From the NCBI GenBank assembly GCA_029565935.1, contig JAKQNF010000002.1, positions 67,065-131,064 of the forward strand: a DNA stretch of 64,000 nucleotides, read 5' to 3'. Positions within the stretch are counted from its first letter, which is position 1; the number at the start of each line of letters is the position of its first letter. The notes beneath the pieces were generated by a model, which did no database searches, was not told the origin of the DNA, and saw only the letters and a program-made list of their open reading frames with translations. The stretch is from Bacillota bacterium (GTDB lineage Bacteria; Bacillota; DTU025; MWDF01). Below, piece by piece: positions 1-64,000 of this stretch. A program made the translations under genes and the position numbers.

Positions 1-1
1 G

Positions 2-775
2 GGCACGCCAGACTATCTTAACTGCCCGATGGACAAGACACAGTACGACAAGTTCTACGATGCGCTCATAGCTGCCGAGAGGGCCCCTCTTTCAAAGGGC
101 GAGGACATGAAGCTCTACGAGGCTTGCATGCCCATTGAGGAGATGGCCGACAGAGGAAGGGACACTATAAGGTTCGGGCCGCTAAAACCGGTCGGACTTG
201 AAGACCCGAGGACAGGGTCGGAGCCTTACGCCGTCGTACAGCTAAGGCGCGAGGACCTTCCCGGGAGCAGTTATAATATCGTAGGCTTCCAGACAAGGCT
301 CAAATGGCCTGAGCAGAAAAGAGTCTTCTCCATGATACCCGGGCTTGAGAATGCGGAATTCGTCAGATACGGAGTAGTGCACAGGAACACCTACCTCCAT
401 TCACCCGGTCTTCTAGGTCCGGATATGATGTTCTTATCCAGGGAAGGCCTCTTCGCGGCGGGCCAGCTTACGGGATCTGAAGGCTATGTGGAATCTACCG
501 CCACCGGCGCGCTCGCTGGCATAAACGCCGCAAGGCTGGCGTTGGGGCATGACACGCTAGTATTCCCCGAGACTACTTGCATAGGCGCGCTGGCAGCATA
601 CGTTACGCACGGCAAAGGGGACGTTTTCGATCCTATGGGCATCTGCTTCGGCCTGCTTCCTACTCCTAAAGGGCGTATGAGGTCGAAGAAGATGAAAAGG
701 CAGATGCAGATAGATGCTGCCAGGGAGGATTTCGAGGCCTTCATCAAGGAAGCGGGTGATCTGTTTGCCGGATGA
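2..775 (+). CDS. trmFO: tRNA (uracil54-C5)-methyltransferase TrmFO (Gid), C-terminal part; 5' end cut by the window edge
   Basis: The frame is open from base 2 with no upstream stop. The protein (..GTPDYLNCPMDKTQYDKFYDALIAAE..) aligns with the TrmFO C-terminal half. It sits directly upstream of xerC-hslVU as in Bacillus (gid-codV-clpQY). Confidence 0.85.
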   Translation, partial: GTPDYLNCPMDKTQYDKFYDALIAAERAPLSKGEDMKLYEACMPIEEMADRGRDTIRFGPLKPVGLEDPRTGSEPYAVVQLRREDLPGSSYNIVGFQTRLKWPEQKRVFSMIPGLENAEFVRYGVVHRNTYLHSPGLLGPDMMFLSREGLFAAGQLTGSEGYVESTATGALAGINAARLALGHDTLVFPETTCIGALAAYVTHGKGDVFDPMGICFGLLPTPKGRMRSKKMKRQMQIDAAREDFEAFIKEAGDLFAG

Positions 776-1661
776 TACCATCGAGCAGTTCCTGGACTAC
801 ATCTTGCTGGAGAGGAGACTATCACCCAGGACAGCCTCATCTTACCGGCTGGACCTGATTTCGTTCTCCCGATTTATCGAAAAGTCCACTTCCAAGGATT
901 TTAGGCCGGGGTCGGTCCAGAGCATGGAAATCAGGAAGTACTTATCGAGCCTGCAATCCAGAGGACTGGCACGCAGGACTATGTTAAGAAGGCTCGCAGC
1001 CCTCAGGAGCTATTACAAGTTCTGTATCAGAAGAGGGCTCTGCGATGAGAATCCGACAGATTCTCTTGCGCCCATGAGAAGGGACAAGAGACTTCCAAGG
1101 GCTATGGAGTTGGCCGATGTTGAAGCTTTCCTTGCGACGATCGACGGCGGCGGGCCGTTGAAGATAAGGGACAGGGCCATCTTCGAGCTTCTCTATTCCT
1201 CGGGCTTAAGGCTTTCGGAGCTCGTCGGACTGAACCTGCGCGACTATGACGGCTCCGGCTCTACCGTACGGGTCATGGGGAAAGGATCCAAAGAACGGAT
1301 CGCTCCTGTCGGCAGCATCGCCAAGTTCGCCCTTGAGCGCTATCTTCGCGACGCGAGGAGTGTTCTATCTTCGGATAAGGACCAGAAGGCTATCTTCCTT
1401 TCAAGACGAGGAGGCAGGCTCACCGGAAGGCAGGTGCAAAGGCTGATGAGAGGTTACGACATAACGGCGGGCTTGAGCGGAAGCCCGTCGCCGCATGCCC
1501 TTAGGCATTCCTTCGCAACGCACCTGCTGGATTCGGGGGCCGATTTGAGATCGGTGCAGGAGCTGCTGGGACACTCGGACATATCGTCGACACAGATATA
1601 CACTGCCGTGTCCAGGGAACGTCTTATGGAGTCCTATAAGAAGAACCACCCAAGGTCATGA
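756..1661 (+). CDS. xerC: Tyrosine site-specific recombinase XerC (CodV-like)
   Basis: It has the N-terminal core-binding motif IEQFLDYILLERRLS. It has the C-terminal catalytic motifs ..HALRHSFATHLL.., ..LLGHSDISSTQIYT.. The ORF opens at 714, overlapping the trmFO end. The most plausible start is GTG 756 or TTG 765. Synteny is trmFO-xerC-hslV-hslU. Confidence 0.85.
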   Translation: MICLPDDTIEQFLDYILLERRLSPRTASSYRLDLISFSRFIEKSTSKDFRPGSVQSMEIRKYLSSLQSRGLARRTMLRRLAALRSYYKFCIRRGLCDENPTDSLAPMRRDKRLPRAMELADVEAFLATIDGGGPLKIRDRAIFELLYSSGLRLSELVGLNLRDYDGSGSTVRVMGKGSKERIAPVGSIAKFALERYLRDARSVLSSDKDQKAIFLSRRGGRLTGRQVQRLMRGYDITAGLSGSPSPHALRHSFATHLLDSGADLRSVQELLGHSDISSTQIYTAVSRERLMESYKKNHPRS

Positions 1662-1675
1662 TTGGAGGGTGAGAT

Positions 1676-2212
1676 ATGGCCAATTTTGAAGGAACTACTG
1701 TCGTCTGCGTCATACGCGAGGGTAGGTGCGCCATGGCGTCGGATGGGCAGATAACCGTCGGCAACACCGTCATGAAACATACGGCCAAGAAGGTCAGAAG
1801 CCTCGCCGGAGGGAAGGTGCTCGCTGGTTTCGCAGGCTCCGCCGCAGATTCCGTAGCGCTTCTCGAGAAATTCGAAGCGAAGATGGACGAATTCAAGGGC
1901 AACCTGTTGAGGGCGGCGACGGAGCTGGCGAAGCAATGGCGGATGGACAAGGTCATGAGACAGCTCGAGGCCCTGCTGCTTGTGACGGACGGCAAGAGCC
2001 TGCTGCTTCTTTCGGGCAGCGGGGACATCATCGAACCGGAAGATGGCATCGCCGCCATAGGCTCAGGAGGTCCTTATGCACTTGCCGCGGCGAGGGCCCT
2101 CGCTGCCAACACATCGATGGAAGCCGAGGAGATAGCCACCAAGGCGCTTCTGATAGCGGCGGACATATGCATCTACACCAACTCTAACGTAACGGTCGAA
2201 AGGCTCGGATGA
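1676..2212 (+). CDS. hslV: ATP-dependent protease subunit HslV (ClpQ)
   Basis: It is 178 aa. The N-terminal threonine-protease region ([35 protein letters not shown]) matches ClpQ. It sits directly upstream of hslU. Confidence 0.9.
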
Positions 2213-2216
2213 GATT

Positions 2217-3614
2217 ATGGAACACTTAACACCGAGAAAAGTAGTAGAAGAGCTGGATAAGCACATAATCGGCCAGGACGAGGCAAAGAAGGCCGTAGCC
2301 ATAGCTTTGCGTAACAGGCTAAGGCGCATGCTTACGCACGAGGACATGAAAGACGAGATCACTCCCAAGAACATACTCATGATCGGACCGACGGGCGTGG
2401 GCAAGACCGAGATAGCAAGGCGCCTCGCAGCCCTTGTGAAAGCACCTTTCGTGAAAGTAGAAGCAACGAAGTTCACCGAGGTCGGCTACGTCGGCAGGGA
2501 CGTAGATTCAATAATCAGGGAGCTGGTCGAGACATCGATAAGAATGGTAAGGGCCGAAAAAACCGAGCTCGTAAGGGCGAAGGCGGAAAAGCACGCAGAA
2601 GAGCGCCTTATCGATATACTCGCACCCCTTCCAAGGAAAGAAAGGTCCCAGGCCAACCCGCTAGCCGCCCTTTTCGGAATGCAGCAGAAGCAAGAGCTTG
2701 CAAACCCTGAGGATCAGGAGGAAGCGAAGCGAAAGGCCGAGGGTAAAAGAGAGCAGATCGTCAGCCTGCTTGCCGAAGGGCAGCTGGAAGACCAGGTCAT
2801 AGAGCTCGATGTCCAGGACAACCGCCAAAGGCCGATAGGCCTCATGGGCGCCGGCGAACCTGGTGAGATGATGGTGGACATGTCGAGCATATTGGGCGAT
2901 ATGTTGGGCAAGAAGACCGTAAGGAAGAAGATGAGCGTCAAAGAGGCCAGGCGCTATCTCATCGAGGAGGAGGCCGACAAGCTGGTCGACGCCTACGAAA
3001 TAGAGACGGAGGCCATCAGGAACGCCGAGGAGAACGGAATAGTCTTCATCGACGAGTTCGACAAGATAGCCGGCAGGAACGGCACCATGGGGCCCGACGT
3101 ATCCCGGGAGGGCGTGCAGAGGGACATACTTCCGATAGTAGAAGGGTCTACGGTACAGACGAAATACGGTCCCGTGAGGACGAAGCACATGCTCTTCATA
3201 GCCGCAGGGGCGTTCCACGTATCGAAGCCGTCCGACCTAATACCAGAGCTTCAGGGGAGATTCCCGATAAGGGTGGAGCTCCAGACGCTTTCGGAAGAGG
3301 AGTTCCGCAGGATACTGACAGAACCGAAGGGCTCTCTCGTTAAGCAGTACAAGGCCTTACTTGAAGCGGACGGCGTGGACCTTGTGATCGATGAGGGTGC
3401 TATAGAGGAGATCGCAGCGACGGCTTATAAGATCAACTCGCTAGGGGAGAACATAGGCGCCAGGAGGCTGCACACCGTGATGGAGAAACTCCTGGAGGAC
3501 ATATCCTTCGAAGCTCCCGAGAAGGCAGGTAAGGTAGTAATAGACAGGGAATTCGTAAGGAGGGCGTTCGAAAAGATCAACATGGATGCCCAGAGGGTGA
3601 CGATGATCCTGTAG
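2217..3614 (+). CDS. hslU: ATP-dependent protease ATPase subunit HslU (ClpY)
   Basis: It is 465 aa. It has the Walker A motif [16 protein letters not shown]. It has AAA+ sensor motifs. It has the typical HslU I-domain insertion. Confidence 0.92.
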
Positions 3615-3646
3615 AACCTCCAGGCCATGTGCACTTGCCTGCATGG

Positions 3647-3675
3647 GTTGATTCGCGGAGTAATATTTGGTAGAA
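3647..3675 (+). promoter_or_regulatory. Putative sigma-A promoter of rpsB-tsf (TTGATT - 17 nt - TGgTAGAAT, extended -10)
   Basis: Hexamers were read directly. TTGATT at 3647-3652. TAGAAT at 3670-3675 with TG at -15/-14. A 117-nt leader follows before the rpsB RBS. Confidence 0.4.
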
Positions 3676-3792
3676 TACTAAATTGCGATTACACACGCAT
3701 GACGGACTTCCAGGATCGGTGGCGCGAAAGCGAGCATCCTGGGGGAATGAAGTGTGCGGAGGTTAAACCGAAGCGGGAGGGAGGTGAATACG

Positions 3793-4581
3793 ATGCCGGT
3801 GATAAGCATGAAATTGCTTCTCGAAGCGGGCGTGCATTTTGGGCACCAGACGAGGCGCTGGAATCCCAAAATGGCCAAGTACATCTACACTTCCCGCAAC
3901 GGAATCTATATCATAGACCTGCAGAAGACGGTCAGGAAGATCGACGAGGCGTACAACTTCGTAAAGGGCAAGGCCGCCGAGGGCGGAACGATGCTGTTCG
4001 TAGGGACCAAGAAGCAGGCCCATGACACGATTTCCGAAGAGGCTCAGCGCTGCGGCATGTATTGGGTCAACGAGAGATGGTTGGGAGGCATGCTCACCAA
4101 CTTCGCGACGATTCGCAAGCGCGTTGACAGGATGAAGCAGCTCGAGAGGATGGAACAGGACGGTTCCTTCGAACTTCTCCCTAAGAAGGAAGTAATGCTC
4201 CTTAAGGGAGAATATGAGAAGTTGGTGAAGAACCTCGCTGGGATCAGGGATATGGAGAAGCTCCCCGACATGATGTTCATAGTCGATCCAAAGAAGGAGC
4301 ACATAGCGATCCTTGAGGCAAAAAGGCTGGCGATACCCGTGGTGGGGATCGTCGACACGAACTGCGATCCGGACGAGGTGGATTACATCATACCCAGCAA
4401 CGACGACGCCATTAGGGCCGTAAAGCTACTTACGTCCAAAATGGCCGACGCGATCATAGAGGCACGCGAGGGCGTTGACGCCCCCGTGGCCAAGAACGAG
4501 GTAGCAGCGGACGACTCCGAGGAGGAAGAAAAGATCGCACCCGAATCCGAGGCGCAGAACGCTGACGACCTCAACAACTAG
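3793..4581 (+). CDS. rpsB: 30S ribosomal protein S2
   Basis: [27 protein letters not shown].. is a canonical S2 N-terminus. The RBS GGGAGGGAGGTG lies 6 nt upstream. It has an acidic C-terminal tail. The ORF-track start at 3754 is too early. Confidence 0.92.
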
Positions 4582-4602
4582 ACTATTAAGGAGGAGCTCC
4601 AT

Positions 4603-5220
4603 ATGCCAGAAATCAAAGCAGCCGAAGTGCAGAAACTGCGGGAGTTGTCCCAGGCAGGCATGATGGACTGCAAGCGCGCTCTTATAGAGTGCGAAGGCAA
4701 CATGGAGAAGGCCGTCCAGTTCCTAAGGGAGAAGGGCCTTGCCAGAGCCGAGAAGCGCAGCGGCAGGGCGACATCCGAGGGTATGGTAGATTCTTACATC
4801 CACATGGGCGGAAGGATCGGAGTACTGGTGGAAGTCAACTGCGAGACAGACTTCGTTGCCAAAAACGAGCAGTTCAAAACGCTTGTAAAGGAAATAGCCA
4901 TGCAGATCGCGGCTCAGAAGCCTCTGTATGTGAAGCGCGAGGACATCCCGTCTTCGATCATAGAGGCCGAGAAGGAGATCTACAGGCACCAGGCGGCAAA
5001 CGAGGGCAAGAAGCCCGAGTTCGCCGAGAAGATAGCCGAAGGAAGGCTGGAAAAGTTCTTCAAGGAGACCTGCCTGGTGGACCAGGCGTACATAAGGGAC
5101 CAGGCGAAGTCGGTATCGGACCTAGTGAAAGAGACCGCTTCGGTACTTGGTGAGAACATCCAGATAAGGCGCTTCGCGCGTTTCGAGCGCGGCGAGGAAG
5201 AGCCGGAAAAAGCTGAGTAA
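4603..5220 (+). CDS. tsf: Elongation factor Ts (short, about 205-aa form)
   Basis: The N-terminus AAEVQKLRELSQAGMMDCKRALIECEGNMEKAVQFLREKG is the EF-Ts UBA-like region. It follows rpsB as in the conserved operon. Confidence 0.88.
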   Translation: MPEIKAAEVQKLRELSQAGMMDCKRALIECEGNMEKAVQFLREKGLARAEKRSGRATSEGMVDSYIHMGGRIGVLVEVNCETDFVAKNEQFKTLVKEIAMQIAAQKPLYVKREDIPSSIIEAEKEIYRHQAANEGKKPEFAEKIAEGRLEKFFKETCLVDQAYIRDQAKSVSDLVKETASVLGENIQIRRFARFERGEEEPEKAE

Positions 5221-5234
5221 GCCGCTGTGGCTGA

Positions 5235-5268
5235 CGGGGCCCGCCGTTGAGGTAGGCCCCGTTTTTTT
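5235..5268 (+). terminator. Rho-independent terminator after tsf
   Basis: The stem CGGGGCC...GGCCCCG is followed by TTTTTTT. Confidence 0.5.
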
Positions 5269-5334
5269 GCAAATCCGCTGCAGAAAGTGGAATTTACCTT
5301 GCTTGGAGGATAGAATATGAAAGGAGGTGTTGTC

Positions 5335-6051
5335 ATGCCTGAACTGAAATACAAGAGGGTTCTGCTTAAACTCTCCGGCGAGGCAATGGCCGGCCCTAAC
5401 GGGTCCGGTGTACACCTTGAGACCGTAAATCAAATATGCTCCCAGATCAAAGAGGTATATGAGCTGGGCGTGCAGCTCGGCATAGTCGTCGGGGGAGGCA
5501 ATTTCTGGAGGGGCAGGACCGCGTCCCAGATGGGGATGGACAGGGGCACCGCCGATTATATCGGTATGATGGCCACCGTAATGAATTCGATCATACTGCA
5601 GGAAAGCCTTGAGAAGATGGGCGTCGTCACGAGGGTCCTGACCGCATTGGAGATAAAGGAAGTGGCAGAGCCCTATATACGTAGGAGGGCACTGAGACAC
5701 CTCGAGAAGGGCAGGGTGGTGATCTTCGGCGGTGGCACAGGCAATCCGTTCTTCTCGACGGATACGGCCGCGGCGCTTAGAGCCGCGGAGATGGGCTGCG
5801 AGGCCATCCTGAAGGCCACGAAAGTGAACGGCGTGTACGACAAGGACCCGATGCAAGACCGCGACGCGGTCAAGTTCGAAAAACTTACATACCTTGACGT
5901 CATTCAGAAGGGCCTTAAGGTGATGGACAGCACAGCCGCCACGATGAGCATGGACAACGACATTCCGATAATAGTATTCGACTTAGGCGAACAGGGCGTG
6001 ATAAAAAGAGCGGTCCTGGGAGAGCGGGTCGGTACGATAGTAGGGAGGTAG
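5335..6051 (+). CDS. pyrH: UMP kinase
   Basis: [20 protein letters not shown].. and GGGNFWRG motifs are present. The RBS AAAGGAGGTG lies immediately upstream, so the ORF-track start at 5317 lies inside the RBS. Confidence 0.9.
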
Positions 6052-6055
6052 CTCT

Positions 6056-6616
6056 ATGGCTTACAAGGAAGTTATAAGCAAGTTCGAGGAGAAAATGGGA
6101 GTGGTCCTTGAGGTACAGAAGAAGGAATTCGCCGCGGTCAGGACGGGAAGGGCAAACCCTTCTTTGCTGGACAGGATCCAGGTCGACTACTACGGCACTA
6201 TGACGCCGCTTACTCAGATGGCTACCGTTAGCACTCCGGATCCGAGGACGCTCATGGTCACACCATGGGACAAGACGATGCTGGCGAAGATTGAAAAGGC
6301 GATACTGGCATCTGATCTGGGCCTTACCCCGACCAACGACGGGACGGTAGTCAGGATGTCTTTGCCCCACTTGACCGAAGAAAGGCGAAAGGACCTGGTC
6401 AAGCTGGTAAAGAAAATCGCCGAGGATATGAGGATAGCCATCAGGAATGTAAGGCGAGACGCAGTCGAAGCCGTAAAGAAGCAGGAGAAAGACGGGGAGA
6501 TCACGGAGGACGATCTCAAGAGGGCGCAGGATGAGATCCAGAAGGCGACAGACAAGCACATCGCCGAAGTAGACAAGATCCTCAACGCAAAGGAAACGGA
6601 GATAATGCAGGTCTGA
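6056..6616 (+). CDS. frr: Ribosome recycling factor
   Basis: It is 186 aa and has the RRF signature (..[35 protein letters not shown]..). The pyrH-frr-uppS-cdsA order matches Bacillus. Confidence 0.9.
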
Positions 6617-7344
6617 TGGCATGGACACGTACGCATGCCGGTGTTCTTATCCCCGCTCACTTGGCAATAATAATGGACGGCAACGGCAGGTGGGCCGCAG
6701 CCAGAGGACTTGAGCGCAAGGAGGGCCACAAGGCAGGCGCATCCAACATCATGAGGATATGCGAGGCATGCCAGGAACGGGGCATCGCCACGCTTTCATT
6801 ATTCGCGTTCTCTACGGAGAATTGGGCAAGGCCCAAGTCGGAGATAGATGCCCTATTTGATATAGCATCCGACTACTTCTCGAACAGCTTCCTTAAATTC
6901 CCTTCCATGGGGATACGCCTGAACGTCATAGGATCCCGGAAGGAGCTTCCGGGACCACTGAAAATCATGATAGCAAAGGCAGAGAAGGCAAATCCTAAAT
7001 CATATTCGCTGACACTGAACATGGCGGTGAACTACGGCGGTAAGTGGGATATCACGCAGTCAGCGAAGAAGATGGCGGAAAGATGCCTTGTGGGGGGCAT
7101 GCTACCTTCGGAGATCAACGAGCAGGCACTGGAGCAGGGCCTTAGTACGTCTGGGCAGCCACTTGTGGACCTGCTGATCAGAACAAGCGGAGAACAGCGC
7201 ATATCAAACTTCCTGATCTGGCAGTGCGCATACTCGGAGCTCTACTTCACGGCCAAGCATTGGCCGGAGTTTGATGAGGCCGAACTGGATGCTGCATTGG
7301 AGGAATACTCTAGAAGGACCAGGAAGTTCGGTGGCCTTGCATGA
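6616..7344 (+). CDS. uppS: Undecaprenyl-diphosphate synthase (cis-prenyltransferase)
   Basis: HLAIIMDGNGRWAAARGL and the C-terminal RxG motifs are present. Its start overlaps the frr stop (ATGA). Confidence 0.88.
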   Translation: MAWTRTHAGVLIPAHLAIIMDGNGRWAAARGLERKEGHKAGASNIMRICEACQERGIATLSLFAFSTENWARPKSEIDALFDIASDYFSNSFLKFPSMGIRLNVIGSRKELPGPLKIMIAKAEKANPKSYSLTLNMAVNYGGKWDITQSAKKMAERCLVGGMLPSEINEQALEQGLSTSGQPLVDLLIRTSGEQRISNFLIWQCAYSELYFTAKHWPEFDEAELDAALEEYSRRTRKFGGLA

Positions 7345-7354
7345 GGTGTAACTG

Positions 7355-8176
7355 ATGCTTGACAGGATTAAATCGGCCCTTTTGGCGATTCCGCCGGTAC
7401 TGCTGCTACTTTGGTTGGGTGGGCCATACTTGCTGGTACTAATTACGTTCGTTGTCGTGATGGCCAACGTAGAGTACGGAAGGCTTGCCTCAGCGAAGGG
7501 GATCTTGCACAACACTTGGCTTAGTACTGCCATAAGCATCCTCTACCTGGTTGATGCGGCAATTTTCAATGGAACGTACGCTTTGCCCATAACCGGCATC
7601 GCGCTAATCGTGGCGGTATCGTTGCCCGTACTTAATGGGGATCCTTCAGGTGCACTGCAGAGGACGTCGGGGATGCTTTTCGCTCCTTTGTACTTTGGCT
7701 GGACCCTCAGCCATGCCATACTCCTGCGGGCTACGGACGGCGGCATAAAAGGATTCGTACTTACACTGGCCGTTCTGGGCATAGTGTGGATACACGATAC
7801 GATGGCGCTGCTTGCCGGAATCGCCTCCGGAGGCAGGACGAAGCTTGCACCTAAGATATCTCCCAAGAAGAGCTTGGAAGGGAGCATAGGCGGCGCGCTG
7901 TCCATGGTCGCAGTGATGTACCTTGTCTACCCTCTTCTCTCGTCAAGGGGTTACCTGCCTGAGATAGGCGAATGGCAGAAGGCGGCGTTCGTCCTGTTCG
8001 AGATCATCTGCTGCAATTACGGAGACCTTGCAGAATCAGCGTTAAAAAGGGACGGCGGGGTAAAGGACAGCGGAAGGTTCCTTCCGGGCCATGGCGGTTT
8101 CATGGATAGGATAGATTCGCTATTGCTGTTCGTACCTGCTGCGTACTGGCTTTTTAAGATATTCCTCGGCTGGTAG
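7355..8176 (+). CDS. cdsA: Phosphatidate cytidylyltransferase
   Basis: It is a polytopic membrane protein. The C-terminal CTP-transferase signature (..[31 protein letters not shown]..) is present. Confidence 0.8.
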   Translation: [273 protein letters not shown]

Positions 8177-8210
8177 TGTAGGAATTTTCATATGACCGAG
8201 AGGTAAAGGT

Positions 8211-9380
8211 TTGAAGATTTCCGTATTCGGGAGCACGGGCTCGATAGGTATGCAGACACTTGACGTGGCAAGGCACCTCGGAATTGAGGTGCCGGTCCTC
8301 GCGTCCGGGAGAAACGTCGCCAGAATGGCCGGACAAGTGGCGGAATTCAAGCCCAGATTAGCCGCTATGCAGGACGAAGAGGCATCGTTCAGGCTAAGGG
8401 CCATAGTCAGATCCGAAGGTCTGCCCACACAAGTGCTGGATACTAAAAACGCCATGTCCGAGCTTGCGTCATATGCTGAAGTCGACAAGGTGCTCAACGC
8501 AGTGGTCGGCTTCGCCGGGCTCAATGTGTCCATATCCGCGCTTAAAGCCGGCAAAGCCCTTGCTCTGGCCAACAAGGAGAGCTTAGTGGCAGCAGGCCCT
8601 CTCATGATGGAGGCCGCAAGGACGCCCGGCGCTTCGATATTGCCAGTCGACAGCGAACATTCGGCGATCTGGCAGTGCATGTGGTCATCAAGAGGCGCAG
8701 AGGTTGAAGAGATAATGCTGACCGCCTCAGGAGGCCCGTTCAGGGGGCGCAAGGACCTTTCAGGCATAAGGCCCGAGCATGCGCTGAAGCATCCGACCTG
8801 GAACATGGGCAGGAAGATAACTATAGATTCGGCCACCCTGATCAACAAGTCGCTCGAAGTAATAGAGGCAAGATGGCTCTTTGACGTCGGTGAGGACAGG
8901 ATCAAGGTGGTGGTGCATCCGCAGAGCATAGTGCACTCGGCCGTGATGTTCAGCGACGGGTCGGTTATCGCCCAGATGGGTTCGCCGGACATGAGGCTTC
9001 CTATAATGGCAGCCCTATGTTATCCCGAAAGATCTTCCGTGCATGCTCCCGGCCTGGGAGTGTTTAATCTAGCGAATCTCGGGTTGCTCACCTTCGAAGA
9101 GCCTGACGAGAGGACCTTCCCGGGCGTGACCCTCGGCCATAGGGCCTTAAGGCAAGGGGGCATGGCTCCTGCAGCGATGTCGGCGGCCAACGAGGAGGCC
9201 GTATCGCAGTTCCTTGCCGGAATAATACCGTTTACCATGATAGCAGGACTTTGCGAAGAGGCCATGGAGGCATCTTCCAGGTCGGGTCCTTCCAGCGTAG
9301 GCGAAGTCCTCGAAGCCGACCGGAAGGCTAGATCCTATGTCGAAAGCAGGTGCAGAGCTTGGCATTCCTGTCATTCATAA
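8211..9380 (+). CDS. dxr: 1-deoxy-D-xylulose-5-phosphate reductoisomerase
   Basis: The N-terminal NADPH motif is KISVFGSTGSIGMQTLDV. The DXR core motifs are ..LANKESLV.., ..PVDSEHSAIWQC.. It has a TTG start. Confidence 0.88.
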   Translation: MKISVFGSTGSIGMQTLDVARHLGIEVPVLASGRNVARMAGQVAEFKPRLAAMQDEEASFRLRAIVRSEGLPTQVLDTKNAMSELASYAEVDKVLNAVVGFAGLNVSISALKAGKALALANKESLVAAGPLMMEAARTPGASILPVDSEHSAIWQCMWSSRGAEVEEIMLTASGGPFRGRKDLSGIRPEHALKHPTWNMGRKITIDSATLINKSLEVIEARWLFDVGEDRIKVVVHPQSIVHSAVMFSDGSVIAQMGSPDMRLPIMAALCYPERSSVHAPGLGVFNLANLGLLTFEEPDERTFPGVTLGHRALRQGGMAPAAMSAANEEAVSQFLAGIIPFTMIAGLCEEAMEASSRSGPSSVGEVLEADRKARSYVESRCRAWHSCHS

Positions 9381-10375
9381 TTGTCTTCGGCATCGTAAGC
9401 ATAGTACATGAGCTAGGACATTTCCTCACGGCGAAGGCCTTCGGGTTCCGCGTTCTTGAGTTCGCAATCGGTTTCGGCCCTACGCTCTGGAAGAAGAGGA
9501 GAGGGGACACGGAGTATTGCCTAAGGGCCCTGCCTTTAGGAGGCCTCAACAGGTTCGACGACGGAGAGGACGGAAGGCCCCGTGATAGTAGGAGTTTCGG
9601 AATGAGGCCGTTCTATCAGAGGTTCTTGGTGATCCTCTCGGGATCCGTTATGAACGTGATACTGGCCATCGTTCTGGTGGCTTCCTTGTTCGCCGTGGCC
9701 GGCACCCCGGTCACCATGATAGACGAGACAATCCCCGGATCGCCCGCCGAAGCGGCCGGCTTGATGAAGGGTGACATAATATTGAAGATAAACGGGCAGC
9801 CAATGCTGACATCGGAGTCGATAGTCTCCATGTTGTCCGGATCATCCGATATACCGGTTGACATAACCGTGGAACGCAGCGGCGAAAACGTATCAGTGAT
9901 TGCAGTCCCTGCGAAGGACCCTGCGGACGGTCGGGGCAAGATAGGGATCTACATGTTGGGGACGCTGAAGAAGACGGGCCCCGTCGAAGCTGTCGCGAAC
10001 GGCGTCAGGTTCCTTACGGAGATCGTGAAGCTGACCGTGGTCGCGATAGGGAAGCTTTTCCTTGGAAGCGACCTCAGCCAGGTATCCGGCCCCGTTGGCA
10101 TAGCCGTTGCCTCGGCAGAGGCTGCAAAGAGCGGGATGCCGTCATTCCTGTTGCTGATAGCGCTCGTATCGATAAGCCTTGGAGTGTTCAACATGATACC
10201 GCTTCCGATACTGGACGGCGGCTGGCTCTTGTTCATGAGCATCGAGAGGGTGACAGGCAAGAAGATACCGGACGGCGTGATGAACGCCCTTAAGCTCGCG
10301 GGGATCGCCTTCCTCATAATACTAGCGATATATGCGACTTACAGCGATATCACGAAGCTCTTGCTCGGAAGGTGA
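9350..10375 (+). CDS. rseP: RIP metalloprotease RseP (site-2 protease, PDZ-containing)
   Basis: The HELGH zinc motif lies in TM1. A PDZ domain is present. The C-terminal LDGG motif is present. Its position after dxr matches Bacillus (yluC). Confidence 0.85.
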   Translation: MQSLAFLSFIIVFGIVSIVHELGHFLTAKAFGFRVLEFAIGFGPTLWKKRRGDTEYCLRALPLGGLNRFDDGEDGRPRDSRSFGMRPFYQRFLVILSGSVMNVILAIVLVASLFAVAGTPVTMIDETIPGSPAEAAGLMKGDIILKINGQPMLTSESIVSMLSGSSDIPVDITVERSGENVSVIAVPAKDPADGRGKIGIYMLGTLKKTGPVEAVANGVRFLTEIVKLTVVAIGKLFLGSDLSQVSGPVGIAVASAEAAKSGMPSFLLLIALVSISLGVFNMIPLPILDGGWLLFMSIERVTGKKIPDGVMNALKLAGIAFLIILAIYATYSDITKLLLGR

Positions 10376-11454
10376 ACAGAAGGATGGGCTTTAGCAGGAA
10401 GATGAATAGGCAGGTGAAGGCGGGTCCGCTTTGCATCGGCGGAGCGGCATCAGTGTCGGTGCAGTCGATGTGCAACACCGACACTAGAGACCCCGCAGCC
10501 ACGATAAGGCAGATAAAGGAGCTTGAAGCATCAGGCTGCCAGCTCATAAGGGTCGCCGTACCGGACATGGAAGCAGCATCTGCCTTGAAGGCGATCGTCC
10601 AAGGATCAAAGGTGCCTCTTTGTGCCGACATACACTTCGACCACAAGCTCGCGCTAGAAGCGATCGAAGCTGGAATATCCAAGGTCAGGATAAACCCCGG
10701 CAACATAGGGTCCGACGCTAAGGTGAAGGAGGTCGTAAGTGCCGCCTCCTCGAGGGGCATACCCATCAGGATCGGCGTGAATTCCGGCTCCCTCCAGCCG
10801 GCACTGGTGGCGAAATACGGCAGGACGGCCCTTGCGCTGGCCGAAAGCGCCCTTGGCGAGCTATCGGTGTTTGAAAGGCTCGGGTTTTATGATACTGTAT
10901 TGTCTGTTAAATCCACGGATGTATCTGAGACCGTGGAGGCGAACAGGATAATCTCGGACAAGGTCCGCTACCCGATACATCTCGGTCTCACCGAGGCGGG
11001 ACCTCCGGATACGGGGATAATACGTTCGTCGGCAGCCATCGGGACCCTCCTGCTTGAGGGCATCGGCGATACCATAAGGATAAGCCTGACCGGGGATCCG
11101 GTCCTTGAGGTAAAGGCTGGCAGGGAGCTTTTGAAGAGCCTGGGGCTAATGAAGGGCCTTAAGATCGTCTCTTGTCCCACCTGCGGAAGGACCCGGGGCG
11201 ATGTAGCCGGGCTCGTCGAGAAAGTAAGAGCCGGCCTTCGGGGACTGGATCCAGACATCACGGTAGCCATAATGGGATGCGAGGTCAACGGCCCTGGTGA
11301 GGCGTCGGAAGCGGATTTCGGGCTTGCCTGCGGACAGGGCATGGCAATAATATTCAGGAAAGGCGCCGTAGTCGATAGGATACCTTACGAAGATGCGGCG
11401 AAGGCACTGCTGGAAATGATCCTACAAGTTGCACCGGGAGCTGATGACAGATGA
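10372..11454 (+). CDS. ispG: 4-hydroxy-3-methylbut-2-enyl-diphosphate synthase (flavodoxin)
   Basis: ..SVQSMCNTDTRD.. and the C-terminal Cys cluster SCPTCGRT..GCEVNGPGE are present. The start is GTG 10372 or ATG 10384. Confidence 0.88.
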   Translation: MNRRMGFSRKMNRQVKAGPLCIGGAASVSVQSMCNTDTRDPAATIRQIKELEASGCQLIRVAVPDMEAASALKAIVQGSKVPLCADIHFDHKLALEAIEAGISKVRINPGNIGSDAKVKEVVSAASSRGIPIRIGVNSGSLQPALVAKYGRTALALAESALGELSVFERLGFYDTVLSVKSTDVSETVEANRIISDKVRYPIHLGLTEAGPPDTGIIRSSAAIGTLLLEGIGDTIRISLTGDPVLEVKAGRELLKSLGLMKGLKIVSCPTCGRTRGDVAGLVEKVRAGLRGLDPDITVAIMGCEVNGPGEASEADFGLACGQGMAIIFRKGAVVDRIPYEDAAKALLEMILQVAPGADDR

Positions 11455-13184
11455 GAATGAGCGAGATTTTCGCGCCCACGCTGCGCGAAGTACCGGCAGA
11501 GGCGGAGATAGCGAGCCACAAGCTTATGCTGAGGGCAGCGCTGATGCGCAAGACCATGGCCGGCGTTTACACATACCTCCCCCTGGGATGGAGGTCCATA
11601 AGGAAAGTGGAGCAGATAGTCAGGGAGGAGATGGACAGGCAATGCGGGCAGGAGCTGTTCATGCCTGCGTTGCAGAACCCCGAGCCCTGGCAGAGGACGG
11701 GAAGGTACGATGACTACGGCAGCGAGATGTTCAAGTTCAAGGACCGCGGCGGAAGGGAAGTATGCCTCGGCCCCACCCACGAGGAGAACATCACCACGCA
11801 CGTAGCCGACGAAGTACGCTCATACAGGCAACTTCCGAAGCTCCTGTACCAGATACAGACCAAGTTCAGAGACGAGATCAGGCCCAGGTACGGCGTCATG
11901 CGCGGCAGGGAGTTCATAATGAAGGACCTGTACAGCTTCGATGCCGACCAGAAGGGGCTGGATAAGTCGTTCGAAAGGATGTACGAGGCATATTGTAGGG
12001 CCTTCACGCGCATGGGGCTGGATTTCCTCATCGTCGAGGCGGATTCCGGGGCCATCGGCGGCAAGGTATCGAAGGAATACATGGCCATAGCGGACATAGG
12101 TGAAGCTGACATCGTGGTATGCGAGAAGTGCAGCTATGGCGCGAACGTAGAAAGGGCCGAGATAACGGCGAGGCCTGAGGCATGCCCGTGTGATTGCCCT
12201 CCCAAAAGCAAGGTGGAAACACCCGATGTAAGGACCATCGAACAGCTCGAGAAGTATCTTTCGGTACCTGCCGACAGGATGATAAAGACCCTGGTCTACC
12301 TGGCTGACGGAGAACCCGTCGTAGCCTTGATAAGAGGAGACAGGGAACTCAACGAGCTGAAGCTGAGGAACGCCGTCGGCGCCAAGGAGGTCGCCCTGGC
12401 GGACGAGGAGACGATCCTCAAGGTCACAGGGGCCCCCGTAGGATTCGCAGGACCGGTCGGAATAAGGTGCGCCAAAGTATTGGCCGATTTTGAGATTCCT
12501 GCCGTAAAGTGCGGAGTTTCCGGCGCAAACGAGAAGGACGTACATTACAAGGACCTATGCTACGGGAGGGATTTCGGTCCTTTCGAGCTGGCTGACCTGA
12601 GGAACGCGGTAGCCGGCGACATGTGCCCGGAATGCTCGAATCCCCTTATCGCAAAGAAGGGGATCGAAGTGGGCCATCTGTTCAAGCTCGGCACGAAATA
12701 CAGCGTACCTCTGGGCTGCACGTACCTTGACGATAAAGGGGAATCCCATCCTATGGTGATGGGATGCTACGGCATCGGGATCACAAGATGCGTAGCTGCC
12801 ATTATTGAGCAGCACAGCGACGAGAAGGGCATAATCTGGCCGATGTCGGTAGCACCCTACCAATGTCTGGTGGTTGTCGTGAACACGACCGACGAACGTC
12901 AGTCGCGGGCCGGAGAGGTGCTCTATGCGCAGCTGAAGGAAGCCGGCGTAGAGGTCGTGCTTGACGACAGGGACGAAAGGCCTGGTGTCAAGTTCAACGA
13001 CGCCGACCTTATCGGCATACCAATAAGGGTGACTATTGGACAGAAGGGCCTTGACAAGGGGTGCGTGGAGCTCAAGATGAGGCGAGATTCACAAGCAGTG
13101 CTGATTCCCGTAGAAGATGCCGCCAAGCAGATCAGGGCGATCGTGGGCGCCGAGATCGAAGGCCTGGATCCCGATAAGAGGTGA
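11451..13184 (+). CDS. proS: Prolyl-tRNA synthetase (bacterial type with editing domain)
   Basis: It is 577 aa. Class II motifs (..FRDEIRPRYGVMRGREFIMKD..), an INS editing domain and a C-terminal anticodon-binding domain are present. Confidence 0.9.
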   Translation: MRMSEIFAPTLREVPAEAEIASHKLMLRAALMRKTMAGVYTYLPLGWRSIRKVEQIVREEMDRQCGQELFMPALQNPEPWQRTGRYDDYGSEMFKFKDRGGREVCLGPTHEENITTHVADEVRSYRQLPKLLYQIQTKFRDEIRPRYGVMRGREFIMKDLYSFDADQKGLDKSFERMYEAYCRAFTRMGLDFLIVEADSGAIGGKVSKEYMAIADIGEADIVVCEKCSYGANVERAEITARPEACPCDCPPKSKVETPDVRTIEQLEKYLSVPADRMIKTLVYLADGEPVVALIRGDRELNELKLRNAVGAKEVALADEETILKVTGAPVGFAGPVGIRCAKVLADFEIPAVKCGVSGANEKDVHYKDLCYGRDFGPFELADLRNAVAGDMCPECSNPLIAKKGIEVGHLFKLGTKYSVPLGCTYLDDKGESHPMVMGCYGIGITRCVAAIIEQHSDEKGIIWPMSVAPYQCLVVVVNTTDERQSRAGEVLYAQLKEAGVEVVLDDRDERPGVKFNDADLIGIPIRVTIGQKGLDKGCVELKMRRDSQAVLIPVEDAAKQIRAIVGAEIEGLDPDKR

Positions 13185-13188
13185 TCCG

Positions 13189-13830
13189 ATGAAGGTTTGC
13201 GCTATAGTACCGGCCTATAATGAGGGTCCCAGGGTGGCGGCAGTCACCTCCGTGCTCAAGAAATGCAGGAAGGTAGACCAGATACTCGTCATAAACGACG
13301 GATCGACGGACAATACGGCCGAAGCCGCCGGAGCGACCGGGGTTGAAGTCCTGTCCCTACCGCACAACATGGGTAAGGGCGCCGCGGTGGCAAGGGGTAT
13401 ATCGGCCACTACCAGCGACGTCATATTGCTTATGGATGCGGATCTGGTCGGGCTAACTGAGAAGCACGTCGATGACCTGCTCGATCCGGTAATCAACGGG
13501 GAAGCGGACATGACAGTTGGGATATTCAGGTTCGGGAGGGTCTTCACGGACCTTGCACAGATGATGACGACGTTCCTTTCCGGTCAGAGGGCGATCAACA
13601 GGTCCTTGATAGAACCTTCGGAGCTCGAGAACACCGAGTACGGCCTGGAGACGATGATCACCCAGATCGCGAACGAGAAGTCCCTAAGAGTGAAGAAAGT
13701 GTACCTCGACGATCTTACCCAGGTCGTCAAGGAGGAGAAACTGGGACTGGCCGAAGGAAGCAAACTCCGCGCAAAGATGTACTGGCACGTCATAAAGCAG
13801 GTATTCAAGAGGTTGTTCAGGATAAAATAG
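13189..13830 (+). CDS. Family-2 glycosyltransferase (polyprenyl-phosphate / dolichol-P-sugar synthase-like)
   Basis: VCAIVPAYNEGPRV..INDGSTDNT..MDADL are GT2 DxD-type motifs. The ATG at 13189 sits after the proS stop. No equivalent gene lies between proS and polC in Bacillus. Confidence 0.7.
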   Translation: MKVCAIVPAYNEGPRVAAVTSVLKKCRKVDQILVINDGSTDNTAEAAGATGVEVLSLPHNMGKGAAVARGISATTSDVILLMDADLVGLTEKHVDDLLDPVINGEADMTVGIFRFGRVFTDLAQMMTTFLSGQRAINRSLIEPSELENTEYGLETMITQIANEKSLRVKKVYLDDLTQVVKEEKLGLAEGSKLRAKMYWHVIKQVFKRLFRIK

Positions 13831-13834
13831 CATC

Positions 13835-16800
13835 ATGGGGTGGTCATCCTTGCATTATCGCTTGATGCCCTCGGACGGGCATATGGATTTGAAGAAGTTC
13901 CTAGAATCGATAACGGACACGCCAGCCTCGAAAGAGCTGGCTTTTTGTCGTATAAGGGAAATCCTGGTGGGTTTTAAGGACGGCGGCTGGACCGTTCGCA
14001 TGGAAGGTCCGGCAGAGCACATGGAGGAAGCTGTGCTCTGCGTGGGCCGGGCACTTGCGGAACGTGCCGCCGACATCAGGGCAGAGATCAGCTACCTTCC
14101 GTACGAGAAGGACATGTGGATCAAGAAGGCATGGTCCTCGCTGGCTGCAAGGGTATCGTGTACTAGCGGCGTCAACCTCGGAGCGTTGCTGTCATGCGAA
14201 CCTTCTTGGGATGGTCCGGTTGGGCTGACGGTACCTAGCGAAGCCCAGTTGATGTCATTCGAAAAGCGCGAAGTGCCCGAGGCTATATCGGACATTGTAA
14301 ACGCGAAGACGGGCGTCAGCGTCGAAGTAAAGCTGTCCTGCGCGGCCGTGAGGAGCACCGACTACTCCGATTCTCTGCCAGAAGAGCCCGAGCAGGAGGA
14401 ACAATCATCCAGTACGGACGAGGACGTATCCGGCATCCATGTCTACGGCAGTCCTATAAAGATAGCGTCGGTCGATATCTCGGGCATCGTGGACCAGTCG
14501 GATTATGTAGCCGTCGAAGGCGAAGCCATGAACCAGGCGGTGTTTTCGTCAAAATGGGACAAGGCCGTGCTGTCATTCATAGTGGCGGATCCGACCGGAG
14601 CGATCTACTGCAGCATAAGCGCAGATAGCGAGGACGACCTCCCCACAGTGGAAGGCCGTGTCAAGGTCGCTGGCAGCGTGGTCATGGATGACAGGAAGGG
14701 TACGCAGGACGCCGAACCTCTGATGCTCGTGGAGGACGTCGAGGCCTGCGAGAACCGCGCGCCTGACGTCCTGAGACCATGCCAAAGGGTCGAACTACAC
14801 TGCCATACGAAGATGAGCGCACTTGATTCCGTAAGTGATCCAGAGGACGTCGTAATGGCGGCAAAGCAGATGGGCCAGACCGCGGTGGCCATCACGGACC
14901 ACGGCGTGATCTATTCCTTCCCTCGCTTCTACCAGGCGGCCTCCAGGATGGGGATCAAGCCCGTCTTCGGTATGGAAGGATACCTGAAGGACGAAATATC
15001 CGAGGACACCTCGCATTTTACCGTGCTCGTGAAGGACAAGGAAGGTTTGGCCAACCTTTACAGGATGGTCTCAAAATCGCATCTGGAGTACTTTAAGCGG
15101 CACCCGCTCGTCCCGAGGAGCCTTGCGCTAGAGCTAAGACGGGGTCTTCTCTATGGTTCGGCGTGCGCAGGCGGTGAGCTTTTCCGGCTGGCATTGAGGG
15201 GGGCCGATGAGGCTGAGCTGATCGAAGCCATGCGATTCTACGATTATGTAGAGGTGATGCCCGCTGAGAACAGCTCATATCTCGTAAGGGAGGGTACACT
15301 TCCGGACTTGGACGCCATAAGGTCCCTTAACAAGAAGCTTGTGGAGGCCGCCAAGAAGGCGGGCAAGCCCTTCGTCGCCACCGGTGACGTCCACTACCTG
15401 AGGAAAGAGGATTCCACCCTTAGGAAAGTGCTCCTCGCAGGGCAGGATTATAAGGATTTCGACGAGCAGCCCCCTTTGCATATGAGGACGACCGAGGAGA
15501 TGCTGCGAGAGTTCGCATATCTCGGGAAGCAGGACGCGCTAAGGGCCGTCGTACTGGGTCCCAACATGATGGTCGACGGGATAGAAAGCCTGAAGCCCGT
15601 CCCTGATGGCCTTAGCACCCCGATCATAGAAGGCGCCGAGGAAGACGTTAGGGACATCTCCAGGTCCGAGGCAGAGCGCCTGTACGGCAGCCCCTTGCCG
15701 GAAGCAGTGGGGAAGCGCCTTGACAAGGAGCTTAGTTCGATCATAGGCAACGGCTTCGCCAGCATCTACCTAGTCGCAATGAAGCTGGTCAAGAAGTCGT
15801 TGTCGGACGGCTATCTCGTAGGCTCGAGAGGTTCCGTCGGATCTTCCCTGGTCGCTACGCTGCTGGGAATAACCGAGGTGAATCCGCTACCGCCGCATTA
15901 TAGATGCGGGCACTGCAAGACGTCGGACTTCGGCCCGTTCGCACAGAAGCACGGCTTCGACCTGCCAGATAGGGAGTGTCCTTCCTGCGGGAAGATGATG
16001 GGCAAAGAAGGACACGATATTCCGTTCGAGGTGTTCCTCGGCTTCGAGGGGGACAAGGTACCGGACATAGACCTCAACTTCTCCGGTGAGTACCAACCGA
16101 GGATACACAAATATACTGAGGAGATGTTCGGGGCCGACAATGTATTCAGGGCGGGGACTATAGGCACGATAGCGGAGAAGACCGCCTATGGCTTCGTAAG
16201 GGCCCTAGAGGAACGATCGGGCGCGAAGGTCGGCAGGGCGCAATCCGCGCGCCTCGCCATAGGCGCGACCGGCGTAAGGAGGACCACCGGTCAGCATCCC
16301 GGGGGGATCATCGTCCTTCCCGAGGGGCGGGACATACATGAGTTCACACCCGTCCAACATCCGGCGAACTCGAAGGAGAAGGGCATAATCACGACCCATT
16401 TCGAGTACACCGCGCTCCATGACAATCTTTTGAAGCTTGACCTTCTCGGGCATGACGACCCGACCATGATAAGGATGCTGGAGGAGATAACAGGAGAATC
16501 TTTCAGGCAAGTACCGTTCGACGACGCCGCGACGATGTCCATTTTCTCAGGGATAGACGCGCTCGGCATCGACGCCAGGAAGTACGGGCAGGAAGTGGGG
16601 ACCATCGGCATACCCGAGTTCGGCACCAGGTTCGTGCGAGGCATGCTGTCCGAGACCAGGCCATCCACTTTCGACGAGCTCGTCAGGATATCCGGCCTTT
16701 CCCACGGCACCAACGTATGGTTGGACAATGCGCGGGATGTCATCAGGAGCGGAGACGGCGGCCTCAAGGACGTGATATCCGTAAGGGACGACATCATGAA

Positions 16801-17479
16801 CTTCCTCATATCCAAAGGCATGCCTCCGAAGAGCGCCTTCCAGATAATGGAGCGGGTTAGGAAGGGCAAGGGCCTGTCTCAAGCGGACGAGGCCGCGATG
16901 TCGGGCCTGGCCCTGCCCGACTGGTACGTCGATTCCTGCAACAAGATCAAGTACATGTTCCCGAAGGCTCATGCATGCGCATACGTCATGATGGCCTTCA
17001 GGATAGCCTACGCAAAGGTACACATGCCCGTTGCCTTCTATAGCGCGTACCTTACGATCAGGGCCCTCGATTTCGATCCCTCGTTCGCGTCCATGTCGGT
17101 GAGGGAAATGGACAAAGCCATCCGCGCCGTGGATTCCAACAAGGCCGCAACCCAGAAGGAGAAGGACGTCGTCCCTGTGCTCGAGGTGCTGAGGGAATCA
17201 CTACTTAGGGGCATAAGGATCAAGCAGGTGGACATCGCATCCTCCCATCCTACGAGATTCACTTCCGAGGTGGACGGCATAAGGGCGCCATTGTCATCAG
17301 TGCCCAGGTTGGGGGAGAAGGCCTCCTTGAAGATTGGCGAGGCAAGGTCGAAATCGCCGTTCAGCTCAATTGACGAGCTGAAGAGAAGAGCCGGCCTGAC
17401 GAAGGCGCACATATCGGCCCTCAGGGACGCCGGTGCCTTGTCCGGGCTTAAGGAAAGCGAACACCTGGAACTGTTCTGA
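13835..17479 (+). CDS. polC: DNA polymerase III PolC-type (Gram-positive replicative polymerase), apparently lacking the 3'-5' exonuclease insertion
   Basis: The N-domain comes first. An OB fold follows. The PHP domain has VELHCHTKMSALDS.. The PolC-specific GSRGSVGSSLVATLLGITEVNPLPPHYRCGHCK..CPSCGK zinc module comes next. The palm region is present. Position after proS and before rimP-nusA matches Bacillus. Length is 1214 aa, against about 1430 aa for canonical PolC. Confidence 0.85.
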   Translation: MGWSSLHYRLMPSDGHMDLKKFLESITDTPASKELAFCRIREILVGFKDGGWTVRMEGPAEHMEEAVLCVGRALAERAADIRAEISYLPYEKDMWIKKAWSSLAARVSCTSGVNLGALLSCEPSWDGPVGLTVPSEAQLMSFEKREVPEAISDIVNAKTGVSVEVKLSCAAVRSTDYSDSLPEEPEQEEQSSSTDEDVSGIHVYGSPIKIASVDISGIVDQSDYVAVEGEAMNQAVFSSKWDKAVLSFIVADPTGAIYCSISADSEDDLPTVEGRVKVAGSVVMDDRKGTQDAEPLMLVEDVEACENRAPDVLRPCQRVELHCHTKMSALDSVSDPEDVVMAAKQMGQTAVAITDHGVIYSFPRFYQAASRMGIKPVFGMEGYLKDEISEDTSHFTVLVKDKEGLANLYRMVSKSHLEYFKRHPLVPRSLALELRRGLLYGSACAGGELFRLALRGADEAELIEAMRFYDYVEVMPAENSSYLVREGTLPDLDAIRSLNKKLVEAAKKAGKPFVATGDVHYLRKEDSTLRKVLLAGQDYKDFDEQPPLHMRTTEEMLREFAYLGKQDALRAVVLGPNMMVDGIESLKPVPDGLSTPIIEGAEEDVRDISRSEAERLYGSPLPEAVGKRLDKELSSIIGNGFASIYLVAMKLVKKSLSDGYLVGSRGSVGSSLVATLLGITEVNPLPPHYRCGHCKTSDFGPFAQKHGFDLPDRECPSCGKMMGKEGHDIPFEVFLGFEGDKVPDIDLNFSGEYQPRIHKYTEEMFGADNVFRAGTIGTIAEKTAYGFVRALEERSGAKVGRAQSARLAIGATGVRRTTGQHPGGIIVLPEGRDIHEFTPVQHPANSKEKGIITTHFEYTALHDNLLKLDLLGHDDPTMIRMLEEITGESFRQVPFDDAATMSIFSGIDALGIDARKYGQEVGTIGIPEFGTRFVRGMLSETRPSTFDELVRISGLSHGTNVWLDNARDVIRSGDGGLKDVISVRDDIMNFLISKGMPPKSAFQIMERVRKGKGLSQADEAAMSGLALPDWYVDSCNKIKYMFPKAHACAYVMMAFRIAYAKVHMPVAFYSAYLTIRALDFDPSFASMSVREMDKAIRAVDSNKAATQKEKDVVPVLEVLRESLLRGIRIKQVDIASSHPTRFTSEVDGIRAPLSSVPRLGEKASLKIGEARSKSPFSSIDELKRRAGLTKAHISALRDAGALSGLKESEHLELF

Positions 17480-17487
17480 TGTGGCAC

Positions 17488-17516
17488 TTGCCTTTTGGGG
17501 GAATATATTATAAAAT
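17488..17516 (+). promoter_or_regulatory. Putative sigma-A promoter of the rimP-nusA-infB operon (TTGCCT - 17 nt - TAAAAT)
   Basis: Hexamers were read directly with 17-nt spacing, in the 135-nt polC-rimP gap. Confidence 0.35.
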
Positions 17517-17548
17517 TTCTTTGGTAGCCAATGCTTTGTTTGTTTTCA

Positions 17549-17578
17549 GGAGTGGGTTGTTCCCACTCTTTCGTGTTT
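17549..17578 (+). terminator. Leader hairpin plus U-tract (attenuator-like intrinsic terminator) upstream of rimP-nusA
   Basis: GGAGTGGG-TTGTT-CCCACTC is followed by TTTCGTGTTT, about 37 nt before the rimP start. Confidence 0.4.
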
Positions 17579-17614
17579 AGAAGACCGACGAAGCCTTAAA
17601 CGGGGGATCCAAGC

Positions 17615-18076
17615 ATGGACGTAAGGGGAGTTGAGCTGCAGGTACAGAGGGCAGTCGGGCCCGTAGCCGAAAGGATGGGCCTGACGTTGTTGGATGTCGA
17701 GCTCTCCTCAGAGGGGGCGGGCTGGTACCTTAGGCTGTACATAGATAAGGAATCAGGAGTGGGCATAGACGACTGCGCGCGACTTAGCGAGGAAGCGGAC
17801 GGGCTCCTCGACAGCATGGACCCGATCCCTCACGCCTATGTCCTTGAAGTCACGTCCTCGGGTGAGAAGCCTCTGAGATTCGCGGAAGAATACGAGAAGT
17901 ACGCGGGAAAGAACGTGCTGATATCGACATACAAGCAGGTGAACGGGCTGAAGAAGCACGAGGGGAGACTGATCGGCCTTATCGAGGGCGAAGTCGTGAT
18001 CGAGGATGACAATGGCAAGCAGTCGAGGATACCTTTCGAATTGGTGAGCAAGGCCAGGTTGGCCGCTAGATATTAG
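17615..18076 (+). CDS. rimP: Ribosome maturation factor RimP
   Basis: It is 153 aa with the RimP signature (..GLTLLDVELSSEGAGWYLRLYIDKESGVGIDDC..). It lies immediately upstream of nusA. Confidence 0.85.
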   Translation: MDVRGVELQVQRAVGPVAERMGLTLLDVELSSEGAGWYLRLYIDKESGVGIDDCARLSEEADGLLDSMDPIPHAYVLEVTSSGEKPLRFAEEYEKYAGKNVLISTYKQVNGLKKHEGRLIGLIEGEVVIEDDNGKQSRIPFELVSKARLAARY

Positions 18077-18091
18077 GGGGTCGTAAGGGAA

Positions 18092-19195
18092 ATGAGCCAG
18101 CAGATAGAGGGCAAGGAGATCATAAGCGCCATAATGGAGATTGAGCGCTCCCGGGGCATATCGAAGGATGTGCTCATCCCGGCGCTTGAGACTGCTCTTA
18201 GCGCTGCTTACAGGAAGCACTACAGCGCAATCCACTCCAACGTGAAGGTAACGATAGCGCCCGACAGCGGAGAGCTCAAAGTCGTCGCCCTCAAGACGGC
18301 GGTCGAGGAAGTGGTCGACGACAGGTCGGAGATGGACATCAAGGAAGCCGTCGGATACGGAGCGGCTCAGGTCGGCGACGTGGTTGAGATTCCCGTCAAG
18401 CTCGACGACTTCGTCAGCGGAAGGATAGCCGCACAGACCGCCAAGCAGGTCATCGTCCAGAAGATAAGGGAAGCCGAGCGCGGCATGATATATACCGAGT
18501 TCGCAGACCGCGAGGGCGATATAATCACCGGCGTGGTACAGAGGGTGGACCCGAGGAACGTAGTAGTCGAGATAAACAGGGTCGAGGCATTCCTGCCGCA
18601 GCACGAGCAGATACCCGGGGAGCGGTACATGGTCGGCTCCAGGATCAAGTGCTACGTCTTCGAAGTGAAGAAGCTGCAGCGCGGCTCGACGACCATCCAG
18701 CTTTCCAGGACCCATCCAAATCTTCTAAGGAAGCTCCTCGAACTCGAAGTGCCCGAGATAAAAAGCGGTCTCGTCGAGATCAAGTCGATAGCGAGGGAGG
18801 CGGGCTCAAGGTCGAAGGTCGCCGTCTATTCCCACGATCCCAACGTGGATCCCGTAGGCGCGTGCGTGGGTACCAAGGGCGCCCGCATACAGAGCATCGT
18901 CATGGAACTTTCCAACGAGAAGATCGACATAATACCCTGGTCGGAGAACTTCGCCGAGTTCGTTGGTAACGCACTGAGCCCCGCGAGGCCCACCAAGGTG
19001 ATCCCCGACCCGCTTACAAAGGTCGCCACGGTCATAGTGCCTACCTCTCAGCTCTCCCTGGCCATAGGCCGCGAAGGCCAGAATGCCAGGCTGGCCGCAA
19101 AGGTTACCGGCTGGAAGGTGGACATCAAGAGCGAGGCGCAGATGGAAGAGACCGGGGAGTACGGTTTCACCAGCACCGAGAAGGTTGATTTCTAG
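18092..19195 (+). CDS. nusA: Transcription termination/antitermination factor NusA
   Basis: It is 367 aa. The N-terminal domain, S1 domain (..GDIITGVVQRVD..) and two KH domains are present. Confidence 0.9.
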   Translation: MSQQIEGKEIISAIMEIERSRGISKDVLIPALETALSAAYRKHYSAIHSNVKVTIAPDSGELKVVALKTAVEEVVDDRSEMDIKEAVGYGAAQVGDVVEIPVKLDDFVSGRIAAQTAKQVIVQKIREAERGMIYTEFADREGDIITGVVQRVDPRNVVVEINRVEAFLPQHEQIPGERYMVGSRIKCYVFEVKKLQRGSTTIQLSRTHPNLLRKLLELEVPEIKSGLVEIKSIAREAGSRSKVAVYSHDPNVDPVGACVGTKGARIQSIVMELSNEKIDIIPWSENFAEFVGNALSPARPTKVIPDPLTKVATVIVPTSQLSLAIGREGQNARLAAKVTGWKVDIKSEAQMEETGEYGFTSTEKVDF

Positions 19196-19206
19196 GGGAG
19201 GATGCC

Positions 19207-19485
19207 TTGAACAAGATCAAGAAGCAACCTACAAGGACATGCCTTGGATGCGGGGGCGCCTTCGACAAGAAGTCCCTCGTGAGGATAGTCCGTACGCCGG
19301 AAGGGGAGGTCCTAGTAGATCCCACTGGGAAGAGATCAGGCCGCGGGGCGTACGTATGCAGGGACAAGGCGTGCCTCGAGAAGGCCATAAAGGGCAAAAG
19401 GCTGCAGCGTTCTCTCGAAAAGGAGATAGGACCTGAGATCTACGAGCAGCTTAGAGAATCGATGGAGGTACAAGGTGGACCTTAG
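19207..19485 (+). CDS. ylxR: YlxR/RnpM-family RNA-binding protein (DUF448)
   Basis: The RTCLGCGGAFDKKSLVRIV motif is present. It is 92 aa and lies between nusA and the L7Ae-like gene, as in Bacillus. Confidence 0.75.
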   Translation: MNKIKKQPTRTCLGCGGAFDKKSLVRIVRTPEGEVLVDPTGKRSGRGAYVCRDKACLEKAIKGKRLQRSLEKEIGPEIYEQLRESMEVQGGP

Positions 19486-19771
19486 CGCAAACCTCGGATT
19501 CCTGGGTCTGGCAAGGAAGGCGGGCGCACTTGCAATCGGGTCGGACGCTGTAGAGATCACACTGGCCAAAGGCAAAGCAAAGCTGGTCGTGTTCGCCTCC
19601 GATGCCGGCAAGAGCACCCTTAGCAAGTTCAAGACCATGTGTGATGATAAAGGAGTGCCCGTCAAGGTAGCTTCCACGAAGGAAGCCATAGGGGGCGCTC
19701 TAGGAAGAAGGCAGGTGGCTGTGGCGGCCGTTACCGACGTTAATTTCGCCGCAAGGATGTTGAAGGACTGA
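19475..19771 (+). CDS. ylxQ: L7Ae/L30e-family RNA-binding protein (YlxQ-like)
   Basis: It is 98 aa with ..[12 protein letters not shown].. and an L7Ae fold signature. It is in the conserved position upstream of infB. Confidence 0.7.
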
Positions 19772-19799
19772 CCCGCAAATCTCGTGGAGGTGTGGATAT

Positions 19800-22700
19800 T
19801 TGGCTAAAGTCAGAGTATTCGAGCTATCTAAATTGATAAATATGCCCAGCAAGGACCTGGTGGACTTGCTGAACAGCCTTGGCGTGCCCACGGCGAACCA
19901 TATGAGCGCGATCGACGAGAACGCCGCGAAGTATGTGTTGCGCAAGTACGGGCCCGACGCTGACAAGGAGAAGTCCGCACCGCAGAAAGCCAAAGCGGCG
20001 AAACAAAAACCAAAAGTACAGGCACAGACGGCCACGACCGAACCTTTGATAGAGGTGAAGAGGGCCTCAGGCGCGACAGCACAGATGTCGCAGCGTCAGA
20101 TGAGGCCGATGCAGCAGGCTCAGCGCGCCCCCCAGGAACCACCGAGGCCACGCCCCGGGCAGGCTCCGAGAGCAGCTGCGCTCCAGCAGGCAGCGGCAAG
20201 GCTGCAGCAGGTCCAGGAAGAACAAAGGGCGCTGGAAGCAAGGCTTGCCAGAGAGCAGGAAGAAGAGCAGAAGAGAGCCAGGCTAGAGGCCATAGAGGCA
20301 GAGGAGAGGGCCAAAGTCGCCGAGGCGAAGGCCAAAGCGCAAAAGGAAGAGGAAGCCAAGCTCGCCGCGAAGTCCAAGAAACTTGCCGCGGAGCAGAAGA
20401 ATATTGATGAGCAGCAGAAGGAGAAGGTAATGGCCCAAGTTGAGCAGGTCGAAGCCGGGAGCGCACCCCGTCCGGCCGTGAATGTCACCGTCGAGGCCGA
20501 AGGGCCCGTTCCGGATCGCGCAAAGCATCTAGAGGCCCAGATACCCAGGGTAGCTCCGGCCACGACTCCTGCACAGGAGCAGCTAAGGGCGCAGTCGCCC
20601 GTAGCACAGCAGACACAGCAGACACAGCAGGTTACGGAGGGCGAGACGGTACGCCCGAGGCCTGCGGCCCCGCCGCCTGCGGCAAGAGGGCCACAGCCTC
20701 AATATCCGCCGAGAGGCCAGGGAGGATATGCGCCGAGGCCACAGGGGACCTATGCGCCTAGGGGCAATGCGCCCGGTGGATACGGGCCCAGGCCCCAGGG
20801 TCAAGGAGGTGCCGGCTATCAACCTAGGCCGCAAGGGCAGGGAGGATACGCGCCCAGGCCGCAGGGTCAAGGAGGTGCCGGCTATCAGCCTAGGCCGCAA
20901 GGGCAGGGAGGATACGCGCCCAGGCCGCAAGGCGGGTTCGCCCCTAGAGGCGGCGCGCAGGGCGGTTTCGCACCGAGGCCCCAGCAAGGTGCGCAAGGTG
21001 GCGGATATGCGCCAAGGCGGCCACAGCCCGGAGGGGCAATAACCGTCCCTCCGCCATCCTCTGAGATGCCCGTGAACAAGGGAAAGGGCAAGTCCTGGGG
21101 GTCCACCGGCAAGGAAAGGCGCTTCACGTCCGAGGACGACAGGGACATACGCGGCCCTATCAAGGGCAAGGCGATAGCCGCCAAGAAGGGCAAGAAAGGC
21201 ATGGCCCCCGACCCGGCGATCGAAAAGCGCATAAGGAACATCGACGTGGAGTTGCTCGACGAGGACGAGGCGGGTATCCGCAAGTCAGCCAGGAGAAGGG
21301 AGAAGGCGGCCAAGACGAAGAGGATCATAATAGATGCCGGCATGACGACAAGAGAGTTGGCCCTTAAGCTGGAAGTGACGCCGGGTGAGCTCATAAAGAA
21401 GCTCATGTCGCTAGGTGTCATGGCTGGAATAAACCAGACGATCGACAGCGACACCGCGCAGGTTGTGGCCTCCGAGTTCGGGATAGAAGCTGAGCTCAAG
21501 TCCGAGGCCGAGGAGAGGGAGACCACCCTCACGAAGATGGAGGACGCTCCGGATTCCCTGAAGTCGCGCCCGCCCGTCGTGACCATAATGGGCCACGTGG
21601 ACCACGGAAAGACGTCCCTTCTAGACGCGATAAGGAAGACCGACGTGGCTGGCGGCGAGGCTGGAGGAATAACTCAGGCCATCGGCGCGTACCAGGTAGA
21701 GCTCAAGGGCAGGAAGATAACGTTCATCGACACCCCCGGGCACGCTGCTTTTACGTCTATGAGGGCCAGGGGCGCGCAGGTCACGGACGTGGTCGTACTG
21801 GTCGTAGCGGCTGACGACGGAGTGATGCCGCAGACGGTCGAGGCGTACAATCACGCAAAGTCCGCGGGCGTGCCGATAGTCGTCGCGATAAATAAGATCG
21901 ACAGGCCCAATGCCCAACCCGACAGGGTCCTGCAGGAGCTGTCCGAAATAGGACTCGTAGCCGAGAAATGGGGCGGCGACACGGTGACCGTGGAAGTGTC
22001 AGCGCTCAAGAAGATAGGCATAAGCGAGCTGCTGGAGATGATACTGCTCGTGGCCGACATGAAGGACCTGAAGGCCAATCCGGACAGGAAGGCCGAGGGT
22101 ATCGTGATAGAGGCCAAGCTCGACAAGGGGCGGGGCCCCGTCGCGACAGTGCTGATCAAGAACGGTACGCTCAAGCAAGGCGACTACTACCTCGTCGGAG
22201 AAGTGTTCGGCAGGGTGAGGGCCATGATGAACGACAAGGGCGAGTTGGTGGAATCCGCCCCTCCGTCGACGCCGGTGGAGGTACTCGGACTGACAGGAGT
22301 GCCCCAGGCGGGCGATCCGTTCGATGTGATATCCGATGAGCGAGAGGCCAGGATCATAGCCTCACGCAGGTCCGAGAGACGTAAGCTGAGTGAGATGGTA
22401 GAAGTAAAGAGAGTGACCTTGGAGGACTTCTTCAGCCAGAAGAAGGCCGGTACCGTAAAGGACCTGAATATAATTGTGAAAGCTGACGTGCAAGGCTCGG
22501 TAGAGGCAGTGAAGAGCTCCCTTGAGAAGATGTCCACGAGCGAAGTCAGAGTGTCGACAATACACAGCGGCGTAGGCGCGGTATCCGAATCCGACGTGAT
22601 GCTAGCATCCACATCCGGATCGATCATAATCGCGTTCAACGTAAGACCCGATACGGCGGCCACGAAAGCCGCCGAGGAGTCGAAGGTTGACATAAGGATG

Positions 22701-23084
22701 TACAGGATAATCTACGAGGCTATAAACGATGTCGCGATGGCCATGGAAGGCCTGCTGGAGCCCGAATACAAGGAAGTGAGCCTCGGGAAGGCAGAAGTAC
22801 GCGCCGTGTTCAGCGTACCCAAGGCCGGCAACATAGCCGGCTCGTACGTGACCGAAGGCAAGATAACGAGGAACGCGACCGCCAGGATAGTCAGGGACGG
22901 CGCGGTGGTCCATGAAGGAAAGATCACGTCGCTCAGGCGATTCAAGGACGATGCCAGGGAAGTCCTCACAGGCTTCGAGTGCGGTATAGGCTTCGAGAGC
23001 TTCAACGACATCAAAGAAGGGGACATCATCGAAGCTTACGGCAAGGAGCAGATCAAGAGGACCATCCAGGTAGAACAGCAATAA
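19800..23084 (+). CDS. infB: Translation initiation factor IF-2 with a long Pro/Gln/Gly-rich N-terminal low-complexity region
   Basis: It is 1094 aa. The G-domain is [24 protein letters not shown]. The C-terminal beta-barrels are present. The TTG start is shown as M. The N-terminal region has about 330 aa of low-complexity sequence. Confidence 0.92.
20796..20927 (+). repeat. 66-bp direct tandem repeat (2 copies, 1 mismatch) inside infB, encoding repeated [22 protein letters not shown] units
   Basis: Read directly. Copy 1 starts at 20796 and copy 2 at 20862, giving a 66-bp period. Shorter related PRPQG units flank them. Confidence 0.8.
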
Positions 23085-23371
23085 TGCGATCCTCTTGCGC
23101 CCTTGCGACCCTGCTGCTGAAGCTGGATAGTCCTTCCAGCCTTAAGGAGAAGCGCTCGATAATAAGGAGCGCGGTCGAAAGGCTTGGCGCCAGGAAGAAC
23201 GTAGCGGTAGCGGAGACCGGGCAGAGGGACACATACAAGGCCGCAGAGCTCACGATCGCAGTGGTGGGCGATTCTCCCTCCTATGTGGAGGAGGAGCTGC
23301 GCCGCATGATTTCAAGCATCGAGTCTTATGACGCGATTGAAGTCTTCGTCACGAGGCTCGAGGTTTACTGA
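23084..23371 (+). CDS. ylxP: DUF503 family protein (YlxP-like)
   Basis: Its ATG overlaps the infB stop (TAATG). It is about 95 aa (..LLKLDSPSSLKEKRSIIRSAVERL..VAVAETG..). It is in the conserved position between infB and rbfA. The ORF-track upstream extension into infB was rejected. Confidence 0.6.
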   Translation: MRSSCALATLLLKLDSPSSLKEKRSIIRSAVERLGARKNVAVAETGQRDTYKAAELTIAVVGDSPSYVEEELRRMISSIESYDAIEVFVTRLEVY

Positions 23372-23387
23372 CAGAGGTGAAGGGACT

Positions 23388-23744
23388 ATGTCCTTCAGAA
23401 GGAATAAAGTGCAAGACGCCATAAGAGACGAGCTGTCCGCGATGATGACGAAGGACCTCAGCGACCCTAGGCTGGAGTTCGCGAGCGTGACTGCGGTGGA
23501 GCTTAGCAGCGATATGTCGTTCGCCAAGATCTTCATCAGCTCGTTTAAGAAGGACCCCGAGGCCGCCAAATCCGCTGCAGAGGCCCTAGAGGCGGCAAAA
23601 GGCAGGATACGCGGGGAAATAGGAAGACGCCTTGGTATAAGGCATACGCCCGAGCTCAACTTCAGGCCCGACCATTCCATGGAAAGGGCCGCGAAGGTGC
23701 TTGAGATACTCAACGACATAAAGGCCGGCTCGGAGGATCGTTGA
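23388..23744 (+). CDS. rbfA: Ribosome-binding factor A
   Basis: MSFRRNKVQDAIRDELSAMM..DPRLEFASVTAVELSSDMSFAKIF is the RbfA signature. An RBS GAGGTGAAGG lies upstream. The ORF-track start at 23328 is too early. Confidence 0.85.
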   Translation: MSFRRNKVQDAIRDELSAMMTKDLSDPRLEFASVTAVELSSDMSFAKIFISSFKKDPEAAKSAAEALEAAKGRIRGEIGRRLGIRHTPELNFRPDHSMERAAKVLEILNDIKAGSEDR

Positions 23745-24745
23745 TGACTGTACCAGGAATCGTGATCGATGCGATCAAAGGAGCCCGCAGCGTACTTGTG
23801 ACATCCCATATAGTGCCTGACGGGGATGCGATAGGTTCTGTGCTCGGGCTCGGGCTGACGTTGATGGAGATGGGCAAGAAGGTCTTCATGGCAGTGGACG
23901 GTGGCGTCCCGAAGAACATGACTTTTCTGCCCGGCTCCTCCTACATACTCCCGGACGCCGAGGAGATACCGGACGGTCTGGACCTTGCCGTGATACTCGA
24001 CGTAGGTTCCTACGAGCGCATCGGTGATATCTCGCGTCCGGCGAAGAACGCGAGCTCAAAGGTAAACATAGACCATCACGCCACCAACTCGGGCTTCACC
24101 GAGATCTCATGGATAGACACATCCGCGCCCGCTACCGGTTCCATGGTGGCAGACTTGATAAAGGGCCTCGGATCCGGTTTCAGTGACGCGAGCGCCACCG
24201 CGATATTCTGCGCCGTGTCCACGGATACGGGGTCTTTCAGGTACAGCAACACGAACTCGGATTGTTTCAAGCTTGCGGCAGAGCTGATCGATGCCGGCGC
24301 CGATCTACATTCGGTATCCACGAACGTCTACGAAAGCAAGCCGTACGGGGCGATAAAAGGCCTCGGTGCCGTGCTTTCGAGTATAGAGCTCCGAACAGGG
24401 GGCAGGGTGGCGATCATGGAGATCACCAGGGACCTGATGGACGAGTACAGCCTTAGCGAAGGAGATGTCGAGGGCTTCATCTCATACGGAAGGTCCATCG
24501 ACGGTGTGGAGGTCTGCGTAGCCTTCAAAGAACTAGAGGATGGCATCATCAAGGTTGGATTCCGCTCCAAGAGCATTGTCGACGTTTCATCGGTCGCGGC
24601 CAGGTTCGGAGGCGGCGGGCATAAGAGGGCCTCTGGATGCACGCTCGGAGGCGGACTCGAGAAGGTAAAAACTCTCATAATTGAAGCGGTGGACTCAGCC
24701 GTATCGGAGGCTTACGCGCATGGACGGCGTGATAGGGATAGATAA
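23741..24745 (+). CDS. nrnA: DHH-family phosphoesterase (NrnA-like nanoRNase / pAp phosphatase)
   Basis: DHH motifs (..HIVPDGDAIGS.., ..IDHH..) and the DHHA1 GGGH motif (..RFGGGGHKRASGC..) are present. Confidence 0.75.
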   Translation: MMTVPGIVIDAIKGARSVLVTSHIVPDGDAIGSVLGLGLTLMEMGKKVFMAVDGGVPKNMTFLPGSSYILPDAEEIPDGLDLAVILDVGSYERIGDISRPAKNASSKVNIDHHATNSGFTEISWIDTSAPATGSMVADLIKGLGSGFSDASATAIFCAVSTDTGSFRYSNTNSDCFKLAAELIDAGADLHSVSTNVYESKPYGAIKGLGAVLSSIELRTGGRVAIMEITRDLMDEYSLSEGDVEGFISYGRSIDGVEVCVAFKELEDGIIKVGFRSKSIVDVSSVAARFGGGGHKRASGCTLGGGLEKVKTLIIEAVDSAVSEAYAHGRRDRDR

Positions 24746-25667
24746 GCCGGCAGGCGTCACGTCGTTCGACGTAGTGGCCAGGATGAGGCGGGCTACTGGC
24801 GAGAAGCGCATAGGACACGCGGGCACGCTGGATCCGGACGCAGTAGGGGTTCTCGTGCTGTGCTTGGGTTCGGCCACCAGGATATCTTCATACCTTATGG
24901 AAGGGCGTAAAAGATACAGCGCCGAGATGACTTTTGGACGTTCGACAAACACCGGCGACTCCTCCGGAAGCACCGTAGAGGACATGCCGGAAATGCAAAT
25001 CTTAGTGGATGACTTCCTGAAATCATTAGAAGGGTTCCAAGGAAGGATCATACAGCGCACACCGATGTACTCGGCAGTCAAGGTCGGCGGCAGGAAGCTG
25101 TACGAGCTGGCGAGGAAGGGCCTCGAAGTCGATAGGCCGGACAGGAACGTGGAGATATTCTCGATATGCGGGGCCGCCCACGGCGGATCCGGGACGATAT
25201 CTTACGGTGGTACTGCGCAAATAGACGTTGAGTGTTCCCAAGGGACTTACATCAGGACTCTTTGCGAGGACATAGGAAGGGCCCTTGGTGTTCCTGCCCA
25301 TATGTCCCGTCTAAGGAGGACCCGGTCCTCTGGCTGGTCGATAGATGATTGCCTCTCGCTGGAAGAGGCGGAGAGGCTGGCAGTCGATGGACGCATTCTA
25401 GGCTCCATGAGGACTATCGCAGAGTCGCTTCCCGACATGTTCGCCTCTGCTCTGGATGCATCCGATGCGAGTAAAGTGATGAACGGATCTCCCGTGATAG
25501 TCGACTGCCCGGAAGGCACTAACGAGATGGTCCTCCTCGATGATGAAGGAGCGGCTCTTGCGATAGCGTCCGTCGGGGGAGTATCTGACATGAACGGAAG
25601 GAAGATCGCAAAACCCAGGGTCGTCTTCAAAGTACCGGAGGTTTCGGCAGGACATGGCGGGAAATAA
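24720..25667 (+). CDS. truB: tRNA pseudouridine(55) synthase
   Basis: MDGVIGIDKPAGVTSFDVV..GHAGTLDPDAVGVLVLCLG are TruB catalytic motifs. A PUA-like C-terminal domain is present. The start is chosen at the internal ATG, just before the nrnA stop. Confidence 0.85.
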   Translation: MDGVIGIDKPAGVTSFDVVARMRRATGEKRIGHAGTLDPDAVGVLVLCLGSATRISSYLMEGRKRYSAEMTFGRSTNTGDSSGSTVEDMPEMQILVDDFLKSLEGFQGRIIQRTPMYSAVKVGGRKLYELARKGLEVDRPDRNVEIFSICGAAHGGSGTISYGGTAQIDVECSQGTYIRTLCEDIGRALGVPAHMSRLRRTRSSGWSIDDCLSLEEAERLAVDGRILGSMRTIAESLPDMFASALDASDASKVMNGSPVIVDCPEGTNEMVLLDDEGAALAIASVGGVSDMNGRKIAKPRVVFKVPEVSAGHGGK

Positions 25668-26433
25668 AGGCACTGCTCTTGTGCTGGGCACGTTCGATGG
25701 GGTACACATAGCTCACAAGGCGCTCGTCAAGGAGGCGTCGGCCTTAGGGCGCGGCCTTACGTTGACAGCTCTGACTTTCGACAAGGTGCCGGGCTCGGTA
25801 TTGGGCAAGGACGGCAAGGAGCGGCAGATACTCACCTGCAGCGATAAGGTCGAGCTACTTAAAAGAGCCGGGGTTGAGGAAGTAGTCGTCTTAAGCTTCG
25901 ACGACGGTCTGTCATCTATGCCGGCCGAGGATTTCTTCGAACGCATAGTGCTAGGAAGATGCCGTGCGAAGCTGCTCGCCGTTGGGCACGACTACAGGTT
26001 CGGCAAAGGCGGCAGGGGGGACGTCGCCCTTCTGGAAGTGCTTTGCAAGAGGGCCGGCGTGGACTTAGTAGTACTTGACGAGATGTCGATAGGCGGAACA
26101 AGGATATCCAGCACCGAGATCAGAAGGAGGATCTGCGCCGGGGAACCGGAGGCCGCGACAAGGATGCTGGGAAGGGTGCACTTCCTAAAGGCGACGGCGA
26201 CATCCGGCAGGATCGTACCGGACCCTGCGATCGAGCTGCCGCCGGCTGGGGTGGGATTTCGGACAAAATTCTTCACAAAGCTGCCGGTCTTGGAGGATTT
26301 CGGCTGTTACGATGCCAGTTTCTGGGTGGTCGACCGTTCCGGGGGACAGGAGCTTGTGATAGAGCCAGGATCGTGCGTTCCATCTGAAGGCGAGCTATAT
26401 TTGCTTTTCGGCCCGAGGTCCGGTCCCGTTTGA
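25654..26433 (+). CDS. ribF: FAD synthetase (RibF-like), with a short and divergent C-terminal riboflavin-kinase-like region
   Basis: The N-terminal nucleotidyltransferase motif is LVLGTFDGVHIAHKAL. Total length is 259 aa, against about 310 aa typical. The C-terminal 85 aa lack the PTAN and other riboflavin-kinase motifs. Confidence 0.75.
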   Translation: MAGNKGTALVLGTFDGVHIAHKALVKEASALGRGLTLTALTFDKVPGSVLGKDGKERQILTCSDKVELLKRAGVEEVVVLSFDDGLSSMPAEDFFERIVLGRCRAKLLAVGHDYRFGKGGRGDVALLEVLCKRAGVDLVVLDEMSIGGTRISSTEIRRRICAGEPEAATRMLGRVHFLKATATSGRIVPDPAIELPPAGVGFRTKFFTKLPVLEDFGCYDASFWVVDRSGGQELVIEPGSCVPSEGELYLLFGPRSGPV

Positions 26434-26435
26434 GG

Positions 26436-26464
26436 TTTACAGTCATGAGCTGCCCTGATATAAT
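26436..26464 (+). promoter_or_regulatory. Sigma-A promoter of rpsO (TTTACA - 17 nt - TGaTATAAT, extended -10)
   Basis: Read directly as a near-consensus promoter. It lies 90 nt upstream of the rpsO start. Confidence 0.45.
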
Positions 26465-26554
26465 GTATAGTGTATTAAGCCAACCTGTGCCCAGTTGCTC
26501 GCTGCTCCGGCGGCTACTTAGCTCAGGGGGTAATTGGATGGAGGAGAGAACCAG

Positions 26555-26824
26555 ATGCCATTGCAGCAGGAAAAGAAGAGAGAGATAATCGACGCCTTCA
26601 AGAAGCACGAGACGGACACAGGTTCGCCGGAGGTACAGATTGCGATGCTCACGGAGAGGATCAACTACCTCACCGAGCACCTTAAGGAGCATAACAAGGA
26701 CCATCACTCGCGCAGAGGGCTCCTGAAGATGGTAGGGCAGAGGAGAAGCCTTCTGAACTACCTGAAGGACCGCGACGTCGAACGTTACCGCACACTGATT
26801 GAAAAACTAGGATTGCGCAAGTAA
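26555..26824 (+). CDS. rpsO: 30S ribosomal protein S15
   Basis: [64 protein letters not shown] is near-identical to the S15 consensus. The ORF-track start at 26534 lies inside the RBS. Confidence 0.92.
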
Positions 26825-26908
26825 GCAGCGAAAGTTCATGGGAGCGTGGGGGCGCAAACGATGCCTGGACCGCGCTCTCTTACTTTGAGGAGGAAGTGTA
26901 GAGAGAAG

Positions 26909-29113
26909 ATGCATCAAGTATTCACTATGGATATCGGAGGAAAGGTTTTCACGGCCGAGACCGGTAAGTTCGCCAAACAGGCATCGGGCTCGGTCCTTTG
27001 CCGTTACGGCGAGACGGTCGTGCTAGTGACGGCCACCATGGCAAAGCAGGCTAGGGAGGGTATCGACTTCTTCCCGCTTTTAGTCGACTACGAAGAGAGG
27101 ATGTACGCCGCCGGCAAGATACCCGGAGGCTTCATCAAGCGCGAAGGAAGGCCTAGTGAGGCGGCGATCCTTGCGGGCAGGATGATAGACAGGCCGATAA
27201 GGCCGCTCTTCCCCGACGGATTCAGGAACGACGTGCAGATAGTCGCGACGGTGCTCTCGGTCGAACCCGGAGTGGAACCTTCGCTGGTCGCCTTGAACGG
27301 AGCGTCGATAGCGCTGTCGATATCCCCGACGCCCTTCCAGGGCCCGATAGGCGGAGTAAAGGTAGGCAGGGTGGACGGCAAGTTCGTCATCAACCCTGGG
27401 ATCGAAGAGCAGAATGCATCCGATATGTCGGTGGTCGTGGCGGGCACCAGGGATGCCATACTTATGGTCGAAGCCGGTGCCAACGAGGTGAGCGAGGCCG
27501 ATATGCTTGACGCGATCCTCTACGGCCACGAGCAGATAAAGAGGATCATCGAGTTCCAAGACGGCATAGTGGCCGCAGCTGGAACCGCGAAGATCGAGTT
27601 CAAGAACTTCGAGCCGGCGGCGGAGAGAACGGCAAAGGTCAAGGCCTATGGCGAGAAGATGCTCGTCGATGCCGTCAAGAACCCGGACAAGCTGTCGCGC
27701 GACGCCAAGATAGAGGAAGCCAAGGCAGCCATAAAGGAGCATTTCGTGGAGGAATTCGCCGAGGAGGCGTCTACCGAGGAGATCGCCTACATGGTGGATT
27801 CCCTCGAGAAGTCGGTCGTGCGCATGATGATCACGAAAGAGCACATACGCCCCGACGGCAGGGCCCTCGACGAGATAAGGCCACTTTACTGTGAAGTCGG
27901 CCTGCTGCCCAGAGTACACGGATCGGGCCTCTTCCAAAGGGGCCAGACCCAGGTGCTGACCAGCTGCACGCTCGGCTCTGCGAGTGAGGAGCAGGTGTTG
28001 GACGGGCTGGGACACGAAGAGTCGAAGAATTACATGCACCAGTACAACTTCCCGCCCTACTCCGTTGGTGAGGTAAAGCCGATCAGAGGGCCGGGAAGGC
28101 GCGAAGTAGGCCACGGCGCCCTCGCTGAAAGGGCACTCGTGCCGGTCATACCTTCGCAGGATAAGTTTCCGTACACTATAAGGATGGTCTCCGAGGCCAT
28201 AGAATCCAACGGTTCGACCAGCCAGGCATCCATATGCGGCAGCACGCTGGCGCTTATGGACGCGGGAGTTCCCATCAGGAAGCCGGTCGCGGGCATCGCG
28301 ATGGGCCTTGTGAAATACGGTGAGGACTTCACGATACTCACCGACATCCAGGGCATCGAGGACCACCTAGGCGACATGGACTTCAAGGTGGCCGGTACCG
28401 CTGACGGGATAACCGCAATACAGATGGACATCAAGGTGGACGGGCTCTCCAAGGACATATTGGAGAAGGCGCTGGCCCAGGCTAAGAAGGGCCGCCTTTT
28501 CATCCTGGATACCATGCGTGCATGCATAAGCGAGCCGAAGGCGGAACTTTCGCCCTATGCGCCCAGGATAATCAGCTTCACCATAGATGTCGACAAGATC
28601 CGCGAGGTCATAGGGCCCGGTGGCAAGATGATAAGGAAGATAGTCGAGATGACCGGCGCCAGCATAGACATCGAGGACGACGGGCGCGTATTCATATCGT
28701 CAGTCGGACAGGAGGGCGGCATCAAGGCGGAGAATTATATCAAGGCATTGGTGAGCGACCCTGAGGTGGGCGCCGTCTATACCGGCAAAGTCACCAGGAT
28801 AATGACATTCGGTGCGTTCGTCGAGATACTGCCGGGCAAGGAAGGCCTGGTACACATCTCCCAGCTTGCTGCGGAGCGCGTCGCCAAGGTAGAAGACGTC
28901 GTCAAGGTGGGCGACGAGATCACCGTTAAACTTGTGGAGATCGACTCGCAAGGCAGGCTCAACCTGTCGCGCAAGGAGCTCCTACCCAAACCGGAGCACC
29001 CAGCCGCGGAAGACGCAGCTCCACGGCGCGATAGGCCGGAGAGGTTCCACGGACATGGCGGAGGCGACGACCTTGACGGGAAGGTGACTTCCAGGCCGAA
29101 ACGCAGGGACTGA
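26909..29113 (+). CDS. pnp: Polyribonucleotide nucleotidyltransferase (PNPase)
   Basis: It has two RNase PH domains, a KH domain and an S1 domain (..[28 protein letters not shown]..), plus an Arg/Asp-rich tail. The start is at [11 protein letters not shown]. Confidence 0.92.
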
Positions 29114-29155
29114 TTCCTAGAACCAATACGGATATCGAAATTCGGAGGTGCCTTT

Positions 29156-30238
29156 ATGGGAAGCGCGTCAGAAGGATCGATTACCATAATTGCGGTCAAT
29201 CCGGGTTCTACTACCACGAAGTTGGCAGTATTCAAGGACGGTAAATCCGTAAAATCCCTGAGCATCGAGCACGACAAAGCGGAGCTTGATTCGATGGGCC
29301 AGATAAAGAACCAGCTGAAGTATAGGATAGATGCAGTAGAGGCCGCCCTAGCCGGCGAAGCCGTATCCTTAAACAGGATATCGGCCGTCGTCGGAAGGGG
29401 CGGCCTTCTCAAGCCTATGGAGGGCGGAGTCTGGGAGGTAGACGATAGGATGGTGGAAGACGCGCTCGAGCACCCCGTCTCGCCGCATGCGTCCAACCTA
29501 GGCTGCGCCATTGCCCTGCACCTCGCAAGAAAAGCCGATGTACCTGCCTATATAGTGGATCCTGTCAGCACGGACGAATACGAGCCGGAAGCGAGGGTCT
29601 CCGGCCTGCCTCAAATACCGAGGATATCCCTTCTGCATGCCCTCTCGGCAAGGTCTTCCGCCAGGCGCGCGGCCGGCGAGCTCGGGCTGAAGCTCGAGGA
29701 CGCAAGGTTCGTGATCGCACACATGGGTGGCGGGACGACTATATGCGCGCTGAGGGACGGAAGGTTGATCGACGCAAACAACTCGAACGACGAAGGCCCT
29801 TTCACGCCGGAAAGGACGGGCACCATGCCGTCGGGGGCCACCGTGGACCTTTGCTATTCGGGTAGGTACACCAAGGCCGAGATCAAGGACATGTTCCTTA
29901 GGAAGGCCGGCCTCTTCGCGTATGAAGGGACGTCGGACGCAAGGGAGATCGACCGCAGGATTGATACGGGTGATACAAAGGCTTTGGAAGTGATGCAGGC
30001 GATGGCATACCAGATCGCCAAGGAGATAGGAGCTTACGCCGCGGTTCTGTCGTTCAGGCTGGACGCGGTGATTCTGACAGGAGGGTTGGCCAAATGGCCC
30101 CGCCTGGTGGACGAGATCGTACGTCGAGTGAAGTTCCTGGGCCCGATAATGCTATATCCGGGCGAGAACGAGATGCAGGCCCTGGGCGACGGGGCCACCC
30201 TAGCAGTGAAGGGCGCCGTCCCCGTCAAACGTTATTAG
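29156..30238 (+). CDS. buk: Butyrate kinase (branched/short-chain acyl kinase), copy 1
   Basis: It has the ASKHA fold and Buk motifs (..IIAVNPGSTTTKLAVF.., ..AHMGGGTTICA..). Confidence 0.85.
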   Translation: MGSASEGSITIIAVNPGSTTTKLAVFKDGKSVKSLSIEHDKAELDSMGQIKNQLKYRIDAVEAALAGEAVSLNRISAVVGRGGLLKPMEGGVWEVDDRMVEDALEHPVSPHASNLGCAIALHLARKADVPAYIVDPVSTDEYEPEARVSGLPQIPRISLLHALSARSSARRAAGELGLKLEDARFVIAHMGGGTTICALRDGRLIDANNSNDEGPFTPERTGTMPSGATVDLCYSGRYTKAEIKDMFLRKAGLFAYEGTSDAREIDRRIDTGDTKALEVMQAMAYQIAKEIGAYAAVLSFRLDAVILTGGLAKWPRLVDEIVRRVKFLGPIMLYPGENEMQALGDGATLAVKGAVPVKRY

Positions 30239-30248
30239 GGAGGTCCTT

Positions 30249-31157
30249 ATGATGCTCAATACCTTCGAGCAGATAATAGACGAGGCGAGATCGGGTGGCA
30301 AGCAGCGCATAGCGATCGCCGCTGCGGGGGACGCAGATGTGCTGGAGGCAGTGAAGCTGGCGATGGAGATGGACCTTGCCGACTTCACGCTTTTCGGAGA
30401 TGAGGGAATCATCAGGAAGCTTGCCGGGGATGTCGGGCTCGACCTGGCAGGAGTCGAGGTCATCGACGAGACAGGACTGCAGATGGCGGCCTTGAAGGCG
30501 GTCCAGTACGTAAGCTCCGGAAAGGCCGGGACCCTGATGAAGGGCCTCATAGGCACGACCGATTTCCTTAGGGCGGTACTAGACAAGGAAGTGGGTTTGA
30601 GAACCGGAAGCCTCATATCACACGTCGCGGTGATACGATCCCCTAAGTTCGACAGGTTCTTCTACCTGACGGACGGAGCTATGAACATATCTCCGACCCT
30701 TGACCAGAAGGTCCAGATAATCAAAAACGCGGTGAAGATCGCCCATGCCCTGGGGAACGAGAATCCCAAGGTGGCGTGCCTTGCTGCCGTCGAGACGGTC
30801 AATCCCGACATGCCTGCCACGATAGACGCCTCGCTGCTGGCCAAGATGAGCGACCGCAAGCAGATAAAAGGCTGTGTCGTTGACGGACCCTTCGGGCTCG
30901 ACAACGCCGTGTCCGCCGAATCGGCGAAGCACAAGGGTGTTTCGGGCCTCGTGGCGGGCAAGGCCGACATCTTGATGTGCCCTGAGATCAATACGGGCAA
31001 CGTGATCTACAAGACGCTCAGCTATTTCGCGGATGTCGAATGCGGTGCTGTGATCTCAGGCGCCCGCGCTCCGATAGTTCTGACGAGCCGCGCAGACTCG
31101 CCCAGGACCAAGCTACTTTCGATGGCGACGGCCGCGACCGTGGCCAAGAACTCATGA
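30249..31157 (+). CDS. ptb: Phosphate butyryltransferase
   Basis: It is PTA/PTB family (..RIAIAAAGDADVLEAVKLA.., ..DGAMNISPTLDQK..) and 302 aa. Confidence 0.85.
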   Translation: MMLNTFEQIIDEARSGGKQRIAIAAAGDADVLEAVKLAMEMDLADFTLFGDEGIIRKLAGDVGLDLAGVEVIDETGLQMAALKAVQYVSSGKAGTLMKGLIGTTDFLRAVLDKEVGLRTGSLISHVAVIRSPKFDRFFYLTDGAMNISPTLDQKVQIIKNAVKIAHALGNENPKVACLAAVETVNPDMPATIDASLLAKMSDRKQIKGCVVDGPFGLDNAVSAESAKHKGVSGLVAGKADILMCPEINTGNVIYKTLSYFADVECGAVISGARAPIVLTSRADSPRTKLLSMATAATVAKNS

Positions 31158-31182
31158 TCTTCCTTAGGTAAGGAGGTCCGAT

Positions 31183-32232
31183 ATGAGGCTTCTGATAATC
31201 AACCCCGGTTCCACGTCGACCAAGGTCGCCATATTCGAGGACGGCAAGCAGACGGCGGCCGAGACGCTAAGGCACGCGACCGAGCTGATATCCCAGTTCC
31301 CCACGGTATATGACCAGCTGGAATTCAGGACCGCCGCGGTCACGGCGTTTCTGGTATCCTGCGGGAACCCTGCGCTCGACGGGGTCGTCGGCAGGGGAGG
31401 CCTGCTACCGCCCATGCCCAGCGGCGTCTATGAGGTTGACGACGCCCTCGTGGACAAGCTGCGGCATCCGATGGGACAGCACGCTTCGAACCTGGGTGGT
31501 CTTATAGCGAGGAACATAGCCAAGGAAAGAGGGCTCAGGGCCTTCATCGCCGATAGCGTGACGACGGACGAACTGGCCCCTCTGGCAAGATATTCCGGCC
31601 ATCCGATCATCCCGAGGATAAGCATATTCCACGCCCTCAACCAGAAGTCGGTGGCCAGGCGCGCGGCATCGGACATGGGCAGGAGGTACGAGGAGGTCAA
31701 CTTCATAGTCTGCCACCTGGGCGGCGGGGTGAGCGTGGGCGCCCACAAAGCAGGGATGGTGGTGGACGTTGCCAACGCGCTTGACGGCGAGGGCCCTTTC
31801 GCACCCGAGAGGGCGGGCACGCTGCCCATCACCGGGCTCATCGAGCTTTGCTATTCTGGCAGGTACACGCACGCAGAGGCAAGGAAGCTCCTCACTGGAG
31901 GGGGCGGCTTCGTGGCGCACCTAGGTACCAACTCAGGACAGAAGCTGAGCGAGATGGTGGATGCCGGTGACGAACATGCGATCCTCATCGAGAAGGCTTT
32001 CGTCTACGGCGTGGCCAAGGAGGTCGGCAGGATGGCCGCCGTCTTGGAAGGTCGCGTCGATGCGATATTGATCACCGGCGGCCTGGCGTATTCGGCCAGG
32101 ATCTGCTCGTTGATAGAAGAGAGGGTCTCTCCCTTGGCCAAGGTGCTCAGATACCCCGGCGAGGACGAGATGATGGCCCTTGCCGAAGCAGGGGCTAGGG
32201 CCCTGGGAAAGGCATCTACGAAATCCGTCTGA
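31183..32232 (+). CDS. buk: Butyrate kinase, copy 2 (paralogue of 29156-30238)
   Basis: MRLLIINPGSTSTKVAIF..CHLGGGVSVGA.. It shares about 50% identity with copy 1 by eye. Confidence 0.85.
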   Translation: MRLLIINPGSTSTKVAIFEDGKQTAAETLRHATELISQFPTVYDQLEFRTAAVTAFLVSCGNPALDGVVGRGGLLPPMPSGVYEVDDALVDKLRHPMGQHASNLGGLIARNIAKERGLRAFIADSVTTDELAPLARYSGHPIIPRISIFHALNQKSVARRAASDMGRRYEEVNFIVCHLGGGVSVGAHKAGMVVDVANALDGEGPFAPERAGTLPITGLIELCYSGRYTHAEARKLLTGGGGFVAHLGTNSGQKLSEMVDAGDEHAILIEKAFVYGVAKEVGRMAAVLEGRVDAILITGGLAYSARICSLIEERVSPLAKVLRYPGEDEMMALAEAGARALGKASTKSV

Positions 32233-32245
32233 AAGGAGGTCAGCC

Positions 32246-32455
32246 TTGTTGAAGAAAGTGGTAATCGACGCCGAACGCTGCAAAGGGTGCGAGCTTTGCG
32301 TCAAGTATTGTCCCAAGCAATGCCTTGACATCGCCGATTCGACGAACTCCAAGGGATATCTTCCCGCGTTCCTGGCAAGAGAGGATGACTGCATAAGCTG
32401 CGGCATATGCGGGAGGATGTGTCCTGATTCCGCGATCGAGGTCTTTAAGCCCTGA
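32246..32455 (+). CDS. vorD: 2-oxoacid:ferredoxin oxidoreductase delta subunit (4Fe-4S ferredoxin)
   Basis: Two CxxCxxCxxxCP motifs are present. It is about 70 aa. A TTG start follows the RBS AAAGGAGGT. It is the first gene of a 4-subunit OFOR cluster. Confidence 0.7.
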   Translation: MLKKVVIDAERCKGCELCVKYCPKQCLDIADSTNSKGYLPAFLAREDDCISCGICGRMCPDSAIEVFKP

Positions 32456-32478
32456 ACGACAGAAATCTTAAGGAGGCT

Positions 32479-33552
32479 GTGAAAGTGTCTGAGAGGAAGC
32501 TCTTCAAGGGTAACGAAGCGGTTGCCGAAGCTGCCGTAAGGGCAGGCTGCCGTTACTTCTTCGGCTACCCTATTACTCCTCAGAACGAGATACCCGAATA
32601 CATGTCAAGGAGGCTGCCGGAAGTCGGCGGCTGTTTCCTGCAGGCCGAGAGCGAAGTGGCCGCGATAAACATGGTCTACGGAGCGGCGTCGGCAGGAGCG
32701 CGGGTCATGACTTCATCCTCCAGCCCTGGCATCTCCCTCAAACAGGAGGGGATATCCTACATAGCAGGCTCGCTCCTGTCACCGCTGATTGTGAACATGG
32801 TCCGCGGAGGACCGGGCCTGGGTGACATACAGCCAGCTCAAAGCGATTACTTCCAGGCCACCAAGGGGGGAGGGCACGGCGACTACAGGCTCATAGTCTT
32901 CGCACCGGCCAGCATCCAGGAGATGGTGGACCTGATCTACATATCATTCGAAACCGGTGAGAAGTACAGGATGCCCGTCATGATACTCGCCGATGGCGTG
33001 CTTGGCCAGATGATGGAATCCGTTGAATTCCCAGCGATGAAGGAACCCAAAGACCCCAAATCGTCGGCGTACGGCGTGACAGGCGCGCAAGGAAGGCCCG
33101 CCAGGGTTGTGAAGGCGTTCGACCTGGACCCTGAGCTGATGTACAATCTCAACGAGAAACTCGCAGACACCTGGAAGAAGGCGGAAGAGAGCGAGGTCAG
33201 GGTGGAAGAATACCTGATGGACGACGCAGAGTTCGCTCTGGTCGCCTACGGCACCTCGAGCAGGATATGCCGCTCCGTAGTGGACAAGGCAAGGTCGGAG
33301 GGCGTAAAGCTCGGCCTGATACGGCCCATAACCGTATGGCCTTTCCCGAAGAAGGCCATTGGCAAGGCTGCTGGTAAGGTGCGCGGTTTCTTGACGGTCG
33401 AGATGAGCCTCGGCCAGATGGTGGAGGACGTAAGGCTCGCAGTAGACGGTAAGAAACCAGTTTACCTGCATGCAGTCCCGGGAGGGCTCATCCCGAAGAG
33501 GGACGAGGTGCTCGCCCAGGTCAAATCCATCATCCAGGGGAAGGGGGTCTGA
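32479..33552 (+). CDS. vorA: 2-oxoacid:ferredoxin oxidoreductase alpha subunit (VOR/KOR-type)
   Basis: ..KGNEAVAEAAVRAGCRYFFGYPITPQNEI.. is the OFOR alpha signature. It has a GTG start. Confidence 0.8.
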   Translation: MKVSERKLFKGNEAVAEAAVRAGCRYFFGYPITPQNEIPEYMSRRLPEVGGCFLQAESEVAAINMVYGAASAGARVMTSSSSPGISLKQEGISYIAGSLLSPLIVNMVRGGPGLGDIQPAQSDYFQATKGGGHGDYRLIVFAPASIQEMVDLIYISFETGEKYRMPVMILADGVLGQMMESVEFPAMKEPKDPKSSAYGVTGAQGRPARVVKAFDLDPELMYNLNEKLADTWKKAEESEVRVEEYLMDDAEFALVAYGTSSRICRSVVDKARSEGVKLGLIRPITVWPFPKKAIGKAAGKVRGFLTVEMSLGQMVEDVRLAVDGKKPVYLHAVPGGLIPKRDEVLAQVKSIIQGKGV

Positions 33553-33555
33553 GCG

Positions 33556-34302
33556 ATGCAGGACGTATACAGGACATCAAATAGCCTCACTAAGAACACG
33601 ATGCACTATTGCCCGGGATGTGCCCACGGCATAATCCACAAGCTAGTCGCAGAATCGATTGACGAGCTAGGAATAAGGGAGAAGACGATCGGTGTGGCCC
33701 CCGTGGGCTGCGCTGTCCTCGCCTATAACTACTTCAACATCGACTGCGTGGTGGCCGCGCACGGCAGGGCGCCGGCGATGGCGACCGGGATAAAGAGGGT
33801 GCACCCCGACCGTATTGTGTTCACATACCAAGGCGACGGCGACCTCGCTTCGATAGGAGCCGCCGAGATAGTTCACGCCGCGATGAGGGGCGAGAAGATA
33901 ACCGTGATATTCGTGAACAACGCGATATACGGCATGACCGGAGGCCAGATGGCACCTACGACGCTCGTCGGCCAGAAGACGACCACCTCGCCGTATGGAA
34001 GGCAGGTCGAGCACTGCGGCAGCCCCATAAGGATAGCCGAGATGCTATCGACGATACCTGGCGCCTATTCCGTATCGAGGGTAACGGTGACCACACCGGC
34101 AAACCTCATGAAGGCGAAGAAGACCATCAAGAGGGCCTTCCAGAACCAGATCGACGGCAAGGGCCTGAACATAGTCGAAGTGCTGTCAACATGCCCTACC
34201 AACTGGGGAAGGACACCTTATGAATCGATGCGCTGGGTGGACGAGAACATGGTGCCTTACTACCCCCTCGGAGATTTCAAGGTACCTGAGGAGGCGAAGT
34301 AG
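33556..34302 (+). CDS. vorB: 2-oxoacid:ferredoxin oxidoreductase beta subunit (TPP-binding)
   Basis: ..HYCPGCAHG.., the TPP motif [23 protein letters not shown] are present. Confidence 0.85.
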
Positions 34303-34839
34303 ATGCAGAAGGAATACATCCTTTCAGGTTTCGGTGGCCAAGGCCTGATGCTGGCCGGCGTACTACTCTCTGAAGCTGGGATATTGGATGGCAAGAACGT
34401 CTCTTGGATACCGTCGTACGGCCCGGAGATGAGAGGAGGCACCGCGAACTGCGCCGTCGTCGTATCAGAGGAGCCCATCGGCTCTCCTATAGTCGACAAC
34501 CCCGACGTCGTAATAGCCATGAACCTGCCCTCCATGGACAAATTCGAGCCCTTGATCAAGAAGGGCGGCCTGATGGTCTTCAACTCTAGCCTGATCAAGA
34601 GCACTCCTAAGAGGGACGACCTCACTTATGTGGCTGTTCCGGCGAACGAGATAGCCGAAAGCCTCGGCAGCGAGAAGGTGGCCAATATGGTCATGCTGGG
34701 AGCGATGCTCAAGGCTGACGGTTGGGTGTCGACCAGCTCGCTCGGTAAAGTAATCGAGAAGAAGATGACCGGCTCGAAGGCCAAGTTCATTCCCATGAAC
34801 ATTGCAGCCATCAAGAAGGGCGAGGAGATAGCAGGATAG
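34303..34839 (+). CDS. vorC: 2-oxoacid:ferredoxin oxidoreductase gamma subunit
   Basis: ..[17 protein letters not shown].. is the gamma-subunit signature. It is 178 aa. Confidence 0.8.
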
Positions 34840-34857
34840 GGATAAAGTATCCCGTAA

Positions 34858-34890
34858 CCGGGGTGCGGGCATAGCCCGTGCCCCGGTTTT
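34858..34890 (+). terminator. Rho-independent terminator after the vor cluster
   Basis: The stem CCGGGGTGCGGGC-ATA-GCCCGTGCCCCGG is followed by TTTT. Confidence 0.45.
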
Positions 34891-34907
34891 GATTAGGGGG
34901 GGACGAT

Positions 34908-35492
34908 ATGGAGAAGTGCCCTTGTGCAAGGGAAGCCAAGGAGATCCGTCTTTCTGGATCGACGGTATACAGAGGCAAGATTATGAACGTAGATGAAGAT
35001 TCCGTCTTGCTGCCGTCTGGAAGGACTGCAACAAGGGAAGTAGTCAGGACGAGGGATTCCGTAGCATGCGGCATCTTAGACGACGAAGGCAGGATATGCC
35101 TGGTGAGGCAGTACAGGTATCCGGCCGGGCGCTCTATGTGGGAAATCCCCGCAGGAAGGATTGAACCTGACGAATCACCGGAGGAGGCTGCCATAAGGGA
35201 GGCCGGGGAGGAGACGGGCATGGGCTGCGCCATAGACGGAAAGGTGGCGGGCTTCTTCATAGCGGCGGGATTCGCGAGCGAGTTCATGCACATGTATCTG
35301 ATGCGCATCACAGGCACGTCCGACGCAGTGCCGGATGAGGACGAGGACCTTGTCGCCGTGTTCTTCCGTCCAACGGAGCTTCAAAGCATGATGGACGGTG
35401 GCGTGATAGAGGATTCGAAATCCCTCATATTCATCAACTGGTACTTGAGGAAGATCGGCTATGATGGCTCCGAGCAGCCGGGGATGCTATAA
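34908..35492 (+). CDS. NUDIX hydrolase (ADP-ribose pyrophosphatase-like)
   Basis: The Nudix box is GRIEPDESPEEAAIREAGEETG. It is 194 aa. Its TAA stop lies inside dif-like site 1. Confidence 0.75.
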   Translation: MEKCPCAREAKEIRLSGSTVYRGKIMNVDEDSVLLPSGRTATREVVRTRDSVACGILDDEGRICLVRQYRYPAGRSMWEIPAGRIEPDESPEEAAIREAGEETGMGCAIDGKVAGFFIAAGFASEFMHMYLMRITGTSDAVPDEDEDLVAVFFRPTELQSMMDGGVIEDSKSLIFINWYLRKIGYDGSEQPGML

Positions 35493-35509
35493 TAATTATT
35501 ATGTAAACA
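35482..35509 (+). other. dif-like XerC/XerD core site 1: GGATGCTATAA-TAATTA-TTATGTAAACA
   Basis: The right arm matches the B. subtilis dif XerD arm TTATGTAAACT at 10 of 11 positions. It has an AT-rich 6-bp centre. The left arm ends in ATAA. It is 26/28 identical to site 2. It contains TGcTATAAT and lies 22 nt upstream of the xerD ATG. Confidence 0.5.
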
Positions 35510-35530
35510 ATGCGGGAGGGTGATGAGAGC

Positions 35531-36436
35531 ATGCTTCCGGCAATCGAGGACTTCCTTGGTTTTCTTGCCGTCGAAAGAGGGCTGGCCGAGAACTCCCTCA
35601 CCGCTTACGCGCGGGACCTGGAGGATTATGAGGCATTCCTGAAGGGCAGGGGCGGTACCGGAACCTGCACTGTGGAGATGCTCCTTGCCGCCGACGGCAG
35701 GACGGTGGGGCTTTTCGTCGCCCACCTTTCCGGGAAGGGCCTTGCCGCTTCGAGCACGGCCAGGAAGCTGGCCGCCGTGCGCGGCCTTTACAAGTACCTC
35801 GCAAGGCAGGGGACCGTCAAGGCCGACCCTACGGTGGCGGTCGAATCGGTGAGACAAAAGAGGGCGCTTCCGAAATGCTTGAGCCTCGATGAGACGAAGG
35901 CCCTGTTGAGCTCGTTCGAAGGCAGTAATCCCCGGGATTTAAGGGACCTTGCCATGCTCGAGGTGCTCTACGGATGCGGCCTTAGGGTCAGCGAGCTTGT
36001 GAACTTGAAAGTTGGGGACGTCAACACCGAACACGGCTACGTGAGGTGCGTAGGGAAAGGCTCCAAGGAGAGGATAGTGCCGCTTGGCAGCTACGCTGCG
36101 AGGGCGGTGGACGAGTACATGGCAAAAGGCAGGTCGGAGCTGTGCAACCTCAGGCCGTCGCACTGGCTGTTCGTCACCTTCGACGGCAGCCCTATGAGCC
36201 GCCAGGCCTTCTGGAAGAACCTGAAGAAAAGATGCATGGCGGCAGGCATAGGCTCCGAGGTCAGCCCGCATACGCTAAGGCATTCGTTCGCCACCCACAT
36301 GCTGGAGAACGGCGCCGATCTAAGGGCGGTGCAGGAGATGCTCGGACATGCGGACATCGGCACGACGCAGATATACACGCACCTTACGAAGATAAGGCTA
36401 AGACAAGTGTACGACGAGCACCATCCTAGGTCCTAA
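35531..36436 (+). CDS. xerD: Tyrosine site-specific recombinase XerD (RipX-like)
   Basis: MLPAIEDFLGFLAVERGLAENSLTAYARDL..HTLRHSFATHMLENGADLRAVQEMLGHADIGTTQIYTH are XerD motifs. The RBS GGGAGGG lies upstream. The ORF-track start at 35510 is less likely. Confidence 0.85.
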   Translation: MLPAIEDFLGFLAVERGLAENSLTAYARDLEDYEAFLKGRGGTGTCTVEMLLAADGRTVGLFVAHLSGKGLAASSTARKLAAVRGLYKYLARQGTVKADPTVAVESVRQKRALPKCLSLDETKALLSSFEGSNPRDLRDLAMLEVLYGCGLRVSELVNLKVGDVNTEHGYVRCVGKGSKERIVPLGSYAARAVDEYMAKGRSELCNLRPSHWLFVTFDGSPMSRQAFWKNLKKRCMAAGIGSEVSPHTLRHSFATHMLENGADLRAVQEMLGHADIGTTQIYTHLTKIRLRQVYDEHHPRS

Positions 36437-36456
36437 ACGGGGGAAGGGGAGGACGC

Positions 36457-37659
36457 ATGGCCGGGAAAAGACGCGCCATAATCCTTGTGCTTGACGGCAT
36501 CGGGGCCGGCGAGATGCCCGATGCCGGGCTTTACAAGGATGCCGGCAGCAACACTCTGGCGAACACCGCCATATCGGTGGGGGGATTGGTCATGCCTACT
36601 CTTGCCTCTATGGGAATCGGCAATGCCGTCGCCATGTCCGGATCCAAGGCACCGGGCCTGGATCCCGTGGCTAGACCTATCGCAAGCTGGGGGAGGATGC
36701 TTGAGAAGTCCCCGGGTAAGGATTCGACGACAGGCCATTGGGAGATGGCCGGGATCATCCTGGATAAGCCTTTCCCGCTTTACCCCGAAGGATTCCCAAA
36801 GGAAGTGCTCGATGCCTTCTCTGCGGCGACAGGAAGGGGAGTGCTCTGCAACAGGCCCTATTCGGGCACCGATGTGATAATGGACTACGGAGACGAGCAC
36901 GCAAGAACGGGCAAGCTCATCGTCTATACATCCGGGGATTCGGTATTCCAGATAGCCTCGCACGTGGACGTCGTCCCCTTGGAGGAGCTCTACGAAGCGT
37001 CCGCAATCGCAAGAGGCATCCTCGTCGGCGAACACGAGGTGGGCCGCGTGATCGCAAGGCCCTTTACCGGCAAGAGCGGCGCTTATGTAAGGATCGGAGA
37101 GAAAAGGCGCGATTACGCCGTAGAACCGTCCGTCCCCAACCTTCTGAGCATCGTAAGGGCCGCCGGTATGGACGTGACCGGGTGCGGCAAGATAGACGAC
37201 CTCTTCGCCCATAAGAACGTATCCATATCGAAGCACGTATCCGGAAACAAGGCGACCATGGAAGCGCTGGTGCAGTCCTTGGGAGAGGATCTTCCAGGTC
37301 TCATATTCGCCAACTGCGTGGATTTCGACATGCTATACGGACACAGGAACGACGTGCGCGGCATGGCATCGGCGCTCGAGGAAGTCGACGGGCTCATCGC
37401 TAGCGCGATGGGGCGGATGGGCGACGAGGACCTGCTGATAATAACGGCCGACCACGGAAACGACCCCACCACACCGAGCACCGACCACAGCCGGGAGATG
37501 CCGTTCGTGCTTGTCTGGGGCAGGAAAGTCGATCCGGTACCGCTCGGCACAAGGTCCACCTTCGCCGACGTCGGCGCCACCGCGGCCGGCTGGCTGGGGT
37601 TGGGCTGGGGCCTGCCCGGAACCGACATGATAGGGGCGGAACGGAGGGTTTTGGGATGA
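36457..37659 (+). CDS. deoB: Phosphopentomutase
   Basis: MAGKRRAIILVLDGIGAGEMPDA.. and the metal-binding DHGNDP motif are present. It is 400 aa. Confidence 0.9.
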   Translation: MAGKRRAIILVLDGIGAGEMPDAGLYKDAGSNTLANTAISVGGLVMPTLASMGIGNAVAMSGSKAPGLDPVARPIASWGRMLEKSPGKDSTTGHWEMAGIILDKPFPLYPEGFPKEVLDAFSAATGRGVLCNRPYSGTDVIMDYGDEHARTGKLIVYTSGDSVFQIASHVDVVPLEELYEASAIARGILVGEHEVGRVIARPFTGKSGAYVRIGEKRRDYAVEPSVPNLLSIVRAAGMDVTGCGKIDDLFAHKNVSISKHVSGNKATMEALVQSLGEDLPGLIFANCVDFDMLYGHRNDVRGMASALEEVDGLIASAMGRMGDEDLLIITADHGNDPTTPSTDHSREMPFVLVWGRKVDPVPLGTRSTFADVGATAAGWLGLGWGLPGTDMIGAERRVLG

Positions 37660-38963
37660 TGCTCATCCAGGACATAATCGCGAAGAAGAAGCTGGGTGAA
37701 AGGCTCAGCAGGGAGGAGATAGACTTCTTCGTCGACGGCATAGTCAGCGGCGAGATACCCGATTACCAGACGGCGGCGCTTTTGATGGCCATTTGGATAA
37801 AGGGCATGGATATCCGCGAGACCGTCGATTTGACCATGTCGATGGCAGAATCGGGCGACATGCTCGACCTTTCCGAGATACCTGGCATGAAGCTTGACAA
37901 GCATTCGACGGGGGGCGTGGCGGATACCACGACATTGATATTGGCACCTCTCGTGGCCTCGCTCGGTTTTCCTGTAGCAAAGCTCTCAGGAAGGGGCCTT
38001 GCGCATACCGGCGGCACCTTGGACAAGCTGGAATCCATACCCGGCATGAGGGTCGACCTGACGAAGAGGCAGTTCATAGAACAGGTAAAGGACATAGGTA
38101 TCGCGATTTCCGGCCAGACCGCCGACATCGCGCCGGCCGACAGGATACTCTATGCCCTAAGGGACGTTACCTCGACGACCGACAACATAGCCCTCATCGC
38201 GTCCAGCATCATGAGCAAGAAGCTAGCCTCGGGCGCGGACGCGATAGTGCTCGACGTGAAGACTGGCAGGGGAGCCTTCCTGCCTGACGTAAAAAGCTCG
38301 ACGGAGCTGGCCAGACTCATGGTGGACATAGGCAGGGCGTCAGGAAGGCGCATGGCCGCCGTTGTCACGGACATGGACCAGCCGCTCGGAACGGCCATAG
38401 GCAACGCCCTTGAGGTGATCGAAGCCGCCGAGACGCTCAAGGACCCGAGGCCCTCGAGGCTGCTGGACATAGTGCTTCACCTGGCGGTCCTGATGGTAAG
38501 GTGCGCCGGCGACAGGCGTGACCGGAAGCTCATCGAAGACGATTTGATGAGGGCACTAAGGAGCGGGGCCGCGCTTGACAAGCTGACCCGGATGGTGGAA
38601 CGGCAGGGCGGGGACCCATCCTATGTAGAGGACCCGCGAAAATTCGAGCTGGCAAAGATCGTCAGGCAAGTCACGGCACCCGCCGGTGGCTGGGTCTCGG
38701 GCATCGACGCCCTTGAGCTCGGTAAGGCGTCGGTGATAATCGGCGCCGGGAGGAAGAAGAAGGGGGATCCGGTCGACTTCGGCGTCGGCATAAGCATACG
38801 CAAGCATATCGGTGACACGGTCGATGCGGGCGAGCCTTTCGCCACGATCTATGCGCGGAGCGAAGCCGACGCGGCGAGCGCGGCCGAATCATGCGTAAGG
38901 GCATATTCCTTCTCCGAAGGCAAGGCTAAGGGCCCTCCACTTGTCTATGAGACCATAGAGTGA
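37656..38963 (+). CDS. pdp: Pyrimidine-nucleoside (thymidine) phosphorylase
   Basis: ..IQDIIAKKKLGERLSREEIDFFVDGIVSGEIPDYQTAALLMAIWIKGM..KHSTGGVADTT is PYNP family. It is 435 aa. Confidence 0.88.
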   Translation: MMLIQDIIAKKKLGERLSREEIDFFVDGIVSGEIPDYQTAALLMAIWIKGMDIRETVDLTMSMAESGDMLDLSEIPGMKLDKHSTGGVADTTTLILAPLVASLGFPVAKLSGRGLAHTGGTLDKLESIPGMRVDLTKRQFIEQVKDIGIAISGQTADIAPADRILYALRDVTSTTDNIALIASSIMSKKLASGADAIVLDVKTGRGAFLPDVKSSTELARLMVDIGRASGRRMAAVVTDMDQPLGTAIGNALEVIEAAETLKDPRPSRLLDIVLHLAVLMVRCAGDRRDRKLIEDDLMRALRSGAALDKLTRMVERQGGDPSYVEDPRKFELAKIVRQVTAPAGGWVSGIDALELGKASVIIGAGRKKKGDPVDFGVGISIRKHIGDTVDAGEPFATIYARSEADAASAAESCVRAYSFSEGKAKGPPLVYETIE

Positions 38964-39014
38964 TATACAATTAAAGGCGCTGACATTCGAAATATGCTTA
39001 TCGGAGGATTTCAG

Positions 39015-39995
39015 ATGAAGAAAGGCACGATACTGAGCGGGATGAGGCCGACCGGAAAGCTGCACCTGGGCAACTACCTTACGTTGAGGAACTGGGTGAA
39101 GCTGCAGGAAGTATACAACTGCAATTTCCCGATAGTCGACTGGCATGCTCTTACGACGGGCTACGAGCACACCGAGGAGCTACCTACCATGATAAGGGAG
39201 ATGGCCCTGGACTGGCTCGCCGCTGGAGTGGACCCCGAGAAGTCGACCGTGTTCGTGCAATCGCAGGTGAAACAGCACGCTGAGATGCACCTGCTGCTTT
39301 CGATGGTCACCCCTCTCGGCTGGCTAGAGCGCTGCCCCACCTACAAGGAGCAGCTCAGGCAGATGTCCGACAGGGAGATACAGACATACGGCTTCCTTGG
39401 GTATCCCGTGCTCATGGCTGCTGATATCCTCCTGTACATGGCCGATACCGTGCCGGTCGGGCAGGACCAGCTGCCGCACCTGGAGCTCGCCAGGGAGATG
39501 GCTAGGCGCTTCAACTTCCTGTACGGCGATACCCTGGTCGAGCCGGACGCGCTGCTTAACAACGTGCCATTGCTTCCAGGTACCGATGGAAGGAAGATGA
39601 GCAAGAGCTACGGCAACTACATCGCCCTGTCCGACGAACCTGACACGGTGGCCAAGTCCATATCCCAGATGGTGACAGACCCCGCCAGGATAAGGAAGAC
39701 GGATCCGGGCCATCCCGACATCTGCACGGTATATGCCTATTACTCGGCATTCTTCCCTGAGATGTTAGGTCAGGTGAGGTTGGAGTGCGAAGGCGCCCAG
39801 ATAGGCTGCGTCGCGTGCAAGAAACGCCTTGCGGCCGTGATGATTGAGGCTCTAGCCCCGATACATGAAAAGAGGGTGAAGCTAGCTTCAGATCCTTCGA
39901 CGATTGACGACATCCTCGCAGAAGGCTCGGCGAGGGCGCGCGAGAAGGCCGAGACTACGATGGAGAAGGTAAGGGCGGCGATGCACCTCGCATGA
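39015..39995 (+). CDS. trpS: Tryptophanyl-tRNA synthetase
   Basis: ILSGMRPTGKLHLGNY (HIGH region) and the KMSKS motif are present. The RBS GGAGGATTT lies upstream. The ORF-track start at 38994 is less likely. Confidence 0.88.
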   Translation: MKKGTILSGMRPTGKLHLGNYLTLRNWVKLQEVYNCNFPIVDWHALTTGYEHTEELPTMIREMALDWLAAGVDPEKSTVFVQSQVKQHAEMHLLLSMVTPLGWLERCPTYKEQLRQMSDREIQTYGFLGYPVLMAADILLYMADTVPVGQDQLPHLELAREMARRFNFLYGDTLVEPDALLNNVPLLPGTDGRKMSKSYGNYIALSDEPDTVAKSISQMVTDPARIRKTDPGHPDICTVYAYYSAFFPEMLGQVRLECEGAQIGCVACKKRLAAVMIEALAPIHEKRVKLASDPSTIDDILAEGSARAREKAETTMEKVRAAMHLA

Positions 39996-40783
39996 TTACA
40001 GTCCCGACCCAAGCCGCAAAAGAGGGGCCCGCGGCATTCAACACCGCCGGCTACAGCGGACCGCTGAGCCTACTGCTGGAGCTCATCGAGCAGCGTAAGG
40101 TGGACATCTGTGAAGTGTCGCTGGCGGACATCACAGATGACTATCTCAGGAGGATAAGCGCCCTAGAATGGCCCGACTTGGAGGAATCTTCCAGGTTCCT
40201 GGTGATAGCCGCGACATTGATATTCATCAAGGCAAGGGTATTGATGCCAAAAAGGAAGGACCTTGAGGCCGCCCAGGAGGAAGAGGAAGGCCCCGATCCC
40301 GCCGAGCTGCTGGTCGACAGGCTAAGGGCGTACAAGCTGTTCAGGGACGCCGCCAGGAAGTTTAAGGTCCTAGAGGCGGAAGCTTCGAGGATGTACGGAC
40401 GCGGCAGGTACGAGCAGCTGGGGGTCAGATGGCAGGGAAATCCCCTCGAGGGGGTCCTTGCGGATGACTTCTGGGAGATAATCCAAAGGCTCGAGGACAG
40501 GAACAAGGAAGCTGAGATCGCTGCGCCCTATGAGGAGACGCCGCTGGCGGATTTCATGAACTCCCTGCTTGGCGCACTCAAGAACAAGAAGAGCGAGGAT
40601 TTCATAAAGGCGCTCGGCGCCGTTAAGGACATGGGTGCTGTGATCGGGAGCCTGCTGGCCCTCCTGGAGCTGGCGAAGATGGGGATAATCACGATAAGCC
40701 AGGCATCGACGGACGGGCCTATATGGATGGCCTGGAGGGAGGAGGCGCAAGATGGACCTGTTGCGGATGAAAGCTCTGATTGA
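39992..40783 (+). CDS. scpA: Segregation and condensation protein A
   Basis: ..FNTAGYSGPLSLLLELIEQRKVDICEVSLADITDDYL.. is the ScpA signature. Confidence 0.8.
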   Translation: MITVPTQAAKEGPAAFNTAGYSGPLSLLLELIEQRKVDICEVSLADITDDYLRRISALEWPDLEESSRFLVIAATLIFIKARVLMPKRKDLEAAQEEEEGPDPAELLVDRLRAYKLFRDAARKFKVLEAEASRMYGRGRYEQLGVRWQGNPLEGVLADDFWEIIQRLEDRNKEAEIAAPYEETPLADFMNSLLGALKNKKSEDFIKALGAVKDMGAVIGSLLALLELAKMGIITISQASTDGPIWMAWREEAQDGPVADESSD

Positions 40784-41300
40784 GGCCATCATCTTCGCTT
40801 CCCCCGAGCCTGTGGACCAGGATGATCTGGCAAGCTTCGTCGGAGTGGACAAGAATACGATGAGCATGCTGCTGAAGGACATCGAAGAAGCCTACGACGC
40901 GCCTGATTCGGGGCTGAGGCTGGTTCGCATAGGCGAGGGGGTGGCGTTTACGACGCATCCTCCGCTCGCCGACGACATATCGGGCTATTTGGCCGCCATA
41001 AGGCATACATCGCTTACGGACGCCTCAATGGAGACGCTGGCGATAATCGCGTACAAGCAGCCTATCACCAAGGCCGAGATCGAGCAGGTAAGGGGTGTCG
41101 GGGCCGAATCGGCGCTCATCACTCTCGCACAAAGGGGCCTGATCACCGAGAAGGGCAGGAAGAGCGCACCGGGCCGGCCGATACTATACGGCACAACGAA
41201 GGAATTCCTGGTCTACATGGGACTCGCGGACCTCAAGTCGCTTCCCGGCCTTGAGGGGATCGACGATGCCGAGGGACCCAAGCTGCCGGGCTTAGAATAG
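40752..41300 (+). CDS. scpB: Segregation and condensation protein B
   Basis: ..ALIEAIIFASPEPV.. and ..LETLAIIAYKQPITKAEIEQVRGV.. are winged-helix ScpB motifs. Confidence 0.8.
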   Translation: MDLLRMKALIEAIIFASPEPVDQDDLASFVGVDKNTMSMLLKDIEEAYDAPDSGLRLVRIGEGVAFTTHPPLADDISGYLAAIRHTSLTDASMETLAIIAYKQPITKAEIEQVRGVGAESALITLAQRGLITEKGRKSAPGRPILYGTTKEFLVYMGLADLKSLPGLEGIDDAEGPKLPGLE

Positions 41301-41303
41301 AGA

Positions 41304-41348
41304 GTCGAGGACAAGAGGTCGAAAGACAAGAGGTCGAAAGACAAGAGG
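41304..41348 (+). repeat. 15-nt direct tandem repeat x3 (GTCGA[G/AA]GACAAGAG) in the leader of the RCK gene
   Basis: Read directly as gtcgaggacaagag / gtcgaaagacaagag / gtcgaaagacaagag. It lies between the scpB stop and the ATG at 41358. Each unit carries an SD-like AAGAGG. Confidence 0.7.
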
Positions 41349-41357
41349 TGTGTTTGG

Positions 41358-41999
41358 ATGGTTGTGGCAATAGTCGGACTGGGCGTGTTCGGTGTATCGA
41401 TGGCGCTTAAGCTGATCGACGAGGGCGCCGAGGTTTTCGCCATAGACAAGGAAGAGGAGAAGGTAAGGAAATACGCCAACTTCGTGACCCATGCAGTGGC
41501 CGCTGACGTTACCGACAGGGATGCCATGGAGAGCATCGGCATAAGGAATGCGGACGTAGCCGTGATAACCACGGCGTCGAACATCACCATGTCGGTGATG
41601 GGCACGATGATCCTCAAGGAGCTGGGTATACCCAATGTGATAGCGAAGGCGAAAGACGAGATGCACGGAAGGATCCTACAGGCCGTAGGGGCAAGCAGGG
41701 TAGTATATCCTGAAAAAGAGGCGGGGGAGAGGCTCGCTCATTCGATACTGTCCAACAATTTCATAGATCTAATAGAGCTGGATCCGAGGTTTTCGATACT
41801 GGAGATCAAGGCCCCCGAGAAGGTCGTCGGGCGTACTCTTAAGCAGATAGACGTGAGGGCGAAGTACGGCGTCAACATAGTGGCGGTGAAATCGGGCAGC
41901 AACTGGATACTGACGCCAGGGGCCAATGATATCATCAAGCAGAACGACATCCTCGTCGCCATAGGCTCTAACGAGGACTTGGAAAGGTTCAAGGAATGA
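41358..41999 (+). CDS. TrkA/KtrA-type RCK protein (K+ transport regulator; NAD-binding plus TrkA-C)
   Basis: The Rossmann motif VAIVGLGVFGVSMALKL is present. A C-terminal TrkA-C domain is present. It is 213 aa. No adjacent membrane subunit is present. Confidence 0.7.
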   Translation: MVVAIVGLGVFGVSMALKLIDEGAEVFAIDKEEEKVRKYANFVTHAVAADVTDRDAMESIGIRNADVAVITTASNITMSVMGTMILKELGIPNVIAKAKDEMHGRILQAVGASRVVYPEKEAGERLAHSILSNNFIDLIELDPRFSILEIKAPEKVVGRTLKQIDVRAKYGVNIVAVKSGSNWILTPGANDIIKQNDILVAIGSNEDLERFKE

Positions 42000-42709
42000 T
42001 GGGCGAGAGGATCGCAAAGTACCTAGCATCATGCGGGGTCGCCTCCAGACGTAAGTCGGAGGCGATCGTTGAAGATGGCAGGGTTACCCTGAACGGCTTA
42101 ACAGTCGTGGACCTTTCCACGAAAGTGATGCCGGGCGATGCCGTATCGCTGGACGGGAAGCCGGTGAAGCCTAAGGGCGGCTTCATATATATCATGCTCA
42201 ACAAGCCCCGCGGCTACCTTACCAGCGTCACTGATGACAGGGGAAGGGATACGGTCATGTCGCTCGTCGACGCGAAGGACCACAGGGTCTTCCCTGTCGG
42301 CAGGCTCGACCTTGATTCGGAAGGATTGATCCTCCTGACCGATGACGGCGACCTTGCATACAGGCTGATGCACCCGGGCAAGAACGTCGACAAGACCTAT
42401 TACGTTTCCTTAAGTAATCCTTTAAAAGAGGAAAACTTACATTTATTGCGAATAGGAATAATGTTGGAAGATGCCATGACCGCACCGGCGCAGGTCGAGC
42501 TCATGCACCCTTCGGGCCTCATCCTCCGAATCACGATCCACGAGGGCAGGAAAAGGCAAGTGAAGAGGATGATCGAAGCGGCGGGAAGCAAGGTCCTAAG
42601 CCTCAAGAGGGTGGCGATGGGAACCTTGAAGCTCGGAGGATTGAAGACCGGGGAATGGCGTTATCTGACTGAGGAAGAAAAAAGGGAGCTTGGTGTGACA
42701 CACGAGTAA
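41996..42709 (+). CDS. rluB: RNA pseudouridine synthase (RsuA/RluB family)
   Basis: An S4 domain (..RIAKYLASCGVASRRKSEAIVEDGRVTLNG..) is followed by a catalytic domain with the PVGRLDLDSEGLILLTDDGDLAYRL motif. Confidence 0.8.
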   Translation: MMGERIAKYLASCGVASRRKSEAIVEDGRVTLNGLTVVDLSTKVMPGDAVSLDGKPVKPKGGFIYIMLNKPRGYLTSVTDDRGRDTVMSLVDAKDHRVFPVGRLDLDSEGLILLTDDGDLAYRLMHPGKNVDKTYYVSLSNPLKEENLHLLRIGIMLEDAMTAPAQVELMHPSGLILRITIHEGRKRQVKRMIEAAGSKVLSLKRVAMGTLKLGGLKTGEWRYLTEEEKRELGVTHE

Positions 42710-42733
42710 CCCAGATGAAGGAAGGGTGAAAGT

Positions 42734-43096
42734 ATGAAGAGGCTAGCCAACCAGAACGGTTTTACTATCGTCGAGGTGATCGTAGCCGCTGTCATCCTCG
42801 TAGTGGTGGCCGTCGCCCTGCTCGGCCTGTATGGTAATAATTTCCGATGGATAGTGGGCGCAGGTTACAAGACGGAGGCAATCGATGCGGCGAAGTCCGA
42901 GATCGATGGGAAGATAGCGGTCGGAACCGCAGGGAACGTGGATTCCATCACGTTCTCCTTCGACGGGACCATCCCGGCAAAGATAGATGTGAGCCATACC
43001 GTCAAGGTCTTCGGCACGATCATCGACGGGATCGGTAACAGCACGACAGGGTCCGAGCAAATCGAGCTAAGGACGTTCATCCCCAAGAACCTGTAA
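42734..43096 (+). CDS. Type IV pilin / pseudopilin (prepilin-type N-terminal cleavage/methylation domain; ComGC/PilA-like)
   Basis: ..NQNG|FTIVEVIVAAVILVVVAVALLG is a class III signal with Phe at +1 and Glu at +5. It is 120 aa. Confidence 0.65.
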   Translation: MKRLANQNGFTIVEVIVAAVILVVVAVALLGLYGNNFRWIVGAGYKTEAIDAAKSEIDGKIAVGTAGNVDSITFSFDGTIPAKIDVSHTVKVFGTIIDGIGNSTTGSEQIELRTFIPKNL

Positions 43097-43113
43097 GGGA
43101 GGAGGCAGTCAAG

Positions 43114-43638
43114 GTGATCTTCAAGAAGCTCAAGAACGACAAGGGCGTGACCCTGGTCGAGTTGATATTGGTGATAGTCGTAGTGGGCTTCGTGATGGCC
43201 GCCGCCTTGTCATTCTTCCTGTTCGGCACAAGGACATTCACGCTGGGCAGCAACCAGGCAAGGGTCCAGCAGGAGGCGAGGCTCGCGACTACCATCGTCA
43301 GCCAGGACCTGAGGACTGCAATAAACGTAAGGGCCGAATACACGGGCGGAGCCCCAGCCACGGGGGAATTCATGGTCGAAAGGATCGGAGACGAGCCGCC
43401 GTATGCGCTAAGATATGTAAGGCCAAGCGGAAACCTCGAGACGGCCCACGTGTTCACTGACCTTTCGTTCGACGTGACGTATGACAGCACGGTGGAGAAA
43501 TATTTCGTGGTCTTCAGCGCCACCGGGGTCGAGAAGGACAGGGACTATACGATAAACAGCACGATGCTGCTGGAGAACAGCCAAGCATCGACTTTGATTC
43601 CGGGCGAAGACTATCTTCAGATAATCTTCGCGAAGTGA
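43114..43638 (+). CDS. Minor pilin / pseudopilin-like protein
   Basis: ..NDKG|VTLVELILVIVVVGFVMAAAL is a prepilin-like leader with Glu at +5. It is 174 aa with a GTG start. Confidence 0.55.
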   Translation: MIFKKLKNDKGVTLVELILVIVVVGFVMAAALSFFLFGTRTFTLGSNQARVQQEARLATTIVSQDLRTAINVRAEYTGGAPATGEFMVERIGDEPPYALRYVRPSGNLETAHVFTDLSFDVTYDSTVEKYFVVFSATGVEKDRDYTINSTMLLENSQASTLIPGEDYLQIIFAK

Positions 43639-43660
43639 CAATACAAGGAGGGGGGTTCCG

Positions 43661-44203
43661 ATGCGTAGCAGAATCAGGAGCCAGAAAGGCATAGCCCTTC
43701 CGTTAGTGCTCCTTTTCGTAATAGTGCTGATACTGCTCGGTTTCGGACTTTCGATCTTCGGCTATTATGAAGCCACTTCCGCGATCAGGGAAGAGCATAT
43801 CGCAAAGGCCTTCTACATAGCCAGGGGAAGCGTCGCGGCTTTAACCGACTATCTGACGAAGATCCCGGGCGACGTGACCGAGAACAACATCCAGGAGTAC
43901 CAGGAGGATGTCTCAATTTTCGTGGACGAGCTCGTATCCCACGGCATCAAGGGTTTCTATGAAGCCGGAGGGACGATAAGCTCAGAAGGACTTAGCAATT
44001 TCGTCATAACCGCCGAGTCATACAAGGATACGACCACCAAGACGGGCAAGTTGGAGCTGACTTCGGTCGGAACGTCGGGGAAGTTCTCCCACGAAGCTTC
44101 CATACAGTTGAAGTATCTGCTCGCAGAGTACAAGCCTTTCGGCCTGGTCGACTGCGCTGTTCACGAAATCCACGGCGAACGCCGACGAGAAGCTCAGCAA
44201 TGA
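43661..44203 (+). CDS. PilX/ComGG-like minor pilin-associated protein (N-terminal TM, no Glu at +5)
   Basis: ..RSQKG|IALPLVLLFVIVLILLGF.. It is 180 aa. It may continue in another frame into the next ORF. Confidence 0.5.
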   Translation: MRSRIRSQKGIALPLVLLFVIVLILLGFGLSIFGYYEATSAIREEHIAKAFYIARGSVAALTDYLTKIPGDVTENNIQEYQEDVSIFVDELVSHGIKGFYEAGGTISSEGLSNFVITAESYKDTTTKTGKLELTSVGTSGKFSHEASIQLKYLLAEYKPFGLVDCAVHEIHGERRREAQQ

Positions 44204-44210
44204 TTACAAG

Positions 44211-45068
44211 GTGGATGTAATAAAAGGGAAGATCGTGGCGTACAACGACCCTCTTGACCCTAATACCCCCAATGAGATCAAGAATGACATCCACGTGGAT
44301 CCGCTCGATACGAGTTGGCCGACCATATTGGCTGAGATGAGAAACTACAGGATACCCAGGAAGCTAGAGTTCACAGGGTCGGAGAAAGGGGCCGTGGAGA
44401 TCAACAGCGACACGGTATGGTCCAACAGCGCATCGAAGTCCGTCCCTACGATATATCATTGCAGCAGCCTGACGATAAAGAGCGGATCCTTGAGGTTCAA
44501 CAACCCAGGAGTCGTCTATCTGATCGTGGACAACGGCCTGGATATCAACGGGAAGATAGGGTGCACGGATACGTGCAATCAAAAGAGCAGCCCTGCAGTT
44601 CATAGTGCCGATTGCTGGCTGGGCAGGGTGAACATCATATACATGGGCAGCAATGACATAAAGATCGGCGGGAACGCCTATATCAGGGCCAATATAATAT
44701 CGCTCAGGGCCGACATATCGATGGACATCACGGCGATAGGAACGCCTACCTTGAGCGGCCATATCATAGCCGGGACCACCGGGACCATCACTTTCGGCGG
44801 CAACTTCGAGAACGCACCGTCGATGATATATGCGCCTAATGCGACGGTCATAGTGAAAGGTTCCGCTAACGTACCCGATTTCTACGGCTCTGTCATATGT
44901 GATGTGTTCAACCCAAACTCTCATTTCGAGCTGCGTTATGAGAGGATACCTCGTTCATCGCTGCCGATATGGTACGGAGCAGATGCGACCGGCTACCTGG
45001 ACGAGGAAGATAACCTGGGCAATGACGAGTACTACATAACGAACCTCATATCTGACAGGTGGCTGTAA
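44211..45068 (+). CDS. Hypothetical protein in the pilin operon (possible C-terminal part of the preceding gene after a frameshift)
   Basis: It is 285 aa from a GTG start. Its frame is open back to 44112 and reads ..STANADEKLSNDYKVDVIKGK.., which overlaps the end of the upstream ORF in a different frame. Confidence 0.35.
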   Translation: MDVIKGKIVAYNDPLDPNTPNEIKNDIHVDPLDTSWPTILAEMRNYRIPRKLEFTGSEKGAVEINSDTVWSNSASKSVPTIYHCSSLTIKSGSLRFNNPGVVYLIVDNGLDINGKIGCTDTCNQKSSPAVHSADCWLGRVNIIYMGSNDIKIGGNAYIRANIISLRADISMDITAIGTPTLSGHIIAGTTGTITFGGNFENAPSMIYAPNATVIVKGSANVPDFYGSVICDVFNPNSHFELRYERIPRSSLPIWYGADATGYLDEEDNLGNDEYYITNLISDRWL

Positions 45069-45141
45069 AGCAGCAAGATTCTATGCTTATGCTGTTTCAT
45101 GTAACTGCAAACGCTTCAAGTTCAAATAACTGTATGCTGCT

Positions 45142-45173
45142 TGCGGCCGGGAAAAATACCCGGCCGCATTTGT
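45142..45173 (+). terminator. Rho-independent terminator after the pilin-like operon
   Basis: GCGGCCGGG-AAAAATA-CCCGGCCGC is followed by ATTTGTT. Confidence 0.5.
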
Positions 45174-45233
45174 TGATTGGGCGTTTTTATGGTATTTTAT
45201 CCTTATAGCTATTCAATTGTGAAGGATTATTGG

Positions 45234-45920
45234 ATGCCTCTTAGAACCTCTATCGCCATTGACGGACCCGCCGGATCCGGCAAGAGCACAATCGCAAGGA
45301 TGCTTTCTGCGGCCACTGGCCTTCCCTATTTGAGCACGGGGGAGATGTACAGGGCCATAGCTTTATGCGTGCTAAGGGCCAAAATCGACCCGTATGACGG
45401 CGCTGCCGTGCGTAAATGTGCGGTAGATTCGAGGATAAGGGCCGTCCCCGACGGAAAGGGCGGCTTCAGGATCTTTTGCGGCGACGAGGACGTGACGGAT
45501 TTACTAAGGTCAGCGGAAGTGGGGAGGATATCCTCTCCGGTGGCGATCCATTTAGGCGTCAGGAAACTGATGGTCTCTTTACAAAGGGAGATAGCAGCTG
45601 CGAACGACGTCATCATGGATGGCAGGGACATAGGCACCGTCGTGCTTAAGGAATCCGAAAGGAAGATATACCTCGATGCGACGGTCGAGGAGAGGGCAAG
45701 AAGGCGCCTTCTTGATTTCAAGGGCATCGTTACCAGCTACGAGGAAGTGCTTAAGGACTTGAAGGAAAGGGATATGCGCGACAGCGGCCGCGAGGTGGAT
45801 CCTCTCAGGCCCGCAGACGGCGCTTTGATAATCGATACGACGCACATGTCGCCCCAACAGGTCGTGTATAAGATACTGGAGCGTTTTTGCATGAAGGCTG
45901 GAGGTGCAAGCGATGCTTAA
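45234..45920 (+). CDS. cmk: Cytidylate kinase
   Basis: IAIDGPAGSGKSTIARMLSAATGLPYLSTGEMYRA is the P-loop and CMP-kinase signature. The ORF-track start at 45177 is too early. Confidence 0.88.
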   Translation: MPLRTSIAIDGPAGSGKSTIARMLSAATGLPYLSTGEMYRAIALCVLRAKIDPYDGAAVRKCAVDSRIRAVPDGKGGFRIFCGDEDVTDLLRSAEVGRISSPVAIHLGVRKLMVSLQREIAAANDVIMDGRDIGTVVLKESERKIYLDATVEERARRRLLDFKGIVTSYEEVLKDLKERDMRDSGREVDPLRPADGALIIDTTHMSPQQVVYKILERFCMKAGGASDA

Positions 45921-46539
45921 CAGGCCTTTGGCGTTCGTGATTTGGGTCTACATACGTATCTTCCATAATTTCCGCTGCTTCGGAGCCGAGAAGGTCCCTT
46001 CCAGGGGTCCTGTGATAGTGGTGGCAAATCACGGCAGCTTCATAGACCCAGGACTGATCGCCTGGAACGTTAAGAGACCCCTTTTCTACATGGGCAAGGC
46101 GGAGCTGTTCAAGAACCCGGTATTGGCTTTCCTCCTCAGGTTGGTCAACACCTTCCCGGTTAAGCGCAACGGCGCCGACCGTGCCGCCATGAACCACTCC
46201 ATAAAGCTGCTAAGCGAGGGCAAGGGGCTCTGCGTATTCCCCGAAGGGACAAGGACGCTGGACGGCCGGATGGGGACCTTCAAATCAGGAGCGGCATACC
46301 TCGCACTAGTGACCGGCGCAACAATAGTGCCGGTGGCCCTTTTCGGCACCTATCAAGCCTATATGAAGGGGACCAAGAAGATCCATCTCGTACCGTTCAA
46401 GTCGGTGTTCGGCGATCCGATCGAGGTGGAGAAGGTGGACCAGCACGACATAGATGTGATACGTACGAGGTCCCAGGAGCTTACGGAACAAGTGAAGGCT
46501 GAAATACAGTCCATGTTGGACGGGGATAAGGAGGCCTAG
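45904..46539 (+). CDS. plsC: 1-acyl-sn-glycerol-3-phosphate acyltransferase
   Basis: The HxxxxD motif (VANHGSFIDP) and the FPEGTR motif are present. An alternative ATG lies at 45913. Confidence 0.75.
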   Translation: MQAMLNRPLAFVIWVYIRIFHNFRCFGAEKVPSRGPVIVVANHGSFIDPGLIAWNVKRPLFYMGKAELFKNPVLAFLLRLVNTFPVKRNGADRAAMNHSIKLLSEGKGLCVFPEGTRTLDGRMGTFKSGAAYLALVTGATIVPVALFGTYQAYMKGTKKIHLVPFKSVFGDPIEVEKVDQHDIDVIRTRSQELTEQVKAEIQSMLDGDKEA

Positions 46540-46540
46540 G

Positions 46541-47188
46541 ATGAAGCTGTTCATCGACACTGCCAATACCGAAGAGATAGTGATTACCGAGAACATGGGT
46601 ATAATCTGCGGCGTGACCACTAATCCCACCCTTCTGTCACGCGAAGGCCATAATCCTAGGGAGATGGCCTGCAAGATAGCCGACATAGTAAACGGGCCGG
46701 TCAGCTACGAAGCGGTCTCCACGGACGCCGACGGCATAGTCAGGGAGGGCAAGGAAATAGCGGCGATTGCCACCAACATGGTAGTCAAAGTAGCGATGAC
46801 CTCGGAGGGCCTGAAGGCCATCAAGCGCCTTTCCGAGCTGGGCATAAAGACGAACGCCACCTTGATATTCAACGAGAACCAGGCGCTTTTGGCCGCCAGG
46901 GCCGGGGCGACCTATGTGAGCATATTCATCGGAAGGCTTGTGGACAGGGGCGTCGACGCCATAGGCATAACCAGGAACATAAGGATGATTTTCGACACGA
47001 ACGATATCGAGGCCGAGATAATCGCTGCCTCGATAAGGAACACCGAACAGGTTACGCAATGTGCGCTTGCGGGCGCCCACATAGCTACCGTCCCGTACCG
47101 GGTGCTCACGGAGATGGTGGAACATCCTCTGACCACGGCGGGCATAGAGAAATTCATGGAGGACTGGAAGAAGGTATCCGAGAAGTAG
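46541..47188 (+). CDS. tal: Transaldolase / fructose-6-phosphate aldolase family (short form)
   Basis: [29 protein letters not shown]. It is 215 aa. Confidence 0.8.
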
Positions 47189-49227
47189 TGGAAGTCGTAC
47201 TGGCAAGATCGGCAGGTTTCTGTGCCGGAGTAAGGCGTGCTGTGGAGATAGCCTCCGAAGCCGCGGCAAAGGCCCTCTCTGAGGGCCGCGGCTGTGCGAC
47301 ACTGGGACCTCTAATCCACAACGACGATATGATCAAGGACCTCGAGAAACGAGGACTTCAATCATTGAAGGACCTTTCCAGATCCACAGGCAAGGACATC
47401 GTCATCCCGTCGCACGGAACGTCGCGCGAAGTGCTGAATGATGCTCTGGACAGGGGACTTAAGGTAGTGGACGCAACATGCCCTCACGTGAACCGGCTCA
47501 AGAATGAGGCGGCAGGCTGGGAGGCCGAAGGCGGGACGGTCGTGATAGTCGGGGACCGGAAGCATCCCGAGATATCGGGAGTGGCCTCATACCTTAGGGA
47601 TCCGATAATATCCGAGGATCCGCAGGAGATACTAAAGGCTACGGAGATAAGGCCCGGTGCGAGATTCTTGGTACTAGCGCAGACGACGCAGGTGCCAGAA
47701 TTCATCAAAAGCGTGTTCGAGGGGATCAAGAACTTAGGACGTGACGTAACGTATAGGAATACCGTCTGCCCGGCCACGATGGAACGCCAGGAAGAAACAA
47801 GGCGGCTGGCGGGCAAGGTGGACGCCATGATCATAATCGGAGGTCCGAAGAGTGCGAACACGAAGAGGCTGGAGGAGATCGCAAGGGCTTCGGGCAGGCC
47901 GACTTACAGGGTCGCGAACTTGTCAGAGCTGGATGTTGGCAGCATCAGCGCGGCGGGTTACGATAGGATAGGGATCACAGCGGGGGCATCGACCCCAGAT
48001 GGCATAATCAAGGAGGTAGTCAAGGCAATGGCAGAGCTAGGCGAGGAGAAGGAAATGACCATGGCGGAGCTGGAGCAGCTCTATTCCGAAAAGAAGGAGG
48101 CAGCGCCCGTCAAGAAGGACCTGCAGGTGGTCACCGGCAAGGTGACGCTTGTCACGGACGACGAGGTGCTGGCGGACGTAGGGCAAGGCGCGGATGTTCA
48201 CGTATCCAAGGACCAGCTAACCTTCTCTAAGTCTGTAATGCCGGGACAGCTGTTCCAACCCGGGGACGAGATAACGGTCGCGCTGGAGGATTATGATGCA
48301 CAGAAGGACGTGCAGTACGCATCGAAGGTAAAGGCCGACGCCATCACGGCGTGGGAAAAAGCGAAGGGCGCATTCGAATCTGGAAGCCCCGTTGAAGGAG
48401 TAATAGTGGAGGCCGTAAAGGCCGGCGTGGTAGTAGACCTCGGATTGAGGGCTTTCATGCCAGCTTCCCAAATCGGCAAGCGCATCGAGGACCTCGGTAC
48501 CTTGGTAGGGGATAAAGTCCGCGTCAAGATCATCGAGCTCGAGGAAAACAGGAAGGGCGCGGTGGTTTCCGCAAGGGCTCTGCTCGAGGAGGAAACGGCC
48601 AAGCAAAGGAAGGAGAACTTCGCCAAGGTACAAGTAGGGGCGATCCTGCAGGGTGTTGTAAGGAAGATAATGCCTTTCGGCGCTTTCATAAATCTGTTCC
48701 CGGGAGTCGACGGCCTGCTTCATGTATCCGAGATATCCTGGCAGAGGGTCGGAAACCCGTCCGAGGTTCTCAACGAAGGGATGAACGTAGAGGTAAAGGT
48801 GATCGCGATAGACGAGGCCAAGGAAAAGATTTCGTTAAGCATGAAACAGCTCAGCGAGAAACCTCGTTTTAAGACTATGGCGGTGGACCTCGAAGAGGGC
48901 GGCATATACAGCGGAACCGTAGTCAAGCTGATGAGCTTCGGAGCTTTCGTGAGGCTTGAGGGCGGCGCGGAAGGGCTCGTGCACGTTTCCCAGATATCGG
49001 ACAGCCGGGTCCAGTCCCCCGAGGACGTACTTTCCGTGGGCCAGGAAGTAAAAGTGAAGGTCCTTTCGGTGAACCAGGAGAACGGCAGGATCAGCCTGTC
49101 GATCAAAGAAGCGGCTGACCGGGCAGAGAGGGAGAAGTACGAAGACTACATGAAATCCGCCGAAGAAGACTTCAAGATCACGATCGCCGACAGGATAAGG
49201 ATAAAGCAGCAGAGCGAAAAACGCTAA
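47188..49227 (+). CDS. ispH: Fusion protein: 4-hydroxy-3-methylbut-2-enyl diphosphate reductase (IspH) N-terminal domain plus ribosomal protein S1-like C-terminal domain (four S1 repeats)
   Basis: A GTG at 47188 overlaps the tal stop. The N-terminus is [22 protein letters not shown]. The IspH Cys and His motifs are ..HNDDMI.., ..ATCPHV.., ..NTVCPAT.. A C-terminal half holds four S1 domains (..[16 protein letters not shown]..; ..[29 protein letters not shown]..). It lies after cmk-plsC as the B. subtilis rpsA homologue does. Confidence 0.85.
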
Positions 49228-49303
49228 AGTATACTTATGACCGCCGATAAAGTATAATATCTATGTTTATCCAGTATAAGTGGTAGTGAAAGGGGCTTGA
49301 CCT

Positions 49304-50206
49304 ATGGACAATCGAGTTAAGAAATCCTATATCTTGTTGGCCTCGGTGGTGGCGGTTATCATAATCGCAGCAGCGGCTTGGGTCATCTTCAGCAAAGGTA
49401 CTGCGGTGGCGATGGTCAACGGAGAGAGGATAACCAGGAAGGCCTTCCTTGACAAGCTTGAGAACCAAGCAGGAACGCAGATACTCCAGGAGATGATAAA
49501 CGAGACGCTTCTGGCCCAAGAAGCCAAGAAGGCCGGTGTTTCCATAACCCAAGAGCGCGTTGACGAGGAGCTGGCGAAGGTGAAGACCAACCTCGGCGAC
49601 CAGTATGATTATGTGCTGAGCATGTACGGCATGACCGAGGCGAGCCTGCGCACCACCTTGGAACAGAACCTCCTCGCATTTGAGATATCGACCAAGGACA
49701 TAGTAGTCACCGAGGATCAGATTGCCGCCGATTACAAGGCCAATCCCGATTACTACCTGGAGCCCGCCCAGGTGAGGGCGAGCCATATCCTGGTTAGGAC
49801 CAAGGAAGAGGCCCAGGCGATCCTGGACGAGCTCAAGAAGGGCGCGGATTTCGTCGAGCTAGCAAAGACGAAGTCGATCGATACCGGCACCGCTGCGAAC
49901 GGCGGAGACCTCGGTTTCTTCGCCTCGGGCGCAATGACGGAGGCTTTCGAGACCGCGGCGTTCAAGCTCAACGTAGGACAGCTTTCACCGATAGTGGAGA
50001 CTGAGTATGGCTTCCATGTAATCCTCTGCACGGACAAGAAGGCGGAGAAGATGCCCACGCTAGAGGAAGCTCATGATCTGATAATCGAGAAGATCAAGGG
50101 TGAGCAGGCAAAGAACATCGACACACTGCTCCTTGAGATCAAGGATAAATCAACGGTGACCGTGACCGACAGCAAGTACGAATCGCTGAACGTCACGCAC
50201 GAGTAA
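49304..50206 (+). CDS. Parvulin-type peptidyl-prolyl isomerase (PrsA/SurA-like) with N-terminal membrane anchor
   Basis: An N-terminal TM helix is present. A SurA-N-like region is present. A PpiC domain (..ASHILVRTKEEAQAILDELKKGADFVELAKTKSIDTGTAANGGDLGFF..) is present. Confidence 0.7.
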   Translation: MDNRVKKSYILLASVVAVIIIAAAAWVIFSKGTAVAMVNGERITRKAFLDKLENQAGTQILQEMINETLLAQEAKKAGVSITQERVDEELAKVKTNLGDQYDYVLSMYGMTEASLRTTLEQNLLAFEISTKDIVVTEDQIAADYKANPDYYLEPAQVRASHILVRTKEEAQAILDELKKGADFVELAKTKSIDTGTAANGGDLGFFASGAMTEAFETAAFKLNVGQLSPIVETEYGFHVILCTDKKAEKMPTLEEAHDLIIEKIKGEQAKNIDTLLLEIKDKSTVTVTDSKYESLNVTHE

Positions 50207-50222
50207 AGTCGAGCCCTCTTTA

Positions 50223-50262
50223 CGGAGAAAAGCCTTCTTATAGGGGCTTTTCTCCGTTTTTT
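50223..50262 (+). terminator. Rho-independent terminator after the parvulin gene
   Basis: CGGAGAAAAGCC-loop-GGGCTTTTCTCCG is followed by TTTTTT. Confidence 0.5.
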
Positions 50263-50273
50263 AATTAGGTGGG

Positions 50274-51617
50274 GTGAAATTGGCAAGGACAATGGCAAAA
50301 GTAAAGAGCGTCGCTGCAGGCTCTCCTGCGGCAAGAGCCGGGCTCATGGCCGGGGACGTGGTTCTGGCCGTCGATGGCTACGAGATGATCGACATAATCG
50401 ATTGGCGGTTTCTCACGTCTGACTACTCCTTCACGATATTTGTGGAGCGTGGAGGCGTGGAACTTGAACTGCAGGTGTTCCGCGATGAGATGGCAGAGCT
50501 TGGCGTTGAGTTCGAAGACATTCTGTTCGACGGTATAAAGGAGTGCGCAAACAGGTGTGTATTCTGTTTCGTCGACCAGTTACCGGATGGAGTAAGGAGT
50601 AGCCTGTGCATCAAGGACGACGATTACAGGCTTTCTTTCCTGCAGGGAAATTTCGTTACGCTTACGAACTGCTCGAAGCGGACTCTGGACAGAATCGTGG
50701 AATTCAGGATGTCCCCAATTTACGTGTCGGTTCACGCGACCGATCCTGTGACGAGGAATCTCATGCTAGGGAGGAAGTCGACGAGACCAATAATGGAAGT
50801 GCTGCGATATCTCGGGGAAAACGGTATTGAGATGCACACCCAGATAGTGGTCGTACCCGGAATGAACGATGGGTACGTGCTTAAAAGGAGCATCGATGAG
50901 TTGTCCAGCCTTCGTCCAGGCTTGCTGTCGATCGGAATCGTACCGGTTGGACTTACTAAGCACAGGAAAGCACATGATAAGGTCCGTTCCGTTTCGGAGG
51001 ATGAAGCGAAACAAACCTTGGATCTTATCGAGGATTTCCAATCGAAATTCGTTTCGTCTTTCGGGACTAGGCTAGTATGGGCATCGGATGAATACTATCT
51101 GAAGGCGGGGCGGGATTTTCCAAACGGTTCATCCTATGAGGGTTACGTTCAGCTCGAAAACGGCATAGGTCTGGCAAGGTCTCTCTCAGACGACGTCGAA
51201 TGCTTACTTTCCAAAAACACGTGGGTAGGGAAGCTAGGAACATCAGACGGCTGGCTACTGACGGGAACGGATGGCGCGAAGGTGATCGGCCCTTTGCTGG
51301 ACAGAATCAAGATGGCATCAGGCTCTAGGGTAAGCATGGTGACTGTGCCGAGCACCTATTTCGGGGGCGGCGTGACGGTGACCGGCCTAGTTACCGGCAG
51401 CGACATCGTGTCAACGATAAACAGGATGGCAAGACGTCCTGAAGATGCAAGGAGACTCATCATCCCGGATGTCATGCTTAGGGATGGTGAGGATGTGTTC
51501 CTCGACGGCATGAGTGTGGACGAAGTAGCTGGCCTTTGCGACATGGACCTTAGTGTGGTCAGCACTGACGCATCAGGGTTGCTTGAGGCTGCCGGTATGC
51601 GAAGGAAGGCGGTATAG
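50274..51617 (+). CDS. PDZ-domain radical-SAM-like protein (DUF512 family), conserved upstream of der in Firmicutes
   Basis: An N-terminal PDZ (..VKSVAAGSPAARAGLMAGDVVLAVDG..) is present. A CANRCVFCF Cys cluster follows. It is 447 aa with a TTG start. Confidence 0.7.
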   Translation: MKLARTMAKVKSVAAGSPAARAGLMAGDVVLAVDGYEMIDIIDWRFLTSDYSFTIFVERGGVELELQVFRDEMAELGVEFEDILFDGIKECANRCVFCFVDQLPDGVRSSLCIKDDDYRLSFLQGNFVTLTNCSKRTLDRIVEFRMSPIYVSVHATDPVTRNLMLGRKSTRPIMEVLRYLGENGIEMHTQIVVVPGMNDGYVLKRSIDELSSLRPGLLSIGIVPVGLTKHRKAHDKVRSVSEDEAKQTLDLIEDFQSKFVSSFGTRLVWASDEYYLKAGRDFPNGSSYEGYVQLENGIGLARSLSDDVECLLSKNTWVGKLGTSDGWLLTGTDGAKVIGPLLDRIKMASGSRVSMVTVPSTYFGGGVTVTGLVTGSDIVSTINRMARRPEDARRLIIPDVMLRDGEDVFLDGMSVDEVAGLCDMDLSVVSTDASGLLEAAGMRRKAV

Positions 51618-51618
51618 G

Positions 51619-52950
51619 ATGACTACGAGACCGATGGTAGCGATAGTAGGAAGGCCCAACGTGGGAAAATCTGCCCTTTTCAACAGGATAATAAGGAGCA
51701 GGGTGTCAATCGTCGAAAGCCAGCCGGGTGTAACCAGAGACCGGATATATGCCGATACACAATGGCAGGGGATGGATTTCGTCATCATAGACACAGGTGG
51801 TATTACGACAGGAAAACAGGATCCTTTGAACGAGAAGGTCCGCGACCAGGCGGAAATCGCAGTCGAACAGGCATCGGTCGTCGTCTTCGTACTGGATGCG
51901 AAGACCGGGCTCATGGCAGAGGACGAAGATGTCGCCAACATAATCAGACATAGCAAGAAGCCTTGCGTGCTTTGCGTCAACAAGGTAGACGATCCAAGGC
52001 ACATGGATTATTCGTTTTGGTCTTTAGGGCTCGGTGAACCGCTCCCTGTGACGGCAGCCCACGGTACTGGAGTCGCAGAACTGCTGGATGCGATAGTCGA
52101 AAAACTCAAGGAGATGGGTTACAAGGAGAATGAGCAGGATGGAGAGACTGCCGAAAACGCCCCGATAAAAGTGGCGTTCGTAGGTAAGCCCAATGTAGGG
52201 AAGTCGTCCATCGTGAACAAATACATCGGCTACGAGAGAAGCATCGTGAGTGATATGCCAGGTACCACTAGGGATGCCATCGACATGGACATCGAAATCG
52301 AAGGAAGATCCTTCGTTCTGATAGACACTGCCGGAATAAGGCGCAAGCCCAGGATAGATACTTCGGTTGAATTCTACTCGGTGGTCAGGAGTATGTCTGC
52401 GATCGAGAGAAGCGACGTTGCCGTTATTGTGCTAGATGGTACCGAAGCTGTTTCTGAGCAGGACGTAAGGATAGCGGGTTTCGCCCATGAAGCTGGGAAG
52501 GCGGTCGTCATCGCTGTAAATAAATGGGATGTCATGGATAGAGAAGAAGGTTACCATGAAGAGAAGATAAAGGAGATTAAAGAGAAACTTTCCTATATGG
52601 ACTACGTTAAGGTTGTCTTTGTCTCAGCTAAGCAAGGAAGGCATCTTGATAGGCTGCTTAAGGCAATCATAGATGCGTTTGAAGCCAATAGAAGGCGCAT
52701 AGCGACAGCCGAGCTCAACAAGTTGCTTGAGGAGGCAGTCCTTCGGTTCCCGCCGCCAGGTGAAAAAGGCAGGCAGCCCAAGCTTCTCTACATTTCGCAG
52801 GTCAGAGTACAGCCTCCTACGTTTGTGCTGTTTACTAATTCACCGGACCTGGTCCATTTCTCCTATGTCAGGTACCTAGAGAACCTTATTCGCGGCGCAT
52901 ATGATTTTTCGGGAACGCCGATGATCATCCACCTAAGGAAGAGGAGTTGA
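51619..52950 (+). CDS. der: Ribosome-biogenesis GTPase Der (EngA), tandem G domains plus KH-like domain
   Basis: Two GxxxxGKS motifs are present (VAIVGRPNVGKSALFN; VAFVGKPNVGKSSIVN). An ATG at 51619 follows the upstream stop. The ORF-track start at 51553 is too early. Confidence 0.9.
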   Translation: MTTRPMVAIVGRPNVGKSALFNRIIRSRVSIVESQPGVTRDRIYADTQWQGMDFVIIDTGGITTGKQDPLNEKVRDQAEIAVEQASVVVFVLDAKTGLMAEDEDVANIIRHSKKPCVLCVNKVDDPRHMDYSFWSLGLGEPLPVTAAHGTGVAELLDAIVEKLKEMGYKENEQDGETAENAPIKVAFVGKPNVGKSSIVNKYIGYERSIVSDMPGTTRDAIDMDIEIEGRSFVLIDTAGIRRKPRIDTSVEFYSVVRSMSAIERSDVAVIVLDGTEAVSEQDVRIAGFAHEAGKAVVIAVNKWDVMDREEGYHEEKIKEIKEKLSYMDYVKVVFVSAKQGRHLDRLLKAIIDAFEANRRRIATAELNKLLEEAVLRFPPPGEKGRQPKLLYISQVRVQPPTFVLFTNSPDLVHFSYVRYLENLIRGAYDFSGTPMIIHLRKRS

Positions 52951-52956
52951 GCCCAC

Positions 52957-53568
52957 ATGGGGATTCTGGCATTGGCAATAGGGTACCTCATAGGGGCCCT
53001 GCCTTTCGGAATAGTGATGACCAAGCTGGTGTTGGGGATAGATATCAGGAAAGTTGGTTCCGGTAATACCGGGACGTCAAACGTAACCCGTGCGCTTGGT
53101 ATTGGCTATGGCTTCATCAACGCCGTTCTAGACATTTCCAAGGGGATAGTGCCTGTTCTGATAGCTAGGTCGATGGGTTTGAGCCTCGCTTGGCAGTGTG
53201 GTGTTTCCTTGGCAGCCGTCATCGGTCATAACTGGCCGATATATACGATGTTCAAGGGAGGAAAGGGTATAGCAACTAGTTTCGGGGCCCTGGTTGTACT
53301 TGAACCGCGATTTCTTCTAATAGTGCCCATATTTGCTATAATCGTCTTATCAACGCGGATTAAGTCTTTGGCTTCGATGACTTCCGCATTTCTGTTAATC
53401 CCTCTCTCCCTGATCCTTAAGGCGCCATGGGAGATCGTGATATTGACTATAGTGATATGCTGCATGGCCATTTATAGGCATAAGGACAACGTCAAGAGGC
53501 TTATGGCAGGGAAGGAGAACAAGATATCATATAAGCTGAAGCCCGATAGATCATTAAAGCAAAAATGA
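52957..53568 (+). CDS. plsY: Glycerol-3-phosphate acyltransferase PlsY
   Basis: LGIDIRKVGSGNTGTSNVTRALG..HNWPIYTMFKGGKGIATSFG are PlsY motifs. It is 203 aa. Confidence 0.85.
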   Translation: MGILALAIGYLIGALPFGIVMTKLVLGIDIRKVGSGNTGTSNVTRALGIGYGFINAVLDISKGIVPVLIARSMGLSLAWQCGVSLAAVIGHNWPIYTMFKGGKGIATSFGALVVLEPRFLLIVPIFAIIVLSTRIKSLASMTSAFLLIPLSLILKAPWEIVILTIVICCMAIYRHKDNVKRLMAGKENKISYKLKPDRSLKQK

Positions 53569-53583
53569 TGCAGGAGGGATCTT

Positions 53584-54267
53584 ATGTTCCTTATGGTCGC
53601 GTGGAAGGAGTTCGCAATAGACCTATGCCTTCTGGTGTTGTCGGTCTTGTTCGGATCCTTGGTGGGATATGAGAGGGAGGTACACGGCAAATCAGCAGGC
53701 CTTAGGACGCACGCGCTTGTTTGTGTAGGAGCATCTCTTCTTACCATTGTCTCCATGAGGGGCTTCGGTGCCTGGGAGGGTGGATTAAGAGACCCAGGTC
53801 GTATAGTAGGTCAAATGGTTGCCGGTATCGGTTTTTTGGGTGCAGGTACCATATTAAGAGACGGCTTGAGCATAAAAGGCCTTACGACGGCCGCCAGCCT
53901 ATGGGCGACCTGCATGATAGGCATTTCAGTAGGTGCAGGCCTCGTACAGTACGCTGCACTGGGAACATTACTGGTTGTCATAGTTCTCAGCCAGTTCAGC
54001 AAAGTTGAGCGCATGCTTTCTGTGAGAGCGTCTTCGATGCTTAAGATAACCGCCACTGACAGGCCGGGTCTCCTAGGTGACGTGGCCGCCTTGTTGGGAA
54101 GGTATTCGATAAATATACTTAAGAGCGAAATCAACAGCGATCTCGATACGGGCATAGTGATGATTGACCTGGAACTGAGGAAAGTCATAAAGGATACCCG
54201 AGTCTGTGACGTAATACATGAGCTGTCCAAGATACAGGGCGTCCGGAACTATGAGATCCGGGAATAG
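53584..54267 (+). CDS. MgtC/SapB-family membrane protein with C-terminal ACT-like domain
   Basis: The MgtC N-terminal TM region (..GSLVGYEREVHGKSAGLRTHALVCVGASLL..) is followed by a soluble ACT-like tail. Confidence 0.7.
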   Translation: MFLMVAWKEFAIDLCLLVLSVLFGSLVGYEREVHGKSAGLRTHALVCVGASLLTIVSMRGFGAWEGGLRDPGRIVGQMVAGIGFLGAGTILRDGLSIKGLTTAASLWATCMIGISVGAGLVQYAALGTLLVVIVLSQFSKVERMLSVRASSMLKITATDRPGLLGDVAALLGRYSINILKSEINSDLDTGIVMIDLELRKVIKDTRVCDVIHELSKIQGVRNYEIRE

Positions 54268-54274
54268 GAGATAT

Positions 54275-55060
54275 ATGAAGATCCTAGTTTCAAATGACGA
54301 TGGCATACACGCCGAAGGACTCGCGTCTTTGTGCAGTTGCCTTACCGAGGCTGGTTTCCAGGTGTACGTTTGCGCACCCGACAGGGAAAGAAGCGCAGCA
54401 AGCCATGCGCTTACGATGTATAGCCCACTTAGACTTATCGAGGTAGGTAATCCCAACTTCGATGCGTTTAGGGTATGGTCAGCCGATGGCACACCCGCAG
54501 ATTGCGTAAAGATAGCCCTAGAGCTTCTGATGAAATCGGATCCACCGGATTATGTGATCTCCGGAGTAAACAGAGGCCCGAATTTGGGCACTGATATCCT
54601 ATATTCCGGCACCGTCGCAGCGGCCGCCGAAGGGTGTTTCGCGGGCATTCCATCGCTTGCCGTCTCTTGTACCGATAAGATGAATCCAAACTACCAGACC
54701 GCATCCAAATTCGTCTCAGCGCATATATCTGACATATTTGCGAACGAACTGCCGCAGGGGACCATGCTTAACATAAACGTACCGGCCGACATAACGAGAC
54801 AAGTGGCCAACACTCCCTATATGTTTACACGGGCAGGGACCATGAAGTACGTCGATATATTCGACGTCAGGCACGATCCGCGAGGTAGGGAGTACATATG
54901 GATGTCAGGTAACCCCATGGACCTGGACATTGAAGAGGATTTCGATACTGTGGCCATCAAGAAAGGCCTAATATCCATTACACCAATCAAGTTTGATGTA
55001 ACGGATTACTCGTTGCTTGCGAAGCTTAGGAACAGTAGTGGTGGCCATAGGTTGCTATAA
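54275..55060 (+). CDS. surE: 5'/3'-nucleotidase SurE
   Basis: MKILVSNDDGIHAEGL is the canonical SurE N-terminus. The RBS AGGAG lies upstream. Its TAA stop lies inside dif-like site 2. Confidence 0.85.
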   Translation: MKILVSNDDGIHAEGLASLCSCLTEAGFQVYVCAPDRERSAASHALTMYSPLRLIEVGNPNFDAFRVWSADGTPADCVKIALELLMKSDPPDYVISGVNRGPNLGTDILYSGTVAAAAEGCFAGIPSLAVSCTDKMNPNYQTASKFVSAHISDIFANELPQGTMLNINVPADITRQVANTPYMFTRAGTMKYVDIFDVRHDPRGREYIWMSGNPMDLDIEEDFDTVAIKKGLISITPIKFDVTDYSLLAKLRNSSGGHRLL

Positions 55061-55078
55061 TATTTATTATGTAAACTT
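55051..55078 (+). other. dif-like XerC/XerD core site 2: GGTTGCTATAA-TATTTA-TTATGTAAACT
   Basis: The right arm is an 11/11 match to the B. subtilis dif XerD arm. It is 26/28 identical to site 1. It is immediately followed by TTCTAGG, which echoes the B. subtilis XerC arm on the opposite strand. Confidence 0.55.
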
Positions 55079-55093
55079 CTAGGTATAAAATAC

Positions 55094-55169
55094 TGGCAGG
55101 GGAGACAGGACTTGAACCCGCAACCCTCGGTTTTGGAGACCGATGCTCTGCCAATTGAGCTACTCCCCT
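55094..55169 (-). tRNA. trnW: tRNA-Trp (anticodon CCA)
   Basis: The cloverleaf was folded by eye. The acceptor is AGGGGAG/CTCCCCT with discriminator G plus CCA. The anticodon loop is CTCCAAA. The T-loop is GGTTCAAGTCC. It is about 80% identical to E. coli tRNA-Trp. Confidence 0.9.
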
Positions 55170-55262
55170 GCGATGGCGTATTCATATGCAATAAGTATTT
55201 TACGTGCACAAGGCGTTATTGTCAAATGATTTAAAAGTAGAATACCGTGAGGAGGTAGACTT

Positions 55263-55838
55263 ATGTCGGAGTTAAAAGTACCCGTAGGGATTTCGAACAG
55301 ACATCTTCATTTAAGCGAGGCCGACCTTCATAAACTATTTGGGGAAGGCGCTAGCCTTACAGTAAAGAAGGACCTCTCTCAGAAGGGTCAGTTCGCTTGC
55401 GAAGAAGTCGTAAACCTGATAGGACCCAAGGGCAGCCTCAATAATGTCAGGATACTCGGACCTACAAGGAAACAAACGCAGGTTGAAGTATCTAATACAG
55501 ATGCAAGGACTTTAGGTCTAGAGGCACCAGTACGCGACAGCGGGGACCTAAAGGAGAGCACCCCCATCAAGATAGTAGGGCCCAAGGGCGAGCTGAGCCT
55601 TACTGAAGGGTGCATAGTGGCTAAAAGGCACGTTCACATGAACGAAGAAGATGCCGCCAAGTATGGATTAAAGGACAGGCAGATCGTAAAGGTGGGCGTA
55701 AAGGGAAGCCGCGGGCTGGTATTTGACGAAGTCCTTATAAGGGTACATCCGACATTTGTGCTTGAAATGCATCTGGATACCGATGAGGCGAATGCCTGTG
55801 GCTTGAAGAACGGTGAATTGGTATCTGTCCTTTTATGA
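55263..55838 (+). CDS. pduL: PduL/EutD-type phosphate acyltransferase (phosphotransacylase), orphan
   Basis: VPVGISNRHLHLSEADL .. VAKRHVHMNEEDA are the two PduL repeat signatures. It is 191 aa. No microcompartment genes are nearby. Confidence 0.7.
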   Translation: MSELKVPVGISNRHLHLSEADLHKLFGEGASLTVKKDLSQKGQFACEEVVNLIGPKGSLNNVRILGPTRKQTQVEVSNTDARTLGLEAPVRDSGDLKESTPIKIVGPKGELSLTEGCIVAKRHVHMNEEDAAKYGLKDRQIVKVGVKGSRGLVFDEVLIRVHPTFVLEMHLDTDEANACGLKNGELVSVLL

Positions 55839-56287
55839 CCCCAGATGAAGTCAAGAAGGTCATGCTAGGTGATTCGCGGACTAGCACCGAGCTTGATTTC
55901 GGAAGTCAAAGGCATTATGAAGGCGGCTCATCGCTAGTAATACCTGTAATGCAAGATAGGTTGCTCATGGTATTCAATAATGCTCGCGATGGTTGGGAGT
56001 TCCCCGGAGGAAAGAGAAATGCCGGGGAATCTCCTTTACAATGTGCCGTAAGGGAACTATATGAAGAAACCGGCCTGACTGGTAGGGACTTCCTCAGGCT
56101 CTGTTCTTATAAGGTGGTCAAGGACGGTCTCGTTATGGACGGCGATATCTTTTCTTGCAAGATAGATACCTTACCGGTTGCATTTCTCGATACTAAAGTG
56201 TCTGGTGCTGGCCTTTTTTCAATTAGTCCGCATAAGCTAGCGATTACTGACGGTTACATTGAGTATTTCTTCGAATTATTGAAATAG
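55835..56287 (+). CDS. NUDIX hydrolase
   Basis: The Nudix box is GGKRNAGESPLQCAVRELYEETGL. Its ATG overlaps the pduL stop (ATGA), suggesting translational coupling. Confidence 0.7.
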   Translation: MTPDEVKKVMLGDSRTSTELDFGSQRHYEGGSSLVIPVMQDRLLMVFNNARDGWEFPGGKRNAGESPLQCAVRELYEETGLTGRDFLRLCSYKVVKDGLVMDGDIFSCKIDTLPVAFLDTKVSGAGLFSISPHKLAITDGYIEYFFELLK

Positions 56288-56308
56288 CTTTATTTGAGGT
56301 GATGATTA

Positions 56309-56521
56309 ATGCCCATATTTGATTTCAAATGTGAAAACTGTGGATATACCTTCGAAACCCTGGCAAAGAGAGATGAACAGGTTAACTGTCCAAAATGCAA
56401 CTCCGAGAGAACAAGAAAGCTCTTGTCGAAGTTCGGCTTCTCATGTGGTTCTAACTTTAGATCCTCATTAGGTTCAAGCGATTGTAGTGGTTGCAGTAGT
56501 ACTTCCTGTAGCCCTACATGA
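56309..56521 (+). CDS. FmdB-family zinc-ribbon protein with Ser/Cys-rich tail
   Basis: MPIFDFKCENCGYTFE...CPKCNS is a CxxC-x17-CxxC zinc ribbon. It is 70 aa. The C-terminus is SSLGSSDCSGCSSTSCSPT. Confidence 0.6.
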   Translation: MPIFDFKCENCGYTFETLAKRDEQVNCPKCNSERTRKLLSKFGFSCGSNFRSSLGSSDCSGCSSTSCSPT

Positions 56522-56565
56522 AGCCATAGCCATTAGGGCCGGTTCGGCCCTAAGATAATAATATA

Positions 56566-56593
56566 AGTTTACATAATGTGTATTATGCGACAT
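56566..56593 (-). other. dif-like XerC/XerD core site 3 (minus strand): ATGTCGCATAA-TACACA-TTATGTAAACT
   Basis: The right arm is an 11/11 match to the B. subtilis XerD arm. The left arm matches the E. coli dif XerC arm GGTGCGCATAA at 8 of 11 positions. It is inverted relative to site 2 and lies 1.5 kb away. Confidence 0.5.
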
Positions 56594-56701
56594 CATAGAT
56601 TTCAGTCATAATGCTCCCCCACATATCAGAAGTTGTTAGTAGGAGAAGTACGTGGAAAAGTTATGATGAAGTGCTGAATCCTCATGTATGCGTCGAATAG
56701 T

Positions 56702-56746
56702 AAAAATAGAGTGCCGCGGTCACGAACTACGGCACTCTATTTTTGG
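56702..56746. terminator. Bidirectional rho-independent terminator between the zinc-ribbon gene (+) and yneA-like gene (-)
   Basis: AAAAAT-AGAGTGCCG-loop-CGGCACTCT-ATTTTTGG. A-tract and T-tract flank a 9-bp stem. Confidence 0.5.
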
Positions 56747-56750
56747 CTAA

Positions 56751-57071
56751 TTATACTGCAGGCTTAGGGATAACTATGACTCTGCCTGGATATACGATAC
56801 CATCCTCAATGTCGTTCAACTCTATTGTCCTTGCTACTGCTGATCTTATATCGGTTTCGTAACCATAGACTTTTCTTACGCATTCCCAGACCGTATCACC
56901 TACGCGGACAAGGACCTCTTCAAGTTCAGTTGCATCGTTTCTACCCATCACGCAGGAACTGAATATAATGCCGAAGGTCAATATGAAAACGGATATGCCA
57001 GTAACGGTCAGGATTAGTTTAAGGGGGGATTTTCCCCTCAATCTCTTTGTCCTGTACATAATACCTATCAT
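56751..57071 (-). CDS. yneA: YneA-like SOS-induced cell-division inhibitor (N-terminal TM plus C-terminal LysM)
   Basis: It is divergent from lexA as in B. subtilis. About 106 aa run from MIGIMYRTKRLRGK with the RBS GGGTGGG upstream. The ORF-track N-terminal extension is rejected because it would include the LexA box. A C-terminal LysM (..VLVRVGDTVWECVRKVYG..GRVIVIP) is present. A minus-strand promoter TTGACA-17-TATACT at 57112-57140 is read directly. Confidence 0.6.
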   Translation of the reverse strand: MIGIMYRTKRLRGKSPLKLILTVTGISVFILTFGIIFSSCVMGRNDATELEEVLVRVGDTVWECVRKVYGYETDIRSAVARTIELNDIEDGIVYPGRVIVIPKPAV

Positions 57072-57091
57072 TAATCCCACCCACCCCTTAC

Positions 57092-57105
57092 CGAACATAT
57101 GTTCT
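57092..57105. promoter_or_regulatory. LexA (SOS) box 1: CGAACATATGTTCT
   Basis: It matches the Bacillus LexA/DinR consensus CGAACRNRYGTTCG at 13 of 14 positions. It sits at the predicted yneA transcription start. Confidence 0.6.
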
Positions 57106-57147
57106 ACTTTGAGTATAGGGGCCTGTAGGGCTTGTGTCAACAACAAT

Positions 57148-57161
57148 CGAACAAATGTTTG
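57148..57161. promoter_or_regulatory. LexA (SOS) box 2: CGAACAAATGTTTG, overlapping the lexA -35 (TTGTAT 57159-57164; -10 TATATT 57182-57187)
   Basis: One mismatch to the consensus half-site. This is the classic autoregulatory position. Confidence 0.5.
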
Positions 57162-57215
57162 TATACTTGATTGCTGTCTGATATATTAGTGTTAATCAAG
57201 AATCGAGGTGTAATC

Positions 57216-57830
57216 ATGCCTAATCTTAATGATAGAGAGGCGCAGATACTAAGCTTCATATCAAAGGAAGCTGCGGAGAAGGGTTTTCCCCCTTCCGTGA
57301 GAGAAATATGCGCTGCGGTAGGACTAAAATCAACATCTACAGTGCATGGTTATCTGAACTCACTAGAAAAGAAGGGTTTCATAAGGCGTGATCTCACAAA
57401 ACCAAGGGCAATCGACGTAATCCAGGATACGGTAGACTCAATCAACGTTAGGAGAATAGCAAAGGGAGTGCCTTTGGTAGGAGCTGTTACCGCAGGCATG
57501 CCAATACTGGCCACAGAGAACATCACCGACTATATCCCCCTACCCAAGGATTGGGTAGGCGACGACCAGGTATTTATGCTTAAGGTTAAGGGCGATAGTA
57601 TGATAGGTGCAGGAATCAATGAAAGTGACATGCTTATCGTAAGGAGTCAATCCGACGCTCAAAACGGTGAGATCGTAGTCGCGATGATAAATGATGAGGC
57701 GACGGTTAAGCGTATCTATAAAACGAAACAAGCTATAGAGCTTCATCCGGAGAATCCGGCATATCAAGTGATAATCTCACCGGATACCAAGGTAATAGGA
57801 AAAGTTATCGGGTTGCTCAGGAAAATATAA
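57216..57830 (+). CDS. lexA: LexA repressor
   Basis: MPNLNDREAQILSFISKEAAEKGFPPSVREICAAVGLKSTSTVHGYLNSLEKKGFIRR is the wHTH region. The C-terminal S24 peptidase has the Ala-Gly cleavage region and Ser/Lys dyad (..VKGDSMIGAGI..). The RBS CGAGGTG lies upstream. Confidence 0.9.
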   Translation: MPNLNDREAQILSFISKEAAEKGFPPSVREICAAVGLKSTSTVHGYLNSLEKKGFIRRDLTKPRAIDVIQDTVDSINVRRIAKGVPLVGAVTAGMPILATENITDYIPLPKDWVGDDQVFMLKVKGDSMIGAGINESDMLIVRSQSDAQNGEIVVAMINDEATVKRIYKTKQAIELHPENPAYQVIISPDTKVIGKVIGLLRKI

Positions 57831-57831
57831 T

Positions 57832-57858
57832 GCCCCGCTTTTTAGCGGGGCTATTCAT
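57832..57858. terminator. Terminator hairpin between lexA (+) and the convergent unknown gene (-)
   Basis: GCCCCGC-TTTTTA-GCGGGGC is followed by a T-rich tract. Confidence 0.4.
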
Positions 57859-57880
57859 ATTCATTTGGATACGTGCACCT

Positions 57881-58240
57881 CTAGGCCCTTATAGATGATG
57901 TATCCTTGATATCTTTCTTCTCTACCCCACATGCTCTGAAGAAAATCTCCAAAGCCTGTTTCGTACCCCTATCCTCCGGGTTACTGTTTTCAAGCTTGTC
58001 GTAGAAGTTGGGAAGCTGCTGATACCATTGTTTTGCCATGAATATCGCACTTTCAACACCCTCGTTGTTTATGACGCCAATTAGTTTGTCATAGGTGTTC
58101 CTTCTCGTTGAAGCTTGCTTCTCCCAGAAATCGGGGTTCTCGGTGAGCTGCGCAGCGAGGAGATCCTGTTTCGCGATGGCCCTGAAGCTCTCGAGCCCCC
58201 GCAGTATATCCTCGCTTGATATGAGGTGCATGTTACTCAC
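57881..58240 (-). CDS. Hypothetical soluble protein (119 aa), co-directional with and immediately downstream of the family-4 UDG
   Basis: The ORF has a clean ATG and lies 48 nt after the UDG stop. I recognise no motif (..ENPDFWEKQASTRRNTYDKLIGVINNEG..WYQQLPNFYDKLENSNPEDRG..). Confidence 0.4.
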   Translation of the reverse strand: MSNMHLISSEDILRGLESFRAIAKQDLLAAQLTENPDFWEKQASTRRNTYDKLIGVINNEGVESAIFMAKQWYQQLPNFYDKLENSNPEDRGTKQALEIFFRACGVEKKDIKDTSSIRA

Positions 58241-58288
58241 ACCTTTCCTATTATTCTGATGACCCTATATCTATTATACGATAATCTA

Positions 58289-58945
58289 TCACATTTCCTC
58301 TCTAAGTAAAGACATTACTTTCTTCATGTCATGCCATACGTCAATCTTCCTGGATGGGTCCCTGAGCAGGGCCGCAGGATGGAACGTAGGCATGTACTCT
58401 ATGTTGTCGGCTTCAATGAAGCTGCCCCTCGCCTTAGTTATACCTTCCTTCGTTCCTGGTATCATCGCCTTATAAGCGGTAGATCCTAATAGAACGATCA
58501 CTTTCGGTTTTATTATTTCAATTTGTCTTTTTAAATATACAATACAAGTATCTATTTCATCCTTTTCGGGAACTCTATTGCTAGGTGGTCGACACTTGAC
58601 TACATTACCTATGAATACTTCCTCTCTTTTTAGGCCCATCGCATTGATTATCGCATCCAAGAGCCTTCCAGCAGCTCCTACGAAGGGCCTGCCTTTTACG
58701 TCTTCATCGGCGCCGGGCCCTTCTCCTATGAACATAATCCTGGCATCTAGGCTACCCTCACCAGGAACTGTATTTATCCTTGTAGATCCTAGTTTGCATG
58801 ATTGGCACTTGGCGACTTCGTTAATCACGGTAGCCATAAGTACGTTCTTGTCATAGATGCCCATGTTGATAATGGGTTCCTCGTCTTTATTCTGCGACTT
58901 TCCAGCAAATAAGTTTAGCTGCTCATCAGTGTTCAATGGGGTCAC
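58289..58945 (-). CDS. udg: Uracil-DNA glycosylase, family 4 (thermophile-type UDG, 4Fe-4S)
   Basis: ..CQSCKLGSTRINTVPGEGSLDARIMFIGEGPGADEDVKGRPFVGAAGRLLD.. is a family-4 UDG motif (GEGPG, FVG.AG). It is 218 aa. Confidence 0.8.
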   Translation of the reverse strand: MTPLNTDEQLNLFAGKSQNKDEEPIINMGIYDKNVLMATVINEVAKCQSCKLGSTRINTVPGEGSLDARIMFIGEGPGADEDVKGRPFVGAAGRLLDAIINAMGLKREEVFIGNVVKCRPPSNRVPEKDEIDTCIVYLKRQIEIIKPKVIVLLGSTAYKAMIPGTKEGITKARGSFIEADNIEYMPTFHPAALLRDPSRKIDVWHDMKKVMSLLREEM

Positions 58946-58958
58946 TCCCAGAAAGTAA

Positions 58959-58987
58959 TTGCACTTACATAGCTTCTGTTATATCAT
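58959..58987 (+). promoter_or_regulatory. Putative sigma-A promoter of the tRNA-Pro/tRNA-Leu pair (TTGCAC - 17 nt - TATCAT)
   Basis: Read directly. The -10 ends 21 nt before tRNA-Pro. Confidence 0.35.
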
Positions 58988-59008
58988 ATTATTTGTCTAA
59001 ACAGCAGT

Positions 59009-59085
59009 CGAGGTGTAGCGCAGTTTGGTAGCGCGCTTGGTTCGGGACCAAGAGGCCCCGGGTTCAAGTCCCGGCACCTCGACCA
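59009..59085 (+). tRNA. tRNA-Pro (anticodon CGG)
   Basis: The acceptor is CGAGGTG/CACCTCG plus A plus CCA. The D-stem is GCGC. The anticodon stem CTTGG/CCAAG has loop TTCGGGA. The T-arm is CCGGGTTCAAGTCCCGG. Confidence 0.9.
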
Positions 59086-59091
59086 TTTTTT

Positions 59092-59175
59092 GCGAGAGTG
59101 GCGGAACGGCAGACGCACCAGACTTAGGATCTGGCGAGGCGACTCGTGCGGGTTCAAGTCCCGCCTCTCGCACCA
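59092..59175 (+). tRNA. tRNA-Leu (anticodon TAG), long variable arm
   Basis: The acceptor is GCGAGAG/CTCTCGC plus A plus CCA. The anticodon stem CCAGA/TCTGG has loop CTTAGGA. The long extra arm is typical of tRNA-Leu. The T-arm is GCGGGTTCAAGTCCCGC. Confidence 0.9.
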
Positions 59176-59442
59176 TTAAGCTCATTTTACAATATCGACC
59201 TTCGATGTTAACACCTCTAAATACGCGTATTAATCATTGGTACTTTTTACTCCAATGAAATATGCCATGCCTTCTCCCCTATTCCCTATGTCAACTAATG
59301 CATAGGATTAAAATAAGGCACAAATTCTTAATGTCTTAAACACGTATAATGTATCGGTGGGCTTCCCCGGCTTGCTTAGTAATTCTGAACTAGCTCACTA
59401 TAGAATAGCTGATGTTAACGCGATTATAGGAGGCAATTGTAA

Positions 59443-60573
59443 GTGGAATTCAGAGACCTGAAAAAGCAATATCAAATGCTCAAGGAGGAAATCAATCAAG
59501 CCATATTAGATGTCGTAAAAGACGGTAATTACATCCTTGGTACGCAAGTTAGCCAGCTTGAGGATGAGTTAAGCGAATTCTCAGGAAGTAAACATTGCGT
59601 GTGCTGTGGTAATGGTACTGATGCATTGATTCTAGCTCTCATGTATTGGAATATTGGCCCTGGTGATGCAGTGTTCGTTCCGGATTTTACCTGCTTTGCA
59701 TCAGTGACCTGCATACTGACTAGAGGAGCAGAACCGGTATTTGTCGATATTGATTTGAAAACCTTCAACATGGATCCCAACTCTTTAGAAGAAGCCGTTT
59801 TGAACGTTACTCGTGAAGGTCGCATTAGGCCGCGGGTAATCATACCTGTCGATCTCTTCGGCCTCCCAGCGGACTATGGCAGAATTCTTGAGATTGCTCG
59901 AAAATACTCCCTCCTCGTACTTGAAGATGCCGCCCAGAGCTTTGGGGCATCAATCAATGGACGTAGAACATGCAGCTTCGGAGATATTTCGACAACTTCC
60001 TTTTTCCCAAGCAAACCTCTGGGTTGTTACGGGGATGGCGGGGCTTTGTTCACTGGTTCTAGGGAGATTGCCGACCGTCTAAAATCCATGAGATTTCTTG
60101 GAAGGTCGGTAGCTGATCAGTATGACAATATAAACATCGGCTTGAACTCCAGGCTAGATACATTACAGGCGGCAATACTGTTGAAGAAGCTAAGAGCTTT
60201 CAAAGAATACGAGCTTGACTGTGTTACCAGGATTGCTGAATACTACTCTAGCCTACTGAAGAACGTGGTATCGATTCCCAGAATTCCAGAGGATTTTTAC
60301 TCAAGTTGGGCCCAGTATACGATACTTTTGGAAAATGAAGCACAAAGAGATAGCCTTAAGGATTACCTGAGTACGTTGGGAGTTCCATCAGCAGTTTATT
60401 ATCCTCGCCCTATGCACTTGCAGAAGGCATGCGAAGGTTTGGCAACTCCCCTAGTATCCCTCGCCAACTCAGTTCATGCATCCAAATGTGCACTCTCTTT
60501 ACCGATGCACCCTTACCTAACTGATGAAGAAGTTGAGATGATTACTACAACTATCATAGAGCACATAGGCTGA
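59443..60573 (+). CDS. DegT/DnrJ/EryC1/StrS-family PLP-dependent sugar aminotransferase
   Basis: ..VCCGNGTDALILALM.. and the Lys-PLP motif region (..FFPSKPLGCYGDGGALF..) are present. It is 376 aa. The GTG start follows the RBS TAGGAGG. GC is about 41%, against about 58% in the core. Confidence 0.85.
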   Translation: MEFRDLKKQYQMLKEEINQAILDVVKDGNYILGTQVSQLEDELSEFSGSKHCVCCGNGTDALILALMYWNIGPGDAVFVPDFTCFASVTCILTRGAEPVFVDIDLKTFNMDPNSLEEAVLNVTREGRIRPRVIIPVDLFGLPADYGRILEIARKYSLLVLEDAAQSFGASINGRRTCSFGDISTTSFFPSKPLGCYGDGGALFTGSREIADRLKSMRFLGRSVADQYDNINIGLNSRLDTLQAAILLKKLRAFKEYELDCVTRIAEYYSSLLKNVVSIPRIPEDFYSSWAQYTILLENEAQRDSLKDYLSTLGVPSAVYYPRPMHLQKACEGLATPLVSLANSVHASKCALSLPMHPYLTDEEVEMITTTIIEHIG

Positions 60574-60616
60574 CATCCAAGTAGAAATCCATAGATAATG
60601 CTAGGTTCCAGAATAG

Positions 60617-60646
60617 TGAAGGCAGGAGATCTCTCCTGCCTTCACT
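60617..60646. repeat. Perfect 30-bp palindrome GTGAAGGCAGGAGAT|CTCTCCTGCCTTCAC, 44 nt after the DegT stop
   Basis: Read directly as 15-bp arms with no loop. No U-tract follows on either strand, so it is not a canonical intrinsic terminator. Confidence 0.6.
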
Positions 60647-61151
60647 AGCATACTAGATGCATTTTCTTAACGCACAAATACCTTTCCTTTATAGATCAAC
60701 ACTCCTGCGATCCCAAAACCCGTTTACAAAGAAGTATCATAACCGCCAGCATTTCGCCCATTCAACGTAGATATATCTATTCTAGGCATCTACCATCGTT
60801 CTGATGTATAATTTTTCAACCACCAATTATCATGATTAAGCCTCCTCCCATTCTGAATTCAAGGCCATCTATGTTACTCTGCAGTATAACGCAGTCATGA
60901 TACCTCTGTTATAATAACGCCAAGGATTGTGTATCGTTGCATCTTTTTCTTCCTTTAGTGAACTCATATACATATCGAGCTAGAGACGCCATTCCTTGAC
61001 CTTTTCTTTGTCAATGGATAAGATGCCCCGGTAATATTTACCTCTATCTCTCATCCTCCATGCTTCCCTACGACCAACATTAAACATTGTATTAGAATCA
61101 TCTTATCCATTTATCCGCATATGAGCATACTTTGTTGTTATCTGGACTCGT

Positions 61152-62873
61152 CTATTTCGCTGGCATCAGTTTGCCGCCTCCTACCAGGGTTATCGTCTTG
61201 CCACTGAGCCAGGAATTGTCCTTGTTCTTCGAATCATAATATACGTTATGTCCGTTGCTGATGATGTTTGCCAAGCTGTTGTCGCCATCCTTCATCACTG
61301 TAACATACGAATCTGCCGTGACTTTCCAGGTACTCTTACCGTCCAGGCTCAGTGAGACGAATTTAGCTGTCTTCTCCTTATTAATCGCTCCTTCTAATAT
61401 GGATTCGTTCTTCAACACTAAAGATGCAGTGCTGATGCCATCTAGAACAACATCGCCACTAAGCTTCTGTGAATCCGCATTAAGAGTGATATCTGCTCCA
61501 TTAGACCCCGAATTACCCCATTGGTCCGCCCCGGCTTTGAGCAATATCCCTGATGAGCCACTAATTTTGACACTCTTGAGGTTGATTATGCATGCTGTAT
61601 TGGTTGAGTAGAATACTGGACCCTCCGTGACCGTAAGCGACCCTCCGCTCATAGTAAATGTACCGCTGCCTACTGTCGCGTCGCCTGACATGCTCTGATA
61701 GATGAACACCCCATAGTTCTTCTCTGACTTCGCATTGCAATCAGATAATGTTATCGAGTTCTTCCCTTCAATAACGGCTACTTCCGAGGTAATTGATCGC
61801 AGTGTGGCATTGCTTACTTCTATAGCACCAGTTGAGTATATGGCTGGTGATTTCGTACCTTTAGTCAGGACTGTCCCGCCTTTGGCGATTATCGTCCCTC
61901 CTCCCCTGTCCGTCGCTATGGCAGCAGCTGCCCCGTTTCCTGAAGTAGTGATATCGACGTTCTCCATGACAATCTTGCCCCCGATCGTCGCGTCAACCCC
62001 ATGGGCTCCTGAAGCAGCACAATCGATGGTGACTCCATTCAGTTCGATATAGGATCCGCTACCACATGCAAATATGCCGTTAGCTCCGGTGCCGGTGGTC
62101 GTTACGTCCGTATCCTTAATAGTCAGCTTACTCCCCGCCTTCACAAGTAGGGCTGCGTTCAATCCATAGAAGCTGCTGTTATCCATCGATGACGTGTTGC
62201 CAGAAGTCGTTATCTGCATGCTTGTGATCGCGAGTGAGCCGCCATTCGACACAATAACGGCTGATTGGTCGTCGGTCGTGGCCTTCAAGGTGCCTTCCGA
62301 TTTCTTGGCAGTCCCGCTCGATAATGCATAGACTGCAGTCCCTGTTACGATTGTCGTATCGGAAGCAGCCTGACCGCCAGGAACACTAGTCTGCCCACTT
62401 GGGGCTGCAGGTGGAGTACCACCAGGTTGTGACCCGAGCATGATGTGTATGAGGGAAGGGTTCTTGGCTCCTGAATCAAATGTCATCTGAAGGTAGGCAC
62501 CTACCTTAATATCGGATAATTTTGCTGCACTTGCAGCCGATCCGGGTCCTTGCATCCCTTGCATGGTTATCTTGCAGGAATTAGTGACCGTAAACGTTTT
62601 AGTCTCTCCTGACAACGTGAGTATCTCCGGGGGGCTTGCTTGTCCTCCGCCGGGCATTGGAGGCGCACCTTCGCTAGTTGGAGGCGCTTGCTGCGGCTGC
62701 CCACCTGCCTGCTGCTTTAGCGTACCTAACGCTACCGTTATCTCCGTTCCATTTATCTTTGTTACCTTGCCGTACAATGTGGTCTGCCCGTCCTCTGCAT
62801 AAGCGCACCCTACGATGAACAAGAACATGCCTATTATCAATATCGCTGAGAACAACCCTCTTTTCGGCTTCAT
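61152..62873 (-). CDS. Secreted or lipid-anchored right-handed beta-helix (pectin-lyase-fold) repeat protein, Gly/Pro/Gln-rich linker
   Basis: A signal peptide MKPKRGLFSAILIIGMFLFIVGCAYA (possible lipobox VGC) is present. A low-complexity GGQPQQAPP..PGGGQ linker follows. About 400 aa of Thr/Ser/Gly/Asn-rich repeats (..SGNTSS.., ..TTSGNGAAAA..) match parallel beta-helix adhesin or lyase folds. Confidence 0.6.
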   Translation of the reverse strand: MKPKRGLFSAILIIGMFLFIVGCAYAEDGQTTLYGKVTKINGTEITVALGTLKQQAGGQPQQAPPTSEGAPPMPGGGQASPPEILTLSGETKTFTVTNSCKITMQGMQGPGSAASAAKLSDIKVGAYLQMTFDSGAKNPSLIHIMLGSQPGGTPPAAPSGQTSVPGGQAASDTTIVTGTAVYALSSGTAKKSEGTLKATTDDQSAVIVSNGGSLAITSMQITTSGNTSSMDNSSFYGLNAALLVKAGSKLTIKDTDVTTTGTGANGIFACGSGSYIELNGVTIDCAASGAHGVDATIGGKIVMENVDITTSGNGAAAAIATDRGGGTIIAKGGTVLTKGTKSPAIYSTGAIEVSNATLRSITSEVAVIEGKNSITLSDCNAKSEKNYGVFIYQSMSGDATVGSGTFTMSGGSLTVTEGPVFYSTNTACIINLKSVKISGSSGILLKAGADQWGNSGSNGADITLNADSQKLSGDVVLDGISTASLVLKNESILEGAINKEKTAKFVSLSLDGKSTWKVTADSYVTVMKDGDNSLANIISNGHNVYYDSKNKDNSWLSGKTITLVGGGKLMPAK

Positions 62874-63093
62874 TTGCCTGCATCCCCTTCATAGTCTTGT
62901 GATACATGGATTCTCTTGCTGGCATTATATTACTCAAGCATTGTTACAGTTTTTTGTACGCTATGTCACATTTCTGTGAATATGATAAACAGCCATTCGG
63001 GAATATCATCTTAAACAAAATGGGCGGCAGTATTGATCTGCCGCCCATTCTGGAACCTTCAATGGATGCGATATCGATAGATATGTGAGGGTA

Positions 63094-63978
63094 TTAAAGG
63101 CTTATATGCTCGTTTATTTCGTCCAATGCCTCCATGGTAGCCTTTACTCCCATATCGATTATCTCTTCGGCCCTATAGAATTCGTGTGCCAGAACACCTT
63201 CTATCGCCGGCCTTATCCTAATGTCAGAATGGTGTATTACCATCTTCACAAGACGCTCTTGGAAAATATCGAAGCTGTTGAGGAGCACGGCTATCATATT
63301 AGGTTCGCCTTTTATCCCGGATTTTGACACGTCCGGAACGACATCCACGCCAATAACCACGTCCAGGCCCAACGCCGTCAGATAGTCGCTTGGTACGGGG
63401 TTCGAGACGGCCCCGTCCACGAAGTACTCGTTCTCTATCTTATGAGGTACGAATATGCCCGGCATCGATATAGAAGCCCTTATGGCACTCCATACCGGTC
63501 CATTGTCAAAAGCTTTCTCCTCTCCCGTCTTAATGTTCGTGGCTATCGCTACGAAAGGTACCCTAGTAGCTGCAAAGCTTGCGTTATGGGTCAACTCCAT
63601 GAGCAGCTTCCTTATCCTGCCGCCCCTTATGAGGCCCGACCTGGTCGTGATGCCCAGATCCATGTATCTGATGATGTCGGTCTGCCTAATGGATACGGCG
63701 AGCTCGGTAAGCTCCCGCACGCTCATCCCGCATGCGTAGGCACCTCCTACCAGGGCTCCTGCGCTGCATCCTACTATGGCGTCTATGGGTATAGAATTAT
63801 CTTCCAATACCTTCATCACGCCAATGTGCGCAAGCCCTCTCGCTGCGCCGGATCCCAGCGCCAGTCCTATCGTCTTGCGGTTTAGACCTTGCTTTATCGC
63901 ATTGATTCTTTCTTTTGAGTTCCTAAGGTAATTCTCGTCGGCTAGCGCCCTGCTGATACTATCGAACATGATCTTCAC
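63094..63978 (-). CDS. Patatin-like phospholipase
   Basis: An oxyanion GSGAARG is present. A GCSAG nucleophile elbow (GxSxG) is present. A catalytic DGA/DGG motif (..VDGAVSNPVP..) is present. It is 294 aa. Confidence 0.8.
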   Translation of the reverse strand: MKIMFDSISRALADENYLRNSKERINAIKQGLNRKTIGLALGSGAARGLAHIGVMKVLEDNSIPIDAIVGCSAGALVGGAYACGMSVRELTELAVSIRQTDIIRYMDLGITTRSGLIRGGRIRKLLMELTHNASFAATRVPFVAIATNIKTGEEKAFDNGPVWSAIRASISMPGIFVPHKIENEYFVDGAVSNPVPSDYLTALGLDVVIGVDVVPDVSKSGIKGEPNMIAVLLNSFDIFQERLVKMVIHHSDIRIRPAIEGVLAHEFYRAEEIIDMGVKATMEALDEINEHISL

Positions 63979-64000
63979 CTCAGCAAGAAGTTAACTTCAG

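Follow-up and report, generated by a model that had tools for sequence, protein, structure and literature searches.

The usual view of Xer recombinases is of constitutively expressed housekeeping enzymes encoded far away from dif. The locus described here raises the question of why a dif-like sequence should sit directly in front of xerD. The host is an uncultured organism of a Firmicute clade, belonging to a deep-branching anaerobic lineage. An initial annotation of the window (the whole 64,000-nt stretch of DNA that was analyzed) had proposed that this sequence, hereafter site 1, lies at a break in gene order shaped by XerCD-site-mediated rearrangement, and that XerC/XerD binding there could repress xerD. 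A nonrecombinational role of XerD, namely, SMC unloading at sites termed XDS, has been described in Bacillus subtilis and S. aureus; in B. subtilis, XerD bound at XDS unloads Smc-ScpAB, and such sites have reportedly been found in the terminus region by Karaboja et al. in 2021. The features discussed below are collected in Table 1. As a whole, the annotation's observation was partly confirmed and its interpretation partly supported.

Table 1. Coordinates of the features discussed, in window numbering
Feature	Position	Strand	Sequence or basis
NUDIX hydrolase gene, YffH/AdpP-like	34908..35492	+	TAA stop falls inside site 1
Site 1, dif-like, 28 bp	35482..35509	+	GGATGCTATAA-TAATTA-TTATGTAAACA
Extended -10-like TGcTATAAT, inside site 1 left arm	35485..35493	+	read in sequence, TGCTATAAT
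Invariant XerD-arm block, 13 nt, core of site 1	35497..35509	+	TATTATGTAAACA
Shine-Dalgarno region of xerD	35514..35523	+	read in sequence, GGGAGGGTGA
xerD, 301 aa	35531..36436	+	TIGR02225 XerD, 350.8 bits versus cutoff of 329.6
xerC, codV-like, partner recombinase	714..1661	+	TIGR02224 XerC, 328 bits; NF001399, 316 bits
scpA and scpB, subunits of Smc-ScpAB	39992..41300	+	complex unloaded by XerD at XDS in B. subtilis
Site 2, dif-like, between surE and tRNA-Trp	55050..55077	+	GGTTGCTATAA-TATTTA-TTATGTAAACT
Site 3, probable true dif	56566..56593	-	ATGTCGCATAA-TACACA-TTATGTAAACT
Replication terminus zone	56300..57850		cumulative GC skew plateau/maximum and coding-strand switch

A dif-like sequence directly upstream of xerD

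Site 1 (in full, GGATGCTATAATAATTATTATGTAAACA) is real: a pair like sites 1 and 2 is far outside what chance would give and did not arise in any shuffle of the window. In the window it has the 11-6-11 layout of a dif site with the inner symmetry ATAA-N6-TTAT, and it shares 20 of 28 positions with the dif published for B. subtilis. Its XerD arm, TTATGTAAACA, matches the consensus XerD arm TTATGTAAACT at 10 of 11 positions, as it does the XerD arms of B. subtilis dif and of site 3. Across the 72.9 kb of genome sequence covered around the terminus, the exact 10-mer of this arm has only three copies, none of them farther than 22 kb from the skew switch; the other two both belong to dif-like sites.

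Much of what had been described at this spot from the letters held up. The extended -10 element lies within the site, the perfect 14-bp palindrome ATAATAATTATTAT was found at positions 35489 to 35502, 21 nt separate the site from the xerD ATG at 35531, and the further dif-like site that had been implied exists as site 3. Sites 1 and 2 do share an orientation and lie 19.6 kb (19,568 bases) apart, but they are identical at 25 of 28 positions rather than at the 26 originally counted (site 2 in full, GGTTGCTATAATATTTATTATGTAAACT). Both sites also carry a TAA stop at site positions 9 to 11, the NUDIX gene ending at 35492 and surE at 55060; this overlap is not conserved among relatives.

Conservation of the XerD half

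We aligned the NUDIX-xerD spacer from nine lineages whose XerD proteins are 73 to 94% identical. Against a mean column identity of 58%, TATTATGTAAACA was the sole invariant run, with the G residues of the Shine-Dalgarno region among the few further invariant columns. The end of the XerD arm always fell 18 to 23 nt before the xerD ATG (9/9 lineages), and in all nine the NUDIX gene directly preceded xerD. The link between site and gene is thus kept across species throughout the NUDIX-xerD clade (nine of nine lineages); at more distant XerD loci, which have a SpoIIM gene upstream, no such site was found.

The left (XerC) arm, in contrast, is not conserved among the nine lineages. It is GRATGMTATAA-like in subclade A (the window, L001, L175, L177, and L002); in subclade B (L003, L004, L005, and L180), the inner ATAA is missing. 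The spacer of L002 measures 7 nt rather than 6. The 28-bp dif layout (11-6-11, ATAA...TTAT) is present in the window, L001, L175, and L177. The palindrome seen in the window is lost in L175, L177, L002, and all of subclade B.

An extended -10-like element lies on or beside the XerD arm in every lineage of the nine. Subclade A keeps TGnTATAAT (n being C, C, C, A, and G in the order given above), whereas subclade B has instead TGATATTAT, 9 nt downstream, where it overlaps the XerD arm itself.

The putative promoter and transcriptional context of xerD

The xerD start is backed by relatives and by most gene callers. A simple scan requiring a -35 box gave no -35/-10 pair of a full sigma-70 promoter ahead of xerD, so the putative promoter rests on extended -10 matches, which lie over or next to the arm in each of the nine lineages. 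The NUDIX gene was not found to be separated from xerD by a terminator, and xerD may thus be transcribed mainly from upstream. An Rfam search returned tRNAs and no other known RNA element. The partner recombinase XerC is 37% identical to XerD, and its gene has no dif-like site upstream.

These results bear differently on the two halves of the proposal that XerC/XerD binding represses xerD. Regulation by a Xer protein is favored by an invariant XerD arm at a set distance from the start codon, on or beside -10-like elements. A share for XerC is not: except for TGnTATAAT in one subclade, the left arm is free to vary, and in the other subclade it is not dif-like. XerC may still bind site 1 in the window's own lineage, given the full dif architecture there and the 25/28 identity to site 2.

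Sites 2 and 3 and the replication terminus

The window contains the replication terminus, which had escaped the initial annotation: the GC skew flips at ~56 to 58 kb, with the cumulative maximum at 57,832. Sites 1 and 2 lie 22.3 kb and 2.8 kb to the left of this maximum, and site 3 lies 1.2 kb from it. Because site 3 is at the skew flip and its XerC arm and center are invariant (17/17 in three lineages), it is the probable true dif and our best candidate for that role. It is 27/28 identical in L165 to L168 and 25/28 in L182, and its XerC arm matches that of the published Desulfovibrio vulgaris dif at 10 of 11 positions. xerD lies ~21 kb away from it.

The position of site 2 is kept in six lineages, while both of its arms vary, the right one tolerating ATATG, AAAAA, and AAAAT. 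Site 2 is the closest of the sites to B. subtilis dif (23/28), so that automated dif prediction based on similarity would choose wrongly here; conservation and position favor site 3.

To the right of the terminus, 16 kb were covered and gave no XerD-arm sites, and hence no symmetric cluster of XDS was seen. Two arm-like sequences just past the right end of the window, found in L170 and L165, are not XerD sites. One proved to be a terminator hairpin, GACGGGTTGAC-ATAATA-GTCAACCCGT with a T run behind it, in which L165 has compensatory changes, and the second is a -35-like TTGACA box close to a tRNA gene. When viral contigs were scanned for a dif-like pattern, the 33 matches were dif sites of diverse sequence, a few of which share the arms of site 3 exactly; they are uninformative on site 1 specifically.

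Gene order across site 1

The gene order from pnp to surE, compared by tblastn, is the same across site 1 in all relatives, which contradicts the idea of a break there. Nor are two gene blocks fused exactly at the site, since a 6.4-kb cluster, buk-ptb-buk-vorABC-NUDIX, separates pnp from xerD. In B. subtilis, nudF and the ptb-buk-bkd genes map on the ripX side. NUDIX is followed by xerD in 22/22 contigs that carry the NUDIX gene, and none of these 22 shows a recombinant junction between sites 1 and 2. Together with the conserved order, this led us to reject a rearrangement or fusion at site 1. Site 2, which had been suggested as a second junction of the same kind, is not such a junction: its position is conserved, and the probable dif at the terminus is only 1.5 kb away. 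On the L003/L161 contig, xerD and surE are 20.1 kb apart. Housekeeping genes (trpS, scpAB, der, and plsY) of host-like composition fill the interval from site 1 to site 2, in the same order in all relatives, and a mobile element between the sites is thereby rejected.

Comparison with known Xer sites

Site 1 is best compared with two known kinds of element, XDS and the difSL-xerS module, of which it would be a variant. XDS are dif-like XerD sites of the B. subtilis terminus region (PMC11840125, PMC11894783). As defined in secondary descriptions, they pair a conserved XerD half with a degenerate XerC half, which is what our alignment shows for site 1. By the same secondary descriptions, it is the XerD half that would matter in both. 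The resemblance may extend to setting, since here, too, more than one site (sites 1 and 2) lies in the terminus region apart from dif; ScpA and ScpB are likewise encoded by the host. Here, however, one of the sites falls right on the putative promoter of xerD and keeps its distance to the start codon, and just two non-dif sites were seen, both on one side of dif.

For difSL-xerS, Le Bourgeois et al. speculated that binding at the site autoregulates the recombinase gene (PMC1914069). As in our locus, the recombinase's site lies immediately upstream of its gene and near the terminus. That system has a single recombinase, whereas a classical XerC and XerD pair is found here; its linked site is a real dimer-resolution site, whereas ours keeps the XerD half only, with the probable dif separate and 21 kb away. 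A dif-like sequence also directly precedes the operon encoding the recombinase XerA in Halobacterium salinarum, where it has been linked to the boundary of a chromosome domain (PMC11840125), although that system is archaeal and has a single recombinase.

Compared with the canonical published dif sites (E. coli, GGTGCGCATAATGTATATTATGTTAAAT; B. subtilis, ACTTCCTAGAATATATATTATGTAAACT), site 1 of the window has the expected architecture, and its XerD arm is near consensus and invariant in nine lineages. It differs in that its XerC arm and spacer length vary among relatives and in that it is neither unique, being one of three dif-like sites, nor at the skew switch. Site 3 fits better. Canonical dif is recombined by XerC and XerD under the control of FtsK, and genes for both recombinases are present here. 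Two near-identical dif-like sites in direct orientation also recall IMEX (integrative elements exploiting Xer), but such direct repeats flank foreign or variable DNA, and the interval here is conserved in synteny and content.

Possible roles of site 1

Because only the XerD half is conserved in relatives, we read site 1 as a binding site for XerD alone on the xerD promoter, probably serving autorepression, and not as a conserved XerC/XerD recombination site; we put the probability of this reading at about 0.55. XerD bound there would mask the -10/+1 stretch of the xerD promoter or, alternatively, would block read-through from the NUDIX gene. In either case, XerD would repress xerD in a negative autoregulatory loop. 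As site 2 carries the XerD arm without a promoter context, sites 1 and 2 could perhaps also act as terminus-proximal, XDS-like docking sites for XerD. In a fuller version, the classical XerC/XerD system of this clade would have evolved a half-dif operator for XerD alone at the promoter of xerD, within a small cluster of XerD sites by dif; a single protein-DNA contact would then set XerD dosage by negative feedback as well as mark the terminus for SMC unloading. This is a tentative proposal that we hold at less than even odds.

It is also conceivable, if rather unlikely, that site 1 is purely of the XDS type, with XerD at sites 1 and 2 unloading or stalling Smc-ScpAB and the promoter position carrying no regulatory meaning. 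The site 2 arm, kept in place in six lineages with no promoter nearby, would fit this, as would the location of both sites within 22 kb of the skew switch, the published description of XDS as dif-like XerD sites of the terminus region (PMC11840125, PMC11894783), and the presence of scpA and scpB. A purely XDS-type role does not readily account for the arm of site 1 being invariant in 9/9 lineages at 18 to 23 nt from the ATG, whereas that of site 2 varies, or for a -10-like element that shifts between subclades yet stays on or next to the arm; the search of the right replichore, which covered 16 kb, gave no such sites.

That site 1 is a working XerC/XerD site appears very improbable, be it as an additional dif, as the place where an integrative element attaches, or as the rearrangement junction first proposed; recombination with site 2 would in that case have shaped the chromosome or would still be reshaping it. 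Its dif architecture in the window, L001, L175, and L177, its directly oriented near-copy at site 2, and the presence of both xerC and xerD would allow it. Against it stand the unconserved left arm, with ATAA missing in four lineages and a 7-nt center in L002, the 19.6-kb interval of housekeeping genes in unchanged order, the NUDIX-xerD adjacency in all 22 contigs with the NUDIX gene, and the 22 kb that separate site 1 from the skew switch, site 3 being the better dif. The centers also differ among the three sites (TAATTA, TATTTA, and TACACA), and, by the established Xer mechanism, center mismatch hinders strand exchange. Slightly less probable again is an ordinary AT-rich promoter and 5' leader that resembles dif by coincidence, or an operator for another regulator. 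TGnTATAAT and TATTAT do look promoter-like, but a promoter has no need of GTAAACA, and yet 13 nt are invariant and match the XerD arm of the organism's own probable dif, a sequence whose exact 10-mer recurs within the 72.9 kb only in two dif-like sites. The palindrome, with its ATAAT-A-ATTAT center, resembles a 7-1-7 Fur box (12/14 against the consensus), but a Fur-box reading is rejected given the loss of palindrome and Fur-like center in L175, L177, L002, and subclade B. We give least credence of all to a replication fork trap or polar barrier formed around the terminus by three oriented sites (+, +, -). Sites 1 and 2 are indeed oriented opposite to site 3, beside which the skew reaches a plateau, but just three sites were seen, and that site 3 faces the other way is no evidence alone. 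To our knowledge, XerD sites do not arrest forks, and no RTP or Tus homologue was seen; a conserved 119-aa open reading frame adjoining lexA, considered as a possible terminator protein, had no family match.

With a conserved XerD half-site on the xerD promoter, feedback on XerD levels would be open to study in a simple setting. If the fuller version is true, this would be the first natural example of a two-recombinase Xer system that regulates itself, and evidence for XDS-type sites outside the Bacilli. Taken with site 2, the half-site would also suggest that the nonrecombinational role of XerD reaches into a deep-branching anaerobic lineage.

Location of the replication terminus

GC skew is positive from the left end of the window to ~57 kb and negative beyond it. 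After an identical contig (L170; 0 mismatches across 12.8 kb) had been used to lengthen the window by 8.9 kb, the cumulative G-C curve over the total of 72.9 kb reached its maximum at 57,832 and fell steadily from there to the end. Up to 56.3 kb, genes lie on the plus strand; past it, most are on the minus strand, the switch falling at ~56.3 to 56.7 kb. Because skew and gene strand both change here, the replication terminus is inside the window. Across 52 to 65 kb, G+C drops from ~0.57 to values of 0.43 to 0.50. The window also contains xerC, at a distance of 55 kb from the probable dif, so both Xer genes are near the terminus; xerD genes in general are reported to be mostly near the replication origin (Kono et al., PMC3025954). 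A divergent pair, yneA-like (LysM, weak match) and lexA, adjoins the probable dif on its right side. The 119-aa open reading frame (ORF) adjoining lexA had no match in a Pfam and NCBIfam search and is 84% identical in the related locus L165, above most of its neighbors.

Features of the window discussed in the text
Feature	Position	Strand	Remark
xerC (XerC-type paralogue)	714-1661	+	then hslV, hslU
infB, 5' part	20001-22000		
pnp	end 29113		
Butyrate kinase to oxidoreductase genes	29156-34839		
Site 1	35482-35509	+	GGATGCTATAATAATTATTATGTAAACA
Extended -10 in site 1	35485-35493		TGCTATAAT
Palindrome in site 1	35489-35502		ATAATAATTATTAT
NUDIX ORF	end 35492		TAA at site 1 positions 9-11
Invariant 13-nt run	35497-35509		TATTATGTAAACA
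In-frame ATG	35510		abuts site 1
xerD ATG	35531		preceded by GGGAGGGTGA
scpA + scpB	39992-41300		
Site 2	55050-55077	+	GGTTGCTATAATATTTATTATGTAAACT
surE	end 55060		TAA at site 2 positions 9-11
Site 3	56566-56593	-	ATGTCGCATAATACACATTATGTAAACT; between second NUDIX gene and yneA-like/lexA pair
yneA-like/lexA	56751-57830	divergent	
119-aa ORF	57881-58240	-	
Palindrome in 573-aa ORF	61236-61256		CATAATATACGTTATG

Three dif-like sites and the probable dif

The dif-like site 1 has only one other copy in the window within 3 mismatches, site 2, which lies 19,568 bases away; 0 shuffled windows yielded such a pair. The initial annotation was right that the two are near-identical and share orientation, with identity being 25/28 rather than 26/28. 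It was also right about the extended -10, the palindrome, and the TAA stop overlapped by each site, and it placed site 1 correctly just ahead of xerD (TIGR02225 profile match, 350.8 bits), with 21 nt between the site end and the ATG. That ATG is kept in relatives and chosen by most gene callers. One gene call (L188) uses the upstream in-frame ATG, giving a 308-aa XerD; since relatives lack this ATG or have it shifted, it is probably not used.

The exact XerD-arm 10-mer TTATGTAAAC occurs at only three places in the 72.9 kb, namely, sites 1, 2, and 3. Published dif sequences include GGTGCGCATAATGTATATTATGTTAAAT of E. coli and ACTTCCTAGAATATATATTATGTAAACT of B. subtilis (PMC3025954). Likeness to the latter does not decide among the sites, since they match it at 20, 23, and 21 of 28 positions, respectively. 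We chose site 3 as fairly likely to be the true dif because of its behavior in relatives. In L165 to L168 (SurE 68% identical), it is 27/28 identical between diverged flanks, and skew flips at it; in L182 (SurE 62% identical), it reads ATGTCGCATAATACACATTATGTTAACC. Its XerC arm plus center is invariant (17/17) in three lineages, and the arm, ATGTCGCATAA, agrees at 10/11 positions with that of the published D. vulgaris dif (PMC2731167) and is found exactly in unrelated dif sites. The position of site 2, directly after surE and ahead of tRNA-Trp, is kept in six lineages while both its arms drift, the left through GGTTGCTATAA, GATTACCGTAA, AGTTGTCGTAA, and GGTAGTCGTAA and the right through TTATGTAAACT, ATATGTAAACC, TTATGTAAAAA, and TTATGTAAAAT. 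Site 2 would then be a further site of the XerD type or, with lower probability, dif itself.

Sites 2 and 3, ~1.5 kb apart, are inverted relative to each other, and this pair is conserved (window 55050-56593, L165 10792-12333, L182 8382-9913); it encloses tRNA-Trp (-), a pduL-type phosphate propanoyltransferase gene, and a small NUDIX gene. Orientation was identical in all lineages seen, with no sign of inversion between them. Dif-like sites fitting ATAATANTTATTATGTAAAC were also present on 33 viral-labelled IMG/VR contigs (L193 to L225), some of which (L209 and L219) carry arms identical to site 3, ATGTCGCATAATAGTTATTATGTAAACT; the sites may be host dif next to prophages or belong to elements using Xer. 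A candidate past the right end, TTATGTCAACC (L170 8581-8615, ~64.3 kb), resembles the XerD arm and was rejected as the hairpin of a terminator that follows an RNase H-like gene; its stem shows compensatory change, GGTTGAC...GTCAACC in L170 and GGTTTAC...GTAAAC(T) in L165 (17404-17431). The ATAA-N6-TTAT palindrome CATAATATACGTTATG, in an ORF without family match, lacks a XerD outer arm and probably arose by chance.

Gene order around site 1

Site 1 had been proposed to mark a break in Bacillus gene order created by rearrangement at Xer sites. Neither proposal is supported. With seven metabolic genes between pnp and xerD, site 1 is not a place where two Bacillus blocks join. By tblastn of window proteins, the order pnp, buk, ptb, buk, vorABC, NUDIX, xerD, deoB, pdp, trpS, scpA, scpB and, in the right part, plsY, mgtC, surE, pduL, NUDIX, yneA-like, lexA is unchanged throughout relatives. 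The xerD-surE distance is 20.1 kb on the single 24.6-kb contig giving L003 and L161, similar to the window, and all 22 contigs carrying the exact NUDIX protein run on into xerD. Additionally, exchange between Xer sites is disfavored by unlike centers, and those of sites 1, 2, and 3 differ (TAATTA, TATTTA, and TACACA). With nudF and the ptb-buk-bkd genes on the ripX side of the B. subtilis map, any break relative to it would lie near 29.1 kb.

Among the intervening genes, two butyrate kinase paralogues flank phosphate butyryltransferase, and a three-subunit 2-oxoacid:ferredoxin oxidoreductase (VorB-like) comes next; in relatives, a small ferredoxin ORF (68 to 69 aa) is called among them. Elsewhere, infB (IF-2, 1094 aa) is long, and the odd composition of its 5' part (G+C 0.63, AT skew 0.39) suggests a low-complexity N-terminal extension.

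Conservation of site 1 and predicted XerD binding

A XerD protein scan with one genome per species gave five close relatives (73 to 94% identical; rest ≤52%). In each of the five, the XerD-arm 10-mer lies directly ahead of xerD and is absent from the rest of the 10 kb to the left and to the right. Three more lineages (XerD 84%, 79%, and 74%) came from a homologue search and from contig look-ups.

Versions of site 1 in nine lineages
Lineage	Left arm	Center
Window	GGATGCTATAA	TAATTA
L001	TGATGCTATAA	TAATTA
L175	GGATGCTATAA	TATTTA
L177	GAATGATATAA	TATTTA
L002	GCATGGTATAA	TATAATA (7 nt)
L003	GTCCCTCCTTT	ATGATA
L004	GTTGCGCCTAT	GTGATA
L005	GCCGCGCCTTT	GTGATA
L180	GTCGCGCCTAT	GTGATA

All nine versions end in TTATGTAAACA, 18 to 23 nt ahead of the ATG. 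In an alignment of the NUDIX-xerD spacer (A1; mean column identity, 58%), the 13-nt run is the sole invariant one, the remaining invariant columns being the ATG and several G residues of the Shine-Dalgarno region. No such site lies ahead of xerD in L174 (XerD 58% identical, SpoIIM upstream) or at the more distant Firmicute xerD loci examined.

The left half keeps TGnTATAAT in the window, L001, L175, L177, and L002 (n = C, C, C, A, and G), which looks like an extended -10 signature rather than a protein-specific arm. The inner ATAA is lost in L003, L004, L005, and L180, where another extended -10 pattern, TGATATTAT, overlaps the XerD arm. From one subclade to the other, the -10-like element has thus shifted by 9 nt, but neither the XerD arm nor its spacing from the ATG has changed; under both layouts, the arm spans about positions -10 to +10 relative to the predicted start. 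Judged from these alignments, the left half behaves unlike a XerC arm, and the suggested participation of XerC is not supported. E. coli XerD is established to bind its half-site without XerC. The best-supported reading is that site 1 is a predicted site on the xerD promoter for binding by XerD alone.

Scans of the NUDIX-xerD interval found neither a full promoter, for which a -35 was required, nor a terminator. The basis for calling a promoter is thus the extended -10 patterns, and xerD may be transcribed by read-through from upstream. XerD bound to its arm over the promoter would repress xerD; with read-through, it could act as a roadblock. Autorepression of xerD through site 1 is likely.

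Comparison with known Xer systems

In single-recombinase systems, the site always adjoins the recombinase gene (PMC9765430, PMC2731167), and that literature stresses that classical XerCD genes are far from dif. In Halobacterium, a dif-like sequence is reported ahead of the xerA operon (PMC11840125). XerD-specific sites (XDS) of the B. subtilis terminus are dif-like, and there XerD unloads Smc-ScpAB with no need for XerC or dif, according to secondary sources (PMC11840125, PMC11894783, PMC10945525). Unlike all of these cases, the present one is a classical two-recombinase system in which the XerD half is all that the xerD-linked site retains and a separate site, 21 kb away, is the probable dif. 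Compared with those secondary descriptions, sites 1 and 2 are like XDS in sequence logic and location, but they lie on one side of dif only within the 72.9 kb. XDS function rests on binding by XerD without XerC, and an XDS-like role of site 1 is possible.

Follow-up and report, generated by a model that had tools for sequence, protein, structure and literature searches.

The question raised by this locus is what kind of sequence occupies the last 14 kb of the window, the whole 64,000-nt stretch that was analysed, where the GC content falls and the genes lose their common orientation. An earlier note on the letters had read it as a possible replication terminus neighbourhood or, alternatively, as a join between compositionally different sequences. 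Our analysis indicated that these 14 kb very probably form the region in which chromosome replication terminates in an uncultured member of the Bacillota, with the dif site at 56566-56593 at its centre. Features of this kind are ordinary, here seen in a new lineage; all that stands out is how steeply the AT-rich dip falls and the presence of two further dif-like sites.

Skew and gene orientation

GC skew was positive as far as about 56.5 kb, with values of +0.06 to +0.18, and largely negative beyond it, and AT skew changed sign at the same place (about 56.5-58 kb). The cumulative G-C curve flattened into a plateau between 56.5 and 58 kb and reached its maximum there, at 57,832; skew and gene order were followed over 74 kb (the window and a 10-kb extension), and the maximum is a local one within this range. 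From 1 to 56.5 kb all real genes were on the + strand with the single exception of tRNA-Trp(cca) (55094-55169, -), the only head-on gene of the left arm. Strands alternated at 55.1-60.6 kb, and from 61.1 kb all genes were on the - strand, continuing at least 10 kb past the window, so that co-orientation spans at least 56 kb on the left and at least 13 kb on the right. The polar motif GGGNAGGG was found 15:1 in favour of the + strand on the left arm and 3:3 on the short right arm. Two replichores converging here, with the + strand leading on the left (1-56.5 kb) and the - strand leading on the right (from about 61 kb), would explain why both skews and the gene orientation switch. The sliding-window profiles that the earlier note had proposed as a check gave a trough plus a skew sign change at about 56.5-58 kb. 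Its terminus reading was supported by this sign change, which fits converging forks, by the passage from all + to all - genes and by a deeply conserved dif exactly at the switch, and the loss of co-orientation that it had placed past about 55 kb agreed with the alternating strands. A local inversion boundary at the skew switch is a formal alternative, 74 kb being all that was seen.

The last co-oriented genes of the left replichore were der, plsY, mgtC-ACT and surE (51619-55060, +), identified by Pfam and by synteny in relatives. On the right, the co-oriented block began with the conserved patatin-like phospholipase gene (63094-63969, -), followed by genes for an RNaseH-like protein, unk411, Met-gamma-lyase, miaA, SAM-MT, mutL, mutS and miaB, all on the - strand.

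The predicted chromosomal dif site and its recombinases

Three dif-like 28-mers were present in the window, at 35482-35509 (+, site 1), 55050-55077 (+, site 2) and 56566-56593 (-, site 3), and the 13-mer TTATTATGTAAAC was found twice against 0.01 expected by chance. Read on the - strand, site 3 consists of ATGTCGCATAA (XerC arm), TACACA (central region) and TTATGTAAACT (XerD arm) in the canonical 11-6-11 layout; this XerD arm is identical to the arm of Bacillus subtilis dif. At the same place in six genomes, the 24-nt core TTWACATAATGTGTATTATGCGACRT was nearly invariant (two variable positions), whereas column identity averaged 52% over the intergenic alignment around it; the genomes sharing the site reached down to about 50% protein identity. 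Because of this near-invariance at one position, site 3 is the predicted chromosomal dif, chosen over site 2 by its conservation and by its position between convergent genes at the skew switch. Each of 71 metagenome contigs contained the core exactly once, and in about 35 of these contigs the genes beside it were the same; it was likewise single copy in unrelated taxa. No strain SNP fell inside the 28-mer, and the neighbouring base 56594 was polymorphic. Compared with B. subtilis dif, site 2 had 5 mismatches and site 3 had 7. Of the two dif-like sites that the earlier note had placed in this region, site 3 showed full dif-like behaviour and site 2 was kept mainly in its XerD arm.

Both recombinase genes were found in the window. 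The XerC/CodV-like gene (714-1661, +) matched Pfam Phage_integrase and Phage_int_SAM_1, and its best NCBIfam model was XerC TIGR02224 with 328 bits, just below the cut-off of 335; the product scored above the cut-off of the tyrosine recombinase model NF001399. It lies directly upstream of hslV-hslU, as codV lies upstream of hslVU in B. subtilis. The xerD gene (35531-36436, +) scored 350.8 bits against NCBIfam XerD TIGR02225 (cut-off 329.6) and had Pfam matches, and its homologues at about 50% identity are named XerD. As inferred from the family, XerC and XerD would bind the two dif arms, strand exchange across the 6-bp central region would resolve chromosome dimers, and a septal FtsK/SpoIIIE-type translocase would place the terminus before resolution.

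Genes around dif

On the left of dif, tRNA-Trp, with a predicted promoter TTGACA-17-TAAAAT at 55225-55197, was followed by the genes for PduL (phosphate propanoyltransferase), a nudix hydrolase and a zinc-ribbon protein (55263-56521, +; Pfam), and this gene order beside dif was seen in about 35 metagenome contigs and in genome loci. A perfect 15-bp hairpin with A and T runs on its flanks (56702-56744), between dif and the yneA-like gene, is a predicted bidirectional terminator. The yneA-like gene encodes a small membrane protein (56751-57071, -) and is divergent from lexA (57216-57830, +; Pfam LexA_DNA_bind and Peptidase_S24); its predicted promoter is TTGACA-17-TATACT at 57140-57112. Between the two lies a candidate Cheo-type LexA box, CGAACAAATGTTTG (57148-57161), called by the consensus of the B. 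subtilis SOS box. Of the SOS pair lexA/yneA named in the earlier note, lexA was therefore confirmed by Pfam, and the yneA half was left with a sub-threshold match to the NCBIfam YneA model NF010723 (E 1.9e-9, 37 bits, cut-off 60) and no match to Pfam LysM. Beyond lexA came a conserved 116-aa all-helical protein (57881-58231, -), which always adjoins lexA in the clade, a family 4 uracil-DNA glycosylase gene, udg (58289-58945, -; Pfam UDG, and NCBIfam TIGR00758 above cut-off), and tRNA-Pro(cgg) with tRNA-Leu(tag) (59009-59175, +), conserved in relatives. The three tRNA genes noted before were thus recovered, Trp on the - strand and Pro and Leu on the + strand, and Pfam agreed with the identities given to LexA, PduL, DegT, Der, PlsY and SurE.

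Two additional sites built around the XerD arm

Site 1, GGATGCTATAATAATTATTATGTAAACA, combines an extended -10 element (TGCTATAAT) with the XerD-arm motif and lies 22 nt upstream of the xerD start codon. The motif ATATTATGTAAACA was kept upstream of xerD in four family genomes and was absent from three more distant XerD loci. Since site 1 overlaps the xerD promoter, it may be an XerD autoregulatory operator. Site 2, GGTTGCTATAATATTTATTATGTAAACT, is inverted relative to dif, from which it is separated by 1.5 kb; it overlaps the surE stop codon and lies 17 nt from the 3' end of tRNA-Trp. It was present at the same position in seven family genomes, with mainly the XerD arm kept and the central region variable, and was absent from the DTU025-like clade. 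Both sites are family-conserved sequences built around the XerD arm. Their presence blurs the 'single copy' criterion for dif.

Site 1 and xerD recall the difSL-xerS arrangement of streptococci and lactococci, in which a Xer target-like sequence is also found directly upstream of the recombinase gene. Unlike difSL, site 1 is distinct from the chromosomal dif: 21 kb separate it from the skew switch, and its conservation is limited to the XerD arm. The system here is also of the two-recombinase XerC/XerD type rather than the XerS type.

The AT-rich trough

In 2-kb windows, GC was 0.54-0.63 over 1-49 kb, 0.52 at 50-52 kb, 0.49 at 52-55 kb and 0.43-0.45 at 56-62 kb, an overall fall from about 0.57 to 0.40-0.45 across 49-61 kb that the hand counts of the earlier note had approximated well. 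The lowest 500-nt value, 0.398, was reached at 56.25-56.75 kb and at 60.5-61.25 kb. GC recovered partially to 0.50 at 62-64 kb and was back at 0.57-0.63 by 66-73 kb in the extension, so the profile is a symmetric trough and not a step. By GC and GC3 profiles it occupies 49300-64000 of the window and extends as a whole from about 49 kb to about 66 kb, with its centre at 56.5-60 kb.

The change was concentrated at third codon positions. GC3 was 0.512 in genes within 5 kb of dif (n=11) and 0.720 +/- 0.040 in those beyond 12 kb (n=44), a difference far beyond chance (Mann-Whitney p = 3.7e-7), whereas GC1 and GC2 shifted much less (0.50 far from dif, 0.45 near it). GC3 correlated with distance from dif (Spearman rho 0.81-0.85), with slopes of +0.018 and +0.023 per kb, one for each side. 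The genes der, plsY, mgtC-ACT and surE had GC3 of 0.55-0.58, in line with the intermediate composition earlier ascribed to der, plsY and surE. Because the low GC is graded, symmetric and mostly confined to synonymous third positions of core genes, the trough is a regional substitution bias on conserved core genes and not foreign DNA.

With the same orthologues, the trough was present in the nearest relative (GC3 from 0.72 to 0.51), less pronounced in the relatives with about 62% identity and almost gone in DTU025. The DTU025-like clade shares both the dif and the synteny yet lacks the trough, which implies that a terminus alone is insufficient to make one. Strain SNP density showed no peak at dif. 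As a proposal, the most likely cause is AT-biased mutation that would be offset less well near dif, the offsetting forces being recombination-associated GC-favouring processes or selection; a higher local load of AT-biased mutation at the meeting point of the forks is nearly as likely. A 3.9-kb slot of lineage-specific cargo (degT and a secreted protein) makes the trough deeper.

Published AT trends at termini are generally shallow, a few GC3 points across hundreds of kb, whereas here GC3 loses 20-30 points over about 8-10 kb to either side of dif. This drop is also lineage-specific, being absent from the sister clade in spite of its shared dif and synteny. What is shared with bacterial terminus regions in general is a surrounding sequence more AT-rich than the genome average, as PMC3091660 states with reference to Worning et al. 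2006. According to PMC11879095, recombination correlates with GC and often declines towards Ter.

Alternative explanations of the region

A chimera of assembly or binning, in which a 57% GC genome had been misjoined to one of about 45% GC at about 50-53 kb, would account for a GC loss of more than 10 points within a few kb, and several MAG contigs of the species and its relatives do end near the region (L005, L006 and L011 start at 55099, L012 stops at 55141, and L014-L016 end 1-6 kb from it). However, collinearity at 99.3-100% identity was seen among six assemblies that came from separate samples and used three different styles of contig name; five of them spanned 45-64 kb or 49-59.6 kb, and the sixth ran from 53.1 kb to beyond the window end. 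GC declines gradually, at third codon positions, and climbs to 0.57-0.63 past 66 kb, and on either side of the supposed join L014, L017 and L018 matched best and kept the gene order. The synteny check suggested earlier gave the same order across 50-53 kb in relatives at 89%, about 62% and about 52% SurE identity. The collinear independent assemblies and a gene order kept down to about 50% protein identity exclude the chimera, whose probability we put close to nil. It is also very unlikely that the whole of 50-64 kb is a horizontally acquired low-GC island, perhaps inserted at a tRNA gene. In favour of an island, the stretch brings together low GC, three tRNA genes and mixed strands, and a lineage-specific variable slot (59176-63093) does exist, with content differing between relatives. 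It holds a degT-family aminotransferase gene (59443-60573, +; Pfam) and a gene for a predicted 573-aa secreted beta-helix-like protein (61152-62873, -), separated by a 578-nt AT-rich non-coding gap; both are absent from L017 and L018, and the nearest relative (Bin153) has mscL in their place after tRNA-Leu. Outside the slot, all genes are syntenic orthologues in family and order-level relatives, which refutes the island as an explanation of the whole region; no integrase, transposase or att direct repeat was found in this stretch, and the GC change in der, plsY, surE and lexA is graded, symmetric and far larger at GC3 than at GC1 and GC2. Only degT and the secreted-protein gene (59.2-63.1 kb) are lineage-specific cargo. 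The earlier description of degT and pduL as accessory low-GC cargo therefore applies to degT and not to pduL, which belongs with the nudix, zinc-ribbon, lexA, udg and tRNA genes to the syntenic core of the clade.

Two further readings concern the dif-like sites, and both are very improbable. Sites 2 and 3 might bound a mobile or invertible Xer-dependent module of the IMEX or dif-module type, containing tRNA-Trp, pduL and the nudix and zinc-ribbon genes, given that two inverted sites flank a 1.5-kb segment as in the pdif modules of Acinetobacter, for which PMC12907356 describes additional chromosomal dif-like sites and modules. Some contigs also break inside tRNA-Trp, beside site 2, but breaks within a tRNA gene are expected from repeat collapse. 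The content and orientation of the segment are identical in seven family genomes, the same genes adjoin dif in the DTU025-like clade without site 2, the central regions differ (TATTTA and TACACA), and site 2 shows poor conservation in its left arm. The likeness to Acinetobacter pdif modules and IMEX is a short gene segment between inverted Xer sites; unlike them, it carries housekeeping-like genes and unmatched central regions, with no sign of mobility across the family. The region might otherwise be an ordinary boundary of convergent gene blocks away from the true terminus, with AT-rich promoter-like palindromes as its dif-like sites, since skew and gene strand are confounded over the 74 kb seen and sites 1 and 2 each contain the perfect extended -10 element. 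Site 3, being downstream of both flanking genes, has no promoter role; its core is near-invariant where clade proteins share only about 50% identity and is single copy in unrelated taxa, and the co-oriented gene blocks, at least 56 kb long to the left and at least 13 kb to the right, also argue for the terminus.

Comparison with Bacillus subtilis dif

In B. subtilis, dif lies in the terminus region near lexA-yneA, and CodV and RipX correspond to XerC and XerD. That dif has the 11-6-11 layout, with CodV binding the left arm and RipX the right (PMC5357621). The present locus shares a 28-bp site with two 11-bp arms and a 6-bp centre at the skew switch, two recombinase genes, and a nearby lexA with a divergent yneA-like gene and a Cheo-type box. 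It differs in having two additional conserved XerD-arm sites and a predicted dif that lies just 0.6 kb from lexA. The XerC arm and centre of site 3 (ATGTCGCATAA TACACA) are also unlike those of B. subtilis, and its inner arm resembles the E. coli type (CGCATAA).

Composition of the region and integrity of the contig

Sliding-window composition showed that the GC content of the window was 0.54-0.63 over 1-49 kb before declining, first to 0.52 in 50-52 kb, then to 0.49 in 52-55 kb, and finally to 0.43-0.45 in 56-62 kb, with 500-nt minima of 0.398 at 56.25-56.75 kb and 60.5-61.25 kb and a partial recovery to 0.50 at 62-64 kb. These values agreed with the hand counts from which a sharp GC drop had been claimed in an earlier note on this sequence. 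Exact-protein look-ups located this DNA in many public assemblies. In a 10-kb extension, taken from a public contig that was 100% identical to the window over their overlap, GC returned to 0.57-0.63 by 66-73 kb. Since GC recovered to the right of the window, the drop is a symmetric valley from ~49 to ~66 kb, here called the trough, rather than a step.

A join between compositionally different sequences, such as a chimera at about 50-53 kb, had been proposed in the earlier note as the alternative to a replication terminus. Six assemblies from different samples, with contig names in the MEGAHIT-style k141, SPAdes-style NODE, and JGI forms, were aligned to the window. Four of the six matched it collinearly at 99.98-100% identity, from 45.3 kb to either 64 or 62.8 kb; one spanned 49.4-59.6 kb, and one was a strain variant of 99.3-99.5% identity that ran from 53.1 kb past the window end. 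The species-level relatives compared were “Firmicutes bacterium ADurb.Bin153” (Bin153; SurE 89% identical), four uncultured Clostridia MAGs (60-63%), and DTU025 and UBA1393 (52%). They shared the order der-plsY-mgtC-surE-tRNA-Trp-pduL-nudix-Zn-ribbon-[dif]-yneA-like-lexA-116-aa gene-udg-tRNA-Pro/Leu-patatin-RNaseH-like-...-miaA, unchanged across 50-53 kb. The chimera was thus refuted by the reproduction of the supposed join in six collinear assemblies, the far-side recovery of GC, the matching of the same relatives on both sides, and the conserved synteny. The contig is sound, and the sharp drop is no misjoin.

Four contigs ended within tRNA-Trp: L005, L006, and L011 started at 55099 and L012 ended at 55141, L005 and L011 being one and the same NCBI contig. 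These ends probably reflect the collapse of repeated tRNA sequence, which is a simpler explanation than a structural polymorphism beside the neighbouring dif-like site 2. The strain variant L008 was identical to the window over 53,093-55,806 and ~0.65% diverged from 55,807 rightwards, a mosaic-like pattern that suggests a recombination breakpoint within pduL, ~0.8 kb left of dif.

Skew inversion and gene order at the predicted terminus

GC skew was positive until ~56.5 kb and mostly negative thereafter, and the sign of the AT skew flipped at the same spot. Over 74 kb of sequence, the cumulative G-C curve reached its maximum at 57,832, with a plateau at 56.5-58 kb. To the right of the window all genes lie on the minus strand, and the right-hand minus-strand genes are patatin, an RNaseH-like gene, a 411-aa gene, Met-gamma-lyase, miaA, a SAM methyltransferase, mutL, mutS, and miaB. 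A leading-to-lagging sign change of the GC skew and an inverted gene-strand bias, as expected of a terminus, were both observed: two co-oriented gene blocks of opposite strand and opposite skew converge and meet at 56.5-61 kb. Together with the dif described below, these inversions supported the terminus reading of the earlier note. Counted as a polar, translocase-guiding motif (KOPS or SRS type), GGGNAGGG was informative for the left arm only, where its strand ratio was 15:1; along the 17 kb of the right arm the ratio was 3:3, and purine skew and gene strand confound both counts.

The three tRNA genes noticed earlier were all found by both ARAGORN and Rfam, namely tRNA-Trp (55094-55169, minus strand), tRNA-Pro (59009-59085, plus strand), and tRNA-Leu (59092-59175, plus strand). 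The genes supported by Pfam were, in order, a PrsA-like PPIase, DUF512, Der, PlsY, MgtC-ACT, and SurE, followed by PduL, a Nudix hydrolase, a zinc-ribbon protein, LexA, a family 4 UDG, DegT, and a patatin-like protein. Of the lexA/yneA pair named in the earlier note, lexA was thereby confirmed, while the gene divergent from it had no match to Pfam LysM and matched the NCBIfam YneA model only under its cut-off. The two genes are separated by a Cheo-type box, CGAACAAATGTTTG, at 57148-57161.

DNA-repair and SOS genes gather around dif at 55835-58945 (nudix, YtkD/MutT-like; the yneA-like gene; lexA; family 4 UDG), and mutS and mutL lie 13-17 kb to its right. In DTU025 (L019, 14505-18108), dinB, DUF72, and fpg additionally sit between pduL and dif. 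A fourth tRNA gene, Pro(ggg) on the minus strand, was present between patatin and the RNaseH-like gene in two relatives (L017, 15909-15986; L018, 15954-16031), and sequence similar to it was found in the extended contig at ~64.04-64.15 kb, just past the window end.

The predicted chromosomal dif

A scan of the window with reference dif sequences yielded three dif-like 28-mers. Site 3, at 56566-56593 on the minus strand, reads ATGTCGCATAA-TACACA-TTATGTAAACT on that strand, with two arms of 11 bp, partially palindromic, that flank a centre of 6 bp, and differed at 5-7 of 28 positions from the dif sequences of H. influenzae, the Firmicutes consensus, and B. subtilis. An 11-6-11 layout, in which the left arm is bound by CodV and the right arm by RipX, has been described for dif (PMC5357621). 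Site 3 is non-coding, lying 45 nt past the last plus-strand gene and ahead of the terminator of the first minus-strand gene, and falls within the 56.5-58 kb plateau of cumulative skew; in the work of Kono et al., the distance between dif and the skew shift points was within ~1.4% of genome length (PMC3025954). Two further dif-like sites were present within 21 kb of it.

Conservation of site 3 was pronounced. In an intergenic alignment of six genomes with a mean column identity of 52%, the core TTWACATAATGTGTATTATGCGACRT varied at only two positions. Among strains, no polymorphism fell within the 28-mer, and the neighbouring base 56594 was polymorphic. A JGI metagenome scan found the 21-nt core ACATAATGTGTATTATGCGAC in 71 contigs, one copy each; about 35 of these shared the surroundings pduL-nudix-Zn-ribbon and lexA-116aa-udg, with proteins 50-65% identical, and the rest came from unrelated taxa of 27-66% GC. 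These contigs of unrelated organisms (L102, L108-L110, L114, L124, L127, and others), many of them from non-digester metagenomes, carried a single core without any of the neighbouring genes of the window.

Genes for both recombinases were located in the window. The xerD gene (35531-36436) matched an NCBIfam equivalog above its cut-off. A XerC-like recombinase (714-1661) scored 328 bits against a cut-off of 335 and lies upstream of hslVU, the same place as codV in B. subtilis. Since the layout, the skew position, the syntenic conservation, and the presence of xerC-like and xerD genes are combined, site 3 has the usual characteristics of a chromosomal dif and is predicted to be that of this lineage. 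Site 2 was the other candidate and is the nearest to B. subtilis dif by mismatches, but its left arm and centre vary among relatives and the DTU025-like clade lacks it, whereas site 3 is nearly invariant. Both sites had been called dif-like in the earlier note; as a dif, only site 3 was retained.

Dif-like sites 1 and 2

Site 1 (35482-35509) and site 2 (55050-55077), both on the plus strand, agreed at 25 of 28 positions, and their XerD arm was common to both and to dif. A 13-mer that both sites contain was observed 2 times against a chance expectation of 0.01. The start codon of xerD follows 22 nt downstream of site 1, which includes a perfect extended -10 element, TGCTATAAT. The motif ATATTATGTAAACA upstream of xerD was kept in four family genomes, with a differing sequence to its left, and was absent from three XerD loci at ~52% identity. 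We infer that site 1 is a putative xerD promoter combined with a putative XerD operator. In the literature on XerD autoregulation or xerD-proximal dif-like sites, the only precedent found was difSL-xerS, for which autoregulation was proposed speculatively (PMC1914069). The XerD-arm motif in the predicted xerD promoter is a testable lead on the autoregulation of a housekeeping recombinase.

Site 2 covers the stop codon of surE; a distance of 17 nt separates it from the tRNA-Trp 3' end, and its orientation is opposite to that of dif, 1.5 kb away. It occupied the same position in seven family genomes, with a conserved XerD arm and a variable left arm and centre. A pair of inverted sites might delimit an IMEX or another mobile or invertible dif module. 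This is unlikely because the 1.5 kb that separate sites 2 and 3 were fixed in content and orientation in the seven family genomes and the two central regions differ; moreover, the same genes flank dif in the clade that has no site 2.

GC3 bias in core genes around dif

The trough was mainly attributed to third codon positions. GC3 was 0.720 ± 0.040 for the 44 genes farther than 12 kb from dif and 0.512 ± 0.059 for the 11 genes within 5 kb of it (Mann-Whitney p = 3.7e-7), and the GC1/GC2 mean moved only from 0.50 to 0.45. Along the sequence, GC3 was 0.57 in der, 0.56 in plsY, mgtC, and surE, 0.52 in pduL, 0.44-0.46 in nudix, the yneA-like gene, lexA, and udg, and 0.44 in degT, and then 0.60 in patatin, 0.67 in the 411-aa gene, 0.78 in miaA, and 0.80 in mutS. 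For genes less than 12 kb from dif, GC3 correlated with distance (Spearman rho 0.81 for all genes, 0.85 without lineage-specific genes), with slopes per kb of +0.018 to the left and +0.023 to the right. Orthologues in Bin153 also dipped, from 0.72 to 0.51. The dip was shallower in the relatives at ~62% identity (0.70 to 0.51-0.60) and nearly gone in DTU025 (0.80 to 0.71-0.77), and DTU025-like metagenome contigs had no GC dip around dif.

Because the change is graded, symmetric, and concentrated at third positions of syntenic core genes, the trough is a regional substitution bias, unlike foreign DNA. Introgression from a lower-GC relative was rejected as its cause, since protein identity to the nearest relative showed no systematic fall across the trough and that relative shares the trough. 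AT-richer termini are established (PMC3091660), and recombination often falls towards Ter and correlates with GC (PMC11879095); the steepness of the trough and its restriction to one lineage make it stand out from these. As the favoured cause, a GC-favouring force would be locally short near dif, against universal AT-biased mutation. AT-biased mutagenesis local to fork fusion is a close second. Strain SNP density had no peak at dif: a mutation hot spot visible in that density was rejected, and the density did not separate a shortfall of the GC-favouring force from local mutagenesis. An unlikely reading is a lineage-specific, dif-centred mutational footprint, with a GC3 loss of 20-30 points within ~10 kb on each side of dif, that would come from a local fork-fusion or Xer/translocase process. 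The trough family also has both extra conserved XerD-arm sites; on this reading the one in the xerD promoter would mean XerD autoregulation, and the inverted one 1.5 kb from dif could serve to load XerD, to stop a translocase, or to regulate locally. If the trough and the extra sites were linked, this family would offer a natural setting in which to study the influence of termination and dimer resolution on how sequences evolve locally.

A terminus with dif is a known kind of feature, found here in a new lineage, of which the steep GC3 trough and the XerD-arm sites are modestly unusual. Knowing where the predicted terminus and dif lie in this uncultured Bacillota lineage from anaerobic digesters aids genome finishing, coverage-based estimates of replication rate, and binning, since terminus segments of low GC can break assemblies or end up in the wrong bin. 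Neither foreign DNA nor a misjoin need be assumed when GC drops sharply and locally in a metagenome contig. In addition, the occurrence of the trough in one family and not in a sister clade whose dif and gene order are the same provides a clean comparison, which could ask whether a recombination deficit or local mutagenesis lowers terminus GC.

The accessory slot and other observations

Variation in gene content was confined to a slot of ~3.9 kb (59.2-63.1 kb) downstream of tRNA-Pro/Leu. In this species the slot is occupied by degT, an AT-rich gap of 578 nt, and a secreted protein of 573 aa that gives a faint beta-helix signal; in Bin153 it holds mscL, and in L017 and L018 nothing. An island integrated at a tRNA gene was considered for the region, but no integrase, transposase, att repeat, or repeated tRNA 3' end was found in 54.9-63.3 kb, the absence from relatives was limited to the slot, and the compositional change was graded and heavy in GC3, so that the 50-64 kb stretch was not classed as an island. 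The accessory region claimed for the last 14 kb accordingly shrinks to this slot, since elsewhere the genes are syntenic core genes in relatives, and pduL, once listed as cargo, adjoins dif throughout the clade.

The gap in the slot (60574-61151) comprises 578 nt without ORFs of at least 50 aa and has the lowest GC (0.40) and the most negative GC skew (-0.27) of the window. Its small ORFs (60.6-61.15 kb) contained nothing recognisable by inspection, and it may be a decayed minus-strand gene. Directly after degT, a perfect 16-bp hairpin was observed at 60614-60647. On the left arm, a local GC peak of 0.61-0.63 at 19000-23000 coincided with a very high AT skew of 0.33-0.39 in a 1094-aa ORF (19800-23084). 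A single plus-strand ORF at 47059-49227 joins IspH (LytB) to four S1 RNA-binding domains, a fusion that was present in all relatives examined.

Follow-up and report, generated by a model that had tools for sequence, protein, structure and literature searches.

The locus analysed here raises the question of why two inverted dif-like sites, each resembling a target of the recombinases XerC and XerD, should bracket a 1.5-kb segment that carries a tRNA gene and three protein-coding genes. The stretch of DNA examined (hereafter the window) has a length of 64,000 nucleotides, and an initial annotation of it had offered three readings of the bracketed segment, i.e., a mobile dif module, an XerCD-invertible switch, or a true dif accompanied by a pseudo-site. 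Comparison with related sequences points to a different arrangement, which we regard as moderately probable, in which site 3 would be dif, sites 1 and 2 would be XerD-only sites of the XDS type, and the DNA between sites 2 and 3 would be resident.

Dif-like sites and the replication terminus

The pattern ATAA-N6-TTATGTAAAC was found three times in the window, as against no occurrence in 100 dinucleotide-preserving shuffles, and the three matches are designated sites 1 to 3 (Table 1). Sites 2 and 3 are inverted relative to each other, with 1488 bp between the arms, and their XerD arms face inward, corroborating the C-D/D-C layout that had been described for them. Site 3 had been located exactly, while site 2, which is indeed present on the + strand, had been placed at 55051-55078 and is here corrected by one base. 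Furthermore, the 11-mer TTATGTAAACT that ends both sites is the XerD arm of the Bacillus subtilis dif site, as had been stated (printed in PMC3025954). The 6-bp centres of sites 2 and 3, TATTTA and TACACA, differ at three of six positions. A TTATGTCAACC pair just past the end of the window consists of 6-6-6 palindromes (GGTTGAC-TATTAT-GTCAACC), and its members are hence not Xer-type sites.

Table 1. Features of the window, with dif orthologues in related contigs
Feature	Position	Strand	Remarks
xerC (codV-like)	714-1661	+	best equivalog TIGR02224 XerC, 328.4 bits, just below the cut-off of 335.15
Site 1	35482-35509	+	GGATGCTATAA-TAATTA-TTATGTAAACA
xerD	35510-36436	+	TIGR02225, 350.6 bits (cut-off 329.6); Pfam Phage_integrase and SAM-like domain
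scpA and scpB	39992-41300	+	Pfam SMC_ScpA, SMC_ScpB; kleisin and accessory subunits of Smc-ScpAB condensin
surE	54218-55060	+	stop codon is the TAA within the left arm of site 2
Site 2	55050-55077	+	GGTTGCTATAA-TATTTA-TTATGTAAACT; XDS-like, true XerD arm, non-XerC left arm
tRNA-Trp (CCA)	55094-55169	-	own promoter-like site at 55225-55197
pduL	55263-55838	+	putative resident gene
NUDIX	55835-56287	+	putative resident gene
FmdB-type zinc-ribbon gene	56309-56521	+	putative resident gene
Site 3	56566-56593	-	ATGTCGCATAA-TACACA-TTATGTAAACT; predicted chromosomal dif, XerC arm on the yneA side
Variable spacer	56594-56760		directly outside the XerC arm of dif
yneA-like	56751-57146	-	divergent SOS pair with lexA; constant right-hand neighbour of dif
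lexA	57171-57830	+	divergent SOS pair with the yneA-like gene; constant right-hand neighbour of dif
dif orthologues beside yneA			L008, L207-209, L215, L216, L210/211

The cumulative GC skew (G-C), which the initial annotation had proposed as a means of locating the terminus, climbs to a plateau at 56.5-57.8 kb of the window, i.e., at the dif-like sites, and then drops for at least a further 16 kb. Of the occurrences of the G-rich motif GGGNAGGG left of the sites, 15 lie on the + strand and one on the - strand (15:1). Because of the GC skew and this KOPS-like polarity, the terminus is placed here, and the window thus covers the region where replication ends on the chromosome of an uncultured member of the Bacillota. 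Both recombinase genes lie in the window, as had been noted; xerD has a probable start at the ATG at 35531, and the xerC product shares 37% identity with XerD.

Site 3 as the chromosomal dif

By its sequence, site 3 is identified as the ordinary chromosome-dimer resolution site (dif) at the replication terminus, and catalysis is predicted. It is a 28-bp site with an 11-6-11 layout, in which the XerC arm is distinct from the XerD arm and the inner palindrome reads ATAA-N6-TTAT, and it sits at the GC-skew plateau. The orthologous sequence A[T/C]GTCGCATAA-N6-TTATGT[A/T]AA adjoins yneA in six related contig sets, and dif is found beside yneA-lexA in all relatives examined. In L008, L207 and L215 the site is invariant while its flanks diverge, those of L215 to the point of being unalignable. 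A metagenome scan with the query ATGTCGCATAA-N6-TTATGTAAA, aimed at inverted or alternative junctions, returned at least 119 unrelated contigs in which both arms of site 3 are identical; the matches listed include 65 different centres and none from this organism, and they mark site 3 as having the form of a widespread canonical dif. Contig L152, in which a pair of identical sites in inverted orientation is separated by 2 kb, seemed at first to offer a parallel, but was discarded as an assembly artefact, the whole contig being a near-perfect palindrome.

The single dif of the outgroups L210 and L216 has the + orientation and a TATATA centre, as has site 2 in some relatives (see below), while the dif of outgroup L215 agrees with site 3 in orientation and centre. 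The orientation of dif has evidently changed within this clade: it flips relative to the replichores among close lineages while its position beside yneA-lexA stays fixed. The spacer directly outside the XerC arm is also variable: homology to L008 ends exactly at 56593 and restarts at 56761, and the corresponding gap in L008 measures 712 bp and contains a GNAT gene. A common identity of this gene with the GNAT gene beside dif in L210/L216 was considered and rejected, since the proteins are only 27% identical, and the two are therefore independent acquisitions.

In functional terms, XerC would bind ATGTCGCATAA and XerD TTATGTAAACT, and sister copies of site 3 would recombine across TACACA, thereby resolving chromosome dimers. 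The activator of this reaction is presumably a translocase of the FtsK/SpoIIIE type, steered by the skewed G-rich motifs.

The segment between sites 2 and 3

The gene calls of the initial annotation for this segment (tRNA-Trp, PduL, NUDIX and zinc ribbon) were confirmed, and an Rfam scan of 54.5-57.5 kb returned the tRNA only. These genes had been viewed as the low-GC cargo of a chromosomal dif module, that is, a mobile cassette bounded by inverted Xer sites that moves between replicons through XerCD recombination. The boundary sites of such a module are present in the inverted pair of sites 2 and 3, and the formal resemblance extends to the inward XerD arms, the divergent centres and a non-consensus XerC arm; pairs of xrs sites in Acinetobacter are likewise inverted, with divergent centres and a non-consensus XerC arm (PMC11705084). 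The genes themselves tell against mobility. The tRNA-Trp gene lies upstream of pduL at an unchanged position and on the same strand in all five lineages compared, and the homologues of pduL, NUDIX and the zinc-ribbon gene keep their order in L008, L207 and L215, and partly in L210. In outgroups that lack site 2, tRNA-Trp (on the - strand), pduL, NUDIX and the zinc-ribbon gene are found left of the single dif, and since their order and strands are kept there, the genes of the segment are best read as ancestral residents of the locus and not as the cargo of a dif module. The same surE...lexA synteny surrounds every PduL homologue, including those with as little as 64% identity.

The comparison with related genomes, suggested at the outset as a check, thus revealed genes that are syntenic in relatives and a segment that is neither inverted nor missing in any assembly. 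Among the contigs examined, none lacks the segment and none carries it elsewhere, and neither a different context nor a presence/absence pattern among relatives was found for it in the five lineages. A scan of viral contigs for a sequence of the site-2 type produced one unrelated match within an open reading frame. As to base composition, the segment is indeed poor in GC (46%) when set against bases 1-49000 (57%), but the DNA directly to either side is just as poor in it (left flank 51%, right flank 44.5%), so the low GC belongs to the terminus region and not to the segment. In addition, no XerC arm can be recognised in site 2, the centre of which is shared with no other site in the window. 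With ancestral genes in a single orientation, centres that differ at half of their positions, a site 2 that lacks an XerC-type outer arm and a GC content that is regional, the mobile module is abandoned here as extremely unlikely. That site 2 nevertheless remains an XerC/XerD substrate, making the inverted pair a chromosomal dif module, we likewise hold to be very unlikely; it might entail either a rare inversion or an exchange of tRNA-Trp/pduL between chromosomes by two successive intermolecular Xer events, a scheme that is modelled on a proposal for Acinetobacter plasmids. If true, such a module would be the first in Bacillota.

The second proposal, an XerCD-invertible switch in which sites 2 and 3 recombine with each other and the 1.5-kb segment is turned around, would draw on the inverted orientation of the sites, their identical XerD arms and the presence of both recombinase genes, and would generate a junction GGTTGCTATAA-N6-TTATGTAAACT, then TATATTATTATCTTAGGG. 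Xer exchange requires matching centres, however, and those of sites 2 and 3 disagree at the three positions mentioned above; no recombination takes place within an inverted Xer pair when its centres diverge (PMC11705084). Moreover, a single orientation was observed in seven of seven same-species loci (L001-L004, L007, L219 and L220), these being the loci shown that span both sites, and nothing contrary was seen in further loci grouped by mostly the same neighbouring proteins. One gene orientation is also shared by three ingroup species and three outgroup lineages, and little credence, if any, can be given to a switch. Two contigs, L005 and L006, start 164 bp upstream of pduL, which raised the possibility that site 2 marks a structural breakpoint; their ends fall inside the tRNA-Trp gene, however, and represent an assembly break of the repeat type.

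Sites 1 and 2 as proposed XerD-only sites

The primary study of XDS is that of Karaboja et al. 2021. Such sites are described, in PMC9226527, as consisting of a XerD arm, a degenerate centre of 5-6 bp and, on the opposite side, the five innermost base pairs of a XerD-type arm (the inner pentamer CATAA), with no XerC arm. According to PMC11840125 they are sites of the terminus region, and both papers report that XerD, bound at XDS without XerC, unloads Smc-ScpAB in B. subtilis and Staphylococcus aureus.

Sites 1 and 2 resemble this design. The XerD arm of site 2 is identical to that of dif, and that of site 1 agrees with it at 10 of the 11, the exception being the final position, which is variable. 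Their centres are AT-rich and 6 bp long, and the inner ATAA is present, with T and not C as the fifth inner base (TATAA); the XDS-like sites seen here have TATAA or CGTAA as inner pentamer, as against CATAA in the XDS description. The outer left arm of site 2 matches the XerC arm at one of seven positions. Both sites belong to the left replichore, at distances of 1.5 kb (site 2) and 21 kb (site 1) from dif. From their sequence, position, conservation pattern and synteny we infer that these two sites may be bound by XerD only, and may serve in SMC unloading and in autoregulation.

Site 2 is confined to three close species, the outgroups being without it. What is kept there is the inner TAA, the centre and the XerD arm, the inner left bases reading (A/G)TAA, and the versions in L008 and L207 have TATATA as centre; five of the 11 positions of the outer left arm differ in L207, while the XerC arm of dif is conserved at 11 of 11 positions in the very species in which the left arm of site 2 changes. 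Judged by this pattern, site 2 is a conserved island and not a decaying pseudo-site. Of the reading that paired a true dif with a pseudo-site, then, the first half stands, site 3 being the conserved dif at the terminus, and the second does not.

Site 2 might instead be a relic, i.e., a one-time recombination site with a decayed XerC arm, or else a redundant weak dif to which XerC is recruited through cooperativity with XerD. In its + orientation, and in L008 and L207 also in having TATATA as centre, it agrees with the single dif of L210 and L216, while site 3 resembles that of L215, in keeping with the changed orientation of dif in the clade, and in Acinetobacter XerC arms far from the consensus still allow catalysis (PMC11705084). 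However, the outgroup dif lies on the other side of tRNA-Trp/pduL from site 2, and since these genes are not flipped, site 2 is not its positional orthologue. A relic would not be expected to keep its XerD arm perfect and its spacing unchanged across three species amid diverging intergenic DNA. Site 1, furthermore, has the same design 21 kb away from the terminus, and would form with site 2 a direct repeat whose recombination would be dangerous. A relic or second dif is accordingly considered rather unlikely, and XerD-only sites remain our preferred reading.

Under this reading, site 2 would not be a second recombination partner; it would have arisen in the ancestor of the three close species and so come to bracket the 1.5 kb. 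XerD alone, possibly as a dimer, would occupy sites 1 and 2, marking the final 21 kb of the left replichore, and could there unload Smc-ScpAB near the terminus, by analogy with XDS. Besides the fifth inner base given above, the following observations were counted against the XDS reading: the distribution is one-sided, with no matching dif-like site in the 17 kb right of dif (73 kb were available in all); site 2 lies very near to dif; and AT-rich dif-like sequences resemble -10 boxes, so that a promoter or operator role could explain part of the conservation.

Site 1 and the xerD promoter

Site 1 is located approximately 22 bp upstream of the probable xerD start, next to the ribosome-binding site, and overlaps an extended -10 element, TGCTATAAT. 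Both L212 and L214 retain it; L213 keeps the XerD arm together with TGGTATAAT at a spacing of 7, and the site is absent from L217 and L218. In total, four species retain the XerD arm and the extended -10. It was considered whether sites 1 and 2 are mainly transcriptional, each comprising an extended -10 (TGCTATAAT) and a downstream operator for xerD and the pduL operon, respectively, with the likeness to dif being incidental. The motif TGnTATAAT in both sites, the closeness of site 1 to the start of xerD, and the persistence of -10 and XerD arm in L213 despite the lost dif spacing would all fit. Yet a promoter scan detected no -35 element at site 1, site 2 is directed into an antisense tRNA gene, and in L207 it is without TGnTATAAT. 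The conserved operator, moreover, coincides exactly with the XerD arm, which leaves XerD as the most likely binder, and at site 1 a transcriptional role overlaps with the XDS explanation rather than competing with it. As a full account of both sites, a transcriptional role is thus deemed unlikely.

For the XerD-only reading, a XDS-type site on the xerD promoter that is conserved in four species suggests autoregulation, and XerD at site 1 would probably repress its own promoter as well. We tentatively put forward, as a possibility that we would not yet favour, that such repression ties the level of XerD to the occupancy of the terminus sites; the literature searched contained no report of XerD autorepression through a site of this kind.

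Comparison with known systems

Like the chromosomal dif of Firmicutes and Escherichia coli, site 3 combines the 11-6-11 layout and ATAA/TTAT inner palindrome with a location at the GC-skew switch in a genome encoding xerC and xerD. The dif sites of B. subtilis (ACTTCCTAGAA-TATATA-TTATGTAAACT) and S. aureus (ACTTCCTATAA-TATATA-TTATGTAAACT) have the XerD arm of site 3, while that of E. coli reads GGTGCGCATAA-TGTATA-TTATGTTAAAT. Unlike in Bacillus, the centre is TACACA and the XerC arm, ATGTCGCATAA, is nearer to that of E. coli, to which the initial annotation had likened it (8 of 11 positions match). A further departure from known chromosomal dif sites is the orientation to the replichores, which here varies among closely related lineages.

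IMEX elements such as CTXphi, TLCphi and the gonococcal genetic island are integrated at dif, and they, too, place a second dif-like site near the chromosomal dif at the terminus. Their sites are directly repeated around foreign DNA, whereas here the sites are inverted around native DNA with a GC content like that of the flanks, and the indel beside the XerC arm (the GNAT gene of L008) has no second dif-like end.

The pdif or dif modules of Acinetobacter are xrs-flanked cassettes of Rep_3 plasmids that have lately been found on chromosomes too (PMC6449649, PMC11705084, PMC12907356). The present locus shares with them an inverted Xer-type pair with unequal centres, one poor XerC arm and a small gene set. 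It differs in that evidence of mobility is lacking and the genes appear ancestral, being syntenic in relatives without one of the sites, and in that there is a single bracket instead of an alternating array, one site is the predicted dif of the chromosome, and no plasmid context is seen. An inverted dif-like pair at the terminus, then, need not be a mobile module, and for genome scans we propose that, before a dif module is called, the outer left arm be compared with its XerC counterpart in the true dif and synteny be checked in relatives.

With XDS, sites 1 and 2 appear to have in common a true XerD arm, a 6-bp AT-rich centre, an opposite arm reduced to its innermost bases, the lack of an XerC-type outer arm and a position no further than 21 kb from dif, and the genes for Smc-ScpAB subunits are present. 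This likeness was judged from published descriptions of XDS, and the inner pentamer is a point of difference, as are the placement of site 1 over the xerD promoter and of site 2 just 1.5 kb from dif, and the restriction to one replichore (within the 73 kb available). The unloading of SMC by XerD at XDS has so far rested on B. subtilis and S. aureus, and the present sites offer comparative sequence evidence for XDS-type, XerD-arm-only sites in a deep uncultured lineage of Bacillota.

Recombinase genes linked to their own site are known from difSL-xerS in streptococci and difH-xerH in epsilon-proteobacteria. In some archaea, according to PMC11840125, dif lies upstream of the xerA operon. Site 1 resembles all three systems in being situated directly upstream of the gene of its presumed binder; there, however, the functional terminus dif is the linked site itself, whereas here the real dif, as identified above, is 21 kb away from a site 1 that has no XerC arm.

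The three dif-like sites

The window carries three 28-bp dif-like sites, numbered 1 to 3. The core they share, ATAA-N6-TTATGTAAAC, was counted three times in 64 kb and not once in 100 dinucleotide-preserving shuffles, while a scan of the window allowing up to one mismatch in the 11-mer returned no extra site of the same architecture; the sites are genuine and well above chance expectation. The initial annotation had described sites 2 and 3 as an inverted pair with inward-facing XerD-type arms, and both 28-mers were found as described, 1488 bp apart, although site 2 lies one base away from the position it had been assigned. The shared 11-mer had been equated with the XerD arm of B. subtilis dif, which agrees with the sequence as printed (PMC3025954) and also with S. 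aureus dif (PMC11040001). The xerC and xerD genes said to lie in the window are likewise present, the former as an XerC-like paralogue.

Features discussed in the text (W, window; L, locus on another contig)
Feature	Contig	Position	Strand	Sequence or remark
Site 1	W	35482-35509	+	GGATGCTATAA-TAATTA-TTATGTAAACA; same design as sites 2 and 3
Site 2	W	55050-55077	+	GGTTGCTATAA-TATTTA-TTATGTAAACT
Site 3	W	56566-56593	-	ATGTCGCATAA-TACACA-TTATGTAAACT
xerD	W	35510/35531-36436		above NCBIfam equivalog threshold
XerC-like paralogue	W	714-1661		slightly under its equivalog threshold
Site 1	L212	9950-9977		XerD 94%; TGATGCTATAA-TAATTA-TTATGTAAACA
Site 1	L214	356-383		XerD 84%; GGATGCTATAA-TATTTA-TTATGTAAACA
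Site 1	L213	~9950-9985		XerD 73%; XerD arm and TGGTATAAT box retained, spacing 7
dif	L210	11504-11531	+	centre TATATA
dif	L216	11285-11312	+	centre TATATA
dif	L215	14186-14213	-	centre TACACA, as in ingroup

Both the surE stop codon (55058-55060) and that of the NUDIX gene preceding xerD (35490-35492) are supplied by the TAA in the ATAA of a dif-like site, site 2 and site 1 respectively. In the close species represented by L207 surE terminates before site 2, and the surE/site 2 overlap is thus lineage-specific.

Site 3 is the chromosomal dif

The cumulative G-C curve climbs steadily from base 1, forms a plateau at ~56.5-57.8 kb with its maximum at 57,832, and then declines for at least 16 kb, as followed in same-species contigs reaching 10 kb past the window. 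To the left of the sites, the + strand holds 15 copies of the KOPS-like octamer GGGNAGGG and the - strand one, the last + copy lying at 54,831 and the first - copy at 57,538, and gene orientation changes over where skew and octamer polarity switch. The region around sites 2 and 3 is the replication terminus, where a chromosomal dif is expected (PMC3025954); the skew computation proposed in the initial annotation thus places the terminus at the sites and not elsewhere. The GC content is 57% in bases 1-49000, 51% in the 6 kb left of site 2, 46% in the DNA between sites 2 and 3 (the cargo) and 44.5% in the 5.4 kb to the right. The cargo is therefore lower in GC than the core, as had been claimed, but not specifically so: since both its flanks are low too, the low GC is regional. 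The drop from ~57% to 44-51% extends across ~13 kb (window ~49000-62000), centred on the terminus and independent of the dif-like sites.

Public metagenome contigs were searched for both arms of site 3 with the centre left free, which yielded at least 119 contigs from soils, sediments and waters with at least 65 distinct central regions, none of the matches listed being related to the window; because so many unrelated contigs carry both arms, these represent a widespread canonical dif sequence. Relatives, gathered via PduL homologues, comprised the closest GTDB species, ‘Firmicutes bacterium ADurb.Bin153’ (L008, ~82% nucleotide identity), a third species (L207-209, PduL 79%) and the distant lineages L215, L216 and L210/211 (PduL 64-66%). 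In every relative collected, A[T/C]GTCGCATAA-N6-TTATGT[A/T]AA adjoins the 3' end of a yneA-like gene, itself divergent from lexA, and coincides with the local skew maximum. In a four-species alignment the site 3 28-mer is an invariant island between diverged flanks, those of L215 being unalignable. Site 3 is the dif of this chromosome and an unremarkable representative of the dif family. Across the clade its position beside yneA-lexA is fixed, while its orientation relative to the replichores varies between lineages.

Homology between the window and L008 ends precisely at the outer XerC-arm edge of dif and returns after 167 bp in the window (56594-56760) and 712 bp in L008 (12377-13088), where the gap holds a GNAT acetyltransferase gene; no second dif-like end was found in this GNAT segment. 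Unrelated GNAT, DinB, DUF72 or Fpg genes lie next to dif in other lineages, which makes the adjoining DNA a small hotspot for indels.

The cargo is resident DNA

Sites 2 and 3 had been read as the ends of a mobile dif module or of an XerCD-invertible switch, neither of which is supported. Site 2 was found solely in the three closest species; within ±10 kb, the three outgroup lineages have one dif each and no second dif-like site. A tRNA-Trp gene (-) lies directly upstream of pduL (+) in five of five lineages. In L215 the interval from pduL to dif also holds NUDIX and zinc-ribbon homologues in unchanged order, and in L210 it holds a zinc-ribbon homologue. As outgroups without site 2 keep these genes, the cargo is ancestral DNA older than site 2. 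Furthermore, the arrangement is identical in all seven same-species loci shown spanning both sites (L001-L004, L007, L219, L220), which come from several independent samples, and same-species look-ups gave no sign of a differing arrangement in further loci grouped as similar. This single orientation argues against a switch, as do the centres of sites 2 and 3, which differ at three positions; in Acinetobacter, inverted pairs with divergent centres reportedly undergo no intramolecular recombination (PMC11705084). IMEX integration was also rejected, as direct repeats would be expected.

Contigs starting near site 2 (L005, L006) break within the tRNA-Trp gene, not at site 2. Both of these independent assemblies have base 1 at window 55099, which suggests a near-identical second tRNA-Trp copy elsewhere in the genome.

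Two look-alikes were set aside. Soil contig L152 (Ga0137408_1461599, high GC) carries the same dif site twice, inverted and 2 kb apart, mimicking an inverted pair, and is an assembly artefact, a near-perfect palindrome over its entire 4.6 kb. Slightly past the window end (~64.19-64.29 kb; L001 18925-18952 and 19000-19027), two copies of GGTTGAC-TATTAT-GTCAACC lie 75 bp apart between tRNA-Pro(GGG) and an RNase_H_2-family gene. Although TTATGT(A/C)AAC is in common, this 6-6-6 palindrome was rejected as a Xer site and is probably a regulator's operator; at L207 16322-16424 one copy reads GTTTAC-TATTAT-GTAAAC, its half-sites altered jointly.

Sites 1 and 2 as candidate XerD-only sites

The island of site 2 conserved in three species extends from the inner TAA across the AT-rich centre and through the XerD arm. 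The outer left arm of site 2 reads GGTTGCTATAA in two species, where it closes the surE reading frame, and GATTACCGTAA in the third. Of its seven outer positions only one agrees with the XerC arm; the left arm shows five changes between species, whereas the dif XerC arm is identical at 11/11 positions in the same species. That site 2 is a relic or weak second dif is unlikely. The one dif present in L210 and L216 does match it in + orientation and, for the L008 and L207 versions, in the TATATA centre, but site 2 lies across tRNA-Trp and pduL from the outgroup dif position, its XerD arm is too well preserved, and site 1, far from dif, has the same design.

Site 1 is situated ~22 bp ahead of the probable xerD start, where it overlaps an extended -10 (TGCTATAAT). 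Four species conserve it in front of xerD; L213, the most distant of them, has lost the dif spacing but retains both the XerD arm and the -10. The site is absent from Hydrogenispora and from a further Bacillota MAG, where xerD follows spoIIM. The location and conservation of site 1 suggest that XerD may autoregulate via a predicted site on its promoter; no report of such autoregulation was found in the literature searched. A purely promoter or operator role for sites 1 and 2 would account for TGCTATAAT, but leaves unexplained why the operator is exactly an XerD arm, and the box is missing from the L207 version of site 2, making this reading quite improbable.

Judged by sequence, sites 1 and 2 are most likely candidate XerD-only sites of the XDS kind, i.e., the XerD-specific sites described for B. 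subtilis and S. aureus, bound without XerC, at which XerD unloads Smc-ScpAB (PMC9226527, PMC11840125, PMC11894783). XerD would bind sites 1 and 2 alone and unload SMC there; site 1 would probably also be an operator over the extended -10 promoter, allowing autorepression of xerD. ScpA and ScpB are encoded in the window. A point against the XDS reading is that no counterpart of sites 1 and 2 was found in the 17 kb right of dif. Two unrelated metagenome contigs (L167, 2964-2991 and 3317-3344; L202, 52-79 and 405-432) each pair a canonical dif with a directly oriented second site ~330 bp away, whose XerD arm is good and whose left arm is not of the XerC type; secondary XerD-arm sites beside dif may thus be more widespread.

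Comparison with known systems

The resemblance of sites 2 and 3 to pdif modules is formal only, as the cassette mobility that defines the latter was looked for and not found. Going by literature descriptions of XDS, sites 1 and 2 resemble them in a perfect XerD arm, a degenerate centre, an opposite arm reduced to its innermost bases and a location near the terminus, but differ in the fifth inner base, which is T rather than C. With these sequence features mostly present, the two are best filed as XDS-like. Each kind of site was already known, and the present data extend dif plus XDS-like sites to an unstudied lineage, with two modest additions: an XerD-arm site overlapping the promoter of xerD, and a dif that stays in place but changes orientation from one sister lineage to another.
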